35,792 nucleotides of DNA from Miltoncostaeaceae bacterium (lineage in GTDB: Bacteria > Actinomycetota > Thermoleophilia > Miltoncostaeales > Miltoncostaeaceae): the NCBI GenBank assembly GCA_035698305.1, contig DASSBX010000238.1, positions 1-35,792 of the forward strand, read 5' to 3'. A program made the position numbers and the translations under genes. Positions 1-35,792 of the stretch are shown here, one piece after another (the first letter of the stretch is position 1; each line of letters begins with the position of its first letter). The notes under the pieces were generated by a model. The model was given only the letters and a program-made list of their open reading frames with translations. It was not told the origin of the DNA and did not search any database.

Positions 1-522
1 CCCGGCGAGATCGTGGTCGACATGAGGATCCCGAACATCGTGATGCGCGCCTACTACGGCATGCCGGAGAAGACGGCGGAGGACTTCCGCAACCTGAAGC
101 TCCACACCGGCGACCTGGGGCGGATGGACGCCGACGGCTACTTCTACTTCATGGACCGGGTGAAGGACTACATCCGCCGCCGCGGCGAGAACGTCAGCTC
201 GATGGAGGTGGAGCGCCAGGCATCCGACCACCCGAACATCAAGGAGGTCGCGGCGATCGGCGTGAAGGCGGGGGAGGGCGCCAGCTCCGAGGACGAGATC
301 ATGATCGTCTGCATCGCGGAGGGCGACGCCCCCGACCCCGCCGAGTACACCCACTGGATGGCGGAGCGGATGCCGTACTTCATGGTCCCCCGCTACATCC
401 GCTTCGTCGACACGCTGCCGAAGACGCCCACCGAGCGCGTCCAGAAGGTGAAGCTGCGCGACGAGGGCGTCACCGCCGACACGTTCGATCGTGAGGCCGC
501 CGGCATCACGATCAAGCGCTAG
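1..522 (+). CDS. Acyl-CoA ligase (CaiC-like AMP-binding enzyme), C-terminal part; truncated at window start
   Basis: Frame is open from base 1 (PGEIVV...). ANL motifs LHTGDLG, YFMDRVKDYIRRRGENVSS and LPKTPTERVQK. Confidence 0.9.
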   Translation, partial: PGEIVVDMRIPNIVMRAYYGMPEKTAEDFRNLKLHTGDLGRMDADGYFYFMDRVKDYIRRRGENVSSMEVERQASDHPNIKEVAAIGVKAGEGASSEDEIMIVCIAEGDAPDPAEYTHWMAERMPYFMVPRYIRFVDTLPKTPTERVQKVKLRDEGVTADTFDREAAGITIKR

Positions 523-526
523 CGGC

Positions 527-1513
527 GTGGGGGAGATCCTCCGGTACGGGGCGTACCTGCCCCAGTACCGGGCACCCCTCGGGGAGATCCAGAAGTTCTA
601 CGGCCGGCCCGGGCGTCCCCGGGCCAAGGCCCTCTGCACCCCCGCCCTCGACGAGGACGCCCTGACGATGGCGTACGAGGCGGCGACGGCGGCGCTGGAG
701 GGCGGCGACGCCCCCGGCACCGTCATCACCGTCAGCCAGTCCCCGCCGTTCGGGCTGCGCAAGCTGTCGGCGACCCTGGCCCGCACCCTCGGCCTCGACG
801 ACGCCGTCCCCCTGGACGTCGGCGGCCACTCCGGGTCGCTGCTGGACGCCTTCGCCGTCGCCTCCGCCCTCACGGCGGAGGGGGCGCCGCCGGCGCTGGT
901 GGTGGCCAGCGACCACCTCGTCTCCCACGAGGACCGGGTGTGCGACACCCTCTCCGCCGGCGCCGCCGCCGCGTTCGTGGTCGGCGCCTCCGGCGGCGTC
1001 GCCCGCCTCGGCGCCCAGGCCCGCGCCGGGCAGGAGGTGTACGACGTGTGGCGCCTCGGCACCGAGCCGGAGGCCCGCTACCGCCTCGAGGTGCTGTTCG
1101 ACGCGTACGGCGCCACCACCAGGGCGGCCCTCGCCGGCCTGGAGCGGGAGACCGAACGGGGCACCGGCGACTACGCCGCCGTCTGCCCCAGCCAGCCCCA
1201 CCCCCAGACCCTCCGCGGCCTCGGGAAGGCGGGCGTCGCGCCCGAGCAGCTGGAGGGCACGTCGTTCGTGGGGGAGATCGGCAACCTCGGCGCCGCCTCC
1301 GTCGCCGTCGCCCTCGCGATGGGCCTCGACGCGGCCGCCCCCGGCGACCACCTGCTGGCCCTCGGCTACGGCGGCGGCGAGGCGATCGCCCAGGACGTCG
1401 AGGTCACCGGCCGCACCCGCGACTCGGGGGCCGCCGGCCAGGTGGCGGGCGAGGCGATCGACCTGTCGACGTACTACCGTTGGACTCGCGGCCGCCAGGC
1501 CGAACCCCACTAG
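527..1513 (+). CDS. HMG-CoA synthase-like/PhlA-like thiolase-fold protein, probably non-catalytic
   Basis: GTG at 527, 4 nt after the ligase stop. YGAYLPQYR, DEDALTMAYEAA, SAGAAA, IGNLGAAS and GYGGG resemble archaeal HMGS. The expected catalytic Cys and His positions read DVGGHS and PSQP. Confidence 0.8.
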   Translation: MGEILRYGAYLPQYRAPLGEIQKFYGRPGRPRAKALCTPALDEDALTMAYEAATAALEGGDAPGTVITVSQSPPFGLRKLSATLARTLGLDDAVPLDVGGHSGSLLDAFAVASALTAEGAPPALVVASDHLVSHEDRVCDTLSAGAAAAFVVGASGGVARLGAQARAGQEVYDVWRLGTEPEARYRLEVLFDAYGATTRAALAGLERETERGTGDYAAVCPSQPHPQTLRGLGKAGVAPEQLEGTSFVGEIGNLGAASVAVALAMGLDAAAPGDHLLALGYGGGEAIAQDVEVTGRTRDSGAAGQVAGEAIDLSTYYRWTRGRQAEPH

Positions 1514-1523
1514 GGAGGCGACG

Positions 1524-2693
1524 ATGCGCATCGGCGTTCTCGGGATCGGCAAGACCCCGCACAAGATCCAGCACCACAAGTCGCTGCGCGACCTGGCCGT
1601 CGAGTCGGGCCGGGCGGCGCTGGCGGACGCCGGGGTGGAGCCCTCGGACATCCAGGCGCTGTACGTCGGCAACGTCGGGTCGGTCGGGTTCAACTACGAG
1701 AACTCCACCGGCCTGATGGTCGCCCACCACCTCGGGGTCGTCCCCGCCGGGTCCGTGCGGGTCGAGGCGGCCTGCGGCACCGGCGCCTGGGCGCTGCACC
1801 TGGGGTGCGTGGCGATCCTCTCCGGCCTCTACGACACCGTCATGGTGCTCGGGGTGGAGAAGATGAACGACCTGGCGACGGTGGAGGGCACCTCGATCAT
1901 CGCCCAGGCGGCGGACTCCAAGGAGGAGTACTTCTCGGGCCTCACCTTCCCCTCGGGGGTGGCGCTGACGGCCCGCAAGTACATGCAGACCTACGAGCTG
2001 AGCGAGGAGGACCTCGCCCACACGTCGGTCAAGAACCACCACTACGGCGCCCGCAACCCCTACGCCCACCTGCGCTTCGAGTGCACGGTGGAGGAGGTGA
2101 TGCGCTCCGCGAAGGTCGCCGACCCGCTGAAGCTGTACGAGGTCTGCCCGATGACCGACGCCAGCTCGGCGCTGGTGCTGTGCCGGGAGGAGATCCTCCG
2201 CGACCAGCCCGACAAGCCGCAGGTGTACGTCACCGCCACCCAGATGGCGACCGGCACCTGGTACGCGGCGACCGACACCCTCGAGGACGCCCACCGCCTC
2301 TTCGCCGAGCCCGCCCAGCGGGCGTACCAGATGGCGGGGATCACGGCGGACGACGTCGACGTGGCGGAGATCTACAACTCCTTCGCGATCCAGGAGCCCC
2401 TCGGGATCGAGGGCCTCGGCTTCGCCGAGCCCGGCAAGGGCTGGCAGGGCGCCGCCGACGGCTCCACCTGGATCGACGGGAAGGTGGCGATCAACCTGTC
2501 GGGCGGCCTGCTCTGCAAGGGCCACCCCCTCGGGGCGACGGGCGCGACCCAGGCGGTCGACATCGTCGAGCAGCTCCGCGGCACCGCCCCCCCGGACATG
2601 CAGCGCAAGGACGCGGAGGTCGGCATCTCCGCCTGCCGCGGCGGCCCGGGGGCCGTCGGGGCGATCCACCTGTACCAGCGGATCGAGGGGTAG
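1524..2693 (+). CDS. Thiolase-family protein (SCP2/archaeal/PhlC-like)
   Basis: VEAACGTG (nucleophile Cys), GVEKM, CPMTDAS, INLSGGLLCKGHPLGATG. GGAGG RBS upstream. Confidence 0.92.
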   Translation: MRIGVLGIGKTPHKIQHHKSLRDLAVESGRAALADAGVEPSDIQALYVGNVGSVGFNYENSTGLMVAHHLGVVPAGSVRVEAACGTGAWALHLGCVAILSGLYDTVMVLGVEKMNDLATVEGTSIIAQAADSKEEYFSGLTFPSGVALTARKYMQTYELSEEDLAHTSVKNHHYGARNPYAHLRFECTVEEVMRSAKVADPLKLYEVCPMTDASSALVLCREEILRDQPDKPQVYVTATQMATGTWYAATDTLEDAHRLFAEPAQRAYQMAGITADDVDVAEIYNSFAIQEPLGIEGLGFAEPGKGWQGAADGSTWIDGKVAINLSGGLLCKGHPLGATGATQAVDIVEQLRGTAPPDMQRKDAEVGISACRGGPGAVGAIHLYQRIEG

Positions 2694-2697
2694 CCGG

Positions 2698-3120
2698 GTG
2701 ACCGTCTCCGCCATCGAGTTCAGCCGCCTCGGCCCGCCGAAGCTGCGGCTGTACGCCATGCGCTGCGACAACGGCCACCTCAACCCGTGGTGGGAGCACC
2801 ACCACTGCTACCAGTGCGGCTCGGACACCCTCACCGAGGAGGAGCTCGCCGGCACCGGCGAGCTGTCCAACTACACCGTCGTCTACTACCCGCCGCGGGA
2901 CTTCCTCGGCCAGGAGCCGTACGTGGTGGGGCACATCACCATGGACGAGGGGGTCATGATCCCCGCCCCCGTCGTCGGCGTGGCGCCCGACGACGTGGAG
3001 GTCGGCACCCGGGTGAGGGCGACGCTGCGGCGGATGAAGCTCGGCCACGAGGGCGACATCTACTACTCGCAGAAGTTCGTGGTCGACGAGGCCGCCGCCG
3101 CGGAGGGCCGGCCCTCCTAG
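2698..3120 (+). CDS. DUF35 Zn-ribbon/OB-fold protein (PhlB/ChsH2-like)
   Basis: CDNGH...CYQC metal motif followed by GELSNYTVV, PYVVGHITMDEG and VEVGTRVRA. Directly downstream of the thiolase. Confidence 0.88.
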   Translation: MTVSAIEFSRLGPPKLRLYAMRCDNGHLNPWWEHHHCYQCGSDTLTEEELAGTGELSNYTVVYYPPRDFLGQEPYVVGHITMDEGVMIPAPVVGVAPDDVEVGTRVRATLRRMKLGHEGDIYYSQKFVVDEAAAAEGRPS

Positions 3121-3148
3121 CGTCTGGGGTGGCCCCGCCGCGGCGGGG

Positions 3149-3925
3149 TCACCAGCAGGCCATCCCGCCGTCCACGGGCAGCACGTGGCCGGTGACGAAG
3201 CGGGAGGCGTCGCTGGCGAGGAACAGCGCCGGCCCCACCAGGTCCGCCGGCTCCCCGGCGCGGCCGATCGGTGTGCGCGCCACGATCGCCTCCCGCCGCC
3301 CCGGCGCGCGGGTCATCGGCGCGTTCATCTCGGTGGGGAAGTAGCCGGGGGCGAGGGCGTTCACCCGGATCCGGTGGGGCGCCCACTGGCGCGCCAGCTC
3401 CCGCGTCAACCCCTCCACCGCCGACTTGGAGGCGACGTAGGCGGCGACCCCCGGGCCGGTGCCGGCCTTGCGGCCGAGGATCGAGCCCATCAGGACCATC
3501 CAGCCGCCCCCGCCGCCGGCGATCATCGCCCGCGCGGCGGCGGCGGCGAGGGCCGCCTGGGCGCCGACGTTGACCCGCAGGACGTCCATGAACGCCTCCG
3601 GGTCCTCGTCCTCGGCGGCGGCGATGGTGTTGGTGGCGGCGTTCAGGACCACCCCGTCCAGGCGCCCGAAGGCATGCATGCATGCATCCACCAGTCGGGT
3701 GGGGTGGTCGGGGTCGCGCAGGTCGGCGGGGTGGGCGACGGCGCGGCCGCCCGCGGCGGCGACCTCCCGGGCGAGGGCGTCGAGCCGGTCGCCGCGGCGG
3801 GCGGCGAGCAGGACGGCGCAGCCGGCGTCGGCGAGGCCGCGGGCGATGATCGCCCCCAGGCCTGCGGAGGCGCCGGTCACGATCGCCGCCTGGCCGTCGA
3901 GCCGCAGGTCCACGACCGCGGTCAT
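3149..3925 (-). CDS. Short-chain dehydrogenase/reductase (SDR)
   Basis: TGASAGLG, YVASK, RVNALAPGYF, VDGG. ATG at 3925 overlaps the upstream stop (ATGA). Confidence 0.92.
   Translation of the reverse strand: MTAVVDLRLDGQAAIVTGASAGLGAIIARGLADAGCAVLLAARRGDRLDALAREVAAAGGRAVAHPADLRDPDHPTRLVDACMHAFGRLDGVVLNAATNTIAAAEDEDPEAFMDVLRVNVGAQAALAAAAARAMIAGGGGGWMVLMGSILGRKAGTGPGVAAYVASKSAVEGLTRELARQWAPHRIRVNALAPGYFPTEMNAPMTRAPGRREAIVARTPIGRAGEPADLVGPALFLASDASRFVTGHVLPVDGGMACW
3672..3687. repeat. (GCAT)4 tandem palindromic repeat inside the SDR gene; candidate parS-like site
   Basis: gcatgcatgcatgcat. It forces GAT/GCA/CAT codons that are atypical for this GC3-rich DNA. The same motif occurs at the par locus. 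Confidence 0.55.
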
Positions 3926-4680
3926 GTGGCGAGGGGGGCGATCAGGTCGGCGACGGCGGTGATCACCCCGGCGCCCGGGGCCCGCACGACGCGGGCGGCG
4001 TAGCGGTCGTACTGGGTGGGGGTCTCCCCGACCAGCACCAGCGGCACGCCGCGGGTGAGGGGGACGGAGGGCAGCAGCGAGATGGGGGCGGTGCGCAGGT
4101 CCGAGTCGAGGACGATGAACGCGTCGGCGTCGGCGGCGAGCTCCCACGCCCGCTCCACCGCGGGGCGGGGGAGGGTCTCGCCCCACAGGGTCCCCTCGGG
4201 ACGCAGGGGGTAGCCGCAGCCGGGGGTGGTGCAGCGCGGCACCCCGTCCCCGCTGGCGGCGATGAGGGTGCCGGCCTCCGGCAGGCCGTAGCGCTCCTCG
4301 CAGCGCTCGCAGCGCAGCACCAGCACCGTCCCGTACACCTCGACGGGGTCGAGGCTGCCGGCCCGCTGGTGGAGCCGGTCGACCGACTGGGTCACCAGCG
4401 CCGCCACCATCCCGGCCCGCTCGAGGCGGGCGAGGGCGTCGTGGGCGGGGCCGGGCCGCCGCCCGGCGATGGCGAGGGCGGTGGGGTAGAAGTACTCCCA
4501 GAAGCGGGCGGGGTCGGTGAGGAACGCCTCGAGGCTGGCGCGCCGCGCCCACTCGCCGCCGGCGTGGGTCAGGTCGAGGCTCTCGGCGCCGCCGAGGCGC
4601 AGGCCGGTGAGGACGACGGCCCGCTCCGCTTCAAGCAGCGTGGCGGCGAGGGCCTCGGGATCGGACGCCTGGGGGGCCAT
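3922..4680 (-). CDS. Sir2/CobB-family protein with degenerate catalytic motifs
   Basis: Sirtuin layout: DPARFWEYF, PGPAHDALARLE, VTQSVDRLHQRAGS, CERC..CTTPGC zinc site, LRPEGTLWGE. GAGxS and HG motifs are altered. Confidence 0.82.
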   Translation of the reverse strand: MAPQASDPEALAATLLEAERAVVLTGLRLGGAESLDLTHAGGEWARRASLEAFLTDPARFWEYFYPTALAIAGRRPGPAHDALARLERAGMVAALVTQSVDRLHQRAGSLDPVEVYGTVLVLRCERCEERYGLPEAGTLIAASGDGVPRCTTPGCGYPLRPEGTLWGETLPRPAVERAWELAADADAFIVLDSDLRTAPISLLPSVPLTRGVPLVLVGETPTQYDRYAARVVRAPGAGVITAVADLIAPLAT

Positions 4681-4694
4681 CGGCCCGGCCGAGT

Positions 4695-5906
4695 CTACTC
4701 GGCGGTGGGTGGGCCCACGGCGGCCGCCTCCGGCGCGGTGGGCGCCAGGCCCGACAGGGAGCGCAGGCCGACCGACCACGTCCATGCGGTGCCGACGGCG
4801 GCGAGGGCCGACAGGCCGGCGAGGGCGGCGGTCAGCCCGACCAGGTCCGACAGCACCCCCACCACCAGCAGCGGCACCGAGAAGCCCCCCAGGTAGCAGG
4901 CGACGTAGTAGGAGGACAGCAGCTTGCCGCGGTCGGCGACGGGGGCGATCTGGGTGCAGAGGTCGACGCCGCCCTTGAACACCAGCCCGGCGGCGGCGCC
5001 GGTGACCGACACCGCGCAGAGCGCCAGCGCCGCCGACTCGGTGGGGGACGACAGCACCACCCCCACCGACGCCGCCGCCGCCACCGCGAGCCCCCGGCTG
5101 ATCGCCCGGTCGGGCGGCAGGCGGGGGAAGATCAGCTGGCTGACCGCCCCCGACACCAGCACCAGGAACCCGGCGGCCCCCACCACCGCGTAGTTGTCGA
5201 CGTCGAGGGTGCGCACCAGGAACACCGGGATCAGGGACAGGGCGACCCCGTCGAAGAGGGAGAACAGCGCCCCCGACGGGACCAGCACCCGCCAGAAGAC
5301 GGCCCGCTCGGCGGCGGGGACCTCGAGGCGCAGGGTGAGGGGCCGGCGGGAGCGGACGCGGACGGTCTCCGGGAGCGTCACGACCACCGCCGCCGCCAGC
5401 GCGATCGCCACCAGGTGCAGCTCGAACGGCAGCCGCAGGGGGCTGTCGGAGTACTGGGCGACCACCCCGCCGATGCCCGGCCCGAACCCGAGGCCGAGGC
5501 GGATCGACACCGACCCGAGCACCGCCACGAAGGGGGTGCGCCCGGGTGGGGCGGCGTCGACGAGGAAGGCGGTGCAGGTGCCGAAGAACGCCCCCGTCGC
5601 CAGGCCCTGGATCGCCCGCGCCACCAGCAGGCCGGTCAGGTCGGGCTCGGTGATCAGGACCACCTGGGCGACCGCCAGCGTCGCGAGGGCCGCCAGCAGC
5701 ACCGCCTTGCGGCCGATCCGGTCCGACAGCTGCCCCAGGGTGAGCATGGAGGGGACGAGGGCGGCGACGTAGCAGCCGAGGAACAGGGTCACGACGGTGT
5801 CGCCGAACCCGAGGCGGTCCTGGTAGATGGGGATCAGGGGGGTGATGAGGCTGGTGCCGAGGGCGAACAGCACCAGCACCGACCAGGTGCGCCAGACGCG
5901 GCTCAC
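4695..5906 (-). CDS. MFS transporter
   Basis: About 12 hydrophobic segments, motif A GQLSDRIGRK, ARAIQG. GTG at 5906 overlaps the upstream stop (GTGA). Confidence 0.88.
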   Translation of the reverse strand: MSRVWRTWSVLVLFALGTSLITPLIPIYQDRLGFGDTVVTLFLGCYVAALVPSMLTLGQLSDRIGRKAVLLAALATLAVAQVVLITEPDLTGLLVARAIQGLATGAFFGTCTAFLVDAAPPGRTPFVAVLGSVSIRLGLGFGPGIGGVVAQYSDSPLRLPFELHLVAIALAAAVVVTLPETVRVRSRRPLTLRLEVPAAERAVFWRVLVPSGALFSLFDGVALSLIPVFLVRTLDVDNYAVVGAAGFLVLVSGAVSQLIFPRLPPDRAISRGLAVAAAASVGVVLSSPTESAALALCAVSVTGAAAGLVFKGGVDLCTQIAPVADRGKLLSSYYVACYLGGFSVPLLVVGVLSDLVGLTAALAGLSALAAVGTAWTWSVGLRSLSGLAPTAPEAAAVGPPTAE

Positions 5907-6700
5907 CGCGCCACCGGCCCGCCGGTGAGGCGCAGACACGCCCAGCCGCCGGCCTCCCACGCCCCGTCGGGCCGCAGGCCGCGGGCCGCCCACGCGTCGG
6001 CGAGGGCGGGGGCGTCGCCGGGGCGGATCCCCGACAGGACGGCGGCGGCGGGCGGCGTGTCCCCGGCCGCGTCCAGGAGGGCGCGGTGGGCGGGGTGGGG
6101 GACGTTCGCGAGGACGACCCGGCCGGCGATGTCCCCCGCCGCGAGGGTCGCGAGGGGGGCCCGGCGGACCTCCACCGCCGCGAGGAGCCCGGCAGCCCCG
6201 AGGCTCGCCCCCGCGTGGGCGACCGCCCGCGGGTCGACGTCGACCGCCAGCACGGGGCCGCGGCCGAGGGCCGCCCACGCCTGGGCCAGCAGCCCGGAGC
6301 CGCAGCCGGCGTCCAGCGCCGGCCCGGGGGGCAGCCGCTCGAGGGCGGCGAGGCACATGGCGGTGGTGGCGTGGTCGACCGGCCCGAACCCCTCCCCGGG
6401 GACCTGCACCAGCTCCCGCACCCCCGCCGGGGCGGGCAGGTGGCCGGGGCTGCGGCGGTACCAGCCGCCCCCCCCGCCGCCGGCGTCGCCGCCGATCATC
6501 GCCGCCGGCGGGTCCGGCCAGCCGGGCACCACGTCCACCGCCTCCGCGGCGGCGCCGAGGGCGTGGAGGGCGGCGCGGGCGGCGGCGGCCTCCGGGGCGC
6601 AGCGCGGCGCGCACAGCACCCCCTCGGCGGTGCGGGCGACCGGCTGCAGCGGCACCAGCTCCGCCCAGCGGGCCGCCAGCGCGGCGGCGGGCAGCCGCAC
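5903..6700 (-). CDS. prmA: PrmA-like (ribosomal protein L11 methyltransferase family) class I SAM methyltransferase, divergent; start uncertain (6700-6754)
   Basis: PGEGFGPVDHATTAMCL resembles PGxAFGTGxHxTT. Also LDAGCGSGLLA, AVDVDP, LAN and LSGI. Confidence 0.65.
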   Translation of the reverse strand: MRLPAAALAARWAELVPLQPVARTAEGVLCAPRCAPEAAAARAALHALGAAAEAVDVVPGWPDPPAAMIGGDAGGGGGGWYRRSPGHLPAPAGVRELVQVPGEGFGPVDHATTAMCLAALERLPPGPALDAGCGSGLLAQAWAALGRGPVLAVDVDPRAVAHAGASLGAAGLLAAVEVRRAPLATLAAGDIAGRVVLANVPHPAHRALLDAAGDTPPAAAVLSGIRPGDAPALADAWAARGLRPDGAWEAGGWACLRLTGGPVAR

Positions 6701-6743
6701 GTGGACGCCGGGGGGCAGGGGCGCCCCGCTAGCCTCCCTCGCC

Positions 6744-8054
6744 GTGGCCGTCACCGCCCCCACCCACCTCGCCGCGCGGGCCGGGGCCGCCCAGCCGCGG
6801 GTGGCGGCGATGCCCCTCGACGAGCGCCTCCGGGCGGCCGCCCGGTCACGGGCGGCGCTCGCCGACGCCGGGCCGGCGGTGGTGGACGCGGCGGTGGCGG
6901 AGGCTGGCCAGCCGCGCCGGTTCGCCGAGCGGGAGCTGCGGTCCGCCCTCGGCCTGCTCGACGCCCTCCCCGCCCTGGCGGAGGCGATCCGCCCCGCCGC
7001 CGTGCCGGCCGTGTCGGGCACCACGACCCTCGAGTGGGCGCCGTACGGGGTGGTGCTCGGCTGGCACGCCGCGAACTCGCCGGTGTGGGTCCCCACCCTC
7101 GTCGCCGCCAGCGCCCTCGCCGGCGGCAACGCGGTGCTCGCCCGCCCCTCCAGCCGCACCCGGATCACCACCGGCCTGGTGCTCGACGCGATCGCCTCCG
7201 CCTGGCCGGACGGCGCGGTGACGGCGGTCGACCTGCCGGGCCCGGTGGCGGAGCCGCTGGTGTGGGACCCCGGCGTCGACGCCGTCGTCGCCCACGCCTC
7301 CACCCGCACCTGCAAACGCCAGCTCGCGGGCCTCGGCGCCGCCTACGCGGCGGGGGCGCGGCTGCGGCCCTACATCCCGGAGGGCTCCGGCAACGACGCG
7401 ATGGTCGTCCTCGCCGGCGCCGACCTCGCCGCCGCCGCCGCCGCGGCGGCCCTCGGCGGCTTCGCCAACGGCGGGCAGCTGTGCATGGCGGCGAAGCGGA
7501 TCGTGGTGGAGCGGGCCGCCTGGGACGCGTTCCGCCCCCTCCTCACCGCCGCCGTCGCCGCCCTGCGGATGGGCGACCCGGACGACCCGGGCACCGACGT
7601 CGCCCCCCTGCCGCACGGCCGGGCGCGGGACGAGGCCCGCGCCGCGATGGCCCAGGCCCTCGCCGCCGGCGCCGACGTGCTGGTGGGGGAGGGGGAGGCG
7701 GGGGCGTTCTTCACCCCCACCATCCTCCGGCTGCCGCGCGCCGCCCTCGCCGGGCTGGACCTGTGGCGGCTGGAGAGCTTCGCGCCGCTGCGCGGCCTGG
7801 TCGTCGCCGACGACCCCGACGACGCCGTCGCGCTGGCGAACGACACCCCGTTCGCCCTGGGGGCGGCGGTGTTCGGCCCGGGGGAGGCGGTCGTCCCGCG
7901 GCTCCGCGCGGCGCGGGTGCTCCTGAACGAGGGGCCGCTGTACCAGGACCCCCACTTCGTGGTCGGCGGGGTCGGCGACAGCGGCCTGGCGGGGGCGCGG
8001 CCGAAGATCGAGCAGCTCGTCTGGGCCCGCCGCGTCCACCGCGCGGGAGGCTAG
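6744..8054 (+). CDS. Aldehyde dehydrogenase family protein, divergent
   Basis: PYGVV, EGSGND, NGGQLC (catalytic Cys), ESFAP, ANDTPFALGAAVF, GGVGDSG. Start chosen at the GTG downstream of a TAGCCT -10-like hexamer. Confidence 0.82.
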   Translation: MAVTAPTHLAARAGAAQPRVAAMPLDERLRAAARSRAALADAGPAVVDAAVAEAGQPRRFAERELRSALGLLDALPALAEAIRPAAVPAVSGTTTLEWAPYGVVLGWHAANSPVWVPTLVAASALAGGNAVLARPSSRTRITTGLVLDAIASAWPDGAVTAVDLPGPVAEPLVWDPGVDAVVAHASTRTCKRQLAGLGAAYAAGARLRPYIPEGSGNDAMVVLAGADLAAAAAAAALGGFANGGQLCMAAKRIVVERAAWDAFRPLLTAAVAALRMGDPDDPGTDVAPLPHGRARDEARAAMAQALAAGADVLVGEGEAGAFFTPTILRLPRAALAGLDLWRLESFAPLRGLVVADDPDDAVALANDTPFALGAAVFGPGEAVVPRLRAARVLLNEGPLYQDPHFVVGGVGDSGLAGARPKIEQLVWARRVHRAGG

Positions 8055-8070
8055 CCAGGCCAGGCCGCGC

Positions 8071-9468
8071 TCACGCGAGGACGCGGAGGTGCTGCCAGCG
8101 GACGAACGCCTCCAGCCCGGGGCGCCCCAGCTCCGCACCCACCCCCGAGCCCCGCCATCCCGCGTAGGGGGCGTAGGGGACCACCACCCGCCAGCCGTTG
8201 ACCACCACCGTCCCCGACCGGAGGGCCTGGGCGGCCTCCAGGGCGCCGCGCAGGTCGCCGCCGCAGACGTAGTTGACCAGGCCGTAGTCGGGGCGGTTCG
8301 CCTCCCGGATCGCCGCATCCACGTCGGGCGTCTCGATCACCGTCACGATCGGGGTGAACGGCTCCTCGTCCACGAGCCGCACCCCCGGGCCGGCGCCCGT
8401 CACGAGGGCCGGGGAGAGGACGCCGGCGGTGACCTCGTCGCCACCCTCGATCCGCACCCCGCCGTGGCCGGCGGCCTCCTCCAGCAGCATCCGGTGGCGG
8501 GCGAGGCCGCGGCCGGTGGTCATCGGCCCCAGGCGGATGCCGGCGATGCGGTCCCGCATCCGCTCCAGCAGCCCGCCGGCGAGGGAGGGGGGCACCAGCA
8601 CCCGGTTCACGGCGTAGCAGGCCTGCCCCGAGTTGACGTACCCCTGCACCGTCGCGACCTCGGCGGCGGCGTCCAGGTCCGCGTCCGGCAGCACCACCAG
8701 GGCGCCGTGGCCGCCGAGCTCGAGGGAGAGGGCCTTCAGGCGGGGCGCCGCCCACCCGGCGATCTGCTCCGCCACCCGCCGCGACCCCGTGAACGCCACC
8801 TTCGCGACGCCGGGGTGGGTGGCGAGGGCCTCCCCAACCAGCGGCCCGTCGCCGGTCAGGCACGACACCAGGCCCGGCGGCAGGCCGGCCCGCTCGGCGA
8901 GGTCGCACAGCGCCCACGCCGCCAGCGGCGCCTCGATCGCCGGCTTCACCACCACCGCGTTGCCGGCGGCGAGGGCCGGCGCCAGCTTCCAGACGACGAG
9001 GGCGACGGGGAAGTTCCAGGGGGTGATCGCCGCGACCACCCCGAGCGGGGCGGGCCGCACCCACGAGCCGGTGGCGAGGGTCGGGCCGGGCAGCTGCTCC
9101 ACCCACATCCGCTCCGCCTCGCCGGCGAAGTGGTGGATCACCTCGGCGGCGCGGGCCACCTCGGCCTGCGCCTCGCCGATCGGCTTGCCGGTCTCGCGGT
9201 GCACCAGCTCCGCCAGCGCCGGCTGCTCGGCGTCGACGAGGGCGGCGTACCCCTCCAGGGCGCGGGCCCGCCCGCCGGGCGGCAGCGCCTCCCACGCCGG
9301 CTGGGCGGCGGCGGCGGCGCGGACGGCCCGGTCGACGTCGTCGGCGGTGGCGGCGGCGACCTCCCCCAGCAGGGCGCCGTCGCCGGGGGCCCGGACCGCC
9401 ATCCACTCCGTGGTGTCGAGCCGCCCCCCGCCGGTGATCAGGGGACGCCGCGCGGGCGGTCCGGTCAG
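8071..9468 (-). CDS. NAD(P)-dependent aldehyde dehydrogenase (succinate-semialdehyde dehydrogenase-like); start uncertain (CTG 9468 or ATG 9402)
   Basis: ETGKP, ITPWNFP, VKPA, FTGS, LELGG, NSGQAC, EEPFTP, GWRGSG. Confidence 0.88.
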   Translation of the reverse strand: MTGPPARRPLITGGGRLDTTEWMAVRAPGDGALLGEVAAATADDVDRAVRAAAAAQPAWEALPPGGRARALEGYAALVDAEQPALAELVHRETGKPIGEAQAEVARAAEVIHHFAGEAERMWVEQLPGPTLATGSWVRPAPLGVVAAITPWNFPVALVVWKLAPALAAGNAVVVKPAIEAPLAAWALCDLAERAGLPPGLVSCLTGDGPLVGEALATHPGVAKVAFTGSRRVAEQIAGWAAPRLKALSLELGGHGALVVLPDADLDAAAEVATVQGYVNSGQACYAVNRVLVPPSLAGGLLERMRDRIAGIRLGPMTTGRGLARHRMLLEEAAGHGGVRIEGGDEVTAGVLSPALVTGAGPGVRLVDEEPFTPIVTVIETPDVDAAIREANRPDYGLVNYVCGGDLRGALEAAQALRSGTVVVNGWRVVVPYAPYAGWRGSGVGAELGRPGLEAFVRWQHLRVLA

Positions 9469-9896
9469 CGCCGTCCCCCGTCGATGGCGGCGCCGTCGAG
9501 GCGGGAGACCTGCCGGATCCGCCACGACGGCTCATAGGCGGCGACCTTGCGGATCTCCTGCTGGGCGAGGCGGCGGGCGCTCTGGGCGTCGGCGGCCCAC
9601 ACGTCGCAGTGGTGGACGTCCACCCGCACGAAGCGGTCGTCGTCGTCCTCCCAGCGGGCGAAGACGGCGCGGTAGCGGTGGGTGCCGGGCGCCATCGGCG
9701 TCAGCGGCCGCAGCATCCCGAGGCTCCAGCGGGCCTCGTCGCCGCTGCGCGCGACGAGGGCGGCCTCGGCGGCCCGGCGGGCCTCCTCCAGATCCGGGGC
9801 CTCCAGCACCACCCGGGCGGCGACCCGCGGGCGGCGGGCGCCGGGCGGGCGCCGCAGGAGCGTGACCTCCCAGGAGGGGGTGGCGGTGGTCGTCAG
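9465..9896 (-). CDS. Hypothetical protein with an internal duplication; start uncertain (CTG 9896 or GTG 9812)
   Basis: Fills the gap between cyclophilin and ALDH with 4-nt overlaps at both ends. Contains two similar A.D...ARR.A...W modules. Confidence 0.6.
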
Positions 9897-10390
9897 CCCT
9901 CCTCGATCCGGACCGCGTCGAGCCGCTGGGGCTCACGGGGCCGGTCCCCGGGGCCGGTGGCGGTGGTGCCGAGCGTCTCGACCGCGTCCATCCCGTCGAC
10001 CACCTGGCCGAACCCGGTGTGGGCGCCGTCCAGCCACGGGGTGGCCTGGGCGGTGACGATGAAGAACTGGCTGCCGTTGGTGTTCGGGCCGGCGTTCGCC
10101 ATCGCCAGCGTCCCCCGCACCAGCTTGCGCTCGTTGATCTCGTCGGCGAAGTCGTAGCCGGGGCCGCCGGTGCCGGTGCCCTGCGGGCAGCCTCCCTGGA
10201 TCATGAAGTCGTGGATGACCCGGTGGAACACGGTCCCGTCGTAGAAGCCCTGACGGGCCAGGCCGACGAAGTTCCCGACGGTCTGGGGCGCGAGATCCGC
10301 CCACAGCTCGAGGGTGATCTCCCCGGCGGAGGTGTCCAGTACGGCGGTGTACCTGGTGCCCGGCTCGGCGGGTGGCGGCAGCTCCGGCAT
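9893..10390 (-). CDS. ppiA: Cyclophilin-type peptidyl-prolyl cis-trans isomerase
   Basis: [71 protein letters not shown] before ATG 10390. Confidence 0.95.
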
Positions 10391-10552
10391 CGGTCCTCTC
10401 TGGTCGGTGTCCACCACGGATTCTCGCACCTCCCGACCCGCCTGCGTCCGGTGCACGCGAACCGCGATTATGTCGTTTTGCCGGATCGCCGCTGCGGCGG
10501 CGTTCCCCCTGCAAACGGGTCGGTCGACCGGCGCCGGGACTACCCTCGACCC

Positions 10553-10774
10553 ATGCCCCCCACCGACCTGGACGAGGAGATCCGCGAGGCCCTGGGCGCC
10601 GCCGAGGAGCCGCCCGAGGAGCCCCTGCCCGCGCCGCGCGGACGGAGCTGGTGGGCGAGCCGCGACTGGTGGCTGCGGACCGCCGCCTCGGCGGCGGTCG
10701 GCCGGATCGTGGGGGCGCTGCTGACCGGGGCGGGCCTGCTGCTGGCCTGGCTGGTGGCGCGGGCCCTGACCTAG
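10553..10774 (+). CDS. Small hypothetical membrane protein (73 aa), probably leaderless
   Basis: ATG 6 nt after a TACCCT hexamer. Acidic N-terminus, Trp-rich middle, hydrophobic C-terminal helix. The stop overlaps the convergent GMC stop. Confidence 0.55.
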
Positions 10775-12243
10775 CCGCCGCGCAGGCCGGCGGCGAGCCG
10801 CTCGGCCAGTGCGATCACCGCCAGGTGGGTGTTCGCCGACGGCACCCGCGGGATCACCGAGGCGTCGATGATCCACAGCCCCTCGGTGTCCCGCACCCGG
10901 CCGGCGGCGTCCACCACGGCGTCGGGGTCGTCGGGGCGGCCCATCCGGCAGGAGCCGACGGGGTGGTGGAACGTCTCGACGGTGCGCAGCACCTGGTCGG
11001 GGTCGTCGAGGCCCGGCCAGGGGGTGATCACGTCGGCGAGGGGCCGGGTACGGGCGACCTCCATCAGCCGCCGCCCGGCCGCCACCGCCGCCGCCCGGTC
11101 GGACGGCTCCAGGAACCAGCCCATCTCGATCACCGGCTGCAGCGCCGGGTCGCGCCCCTGCAGGCGGACGGTGCCGCGGCGGCTGCGGGCGTCGGCGACC
11201 TGGACGTTCAGGTCCGTGAAGCGCTGGCCGCCCTCCACCGTCCCCGAGTACGGCATCACCTGGTAGACGCGCCGCTCCCCGCCCACCTCGTGTGCGCCGG
11301 TCAGCAGGCACTGGTACCAGGGGCTCGGCCACGGCGGCGCGTCGAGGGCGAGGTCGAAGCGGTACGACACCTTCGGGTGGTCCTGCATCCCCCGCCCCAC
11401 CGCCGCCACCTCCGCCGCGACCGGGATGCCGTGGCGCCCCAGCTCCCCGGCGGGGCCGACGCCGCTGCGCAGCAGCGCCGCGGGGGTGGCGTAGGTGCCG
11501 AGGGCCATGATCACCGCGTCGGCGGGGAGCCGCTCCCGCCCGCGGGGCCCCACGACCTCGACGGCGCGGGCGACGCCCCCCTCCAGCGCCACCCGGTCGA
11601 CCGTCACCCCGGCGCGGAGGGTGAGGTTGGGGCGGGCGAGGGCGGGGTCGAGGTACCGGTCGGCGGGGGTCTGGCGGACCCCGTCGACCATGTTCAGCGG
11701 GATCGGGCCGATGCCGACGGCGCCGGGGGCGTTGTGGTCGTCGACCCAGCCGTGGCCGGCGGCGAGGGCCGCTTCGGCGAACCGCTCCTGCAGCTCCATC
11801 CAGCCCGCGCGGGGGTAGCGGCTGATCGGGATCGGGCCGTGGTCGCCGTGCCAGTCCGCCCCGCCGAAGTCGCGGTCGCTCTCGACCGCCCGGAACCACG
11901 GCAGCCAGCTGTCCCACCCCCAGCCGTCGACCAGCGCGTCCCACTCGTCGTAGTGCTCGGGGTGGCCGCGCAGGGCGATCGCCCCGTTCGTGACCGACGA
12001 CCCCCCCACCACCCGCCCGCGCGGCACGTGGACGATCCGGGGGGACGCGCCGGCGCGCGCCAGGTACCCCCAGTCGTGGGTCTCCTTGATGATCCGGTGG
12101 GAGTGGGTGAGCGCCGCCGGCCACTCCCCCGGCCGGTAGTGGGGGCCCACCTCGAGCAGGGTGACCTCGTTGCCCTCGTCCTCCGAGAGGCGGGCGGCGG
12201 CGACGCACCCGGCGGTGCCGGCGCCGCAGATCACCACCCGCAC
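10771..12243 (-). CDS. GMC-family FAD oxidoreductase (choline dehydrogenase-like)
   Basis: [55 protein letters not shown]. Confidence 0.93.
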
Positions 12244-12247
12244 GGGG

Positions 12248-13012
12248 CTATCCCTGGGCCAGGCGGCCGCCGTCGACCACGATGGTCTGGCCGGAGAGGA
12301 AGCTGGCGGCGTCGGTGAGGAGGAACAGGATCGGCCACGCCGCCTCCGCGACCGCCCCCAGCCGCCCCAGCGGGGCCTTCGCGACCAGCTTCTCCCTCAG
12401 GGCGGGGTTCGCGGTCATCAGCCCCTCCACCATCTCGGTGAGGATGGTGCCGGGAGCGACCGAGTTCACCAGGATCCCGGCGGGCCCGAGCTCGACCGCC
12501 AGGGTGCGGGTGAGGGCGTCCAGCGCCGCCTTGGAGGCGTTGTAGGGGCCGATGTTCGGCAGCCCCGTCAGGGAGGCGACCGACGAGAGGTTCACGATCC
12601 GGCCGCCGCGGCCGTCGGCCGTCATCTCCCGGGCCACCGCCCGCGACATCGCGGCGGCGCCGAGGACGTTGACCCGCAGGATCTCGTCCCACTCCGACAG
12701 GGGCGTGTCGGTGACCGGGTGGTAGAAGGGGTTGATCCCCGCGTTGTTCACGAGGCCCCACAGGACCCCGTCGAGTTCCTCGGCGGCGTCGAGGGCGTCG
12801 GCGGCGGTGGTGGTGTCGGCGACGTCGCCGGCGACGGTCCGGACGGGGCCGTCGAGGCTGCCCGCCAGGTCGTCCAGGGCCCCCTTCGAGCGGGCGACGA
12901 GGACCACCCCGCCCCCCTGCGCGACGATGGCGCGGGCGACCTCCGCGCCGATTCCGCGCGAGGCCCCGGTGACGATGACGGTGCGGCCGTCGAGGCGGAA
13001 TGGGTCGGTCAC
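12248..13012 (-). CDS. Short-chain dehydrogenase/reductase (SDR)
   Basis: TGASRGIG, VNNAG, NLSS, YNASK, VNSVAPG, VDGG. Confidence 0.93.
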   Translation of the reverse strand: MTDPFRLDGRTVIVTGASRGIGAEVARAIVAQGGGVVLVARSKGALDDLAGSLDGPVRTVAGDVADTTTAADALDAAEELDGVLWGLVNNAGINPFYHPVTDTPLSEWDEILRVNVLGAAAMSRAVAREMTADGRGGRIVNLSSVASLTGLPNIGPYNASKAALDALTRTLAVELGPAGILVNSVAPGTILTEMVEGLMTANPALREKLVAKAPLGRLGAVAEAAWPILFLLTDAASFLSGQTIVVDGGRLAQG

Positions 13013-13019
13013 GGACGGC

Positions 13020-13051
13020 GGAGTCTACCCACCACCCCGCCGGTAGACTCC
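13020..13051. promoter_or_regulatory. Perfect 10-bp inverted repeat containing back-to-back TAGACT -10 hexamers for the divergent SDR and ACAD genes
   Basis: GGAGTCTACC-N12-GGTAGACTCC in the intergenic gap. Confidence 0.6.
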
Positions 13052-13115
13052 ATGTGTTGACCGTCGGCGCGCCAGGGCGGCGCCGAGAACCCGCCACCCG
13101 TCCCGAGGGAGCCGC

Positions 13116-14258
13116 ATGCTGAGCTACGCCTTCACGGAGGAGCAGGAGGACCTTCGCCAGATGGTCCGCGAGTTCGCCCAGGGGGAGATCCTCCCGCTGG
13201 TCGAGGAGGCGGAGCGCACGGAGAAGTTCCCCGTCCAGATCCTCCCGATGCTGGGTGAGCTCGGCCTGCTGGGGATCGTGTTCCCGGAGGAGTACGGCGG
13301 CATCGGCGCCGACAAGATCACCGAGTGCATCTTCGTGGAGGAGATGGCGAAGGTGTGCGCCGGGATCACCGCCTCGGTCAACGCCCACGCCGACCTGGCG
13401 GCCTTCCCGATCTACAAGTTCGGCACCGACGCCCAGCGCGAGAAGTACCTGCCCCGCTCGATCGCCGGGGAGATCATCGGCGCCTACGCGATCACCGAGC
13501 CCAACACCGGCTCCGACGCCGCCGGCCTGGCCTCGCGGGCGGAGAAGAAGAACGGCGGCTACGTCCTCAACGGCCGCAAGAACTTCATCACCAACGGCAC
13601 CATCTGCGACTACTGCCTCGTCGCCGCCTACACCGACCGCTCCAAGCGCGGCGAGGGCATCAGCGTCTTCATCGTCGACCGGGACACCCCCGGCTTCGAG
13701 GTGACCCGCAAGCTGGAGAAGATGGGCCACCGCTCCTCCGACACCGCCGAGCTGGTGTTCGAGGACTGCGAGGTCCCCGAGGAGGCGCTCCTGGGCGGCA
13801 AGGAGGGCGCGTTCGGGGCCCTGATGGAGGCCCTGATCACCGGCCGCGTCTCGCACGGGGTGAAGTCGGCGGCGATCGCCGAGGCCGCCTTCGACGCCGC
13901 CCGCCAGTACGCCACCGAGCGCGAGGCGTTCGGCCGCAGCCTCTCCAAGTTCCAGGCGATCCGCTTCAAGCTCGCCGACATGGCCACCCGCATCGAGGCG
14001 GCCAAGAGCCTCGCCTACAAGGCGGCGTGGCTGTACTCCACCGGCCAGCCGTGCGTGAAGGAGGCCTCCATGGCCAAGTACTTCAGCGCCGAGGTCGCCG
14101 ACTACGTCTGTCGCGAGGCGGTGCAGATCCACGGCGGCTACGGGTACATCGTCGAGTACCCGGTGGAGCGGTACTACCGGGACGCCAAGCTGGCTTCCAT
14201 CACGGAGGGCACCAGCGAGATCCAGCAGCTGATCATCGGCAAGGAGCTGGGACTGTGA
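13116..14258 (+). CDS. Acyl-CoA dehydrogenase
   Basis: [63 protein letters not shown]. Confidence 0.96.
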
Positions 14259-15586
14259 GCAGCGGCCTCCCCCACCCCCCCGGCCTCGACGACGGCCTGG
14301 GCTACCCGTTCTTCCAGTCGGTCTTCGACCGCAAGAGCCGCCGGATGGGGCTCGGGATGGCGATGCCCGGCACCCTCGGCTACGACAGCCCCTACGAGGC
14401 GGTGCCCCTCACCGAGCTGGAGGAGGCCCTCCTGCTGGTCGCCGGCACCGGCCTCACCGGCCTGAACCTCGGCGACATCGACCCCTCGATGGGGGCCGAC
14501 GCGATGGTGCAGTGGACGGCCCGCACCTGGCCGAGCTCCTGCTCCAACCACGGCACCGAGCTCTTCTTCACCAACGACGACGGCCTCTACTTCCTCGACA
14601 TGTGGAACCTCATGCCCGAGGACGGGGAGATCTCGACGCTGCAGAACAAGGGCCGCGACGCCCAGGTCGACTTCATCCTCGACCTGGTGCGCAGCGCGAA
14701 GAAGGAGCTGCACCCGGGGCGGGCGGTGATGCCGGAGGGCCTGCCGGGCCTGTTCGTGTTCAACCACTGGAACGCCAACAAGCCGGGCACGACGCTGTTC
14801 CTGCCGGTGTCGAGCATGACCCTCGAGTACATCAACCTGCTGTTCATCTACTTCTCGCCCGAGTACCGCTTCACGCTGGTCGACGAGACCGCCGGCTACG
14901 CCCCCTGCGGGCTGCAGAAGTGGATCGACAAGGGCCGCCTCGACGCGGGCCGCCAGATGGGGATCGTCGAGATCGAGCAGCGGGTCCTGTCGATGCAGGT
15001 CGTCGAGCAGGCGTTCATCTGCCAGAACATCAACCTGGCGCTGCAGGCCCTCGGCCTCGGCGGCTGGACGTACACGGGGTACATCGCCCGGTTCGCCCTC
15101 GGCGGCATGGACGTCCCCGGCCTCGGCTTCCGGTTCGCCGACGCCAAGCGCGGCCCGAGCGTCCCCGTCGGCCGCGACGGGGTTTTCGAGGCGTTCACCC
15201 CGCCCTACTACGCCGACATGGGCGAGGCGGTCGACGCGTTCCTGGAGCGCAAGTGGTCCCAGTACGAGCCGGACAAGCCGAAGGCGTACCTCGAGCCGGA
15301 CAAGGTCACCTCCCAGATCGAGCGCCCCACGAAGGAGACGATCCAGATCGTGAAGGACTACTGCCGGTACGTGCACGACACGTACGGCCGCTTCCCCGCG
15401 TACCTGGACCCGATGTACCAGCGCCTCACCTGCCAGGCGCAGCACGTCGACAACGACTTCTACGCCCAGTACTACCCGCCGGGGGCGGTGACCGACCAGC
15501 ACCACGCCCACTTCGAGCGCTGGCACCCGGAGCTCGCGGGCGACGACGGCCGCCCGCCGCTCCGGGGCAACGGCTCGGGGGGCTAG
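14255..15586 (+). CDS. Uncharacterised protein with nitroreductase-superfamily (SagB/McbC-like) FMN-binding motifs
   Basis: GTGA overlap with the ACAD stop. RKSRR, RTWPSS and [21 protein letters not shown] resemble nitroreductase-fold motifs. Confidence 0.62.
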
Positions 15587-15987
15587 CGCAGGGCGGTGAC
15601 GCGCGGGCCCCGGGCCCGCGCCGCCACCTCCAGGGCCCGGCTGAGGGCCCGCTCCGCGATGCCGGGGCGGGCCGGCATCGCGAGCGCCCGCTGGAGGGTG
15701 GTGACGCGTCCGTGCAGCACGTCGCGCTCGGCACGCAGGGCGGCGAGCTCGGCGACGAGCCGGTCGCGCTCGGCCCGCAGGGCGTCGGCGTCGCCGCCGG
15801 CGCGGCTGCCGCGGAGGGCGTCGACCGCCTCGGCGGGGATCAGCGTCCGCTGGGAGCCCGGCTCGCCGACCGTCTCGCCGGGGAGCCGGCCCGACTTCAG
15901 GTAGCGCCAGACGGTGCGCTCGGAGACCTCGAGGGCCTGCGCGGCCTGGGCGACGGTGATGGTGTGGGTGGGGGCGATGGTGTCCAT
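15583..15987 (-). CDS. HTH_17 (excisionase/MerR-like) DNA-binding protein with C-terminal coiled coil
   Basis: ITVAQAAQALEVSERTVWRYLKSGRL followed by heptad repeats LRAERDRL/LRAERDVL. Confidence 0.75.
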   Translation of the reverse strand: MDTIAPTHTITVAQAAQALEVSERTVWRYLKSGRLPGETVGEPGSQRTLIPAEAVDALRGSRAGGDADALRAERDRLVAELAALRAERDVLHGRVTTLQRALAMPARPGIAERALSRALEVAARARGPRVTALR

Positions 15988-16069
15988 GCCCCCGAGGTTC
16001 GCCGCCGGACGCCCGACTCCTTGTCAGGGCCGGGCGTCACGGCGGCGCACGGGGTCTGTCAGCCCGCCG

Positions 16070-16525
16070 CTACTCGGTGGGCTGACGGCTGATCAGCATG
16101 TTCCACTGGCCCCTCTGGACGACCTTGTCGTCCTGGTTGAGGACCTCGATCTCGTAGATGCACCACCCCTGCTTGGGGTTCTTGTGCTCCGACTTCTCGC
16201 CGATCGTCCGCTTCACCCGGATCGTGTCGCCGAAGAAGACGGGGGCGCGGAACGCCCACTCCTTCAGGCCCACGAAGGCGGCGGTCGCGATCTTCGGCTC
16301 CATCTTCTCCACCTGCAGGCCGGTGGCGACGGACGTCACCAGCATGCCGTGGGCGACGCGCTTGCCGAAGACCGATTCCGACGCCCGGACGTCGTCGATG
16401 TGGAACCAGTTGAAGTCGCCGGACACGCCGCAGAAGTTCACGACGTCGGCCTCGGTGATCGTGCGGTTCAGCGAAACCGCCTCGTCACCGGGGTTCAGCT
16501 CCTCCCAGAACAGACGCTCAGCCAC
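16070..16525 (-). CDS. MaoC/PaaZ-type hot-dog (R)-hydratase
   Basis: RTITEADVVNFCGVSGDFNWFHID, FGKRVAHGML, FRAPVFFGDTI. Confidence 0.92.
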   Translation of the reverse strand: MAERLFWEELNPGDEAVSLNRTITEADVVNFCGVSGDFNWFHIDDVRASESVFGKRVAHGMLVTSVATGLQVEKMEPKIATAAFVGLKEWAFRAPVFFGDTIRVKRTIGEKSEHKNPKQGWCIYEIEVLNQDDKVVQRGQWNMLISRQPTE

Positions 16526-16638
16526 GCGGCAACTCCCCCTGTGATTCGGGTCCTCTGACGGGGCCGAACCATACGGGAGACGCCGGGGCGCCCCGGGTGC
16601 CGAGGCACCCGAGGCGCGCCTGACGGGTCGCGCGGGCC

Positions 16639-17829
16639 CTACAGGTTCTCGAGGCCCTGGCGGATCCGGTCGAGGCCCTCCTCGAGGACGTCGTCCGGGC
16701 AGGCGTAGGTGAGGCGGATGTGGCCCTCACCGCGGTCGCCGAAGGCGGAGCCCGCCACGACGCCGACCTGGTAGTTCTCGATCATGTAGTCCGCGAACTG
16801 CTGGGCGGTCATGCCGGTGCCGCGGATGTCGGGGAACACGTAGAAGGAGCCGTCGGGGGTCTGGCACTCGACGCCCGGCATCTTGTTCAGCGCGGCGACG
16901 GTCTTGTCGCGCTTGTCCTGCAGCTTCTTGGTGATCACCTCGACGTGGTCCTGCGGGCCGGTGATCGCCGCCAGGGCCGCCAGCTGCACGAACGCCGGCA
17001 CGTTGGTGACGGAGTTCTGCTGGAAGATGTCCATGGTGGTGATCAGGTCCTTGTTGGCCACGCACCAGCCGATCCGGAACCCGGTCATGATGTAGGTCTT
17101 CGAGAAGGTGTCGACCAGGATCGAGCGGTCGGCCATCCCCTCGACGGCGGCGATCGTCTTGTGCTCGGCGCCGGCGTACACCATGTGGCTGAAGATCTCG
17201 TCGGTCAGCACGATCACGTTGTGCTCGGCGCAGATCGCCGCGATCTCGTCGAGCTGGCCGACGGTCATGCCGTTCGGCCGCTGCGGCGAGTTGATGATCA
17301 GCATCTTCGTCTTCGGCGTGATCAGGCTGCGCAGCGAGTCGAGGTCGAAGTGGAAGTCCGGCTCGACGAGCGGCGCGTACACCACCGTGCCGCCCGCGTA
17401 GGTGATCCAGAACTCGTCCGGCGGGTAGCCGGGGTTCGGGAAGATCACCTCGTCGCCCTGGTCGACGACCGTCAGGAGGGACTGGGTGAGGGCGTGCTTG
17501 GCCCCCATCGTCACCAGGACCTCCTCGCGGACCGTCGGCCGGCCGCGCTTGGTGGCCTCCTCGGCGATCGCGTCGCGCAGCTCCGGCAGGCCGGGGCCGG
17601 GGACGTAGCGCACGTGGCCGTCGGTGACGGCCTTCGCGCACGCCTCCATGATGTGGGGTGCAGGACGGAACTCCTCGCCCTGGAAGTCGCCCTTCTCGAA
17701 GTGGATGACCCGCTTGCCGGTCTCCCGCTCGAGGGCCTCGGCCTTGCGCATCGACGCCCACTGCTTGGGGAGGACGAAGTGGGAGGTGCGGCTCGAGAGC
17801 CGCAGGGGGTTCGTGGCGGTGGTCGCCAT
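16639..17829 (-). CDS. PLP-dependent class I/II aminotransferase (aspartate aminotransferase-like)
   Basis: Y..GPGLPELRDAIA, GAKHAL, INSPQRPNG, DEIF, FSKTYIMTGFRIGW (PLP Lys), PDGSFYVF, HIRL. AAGGAG RBS. Confidence 0.93.
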   Translation of the reverse strand: MATTATNPLRLSSRTSHFVLPKQWASMRKAEALERETGKRVIHFEKGDFQGEEFRPAPHIMEACAKAVTDGHVRYVPGPGLPELRDAIAEEATKRGRPTVREEVLVTMGAKHALTQSLLTVVDQGDEVIFPNPGYPPDEFWITYAGGTVVYAPLVEPDFHFDLDSLRSLITPKTKMLIINSPQRPNGMTVGQLDEIAAICAEHNVIVLTDEIFSHMVYAGAEHKTIAAVEGMADRSILVDTFSKTYIMTGFRIGWCVANKDLITTMDIFQQNSVTNVPAFVQLAALAAITGPQDHVEVITKKLQDKRDKTVAALNKMPGVECQTPDGSFYVFPDIRGTGMTAQQFADYMIENYQVGVVAGSAFGDRGEGHIRLTYACPDDVLEEGLDRIRQGLENL

Positions 17830-17901
17830 GGTCGTTGTGTCTCCTTGGGTGGGTGGGGAAATGCCGGGAGTCGTCGTCCGGCCCTCAGGGTGGTGGGCGG
17901 C

Positions 17902-18756
17902 TCATGCGCGACTCGGTCCGAACAGCGGTCCGGAGGGGGTGGTCCTGACCCGCAGCGCCGCCGGCGCGTAGGCGCCGGACTGGTGGGCGCCGAGGCGGCG
18001 GGACAGCCCGTTGGCGGCGGTCTTCACCAGCTCCGCCAGCTCCTGCACCCGCTCGGGCGTGATCCGGGTGACGGGCCCGCCGATGCCGAGGGCGGAGACG
18101 ACGCGGCCGGAGTGGTCGCGGACGCCGGCGCCGATGCAGCGCAGGCCCTCGTCGTACTCCTCGTCGTCGATCGCGTACCCCTGGATGCGGATCCGCTCCA
18201 GCTCGGCCTCCAGCTGTGCGAGGTCGGTGATGGTGTTGCGGGTGTAGGACGCCAGGCCGTGGGCGGCGACGATCTCCACCAGCCGCTCCCGCGGCAGGTC
18301 CGCGAGCAGCACCTTGCCGAGGTTGGTGGCGTGGGCGGGGTAGCCGCGGCCGATCGCCGACGGCACCCGCAGGGGCCGGCGGGCCTCGACCCGCTCGATG
18401 TAGATCGCCTCCCCGCCCTCCAGCACGGCGAGGTGGCCGGTCTCCCCCGTGTCCTGCACCAGCCCCTCCAGGAACGGCAGCGCCTCGTCCCACAGGTTCA
18501 TCCGCTGCATCACCAGGCCGCCCAGCTCGAAGATGTGGAGCCCCAGGCGGTAGCGGCCGCTGCGGGGGTTGCGCTCCACCAGGCCGGCGGCGTCGAGGTT
18601 GACCATGAAGCGGTGGACGGTCGACTTGTGCAGCCCCACCCGCTCGGCGATCTCGGTCACGCCGAGCTCGGGCTCGTCGGCGGTGAAGACGTTCAGGATC
18701 GCCACCGCCCGCTCGATCGCCTGGATGCGGTAGCGGGGGCTGACCGCCTGGGCCAC
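17902..18756 (-). CDS. IclR-family transcriptional regulator
   Basis: AIERAVAIL, LGVTEIAERVGLHKSTVHR, YRLG, TGET, HATNLGKVLLA, GYAIDDEE...LRCIG. GTG 18756 follows a GAGGAGGAGG RBS. Confidence 0.93.
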   Translation of the reverse strand: MAQAVSPRYRIQAIERAVAILNVFTADEPELGVTEIAERVGLHKSTVHRFMVNLDAAGLVERNPRSGRYRLGLHIFELGGLVMQRMNLWDEALPFLEGLVQDTGETGHLAVLEGGEAIYIERVEARRPLRVPSAIGRGYPAHATNLGKVLLADLPRERLVEIVAAHGLASYTRNTITDLAQLEAELERIRIQGYAIDDEEYDEGLRCIGAGVRDHSGRVVSALGIGGPVTRITPERVQELAELVKTAANGLSRRLGAHQSGAYAPAALRVRTTPSGPLFGPSRA

Positions 18757-18832
18757 CGCCGCCTCCTCCTCCTCAAGCTCGGCGGGGAGGGCGGACTCGA
18801 TGGGCTGTTCGGTGGTGGCCGTCGGAGCCTCC

Positions 18833-18953
18833 TGTCTCACATCGTGAAGCCGCGTTTCGTGACTGATGCGACGAACTGAGTCGTACCACCTCGCTTTCCA
18901 GACCGGCAAGGAGTCGGCGCACTTCGCGAACCCGCGTCCCGCACTATGAGACA
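18833..18953. promoter_or_regulatory. Two candidate IclR operator sites in the divergent iclR/crotonase intergenic region
   Basis: TGTCTCAC-ATC-GTGAAGC (18833-18850, +) and TGTCTCAT-AGT-GCGGGAC (18936-18953, -). Both are imperfect palindromes sharing TGTCTCA. Confidence 0.5.
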
Positions 18954-19043
18954 ACCGTTGCGGCGGTGGGTCCGGCGGGGGCCGCGGGGGTGGGGGTAGG
19001 ATCCGCTGCGGCCAGCCATTCCCGAGACCAGTGAAGGGGGCCC

Positions 19044-19853
19044 GTGCCCGAGTTCGAGGACGTTCTCTACGAGGTCGCCGGCGGTCGCGCGACGATCACG
19101 ATCAACCGCCCCGACCGGCTGAACGCGTTCCGCCGCCAGACGGTCCGGGAGCTGGCGGAGGCCTTCGAGGCGGCCGCCGACGACGAGGCGGTGGGCGTGA
19201 TCGTGTTCACCGGCGCCGGCGAGCGGGCGTTCTGCGTCGGCGGCGACGTGCGGGACCCGACGCGCACCGCCGCCGAGAAGCGCAACCTGCACCACCTCCA
19301 CGACCGGCTCGGGATGGCGATCCGCAACAATGGCAAGCCGATCATCCTGAAGGTCCGGGGTTACTGCATCGGCGGCGGCAACGAGTTGAACGTGCTGTGC
19401 GACCTCACCATCTCCGGGGAGTCCGGGAAGTTCGGCCAGGCGGGCCCGAAGATCGGGTCGGCGCCGCTGTGGTGGGGCTGCCAGCTGCTGCCGCTGACCG
19501 TCGGGGAGAAGAAGGCGCGGGAGATCCTCTACCTCACCCGCCAGTACACCGCGGAGGAGGCCCTCCAGATGGGGCTGATCAACGCGGTCGTCCCCGACGA
19601 CCAGCTGGACGCCGAGGTGGACCGCTGGTGCGAGCAGATCCTGCGCCGCTCCCCGCAGGGGCTGCGCCTCGCGAAGGTGGCGATGAACGCGTCCAGCGAC
19701 CAGCTGTACGGCGCCGTCCAGCACGGCCTGGAGCTGGTGGCGCTGAACCACGTGTACGGCCCGGAGCCCCAGGAGGGGATCGCCTCCTTCCAGGAGAAGC
19801 GGCCGGCCGACTGGCGCAAGTTCCGCGACGGCCAGGGGCCGGAGCCCGCCTGA
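19044..19853 (+). CDS. Crotonase-family enzyme, MenB/BadI-like (possible ring-opening beta-ketoacyl-CoA hydrolase)
   Basis: ITINRPDRLNAFR, AFCVGGD, GYCIGGGNEL, FGQAGPKIGS, VGEKKAREI, EGIASFQEKR. Confidence 0.85.
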   Translation: MPEFEDVLYEVAGGRATITINRPDRLNAFRRQTVRELAEAFEAAADDEAVGVIVFTGAGERAFCVGGDVRDPTRTAAEKRNLHHLHDRLGMAIRNNGKPIILKVRGYCIGGGNELNVLCDLTISGESGKFGQAGPKIGSAPLWWGCQLLPLTVGEKKAREILYLTRQYTAEEALQMGLINAVVPDDQLDAEVDRWCEQILRRSPQGLRLAKVAMNASSDQLYGAVQHGLELVALNHVYGPEPQEGIASFQEKRPADWRKFRDGQGPEPA

Positions 19854-21097
19854 TGGACGCGGCGCCGGACGCGGGGACGCTCGGGGCGCTGCGCCCCGCC
19901 CTGCGCGACGGGGTGGAGGCCGCCCTCGAGGGCCGGCGCCTCACCGACGCCCAGGCGCTGGCGCTCGCCGACGCCCGCGGCGCCGAGCACCCCGCCCTGT
20001 GGGCGGCGGCCGCCGCCCTGCGCGACCGTGGCCGCCCGCCGGTGGTCACCTACTCGCGCAAGGTGTTCATCCCGCTGACGAACCTCTGCCGGGACGTCTG
20101 CTCCTACTGCACGTTCGCGCACCTCGACACCGACGCCCGCGCCCACACGATGAGCCCGGACGAGGTCCTCCAGGTGGCGGAGGCCGGGCGGCGCCTCGGC
20201 TGCAAGGAGGCGCTGTTCACCCTCGGCGACCGTCCCGAGGCGCGGTTCGAGAGCCACCGCCGGGCGCTGCGGCGCTTCGGCCACGACAGCACCCAGTCGT
20301 ACCTGCGGGCCATGTGCCGGGCGGTGCTCGAGCAGACCGGCCTGCTGCCGCACCCGAACGCCGGGATCCTCGGCCGCCGGGAGCTGGAGGAGCTGCGGGA
20401 GGTGTCGGCCAGCCAGGGGATGATGCTCGAGTCGGTGTCGGAGCGGCTCTGCGGCCCCGGCGGCCCCCACGAGCACGCACCCGACAAGCGGCCGAAGACG
20501 CGGCTGGCGATGATCCGCCGCGCCGGGGAGCTGCGGATCCCGTTCACCTCCGGGATCCTGATCGGGATCGGCGAGACCGCCCGGGAACGGGTGGAGGCCC
20601 TGCTCGCGCTGCGCGACCTGCACGAGGCGCACGGCCACATCCAGGAGGTCATCGTGCAGAACTTCCGCGCCAAGCCGGACACGCCGATGGCGGCGTCCGG
20701 GGAGCCGGGCCTCGCCGAGCTGATGACCGCCTGCGCGCTCGCCCGCCTGGTGATGGGGCCGCGGATGTCGATCCAGGCGCCCCCGAACCTGTCCGCCGAC
20801 TACGGGCCGCTGCTGCTGGCGGGCATCAACGACTGGGGCGGGGTCTCCCCCCTCACCCCCGACTTCGTGAACCCGGAGGCCCCCTGGCCGGACATCACCC
20901 GCCTCGGGGAGCTCACCGCCGACGCCGGCTACGCCCTCCGCGAGCGGCTCACCGTCTACCCCGAGTACCTCGCCGACGACGACTGGGTCGACGCGGGCCT
21001 GCGCGCCCACGTGCGGGCCCTCGCCGACGACGACGGCCTGGCCCTGCCCGGGGGGCCCGCCCCGATGGCGGTGGCCGCCGCGGGGGTGACGGCGTGA
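19853..21097 (+). CDS. cofG: FO synthase subunit CofG (radical SAM)
   Basis: VTYSRKVFIPLTNLCRDVCSYCTF, GCKEALFTLGDRPE, LLPHPNAG, HIQEVIVQNFRAKPDT, QAPPNL, GINDWGGVSP, ERLTVYPEY. TGATG coupling to the crotonase. Confidence 0.95.
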   Translation: MDAAPDAGTLGALRPALRDGVEAALEGRRLTDAQALALADARGAEHPALWAAAAALRDRGRPPVVTYSRKVFIPLTNLCRDVCSYCTFAHLDTDARAHTMSPDEVLQVAEAGRRLGCKEALFTLGDRPEARFESHRRALRRFGHDSTQSYLRAMCRAVLEQTGLLPHPNAGILGRRELEELREVSASQGMMLESVSERLCGPGGPHEHAPDKRPKTRLAMIRRAGELRIPFTSGILIGIGETARERVEALLALRDLHEAHGHIQEVIVQNFRAKPDTPMAASGEPGLAELMTACALARLVMGPRMSIQAPPNLSADYGPLLLAGINDWGGVSPLTPDFVNPEAPWPDITRLGELTADAGYALRERLTVYPEYLADDDWVDAGLRAHVRALADDDGLALPGGPAPMAVAAAGVTA

Positions 21098-22927
21098 GCG
21101 TCACCTTCTGCCGCACCGTCCCCGCCGGGGCCGCCCCCGGCCGGGCGCGCGCCCGCGAGGCTGCCGGCTGGGACGACGCCGCCGTCGCCCAGGCCCTCGC
21201 CGACGGCCTGCTGCCCGTCGAGACGCAGCGGGCCGACGCCCCCGCCCTGGCGTGGGTCGTCCCCCCCGACGTCGCGATGGACCTCCTGAAGCGCGGCGTC
21301 GCCGGGTGGCGGATCACCGTCCGCCACACCCCCGACCGGTCCGCCACCCTCGACGCCCTCGTGCGCACCGGCGCCGCGTTCCTGCGGACCACCCCCCAGG
21401 GGCTGGACGAGGCGATCGAGCTCGGCTGGCTGCCGCAGATCGCGACCCGCGTGTCGGTGGAGGTCGACGCGGTCGAGGCCGCCCTCGACGCGATCGCCGC
21501 CGGCGCGGTTGACCTGGTGGTCGGCGACTGGGACGCCGACGCGGTCGGCCGCCTCCGCGACGCGATCGCCCCCCGGGCCCTCGTCGAGCGGACCGCCCTC
21601 CCCGTCGGCGCGGAGATCGACGCCGCCCGCGCCGACCTCGCCCGACCCCTGTTCACCGCCTGGCTCGCCCAGACCGACGGCTCGGGCGCCAGCCGCCCGC
21701 GCTACACGTGGGCCCCCGGCCGCGACGAGGCGCCGCCGGTGCCCGCCCGCCGCCTGTCGGCGGAGTGGGACGACGACGCCTGGCGGGAGGCGTCCGCGGA
21801 GGAGGGCCTCGCCCGCCTCGACCCCGACCTCGCGGGGATCCTGGAGCGCAGCCTCGCCGACGCGCCGCCGCGGGTGGCGGAGATCGAGCGGCTGTTCCGG
21901 GCCCGCGGCCACGAGGTGGAGGCCGTCGCGAAGGTGGCGGACACGCTGCGGCGGCGTCGCAGGGGCGACGTCGTCACCTACGTCGTCAACCGCAACATCA
22001 ACTACACCAACCAGTGCTACTTCCGGTGCGGCTTCTGCGGGTTCAGCCGCGGCCCGAAGAGCATGAACCTGCGCGGCGACCCGTACATCCTGAACGTCCA
22101 CGAGGTGGTGCACCGCAGCGTGGAGGCGTGGGAGCGGGGGGCGACGGAGGTGTGCCTGCAGGGCGGCATCCACCCCGACTTCACCGGCGACTTCTACGCC
22201 GGGGTGCTCGAGGCGATCAAGCAGCGCCTGCCGGAGATGCACGTCCACGGCTTCACGCCGCTGGAGGTGTGGCAGGGCGCCCGCACCCTCGGGGTCAGCG
22301 TGCGGGAGTTCCTCACCCGCCTCCGCGACGCCGGCCTGGGGACGCTGCCGGGGACGGCGGCGGAGATCCTCGACGACCGCGTCCGCGAGCACCTGTGCCC
22401 CGACAAGGTCCGCACAGCCGAGTGGGCGGAGGTGATGATCACCGCCCACGAGCTCGGCCTGCGCGCGACGACGACGATGATGATGGGCCACATCGACGGG
22501 CCCCGCTCGTGGGCGAACCACCTGGAGGTGCTGCGGCAGATCCAGCGGCGCACCGGCGGGTTCACCGAGTTCGTGCCGCTGCCGTTCGTGCACATGGGGT
22601 CCCCCATCTTCCTGCAGGGCAAGGCCCGCCCCGGCCCCACCTGGGACGAGGTGGTGCTGGTCCACGCGGTGGGGCGGATCGCCCTCGACGGCCTGATCGA
22701 CAACATCCAGGCGTCGTGGGTGAAGCTCGGCCTCGACGGCGGGCAGCGGCTGCTGGAGGCCGGCTGCAACGACTTCGGCGGGACGCTGATGGACGAGAAC
22801 ATCAGCCGCGCCTCGGGGGCCGCCCACGGCCAGCTCGCCACCCCGGAGGAGCTGGAGGCGGCGATCCGCGGCGCCGGGCGGGTCCCCGCCCGGCGCAACA
22901 CGGTCTACGACCTGATCGAGGAGCCCG

Positions 22928-22935
<8 letters not shown>
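21094..22935 (+). CDS. cofH: FO synthase subunit CofH with a long N-terminal extension resembling a degenerate CofG domain
   Basis: VTYVVNRNINYTNQCYFRCGFCGF, GATEVCLQGGIHP, LPGTAAEIL, GGFTEFVPLPFVH, NIQASWVKLG, NDFGGTLMDENISRASGA. GTGA overlap with cofG. Confidence 0.93.
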
Positions 22936-24394
<1,459 letters not shown>

Positions 24395-24474
24395 CGTCCT
24401 CCTCAGGTGCATGGGGGGTCGCGGCGGAGCATCCAGCCTAGCCCGTGGGCCGCGGCGGGCCACCATCCGCCGGA

Positions 24475-25212
24475 TCAAGTGCGGAACAGGTCATGCTCCG
24501 GGGCGCGCACCAGCTCCTGCGCCGACCCGGGCGCCCACGGGGTCTCCACCCCCGACGCGACGACCGCCGGGGTGCCGGATCCCTTGCCGAGGTAGACGCC
24601 GGCGGCGGCGGCGAGCTCGTCGGCGATGCCCTGGTCGGTGGCGACGAGCACCCGGCCGGTGCGGTCCCGCTCGCCGCGGTGGTCGACCACCGCCCGGAAC
24701 CCCGCCACCCCGATCGCCACATTCACCAGCCCCCGTCGGAACGCCCGCCCGTGGGTGTCGGTCACCACCACCCCCACCCGGCCGCCGACGGCGGCGGCGA
24801 CGGCCGCCTGGAGGCGGCGGGCGGAGGCGTCCGGGTCGACCGGCAGCAGCACCACCGACCCCTCCGCCACGTTCGACTGGTCGATCCCGGCGTTCGCGCA
24901 GACGAACCCGTGGTGGGTCTCGCAGATCACCGTCCCCCCGCGGCGGCGGACGATCCGGCGGCTCTCGGCGAGGATCAGCTCGCACAGCTCCGGGCGTTTG
25001 CCGGTCTCCTCGGCGAGGGCCCGGGCGGCGGGCCCCGGGTCGACGGCGGCGAGGGCCACCACGCGCCCCTCCGCCTTGCTGACCACCTTCTGGGCGACCA
25101 TCAGGACGTCGCCGGGGGCGACGCCCTCGGCGGCGGCGCGGGCGGCGAGCATCCCCGCCAGGTCGTCGCCAGGGTGGACCTCCGGCAGCGCCGACAGGGG
25201 CCAGAGCCTCAG
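24475..25212 (-). CDS. cofE: Coenzyme F420-0:L-glutamate ligase (single-domain CofE); start uncertain, probably CTG 25212
   Basis: LPEVHPGDDLA, QKVVSKAEGR, GFVCANAGIDQSN, LLPVDPDASA, DTHGRAFRRG, ADELAAAA, DLFR. No C-terminal nitroreductase domain. Confidence 0.93.
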   Translation of the reverse strand: MRLWPLSALPEVHPGDDLAGMLAARAAAEGVAPGDVLMVAQKVVSKAEGRVVALAAVDPGPAARALAEETGKRPELCELILAESRRIVRRRGGTVICETHHGFVCANAGIDQSNVAEGSVVLLPVDPDASARRLQAAVAAAVGGRVGVVVTDTHGRAFRRGLVNVAIGVAGFRAVVDHRGERDRTGRVLVATDQGIADELAAAAGVYLGKGSGTPAVVASGVETPWAPGSAQELVRAPEHDLFRT

Positions 25213-25901
25213 CGGGCGCTCCCGGCCGGGGTCCCGGCGGCGAGGAGGGCGGCGATGTCGAGGCGGGCGCACGCGGCGAGGGTGGCGCCGCCGCCGCCGC
25301 GGGCCATCAGCTCCACCAGGTCGCGGGGGGTGTCGATGTCGAGCGCCAGGCGCGGCCGCTCGACGCGGGTGGTGGGGATACCGCGGCGGGCCGCTTGGGC
25401 GAGGTGGCGGGCGAGGCTGTCGATCCCGAGGCGGGGGGTGAGCGCCGCCGGGGGCCGCAGGAGCATCGCGTTGGTGCCGGTCCCGTCCCAGGAGGGGGCG
25501 AGCGTCGCCGACGGACCCGGCGGGGCGGCCCGCACGACGGCGTCGACGTCATCCCGGCCGGCGAGGGGCAGGTCGGCGGTGAGGATGAGCGCCCCGTCGG
25601 CGCCGGAGGCGGCGACGGCCTCCAGCCCCCGCACGACGGCGGCGTTCATCCCCCGCGGCGGCCGGTGGTCGGGGACGACCCGGGCGCCGGCGATCGCCTC
25701 CGCCATCTCCCGCGCCTCCGGGTCGGAGGTCACCACCAGCGCCCCGGCGAGGGTGCGGGCGGCGGCGATCGCGGTGAGGACGTCGGTGAGCATCGCCACC
25801 TGCAGCTCCCGGCGGACGGGGGCGTCCAACGCCGGGGTGAGGCGCCGCAGCGCCCCCCGCAGGGGCTTCACCGGGACCACCGCCCACACCCCGCCGCTCA
25901 C
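25209..25901 (-). CDS. cofC: 2-phospho-L-lactate/PEP guanylyltransferase
   Basis: WAVVPVK, AMLTDVL, GMNAAV, ADLPL, GTGTNAM, DSLARH, LDIDTPRDL. GTGA overlap with cofD. Confidence 0.9.
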   Translation of the reverse strand: MSGGVWAVVPVKPLRGALRRLTPALDAPVRRELQVAMLTDVLTAIAAARTLAGALVVTSDPEAREMAEAIAGARVVPDHRPPRGMNAAVVRGLEAVAASGADGALILTADLPLAGRDDVDAVVRAAPPGPSATLAPSWDGTGTNAMLLRPPAALTPRLGIDSLARHLAQAARRGIPTTRVERPRLALDIDTPRDLVELMARGGGGATLAACARLDIAALLAAGTPAGSAR

Positions 25902-26821
25902 GGGACCGCCTCCAGGGTGGTCCGGGCGAGGCGGGCGCGGGCCGCCCGGTCCGGCATGAGGGCGTCGGTGAGGACGGCCCGCACCCCGAGGGCCTCGATC
26001 GCCGGCACCTCCCCGGCGTCGGCGTCGTCGAGGACGAAGGTGGCGGCGACGTCGGCGTAGATGCGGGCCATCTGGGTGGCGGAGCACTCGGGGAACCCGG
26101 CGCCGCGCAGGAACCGGTCGGCGGGGCCCTCCACCGGCCGGCCCCCGATGATCGGGCTGACGGCGACGGTGTCGGCGCGGCGGGCGCGCACCGCGTCACG
26201 CACCCCCGGCACCGCCAGGATCGTCCCGATCGACACGACGGGGCTGGAGGGGACGATCACGATCCGCTCCGCCGCGGCGACCGCCTCCAGCAGCCCGGCG
26301 GCGGGGCGGGCCGACTCGATCCCCTCCATCCGGATGGAGGTGATCTCGGCGGAGGCGCCGTCGCGGACGAGGTACTCCTGGAACGTGCGGGGGCCGTCGG
26401 GGGTGGTGATGCGGCTGCGGACGGGGTCGTCGGTCATCGGCAGCACCAGCGCCTCCACCCCCAGGCTGGCGCAGATCTCCGCGGTCACCTGGGTGAGGGT
26501 GGCGCCCTCGGCGAGGCGGAGGGTGCGGTGGATGTGGGTGGCGAGGTCCCGGTCGCCGAGGCCGAACCAGGCGTCGCGGCCGTAGGTGGCGAGCCCCTCC
26601 AGGCACCGGAACGTGTCGCCGGCGTACCCCCAGCCCCGCTCCGCCACCACCCCGGCGAGGACGTAGGTGCAGATGTCGAGGTCGGGGCAGACGCGCAGCC
26701 CGAAGAAGTCGCCGTCGTCGCCGGTGTTGACCACCGCGGTGAGGGCGGGCTGGCCGGCCACCTGCGCCAGGCCGTCCACCATCTTGGAGCCCCCGGTACC
26801 GCCGGAGAGGGCCAGGATCAC
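25898..26821 (-). CDS. cofD: LPPG:FO 2-phospho-L-lactate transferase
   Basis: LSGGTGGSK, VNTGDD, VCPDLD, WFGLGDRDLATHIHRT, LPMTDD, FQEY, PSSPVVSIGTIL, VSPIIGG..VEGPA. Confidence 0.95.
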   Translation of the reverse strand: MILALSGGTGGSKMVDGLAQVAGQPALTAVVNTGDDGDFFGLRVCPDLDICTYVLAGVVAERGWGYAGDTFRCLEGLATYGRDAWFGLGDRDLATHIHRTLRLAEGATLTQVTAEICASLGVEALVLPMTDDPVRSRITTPDGPRTFQEYLVRDGASAEITSIRMEGIESARPAAGLLEAVAAAERIVIVPSSPVVSIGTILAVPGVRDAVRARRADTVAVSPIIGGRPVEGPADRFLRGAGFPECSATQMARIYADVAATFVLDDADAGEVPAIEALGVRAVLTDALMPDRAARARLARTTLEAVP

Positions 26822-26846
26822 GGACGGCGGGCGGGCGGCGGTGGGC

Positions 26847-27746
26847 TCACGGCGGTGTCGGCGAGTCTACCAACCGGCCCCGCGCCGCCGCCGCGCGGCC
26901 GAGCACGAGCCACAGGCCGGCGGACACCCCCGCCATCCCCGCCAGCAGCTGGGCGGTCGGCGTCTCACCCAGCAGCGGCCAGGCGGTGAGGACCCCCACC
27001 ACCGGCACCAGGAAGAACCAGGCGGACACCTCCGCGGCGGGGGCCTGCATGAGGGCGATGTAGAAGAGGGCGAGCGGCAGCGCCGACCCGACGGTGGCGA
27101 GCAGCACGATCAGCGCGACCTCCCGGACGCCGGTCGCGTCGGGGGGCCCCTCCCCCGCGATCCCGGCGACGGCGAGGACGATCCCGCCGACGGTCATCTG
27201 CCAGCCGGCGAGGGCGAGCGGCTCCGCCCGGCCCCGCACCCCGCGGGTGGCGACGACGGTGCCGATGCTCCACGCCAGCGCCCCCCCGATGACGACGACG
27301 GCGCCGGTGGAGAGCGCCGGCGGCCACAGCGGCCCGTCCCACACCACCACCGCCGCCCCCACCAGCCCCACCAGCAGCCCCGTCCACTGGCGGCCCGTCA
27401 GCGTCTCCCCCAGGAACGCCGCGGCGAGCACCGCGACGAACAGGGGGTCGGTGTTGGCGAGCACCGCCGGCAGCCCCGCCCCCTCCTGCTGGATCCCCCA
27501 GAACACCGCGCCGTAGAACACCGTCGTCTGGGTGAGGGCGAGCCACCCCAGCGTCGCCGGCCCCACCCCCGGCCGCAGCGGCCGGCCCAGCGCCGCCAGC
27601 AGCCCGAGCAGCAGCACCCCGGCGAGGGTCAGGCGGGCGCCGGCGGCGGTGATCGGCGGCCACGTCTCCACCAGCCACGCCGACGGGACGTAGGCGATGC
27701 CCCACGCCAGCATCGCGGTGATGCCGAGTGCGTCGGCGGTCCTCAC
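26847..27746 (-). CDS. EamA/DMT-family transporter
   Basis: About 10 TM segments; WG..Y, AVLANTDPLFVAVLA..FLGE, LVPVVGV...LLGE. GTGA overlap with the TRAP permease stop. Confidence 0.88.
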   Translation of the reverse strand: MRTADALGITAMLAWGIAYVPSAWLVETWPPITAAGARLTLAGVLLLGLLAALGRPLRPGVGPATLGWLALTQTTVFYGAVFWGIQQEGAGLPAVLANTDPLFVAVLAAAFLGETLTGRQWTGLLVGLVGAAVVVWDGPLWPPALSTGAVVVIGGALAWSIGTVVATRGVRGRAEPLALAGWQMTVGGIVLAVAGIAGEGPPDATGVREVALIVLLATVGSALPLALFYIALMQAPAAEVSAWFFLVPVVGVLTAWPLLGETPTAQLLAGMAGVSAGLWLVLGRAAAARGRLVDSPTPP

Positions 27747-29716
27747 TCGACGAGGTGGGTGAGCGCCAGCACCACCTCGCTCGGCAGGTACGTCACCAGG
27801 AACAGCACCACCAGGCTCACCGCCAGCCAGGGGAGGATCATGATCGACAATCGCTCGATCGAGACCTTCGCGATGCTCGACACCAGGAACAGCACCAGCC
27901 CCACCGGCGGGTGGATCAGGGCCAGCACCAGGTTGAACACCATGATCAGCCCGAAGTGGACCGGGTCGATCCCGTAGGACGCGGCGATGGGGGCCATGAA
28001 CGGCGCGAGGATGTACAGCGCCGGCAGCGGCTCGATGAAGATCCCGACGGCCAGCAGGATCAGGTTGACGACCAGCAGGAAGACGTAGCGGTTGTCGGTG
28101 ATCCCCGTGAAGAAGTCCGACAGCGTCTGGCCGAAGCGGTCGAGGAACAGCGCCTTCGCGAGGATCGCCGAGTCCCCCAGCAGCAGCATCACGATCCCCG
28201 CCTCGATGCCGGCGAGGATCATCGCCCGCGGCAGCTCCATCGGGGACATCGACGCGAACCAGAAGAGGGCGAGGCCGATCGCCACCACCGCCGCCACCGA
28301 CGCCGACTCGGTGGGGGTGTAGACGCCGCTGAAGATGCCGCCGAGGATGATCACCGGGATCGCCAGCACCGGCAGGGCCGCCCACCCGGTGCGGGCGACC
28401 GTCGCCATCCCCGCGAACGGCCGCTTCACCAGGAAGTCCATCTTGCGGACGACGACGTAGACGGTGGCCGCCTGGAACAGCAGCAGCAGGATCTCCGCCA
28501 TCAGGCCCGACAGCAGCAGCTGGGAGATGGAGGCGCTGCCGATCAGGGAGCCGTAGACGATGAACATGATCGAGATCGGCCCGATCGGCCCCTTGATCGA
28601 CGCCCCCGCCACGACGGCGGCGGCGACGTCGCGGCGGTAGCCCTCCCGCTCCATCGCCGGCACCAGCAGCGGGGTCATGATCGCGGCGTCCGCCTGGGCC
28701 GACCCGGAGATGCCGGACACGATCGCGGAGGTGATCTGGCAGACGTACGCCATCCCGCCGCGCAGGTGGCCGACGACGGCCGCCGCGAAGGCGATCAGCC
28801 GCAGCGACATGCCGCTGGCGTTCATCACCTCGGCGGTGACGAGGAACATCAGGATCACCAGCAGCTCGCCGCCGCCGGTGAGGCCCATCACCGACTGGGT
28901 GGTGGAGAACGGCACCAGCGGGTCGTCGCGGGGGTAGAACTGCAGCCCGAGGAAGCTCGGCAGGAACGCGATGATCCCGACGATCGACAGCATGAACACG
29001 ATCGGGGTCCCCGCCAGGGTGAGCGCGACGAAGATCACCCCCAGGCCGATCAGCTCGGCCGCCCCCGCCGCCAGCAGCCCCGCCACCACCCCCCAGACGG
29101 CCACCCCGATCAGGACGCCGCCGACGAGGGCGACCGCCGCATCGCGCAGCCCCACCCGGCCGCGGGCGAACAGGCGGGTCGCCCCCTCCAGCACCGCCGT
29201 CAGGTAGTGGAGGGTGATGAAGTAGTAGCCGACGGTCATCGACACCACCGGGTAGAACCAGGACACCTCGAGCGCCGGGGAGGAGCCGGTGGTGGCGAAC
29301 TGGCCGGTGGTGTACTCGGTGGAGCGCACGCAGGCGTAGAGCAGCAGGATCCCCAGGCTCACCCCCGAGAAGGTGCGCACCGCCCCCCGCCACCAGGTGG
29401 GGCCGGCGTCGGCGACGAAGGTGATGACGGTGACGGCGCCGCGCTTCACCGCCAGCGACACCCCCAGCCAGATCGCCCAGAGGAACGCGAAGCGGGCGAG
29501 CTCCTCCGACCCGAACAGGGAGTAGCCGAGGACGTTGCGGGTGAAGACGTTCCCCGCCAGCGACAGGATCGCGATGGTCACCGCGATGACGGTGCCGACG
29601 CGGGCGATCCCCGCCGCCGCCTCCGAGTAGACCGCCGCCCAGCGGGCGAGGCTCCCGACCGCCCGGGGCGCCCCGCCGGCGTGCGGCCGCGGCTGCCCCT
29701 CGACGATCGTGCTCAC
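27743..29716 (-). CDS. dctM: TRAP transporter fused small and large permease (DctQ-DctM)
   Basis: N-terminal DctQ (NVFTRNV..SEELARF..W). C-terminal DctM (SGISGSAQAD, PISIMFIVYG, GVYTPTESA, GIDPVHFG, HPPVGLVLF). Confidence 0.92.
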   Translation of the reverse strand: MSTIVEGQPRPHAGGAPRAVGSLARWAAVYSEAAAGIARVGTVIAVTIAILSLAGNVFTRNVLGYSLFGSEELARFAFLWAIWLGVSLAVKRGAVTVITFVADAGPTWWRGAVRTFSGVSLGILLLYACVRSTEYTTGQFATTGSSPALEVSWFYPVVSMTVGYYFITLHYLTAVLEGATRLFARGRVGLRDAAVALVGGVLIGVAVWGVVAGLLAAGAAELIGLGVIFVALTLAGTPIVFMLSIVGIIAFLPSFLGLQFYPRDDPLVPFSTTQSVMGLTGGGELLVILMFLVTAEVMNASGMSLRLIAFAAAVVGHLRGGMAYVCQITSAIVSGISGSAQADAAIMTPLLVPAMEREGYRRDVAAAVVAGASIKGPIGPISIMFIVYGSLIGSASISQLLLSGLMAEILLLLFQAATVYVVVRKMDFLVKRPFAGMATVARTGWAALPVLAIPVIILGGIFSGVYTPTESASVAAVVAIGLALFWFASMSPMELPRAMILAGIEAGIVMLLLGDSAILAKALFLDRFGQTLSDFFTGITDNRYVFLLVVNLILLAVGIFIEPLPALYILAPFMAPIAASYGIDPVHFGLIMVFNLVLALIHPPVGLVLFLVSSIAKVSIERLSIMILPWLAVSLVVLFLVTYLPSEVVLALTHLVE

Positions 29717-29750
29717 GGCGTGTCCCCCACGGAGCCCCTCCGACAGCGGC

Positions 29751-29779
29751 CGACCCGGCCCCGAGTGGGGGGCCGGGTC
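29751..29779. other. 12-bp perfect stem-loop between dctP and dctQM (mRNA-stabilising or attenuating hairpin)
   Basis: cgacccggcccc-gagtg-ggggccgggtcg. Confidence 0.6.
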
Positions 29780-29827
29780 GACGTGGTGTCAGTCACCGCC
29801 CGCGTCCCTGCGGGCTCCGGGGCGAGC

Positions 29828-30937
29828 CTACCCTGCGGGCGGGACGCACTCCCCGGTCTTCTTGGTGGGCAGCGCCGGCGGCGCCGGGGGCTGCCCCATC
29901 CCGTCCTTGACGGACTGGATCTGGGACACGAAGTCCTGGCTCTCGGGGGCCAGCTGGTCGGTCGCACCCGCCGCCGCCTTGTTCAGGGCGGCGAGGTCGT
30001 CGTCGGTGGCGGTCACGAACTGGACCCCGCAGTTCACGAGGTCCTGGGCGACCGTGCTGCCCGGCGCCGTGAAGATGTCGACCGAGGTCTTGGTGATGTT
30101 CGCGGCGGCGTCGTTCAGCGCCTGCTTCTGGTCGTCGGTGAGCCCGTCGTAGACGCCCTTGTTGATCGCGAGCACCGTCGGGAAGGGCCAGAAGTTGATG
30201 TTGCCGGTGATGAACTTGGCCTGCTCGTAGAACTTCTGGGTGTAGACCAGCGGCAGGTTCGCCTCGATGCCGTCGACGGTCCCGTTCTGGAGGGCCTGGT
30301 AGACCTCGGGCAGCGGCAGCGGGTCGGCGTTCGCCCCGATCGACTGGAGGCCCGCGGCGAGCACCTGCGACTGCGGGGCGCGGATCGTCTTGCCCTTGAA
30401 GTCGGCGAGGCTCGCGAGCTTGACCGTGCCGACCGGCTTGCGCAGGCCGCCCTCGTGGATCGCCAGGGCGACCAGGTCGCCCGCCTGCTGGTTCGCCTGC
30501 TCCAGCATCGACTTGCCGATGTCGCCGCCCTCGACCTCGAGGGCAAGCGGGTAGTTGGTGATCAGGAACGGCGCCTGCAGCGCCTGGAACGCGGTGATGT
30601 CGGCGGTGTCCCAGATGGCGGAGGAGATGGTCGCCATCGGCACGACGCCCGAGCGGACGTCGGCCAGCAGCTGGATCTCGCTCTGCGGGTAGGCCGGCTG
30701 CCCGCGCAGCGTCAGCGCGCCGGTGTCGTTCACCTCCTTGACGAACGCGTCGATCGCGATGCCGTACGGGTGCTGTTGGGTGGTGACGTACGCGACGTCG
30801 AGCGCGGTGCCGCCACCTCCGCCGGAGGTGTCGCTCGCGCCGCTGTCGTCGTCGTCGCCACACGCCACAAGCCCCAACGCCAGCGCGCCCGCCGCGGCTA
30901 CCGCGGCCAGGCGCCAGGTCCACCAGCGTCGTGTCAC
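29828..30937 (-). CDS. dctP: TRAP substrate-binding lipoprotein (DctP family)
   Basis: Lipobox LVAC, HPYG, APFL, DFKGKTIRAP, EVYQALQNGTVDGIE. Confidence 0.92.
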   Translation of the reverse strand: MTRRWWTWRLAAVAAAGALALGLVACGDDDDSGASDTSGGGGGTALDVAYVTTQQHPYGIAIDAFVKEVNDTGALTLRGQPAYPQSEIQLLADVRSGVVPMATISSAIWDTADITAFQALQAPFLITNYPLALEVEGGDIGKSMLEQANQQAGDLVALAIHEGGLRKPVGTVKLASLADFKGKTIRAPQSQVLAAGLQSIGANADPLPLPEVYQALQNGTVDGIEANLPLVYTQKFYEQAKFITGNINFWPFPTVLAINKGVYDGLTDDQKQALNDAAANITKTSVDIFTAPGSTVAQDLVNCGVQFVTATDDDLAALNKAAAGATDQLAPESQDFVSQIQSVKDGMGQPPAPPALPTKKTGECVPPAG

Positions 30938-31000
30938 GTTCCTCGCCCCCTTGTCATGGCGGTTCAGGTGTCCCAGCGCCCGGACGCGCGAGACGGGGCG

Positions 31001-31031
31001 AACATACCGGAGCCGCGGCGGAGGTTGTCAA
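31001..31031 (-). promoter_or_regulatory. Candidate sigma70-type promoter for the TRAP operon (TTGACA-N19-TATGTT)
   Basis: Perfect -35 hexamer and a -10-like hexamer on the minus strand; the spacer is longer than usual. Confidence 0.45.
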
Positions 31032-31124
31032 CATCGGCACGAAGTCCGTCCCATTCTACGCAACCCCGCATGGCCAGAGGGATCTGCCCACCGCCGACCC
31101 CCCTGGTGCAGGGGGCCGGACGCG

Positions 31125-31153
31125 TTGACGCCCATGGGTACGTGACATATGCT
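31125..31153 (+). promoter_or_regulatory. Sigma70-type promoter for the ADC-like gene pair (TTGACG-N17-TATGCT)
   Basis: Near-consensus hexamers with a 17-bp spacer, 124 nt before ATG 31278. Confidence 0.7.
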
Positions 31154-31277
31154 GCTTTCCATCGCCAGCCGGTTCGCGGCCCTCCTCCGGCCACCCAACA
31201 CGGGGGTGGGGGACGTCCCCGAGCGGCCTGGCGGTTCGTGTGCAGCTGCCCTTTCCGAATAAGGGGGAAGACCGTCT

Positions 31278-32303
31278 ATGGGCGAGCAGTTCGCCGTGAC
31301 GCAGATTCCGGGTGCTGAGACGGGCGAGATCCCGCCCTCTCCTGTCGATCGTGATGAGAAGACCGCGTTCATTTACTCGCTGGTCGACCCGATCTGGGAC
31401 ATCGACACCCTCCCGCTGACCTACACCAACTCGCGGTGGTCAGCATTCTTCTACCGCGCCGATGAGAAGCAGCTTCGGCGCGTGCTCCCCGACTGCCTTG
31501 AGCTCGAGGACGACATCGTCGAGTTCTGGTACGTCGACCACAACCACACCATGCTCGGCCCGTACGGCGAGATGGGTGTGACCGTGGCCGCCAGCCACAA
31601 GGCCGGGGATGGTCGGACGCTCTACGCCGGCTACTACCCGTACATGTACCTGACCCAGGACGCCGCGATCGACGCCGGTCGCGTGCTCGGCTTCCCCAAG
31701 AAGGAAGCCTTCATCCGCGTGCTCGAGCACGGCGGGGCGCCTGACGACGGCTACGGCGTGTACGACGGCAAGAACTACCAGTTCGACTACTTCTCGTTCC
31801 TGATGATCCGGAACGGGTACGTGATCCACTCCGCCACCGGCAAGTACGACGACGCCGACCTCTCCGCGAAGCCGAAGTTCTACGGCAACACGGAGTACGG
31901 CCGGATGAACATGAAGGTCGTCACCGCGCCGGACATCTCCAGCTCCGAGTGGCAGCTCGTGTACCTGCCCTCGCTGGTGACCAAGGACCTCGCCACGGCG
32001 ATGGGCCGCCCGGACTCCGAGGGTTCGCACCGCTTCCAGGTGAAGCCCGAGTCGATCCGGACCGCCAGCCCGGCGAGCATCAACTGGTTCATGCAGGCCA
32101 CGCCGTACGACAACCTCGGGCACGAGCTTCCGCCCAAGGAGATGATCGGCCTGATGACCTTCAGCTTCGACCTGATCATCCCGGCGGGCGAGGTCCCCTG
32201 GACCGAGACCTACACCCGGGACGCGACCTGGGCGGGCGCGGCAAAGCCGTACCGCTTCGGCCTGCGGCACCGCTTCCCGAAGCCCATCGGCCTCGGCGCG
32301 TAG
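31278..32303 (+). CDS. Acetoacetate decarboxylase-like superfamily protein, paralog 1
   Basis: LRRVLPDCLE, GPYGEMG, YYPYMYLTQDAAIDAGRVLGFPKK (Schiff-base Lys motif). Confidence 0.78.
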   Translation: MGEQFAVTQIPGAETGEIPPSPVDRDEKTAFIYSLVDPIWDIDTLPLTYTNSRWSAFFYRADEKQLRRVLPDCLELEDDIVEFWYVDHNHTMLGPYGEMGVTVAASHKAGDGRTLYAGYYPYMYLTQDAAIDAGRVLGFPKKEAFIRVLEHGGAPDDGYGVYDGKNYQFDYFSFLMIRNGYVIHSATGKYDDADLSAKPKFYGNTEYGRMNMKVVTAPDISSSEWQLVYLPSLVTKDLATAMGRPDSEGSHRFQVKPESIRTASPASINWFMQATPYDNLGHELPPKEMIGLMTFSFDLIIPAGEVPWTETYTRDATWAGAAKPYRFGLRHRFPKPIGLGA

Positions 32304-32335
32304 GGTCTGACGACTCCAAAGGAGGAACGGAAAAG

Positions 32336-33352
32336 ATGGCGGAGCTGAACGTCACGAGCGTTCCGTGGATCGACTCCGGCGATGCGCCGCCGCTTGCCCT
32401 TGACCGGGACAAGCGCGACATCATCAGCCAGGGCATCGCGGACCCGCTGGTCGACTACGACATCGTCCCGCTGACCTACACCAACTCGCGGTGGTCGGCG
32501 TTCTTCTACCGGGTGGACGAGGCCGCGCTCCGGCGCATCCTCCCCAAGTGCCTGGAGCTTGAGGACGACGTCGTCGAGTTCTGGTACGTGGACCACCTGC
32601 ACACCGGTCTCGGCCCGTATGGCGAGATGGGTGTCACGGTGTCGGCCTCCTGCAAGGGTCAGGACGGCAACACGTACTACGCGGGCTACTACCCGTACAT
32701 GTACCTCACGCAGGACGCGGCCGTGTTCGCCGGCCGTGAGCCCTTCGGCTTCCCGAAGAAGATCGCCTACATCGTCACCCAGGAGCACGGTGGCAAGGAG
32801 GACGACGGTTACGGCGGCTTCGGGAACGACTACTTCAACTTCACGATGGAGCGTCGCGGCTACCTGATCCACACCGCGACCGGCCGCTACGACGACGCCG
32901 AGCTCCCCGCGAAGCCGAAGTTCTACGGCGACCCGCGCTACGGGCGGATGAACCTCAGGCTCATCACCGACCCGTCGCTGACGACGACGAAGTGGGATCT
33001 CACCTACCTCCCGTCCGAGGTCACCAAGGCCACCGCGGCGGCCATGGGCCGTCCGGAGACCGAGGGTCAGCACCGCTTCCAGCTGAAGCCCGAGTCGATC
33101 CGCACGGCCTCGGCCAACGCGATCCGCTCGTGGGCCCTCACGGCCACCCCGTTCGACAACCTCGGCGCCATGATGCCGGTCAAGGAGCTCATCGGCCTGA
33201 TGAGCTTCAACTTCGACCTCATCATCCCGGGTGCGGACACCATCTGGACGCAGACGATCGAGCGCACCGCCGAGGACATCGGCGACCTGCTCTTCGCCAC
33301 GCCGTACCAGTACACGATGCGTCACCGCTTCCCGAAGCCCCCGGGCGTCTAG
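32336..33352 (+). CDS. Acetoacetate decarboxylase-like superfamily protein, paralog 2
   Basis: AAGGAGG RBS, GPYGEMG, YYPYMYLTQDAAVFAGREPFGFPKK. Colinear with paralog 1. Confidence 0.8.
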   Translation: MAELNVTSVPWIDSGDAPPLALDRDKRDIISQGIADPLVDYDIVPLTYTNSRWSAFFYRVDEAALRRILPKCLELEDDVVEFWYVDHLHTGLGPYGEMGVTVSASCKGQDGNTYYAGYYPYMYLTQDAAVFAGREPFGFPKKIAYIVTQEHGGKEDDGYGGFGNDYFNFTMERRGYLIHTATGRYDDAELPAKPKFYGDPRYGRMNLRLITDPSLTTTKWDLTYLPSEVTKATAAAMGRPETEGQHRFQLKPESIRTASANAIRSWALTATPFDNLGAMMPVKELIGLMSFNFDLIIPGADTIWTQTIERTAEDIGDLLFATPYQYTMRHRFPKPPGV

Positions 33353-33382
33353 CCCACGCTTCAGAAGCACACGCTCGTCCCG

Positions 33383-33413
33383 CCGGCCGGGTCCCCCATG
33401 GGGGCCCGGCCGG
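33383..33413. terminator. GC-rich hairpin between convergent genes, likely an intrinsic terminator
   Basis: ccggccgggtcccc-cat-gggggcccggccgg (14-bp stem, one G:U) followed by aggtgttt. Confidence 0.65.
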
Positions 33414-33435
33414 AGGTGTTTCCGGGGCCGGTGGC

Positions 33436-33936
33436 CTAGGCGTCGAGGCGGGCGCCGGGCCCGCGGGGCGCCCACTCGCGGAAGGTCCTCAGCCGCTCCC
33501 GCAGCGCCTGGGGGGTGGCGCCGGCGGACTCCCACAGCAGCATCTCGATCACCTCGACCTTGCTGGTCCGCACCCCGTCACGGCGGAGGGCGTGGATGGC
33601 GTCGGCGAGGCCGTCGTCGAGGGGCTTGCGGACCCGGATCGCGAGGTTCACCGGCGGCAGGTCCGGCGCGAGGCGCAGCCGCCTCTCCCCCGCCTCCGGC
33701 GCCGTCCTGGTCCGCCTCGGCCGCGGCGCCGGCGTGGCCGGCGCCTCAGCGGCGGGGGCGGGGGCGGCGGCAGTGGCGGGGGTTGCCTCCGCCGCGGGGG
33801 CGTCGCCGCGGGGGCGGCGGCTCGGCGGCGGCTGGCGGGAGGCCCGCTCGATCCGCCGGCGCATCAGGTCGATGCCGCTCCCCTGGTCGGGGCTCCCCTG
33901 GTCGCTCGCCTGGTCGGGGCTCGCCTGGTCAGCCAC
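33436..33936 (-). CDS. ParA partner, putative type Ib centromere-binding protein (disordered N-terminus, C-terminal RHH-like domain)
   Basis: Overlaps the parA stop. Pro/Ala-rich linker, then VNLAIRVRKPLDDGLADAIHAL...SKVEVIEMLL (strand-helix-helix pattern). Confidence 0.62.
   Translation of the reverse strand: MADQASPDQASDQGSPDQGSGIDLMRRRIERASRQPPPSRRPRGDAPAAEATPATAAAPAPAAEAPATPAPRPRRTRTAPEAGERRLRLAPDLPPVNLAIRVRKPLDDGLADAIHALRRDGVRTSKVEVIEMLLWESAGATPQALRERLRTFREWAPRGPGARLDA
33877..33930 (-). repeat. Four 12-bp direct repeats GACCAGG(C/G)GAGC encoding DQAS/DQGS
   Basis: Copies at 33877-33888, 33892-33903, 33904-33915 and 33919-33930. Confidence 0.85.
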
Positions 33937-34705
33937 ACGCCACCTCCACGGACTCGGCCACCGCGCGGAGCTCGGCGGCGGCGGCGCGCACCCGCACGCC
34001 GGGGTTGGGTTGGGTCACCAGCGCCGACCGCCGCAGCCGCCGCCGCATCCACCGGTGCTCCGACACCGGCGGCGCCACCTGGATCCGCCCGCCGGCGAGG
34101 CCGGCGAGCCGCTCCACGAACCGCTTCGGCGGGACCGGCGGCACCATCGTCGGGGCGAGCAGCAGCCGGTAGTCGGCGAGGTCGGCGACGATCGCCTCGA
34201 GGGCGTCCATCTCACGCGCCCCGAGGACCACCGGCACCACCACCAGGTCCGCCACCTGCATCGCCCCGTCGGTGAGGGCGTTCGCCCCCGGATGGGTGTC
34301 CACCACCACGTAGGGGGTCTCCCACGCCGCCGCCCACGCCCCCAGGCAGTCGGCCACCAGGTCCGCGTCGATGCGGCTGGCGGCGAGGTCCGGGTGGGCG
34401 GGCACCAGCGGCGGCTGGTTGGGGCGCCGCTTGGGCCGCGGCGGCCGGCCGTCGGGGCCCCGCTCCAGCGCGTCGAGGAGGGGGGCCCGGGCCGCCGTGG
34501 CGGGGTCGAACCCCCACATGCGGGTCGCCCCGCCGGCATCCCAGTCCAGATCGACGAGCACCCCGCCGAGGGCGGCGGCGAGCTCGTAGGCGAGGGTGGT
34601 CTTCCCCACCCCGCCCTTCGCCGCCGCGACGGTGATGATCCGGCCGCGGTCCGCCGGGGCGGCATGCATGGCGTCACGCACCGGTGCCTGCGTGGTTGTG
34701 GTCAT
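33929..34705 (-). CDS. parA: ParA/Soj-family Walker-type ATPase
   Basis: Deviant Walker A KGGVGKTT, LVDLD, PLVPAH.DL, Walker B VVVDTHP, ADLVVVP. No N-terminal HTH. Confidence 0.9.
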   Translation of the reverse strand: MTTTTQAPVRDAMHAAPADRGRIITVAAAKGGVGKTTLAYELAAALGGVLVDLDWDAGGATRMWGFDPATAARAPLLDALERGPDGRPPRPKRRPNQPPLVPAHPDLAASRIDADLVADCLGAWAAAWETPYVVVDTHPGANALTDGAMQVADLVVVPVVLGAREMDALEAIVADLADYRLLLAPTMVPPVPPKRFVERLAGLAGGRIQVAPPVSEHRWMRRRLRRSALVTQPNPGVRVRAAAAELRAVAESVEVACG

Positions 34706-34753
34706 GGGGCAATGTTCGCAGCCACGCTCGGATGTCCTCCCGCACCCACCCCG

Positions 34754-34797
34754 GCATGGTGGCGTGGCGGCGCGGCTGCATGCATGCATGCGGGCCT
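34754..34797. repeat. Phased GCAT-like tetramer array upstream of parA; candidate centromere/operator
   Basis: gcat ggtg gcgt ggcg gcgc ggct gcat gcat gcat gcgg gcct. A further gcatgcatg lies at 34662-34670 inside parA. Confidence 0.55.
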
Positions 34798-34845
34798 ACG
34801 GTCCGGGGTGCTCCTGTGGGCGGGGTGGCCCCGGGCCGGGTGGGG

Positions 34846-35792
34846 TCAGGCGCCGGCGGCGCGGGCGAGGGGCCGGGGGGCCCTGCGGCCGGAGGCGCCG
34901 GCGGGGCGGTGGACGATCAGCTGCTGCCCCCAGCCGTCGTCGGTGGCGACCCGTTCCTTGGTGAAGCGGTAGCCGGTGCCGGGATGCCCGGCGATGGCGT
35001 CGCAGGCGCGCATGAGGGCGGCGACGTTGTCGCGCTCGCGGGCGCAGGTGGATCCGACGCTGGCGAAGAAGGCGGGGCCGAGCCAGTACGCCTGCCACTC
35101 CTCCCCGGCGTCGCCGGGCTCGAAGCGGTCGTTCTCCAGCAGCCCGAACAGCTTGCGGGCGATGGGGGGCAGGTCCCGCAGGACGTCCCAGTCGATGTAG
35201 ACGCCGGCCTCGTGGCGCAGCTGCTCGAGGAACCACGAGCCGAGGAAGATGTAGCCGAGCCGCTCGAGGCGGCCGTCGGACACCACCGGCCACAGGACGC
35301 GGTCGATGATCCCGAAGTGGTCCTCGTGGGTCTTGCGGCCGGTGGCGGAGTCGTTGACCTCCCCCTCCCACCGGGCCTCCTGGAGGTTGAGGAGCGTCCG
35401 CTTGAGGGCCTGGCGGGCGTTCTTGCCGGACTCCTCCCAACCGAAGTCGTGGAGCAGGCGGTACTGGGTGAACGGGACGGCGGACGCCCCGGGCTGCTCG
35501 AGCTGCAGCCAGCGGGACCCGAGCCACACGATCGCCATGTAGCCGTGGCGGCCGATGGGGGGGCCGGCGGTCTGGCGGATCGAGCCGAGGCGGTCGGCGA
35601 TCGCGACGCCGGCGGCCACCTCGAGGCCTTTGCGGGCGCTGGTGCGGTCGGCGAAGCCGTACTTGAGGGGCTGCTCGAGGCGCCGCAGGTGGTCGGGCTC
35701 GCAGAGGGCGAGCTGGGCCTCGGCGCCGCTGGCCTGGAGCTCGTCGGCGGGGCCGGCTGCGGCGGCGCGGGGGCGGGCGCCGGGGCGGGGCA
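34846..35792 (-). CDS. Putative plasmid replication initiator (RepA/TrfA-like winged helix); frame open to the window end
   Basis: VPFTQYRLLHDFGW..SGKNARQALKRTLLNL, FGIIDRV and YIDWDVLRDLPPIARKLFGLLE resemble Rep initiators. Co-oriented upstream of parA. No stop in frame up to base 35792. Confidence 0.6.
   Translation of the reverse strand, partial: PRPGARPRAAAAGPADELQASGAEAQLALCEPDHLRRLEQPLKYGFADRTSARKGLEVAAGVAIADRLGSIRQTAGPPIGRHGYMAIVWLGSRWLQLEQPGASAVPFTQYRLLHDFGWEESGKNARQALKRTLLNLQEARWEGEVNDSATGRKTHEDHFGIIDRVLWPVVSDGRLERLGYIFLGSWFLEQLRHEAGVYIDWDVLRDLPPIARKLFGLLENDRFEPGDAGEEWQAYWLGPAFFASVGSTCARERDNVAALMRACDAIAGHPGTGYRFTKERVATDDGWGQQLIVHRPAGASGRRAPRPLARAAGA

What the first reader, a model, noticed from the sequence alone, without database searches (positions are those of the whole stretch)
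3672..34797. (GCAT)n boxes at the par locus recur 31 kb away inside an SDR coding sequence: candidate dispersed centromere
Seen: GCAT tandem arrays at 34778-34791 (upstream of parA, within a longer 4/8-bp phased tract), 34662-34670 (inside parA) and 3672-3687 (inside the SDR). In the SDR they impose rare A/T-ending codons (GAT GCA TGC ATG CAT) in very GC3-rich DNA. I noticed no other such array by eye. Known: type Ib RHH proteins bind arrays of short tetramer boxes (e.g. ParG on parH). Inference: these are parS/operator sites of the 33436-33936 protein, one overprinted on a gene.
Basis: partly seen in the sequence, partly recalled or inferred. Interest (0 to 1): 0.78.

Follow-up and report, generated by a model that had tools for sequence, protein, structure and literature searches.

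The report
Plasmid centromere repeat written into enzymes
A short GCAT repeat that sits in front of the partition genes of a conserved ~46-kb soil-actinobacterial plasmid, and likely binds its partition protein, also occurs inside the coding sequence of two unrelated cargo enzymes in different lineages, where it has changed amino acids and been kept, likely as a second anchoring site for plasmid segregation.

Summary
Confirmed. The (GCAT)n runs at 34777-34791 and 3672-3687 are the only runs of 10 bases or more in the 3.1-Mb genome. The contig is most of a conserved 42-51-kb Miltoncostaeaceae plasmid with rep, a small ParA and a predicted ribbon-helix-helix (RHH) ParB-like protein. An array lies upstream of parA in 35 of 35 loci with the same RHH strand, and in 0 of 6 with another strand. 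The SDR copy is in frame. Its ACMHA peptide is invariant in 18 of 120 SDR clusters at columns that are otherwise the most variable. Other lineages carry the same array in a PrmA-like methyltransferase of the same operon (DNA seen in 2 genomes, peptide in 14 of 186 clusters). So the DNA repeat, not the peptide, is likely under selection. Limits: one distal site only; the short arc is ~15 kb, not 31; several near-complete plasmids have no distal site; binding is untested. Best reading: an optional auxiliary type Ib centromere site recoded into cargo genes; transcriptional roadblock or decoy is the main rival. The scan earlier noted RHH repeats inside a parG-like gene elsewhere (e1-3025072).

The parts
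34777..34791 (.). Par-proximal (GCAT)n array, self-complementary, 72 bases upstream of the first parA ATG; predicted centromere/operator
   Evidence: conserved upstream of parA in 35 of 35 loci with the same RHH strand
34662..34670 (.). 9-base box in the 5' end of parA; weak secondary box, absent from the nearest genome G009
   Evidence: boxes at the parA start also occur in G026, G031, G097, G098
3672..3687 (.). Distal (GCAT)4 array overprinted on SDR codons 80-85 (D-A-C-M-H-A)
3149..3925 (-). SDR oxidoreductase, 258 aa, last gene of the minus-strand methyltransferase-MFS-Sir2-SDR run; intact frame
5903..6697 (-). PrmA-like methyltransferase (start approximate). No array here, but the homologous place (about 6056-6073) holds the array in G022 and G097
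33929..34705 (-). Small Walker-A ParA, 258 aa, KGGVGKT motif near the N-terminus, no N-terminal HTH
   Evidence: Pfam AAA_31 1.2e-11, phrog_164
33436..33936 (-). ParB-like protein, 166 aa: low-complexity N-terminal tail, C-terminal predicted RHH-like domain with a third helix
34846..35790 (-). Replication initiator (5' end runs off the contig)
   Evidence: 91% identical to a protein annotated 'replication initiator protein A' on NZ_CP064358.1; no Pfam or PHROG hit

Best explanation
The GCAT arrays are likely binding sites of the plasmid's predicted RHH ParB-like protein, and the copy inside the SDR gene is likely an optional second centromere site that was written into a tolerant surface helix of a cargo enzyme. 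Shown: the arrays, their restriction to this plasmid, the co-variation of array and RHH strand, the replacement of variable codons by the repeat, and its long retention in two unrelated genes. Inferred: ParB dimers bind the self-complementary repeat through their beta-ribbon; the upstream array serves as centromere and as operator of parAB, as in other type Ib systems; because it is short (14-16 bases, room for one or two dimers), a second patch 15-17 kb away would add ParB to the plasmid and improve its grip on nucleoid-bound ParA, perhaps by ParA-mediated pairing of the two sites as described for pSM19035. (GCAT)n encodes the stop-free cycle A-C-M-H in all six frames, so it can be written into any gene at a permissive loop or helix.
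For: Only runs of 10 or more in the genome. Array upstream of parA in 35 of 35 loci whose RHH strand reads N-[LY]-A-[ILV]-R-V-R, 0 of 6 with other strands, which carry (TACG)n, (GCTA)n or TTGCAA-type palindromes (of 58 loci, 8 lacked enough upstream DNA and 9 had no strand called). Plasmid contigs with the same Rep but another par module have no GCAT run of 10 or more (G069, G072, G082; G020, G070, G071, G074, G079, G081, G083), and G055:C39 has parA, parB and the array with no hit to this Rep. RHH proteins fill the fold-search list (TraM, NikR, MetJ, omega, ParG, pCXC100 ParB; Z 3.4-5.9). Homodimer score 0.84 against best control 0.00; runs agree in at least 94% of contacts, pLDDT at least 83; the mark was reached by 20 of 30 solved pairs and 1 of 23 single chains, and RHH dimers are solved, so this shows likeness. 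SDR: M83 and H84 columns change 34 and 33 times among 102 motif-less clusters and 0 times among 18 motif clusters; 13.3 changes expected over A-C-M-H-A, 0 seen; 1 of 29 comparably fast columns is also unchanged. G000 and G009 both keep GAT, GCA and CAT, whereas elsewhere on the plasmid these codons are kept 4 of 11, 2 of 12 and 1 of 3 times. A second, unrelated gene carries the array: 17 bases in G022 and 14 in G097 at the same codons of the methyltransferase; 14 of 186 methyltransferase clusters carry 4-7 residues of the A-C-M-H cycle and none carries exactly 3; they are as little as 50% identical. One reads HACMRACMQ, which is what the GT variant seen at par-proximal arrays (G031, G089, G102) would encode; its DNA was not seen.
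Against: No binding or stability data. DNA was seen for only 4 distal sites; the rest rest on peptides. 102 of 120 SDR clusters and 172 of 186 methyltransferase clusters lack the peptide. The complete plasmid NZ_CP064358.1 has one array only, so a distal site is not required. Distal arrays occur in 3 of 13 genomes with a GCAT-type par locus, plus G022 whose par locus was not found. Both distal positions lie in one operon, which fits gene regulation as well as geometry. G097 has three par-proximal runs and still a distal site, against the idea that the distal site makes up for a short proximal one. Plasmids with the TACG module show no distal TACG array. The 12-base palindrome also occurs off the plasmid in 2 of 111 genomes. 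All fold Z-scores are under 8. Kin are not independent in the 35-of-35 count.
Confidence: 0.55

Rival explanations
1. The distal array is bound by the same ParB-like protein but serves gene control, not partition: a roadblock in the methyltransferase-MFS-Sir2-SDR operon, or a decoy that titrates ParB and tunes the parAB promoter.
For: Both distal positions fall in the same minus-strand operon. Type Ib ParB proteins are repressors (PMC5016525, parts read). The site is dispensable in many plasmids.
Against: The SDR site is 240 bases inside the last gene, with no downstream same-strand gene to control; the methyltransferase site is near the end of the first gene, so the two would regulate different gene sets. 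No transcript data bear on it (no RNA contig covered the site).
Confidence: 0.27
2. The repeat is kept for another DNA-level reason: it binds Rep or another plasmid regulator (the HTH or IclR protein), or acts as a palindromic structure or recombination accessory site.
For: The proximal array lies right after the rep stop codon. The G097 distal site is a 28-base inverted repeat with one mismatched pair. HTH and IclR genes lie on the plasmid.
Against: The array follows the par module and the RHH strand, not Rep. It stays next to parA when two IS elements separate parA from rep in NZ_CP064358.1. The regulators are shared by plasmids that have no array.
Confidence: 0.11
3. The coding copies are slippage or gene-conversion by-products fixed by drift, or the ACMH peptide is selected in the proteins.
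For: Tetramer repeats arise easily by slippage (recalled). Each motif group is clustered on its tree, so few origins suffice. Three motif-less methyltransferases nest inside the motif clade, so it can be lost.
Against: No length change against orthologues. Zero changes at hypervariable columns. The same peptide in two unrelated folds, expected about 6e-4 per gene. Rare codons kept. Extensions follow the DNA repeat (MHACMHA, ACMHAC).
Confidence: 0.07

Closest known systems
pCXC100 type Ib partition system of Leifsonia xyli (PMC3074162, passages read; PDB 3NO7)
   Same: Actinobacterial plasmid; small Walker ParA; ParB with long flexible N-tail and C-terminal RHH; centromere upstream of the operon
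   Different: Its centromere is nine non-palindromic 9-bp direct repeats at one locus. Here a 14-16-base self-complementary tetramer run, plus a coding copy. No PF18064 hit among 122 homologues; fold match Z 3.4.
TP228 ParF-ParG-parH/OF (PMC3130281, passages read)
   Same: Type Ib layout, RHH protein, tetramer boxes upstream of the operon; parH-OF works when moved elsewhere in cis
   Different: ACTC boxes separated by 4-bp AT-rich spacers, 20 boxes; a single pair binds only very weakly. Here contiguous GCAT units with no spacers; fold match Z 3.5.
pSM19035 delta-omega-parS (review PMC5016525, parts 1-2 of 5 read)
   Same: Type Ib RHH system with several separate parS sites that can be paired through the ATPase
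   Different: All its sites overlap promoters of maintenance genes; none is described there as recoded into a cargo enzyme.
pAMI4 repABC 3parS (PMC9040568, abstract and passages read) and intragenic chromosomal parS of Pseudomonas aeruginosa (PMC4368675, passages read)
   Same: A parS 11.5 kb from the operon is essential for partition; parS sites occur inside ORFs (nine of ten in P. aeruginosa)
   Different: These use HTH-type ParB/RepB and 16-bp palindromes; 3parS is non-coding. Here the binder is RHH-like and the site arose by amino-acid-changing substitution in two different genes.

Membership tests
Type Ib plasmid partition system | Small Walker-A ParA without N-terminal HTH | tested here: met
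   258 aa, AAA_31 from residue 22, KGGVGKT motif
Type Ib plasmid partition system | Small downstream centromere-binding protein with flexible N-tail and C-terminal RHH dimer | tested here: inconclusive
   Layout and variable N-tail fit; model pLDDT 90.9; RHH proteins fill the hit list but Z is 3.4-5.9; RHH_1 weak in 2 of 122; homodimer 0.84 against control 0.00
Type Ib plasmid partition system | Repeats upstream of the parAB operon | tested here: met
   35 of 35 loci with the same RHH strand
Type Ib plasmid partition system | ParB binds the repeats, represses the operon and stabilises the plasmid | not testable with these tools
   needs EMSA, reporter and stability assays
Type Ib plasmid partition system | Located on a plasmid replicon | tested here: met
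   Gene order shared with circular NZ_CP064358.1; terminal overlaps in G069:C74 and G074:C93
TP228 ParG/parH family | ACTC boxes with AT-rich 4-bp spacers, about 100 bp | tested here: not met
   contiguous GCAT run of 15 bases (PMC3130281 passages)
pCXC100 ParB family (PF18064) | Pfam CB_ParB_C match | tested here: not met
   0 of 122 members at E up to 0.05; Atlas feature score 0.88, a lead only
Dispersed (multi-site) centromere | Several sites spread over the replicon in family members | tested here: not met
   At most one distal site per plasmid examined; none on NZ_CP064358.1
Rep iterons | Repeats track the Rep protein | tested here: not met
   Same Rep with other par modules has no array

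The most novel reading that the evidence does not exclude
Lineages of one plasmid family have at least twice, perhaps three times, built a second centromere by recoding a cargo enzyme: a stop-free, six-frame-compatible palindromic repeat replaced variable codons and was then frozen by selection on segregation, leaving a diagnostic A-C-M-H peptide. Centromeres of RHH systems could then be found from protein sequence alone.
Probability: 0.5. Interest if true: 0.78.

Novelty: new variant of a known kind. Interest (0 to 1): 0.62.

Why it matters
Type Ib centromeres are described as repeat tracts at the par promoter. Here a minimal 14-16-base palindromic repeat appears to be the site, its sequence switches with the RHH strand among paralogues (a natural specificity series), and a second copy has been gained inside protein-coding DNA at the cost of amino-acid changes. 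It is a clean case of a DNA-binding site overriding protein sequence, testable with three synonymous changes, and it asks why a 46-kb plasmid gains from a second site 15-17 kb from par. Intragenic and distant parS sites are known for HTH-type ParB, which limits the surprise.

Tried and rejected
Frameshift or assembly artefact: rejected. Rep iterons: rejected. The 10-mer ATGCATGCAT as a family-wide test: too short, found in 34 of 111 genomes, mostly off the plasmid; the spaced pattern also hits off-plasmid. Degenerate distal sites on plasmids lacking a perfect one: none found at four mismatch settings. Distal TACG arrays on TACG-type plasmids: none. A scan of all species genomes gave 129 or more stretches with a 16-base array; 2 of 132 loci examined had a ParA-type Walker motif nearby, so the repeat is not a general par marker. 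DNA for the other ACMH-bearing proteins could not be obtained (empty; laying contigs showed no diverged relative across the site; no RNA contig covered it). Foldseek gave no match at E up to 0.001; sequence search of solved structures gave only a weak hit to 6NOY, and the passages read in PMC8684754 did not bear on whether that protein is a plasmid ParB. GC skew of the complete plasmid showed no clear origin or terminus. One origin or two for the G022 and G097 sites could not be told (AU p 0.415). Rhodococcus and Nocardiopsis ParA relatives (47-49%) have other upstream repeats. Literature searches found no paper on this plasmid, on (GCAT)n par sites, or on an RHH centromere site inside a cargo gene; most subscription journals are not in that library and no supplements were read.
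Full report
Observation. The window has perfect (GCAT)n runs at 3672-3687, 34777-34791 and 34662-34670. The first two are the only runs of 10 or more bases in the 3.1-Mb genome, and both lie on this 35.8-kb contig. Allowing 2 mismatches in 14 bases gives no hit elsewhere in the genome. An order-2 Markov model expects about 7e-6 runs of 15 or more in the window; the 9-base box is weak by itself (0.12 expected). Contigs from runs X3, X7 and X14 hold the SDR array unchanged; they may include the window's source.

The replicon. The contig is most of a conserved plasmid. Its gene order is shared by contigs of 42-51 kb in the same family and by the circular 46,598-base plasmid NZ_CP064358.1 of Miltoncostaea oceani, where the 34846-35790 protein is annotated replication initiator protein A. 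G069:C74 and G074:C93 have terminal overlaps. About 10 kb between rep and the ligase is missing from this assembly. On G009:C32, which has both arrays, they lie 14,662 bases apart on 45,663, so the short arc is about 15 kb, not 31.

The par module. 33929-34705 is a 258-aa Walker-A ParA. 33436-33936 has no Pfam hit, a variable low-complexity N-tail and a conserved C-terminal domain. The model of that domain has mean pLDDT 90.9. RHH proteins fill the VIA-align list (TraM, NikR, MetJ, omega, ParG, pCXC100 ParB), with Z only 3.4-5.9; Foldseek found nothing at E up to 0.001. A homodimer scored 0.84 against a best control of 0.00 (mark reached by 20 of 30 solved pairs and 1 of 23 single chains; runs agree in at least 94% of contacts, pLDDT at least 83); RHH dimers are solved, so this shows likeness only. 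RHH is therefore predicted, not shown.

The proximal array follows ParB. Of 58 par loci examined, 35 had the strand N-[LY]-A-[ILV]-R-V-R and at least 118 bases upstream; all 35 have a GCAT run of 10-17 bases there, with unconserved flanks. Six loci with other strands have none; they carry (TACG)n (G069, G070), (GCTA)n (G024) or TTGCAA-type palindromes (G071, G101), and one has no clear array. Eight loci lacked upstream DNA and nine had no strand called (GCAT runs 5-12). Plasmid contigs with the same Rep and cargo but another par module have no run of 10 or more anywhere. In NZ_CP064358.1 two IS elements separate rep from parA and the array stays with parA. This fits a type Ib centromere/operator upstream of the operon (PMC3074162 passages; PMC5016525 parts 1-2) and not Rep iterons. 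The loci are kin, so the count is not 35 independent trials.

The SDR copy. The SDR is intact, and the array replaces codons without an indel; among 26 SDR loci from 25 genomes only G000 and G009 have it. Both keep GAT, GCA and CAT, which elsewhere on the plasmid are kept 4 of 11, 2 of 12 and 1 of 3 times between these genomes. Among the best 120 of 335 SDR clusters, 18 (80-100% identical to the query) read ACMHA. The M and H columns are the most variable in that stretch outside these 18 (34 and 33 changes) and do not change inside; 13.3 changes were expected over five columns; 1 of 29 comparably fast columns is also unchanged. With the motif columns removed, a 40-row tree (18 motif rows and the 22 nearest others) splits the 18 into groups of 14 and 4, and one clade is rejected at p-AU 0.033: two gains, a transfer between plasmids, or one gain with losses.

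A second host gene. In G022 (17 bases) and G097 (14 bases) the distal array lies instead in the PrmA-like methyltransferase, 2.4 kb away in the same operon, at the same codons in both; their SDRs lack it. Of 186 methyltransferase clusters from two searches, 14 carry 4-7 residues of the A-C-M-H cycle and none exactly 3. They form one group with three motif-less members inside (support 0.898) and are as little as 50% identical (126 of the 186 were used). Extensions follow the DNA repeat, and one protein reads HACMRACMQ, the translation expected from the GT variant seen at proximal arrays. (GCAT)n gives this cycle in all six frames without a stop, and the peptide is expected about 6e-4 times per gene. 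The same peptide in two unrelated folds points to selection on the DNA. DNA was seen for four distal sites only.

Results against. The distal site is optional: 3 of 13 genomes with a GCAT-type par locus have one, plus G022 whose par locus was not found; several of the 13 are fragmented. NZ_CP064358.1 is complete and has one array; G034:C92 (50 kb), G026:C6, G031:C33, G033:C12 and G098:C27 show none even with mismatches. The 12-base palindrome occurs off the plasmid in 2 of 111 genomes, and a 13-base run in 3 further genomes of the class with no ParA-type motif nearby. TACG-type plasmids have no distal TACG array. G097 has three proximal runs and a distal one.

Mechanism. Most likely ParB dimers bind the self-complementary repeat; the proximal array is centromere and operator; the distal array loads a second ParB patch that improves coupling to ParA, possibly by pairing as in pSM19035. 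TP228 parH works when moved elsewhere in cis, and short box pairs bind weakly (PMC3130281 passages); pAMI4 needs a parS locus 11.5 kb from its operon (PMC9040568 abstract and passages). All binding and function steps are inferred. I put DNA-level selection for a ParB site at about 0.8 and the partition role at 0.55 overall; a roadblock or decoy role is the main rival because both distal positions lie in one operon.

Novelty. Intragenic and distant parS sites are known for HTH-type ParB (PMC4368675 passages). The searches listed under Tried and rejected found no report of an RHH centromere repeat recoded into cargo genes, nor of this plasmid family. New variant of a known kind; interest 0.62.

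Noticed in passing
window 1-35792; L361: The contig belongs to a syntenic 42-51-kb plasmid found across many genera of the family, carrying F420 biosynthesis (cofC, D, E, G, H), a TRAP transporter, thiolases and acyl-CoA enzymes; cofD, cofE and cofG have no other copy in this 85%-complete genome. It looks like a mini-chromid.
   Followed up: partly
L088, L090, L030, L089, L087: The par module is swapped on the same plasmid backbone, and the upstream repeat changes with the RHH strand: (TACG)n, (GCTA)n, TTGCAA-type; other members have an unrelated, inverted par pair. A natural specificity series.
   Followed up: partly
G064:C9:938098, G066:C2:1425033, G068:C7:434094: The methyltransferase is found in 62 of 111 family genomes, in some on very large contigs, while close Rep matches were not found in genera g2 and g44: cargo may be chromosomal there.
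   Followed up: no
L361:40651-42753: Two IS elements (IS3, IS481) sit between rep and parA in NZ_CP064358.1; the array stays with parA.
   Followed up: yes
NZ_CP064357.1 (hit H3): M. oceani has a second, 815-kb replicon with a 54%-identical ParA of the same group.
   Followed up: no
window 34706-34745; L027, L029: By eye, -35/-10-like hexamers end 6 bases before the parA start (clear in G033 and G034), suggesting a leaderless parAB transcript; in several relatives GCAT boxes overlap this promoter and the start codon.
   Followed up: no
L093:811-838: The G097 distal array is the core of a 28-base inverted repeat with one mismatched pair.
   Followed up: no
window 31278-33352: Two tandem acetoacetate-decarboxylase-family paralogues, each about 90-100% conserved across the plasmid family, far more than neighbouring cargo.
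   Followed up: no
G036:C22:7521: A 12-base array off the plasmid also encodes D-A-C-M-H-A, in a gene that looks like miaA (name recalled from the peptide, not tested).
   Followed up: no
L340-L349, L359: ParA relatives at 68-73% identity from other replicons have long 8-bp-phased tracts mixing GCAT and GCATTAC-like units upstream; L350 has a 22-base (CTAG)n run as well as a GCAT run.
   Followed up: no
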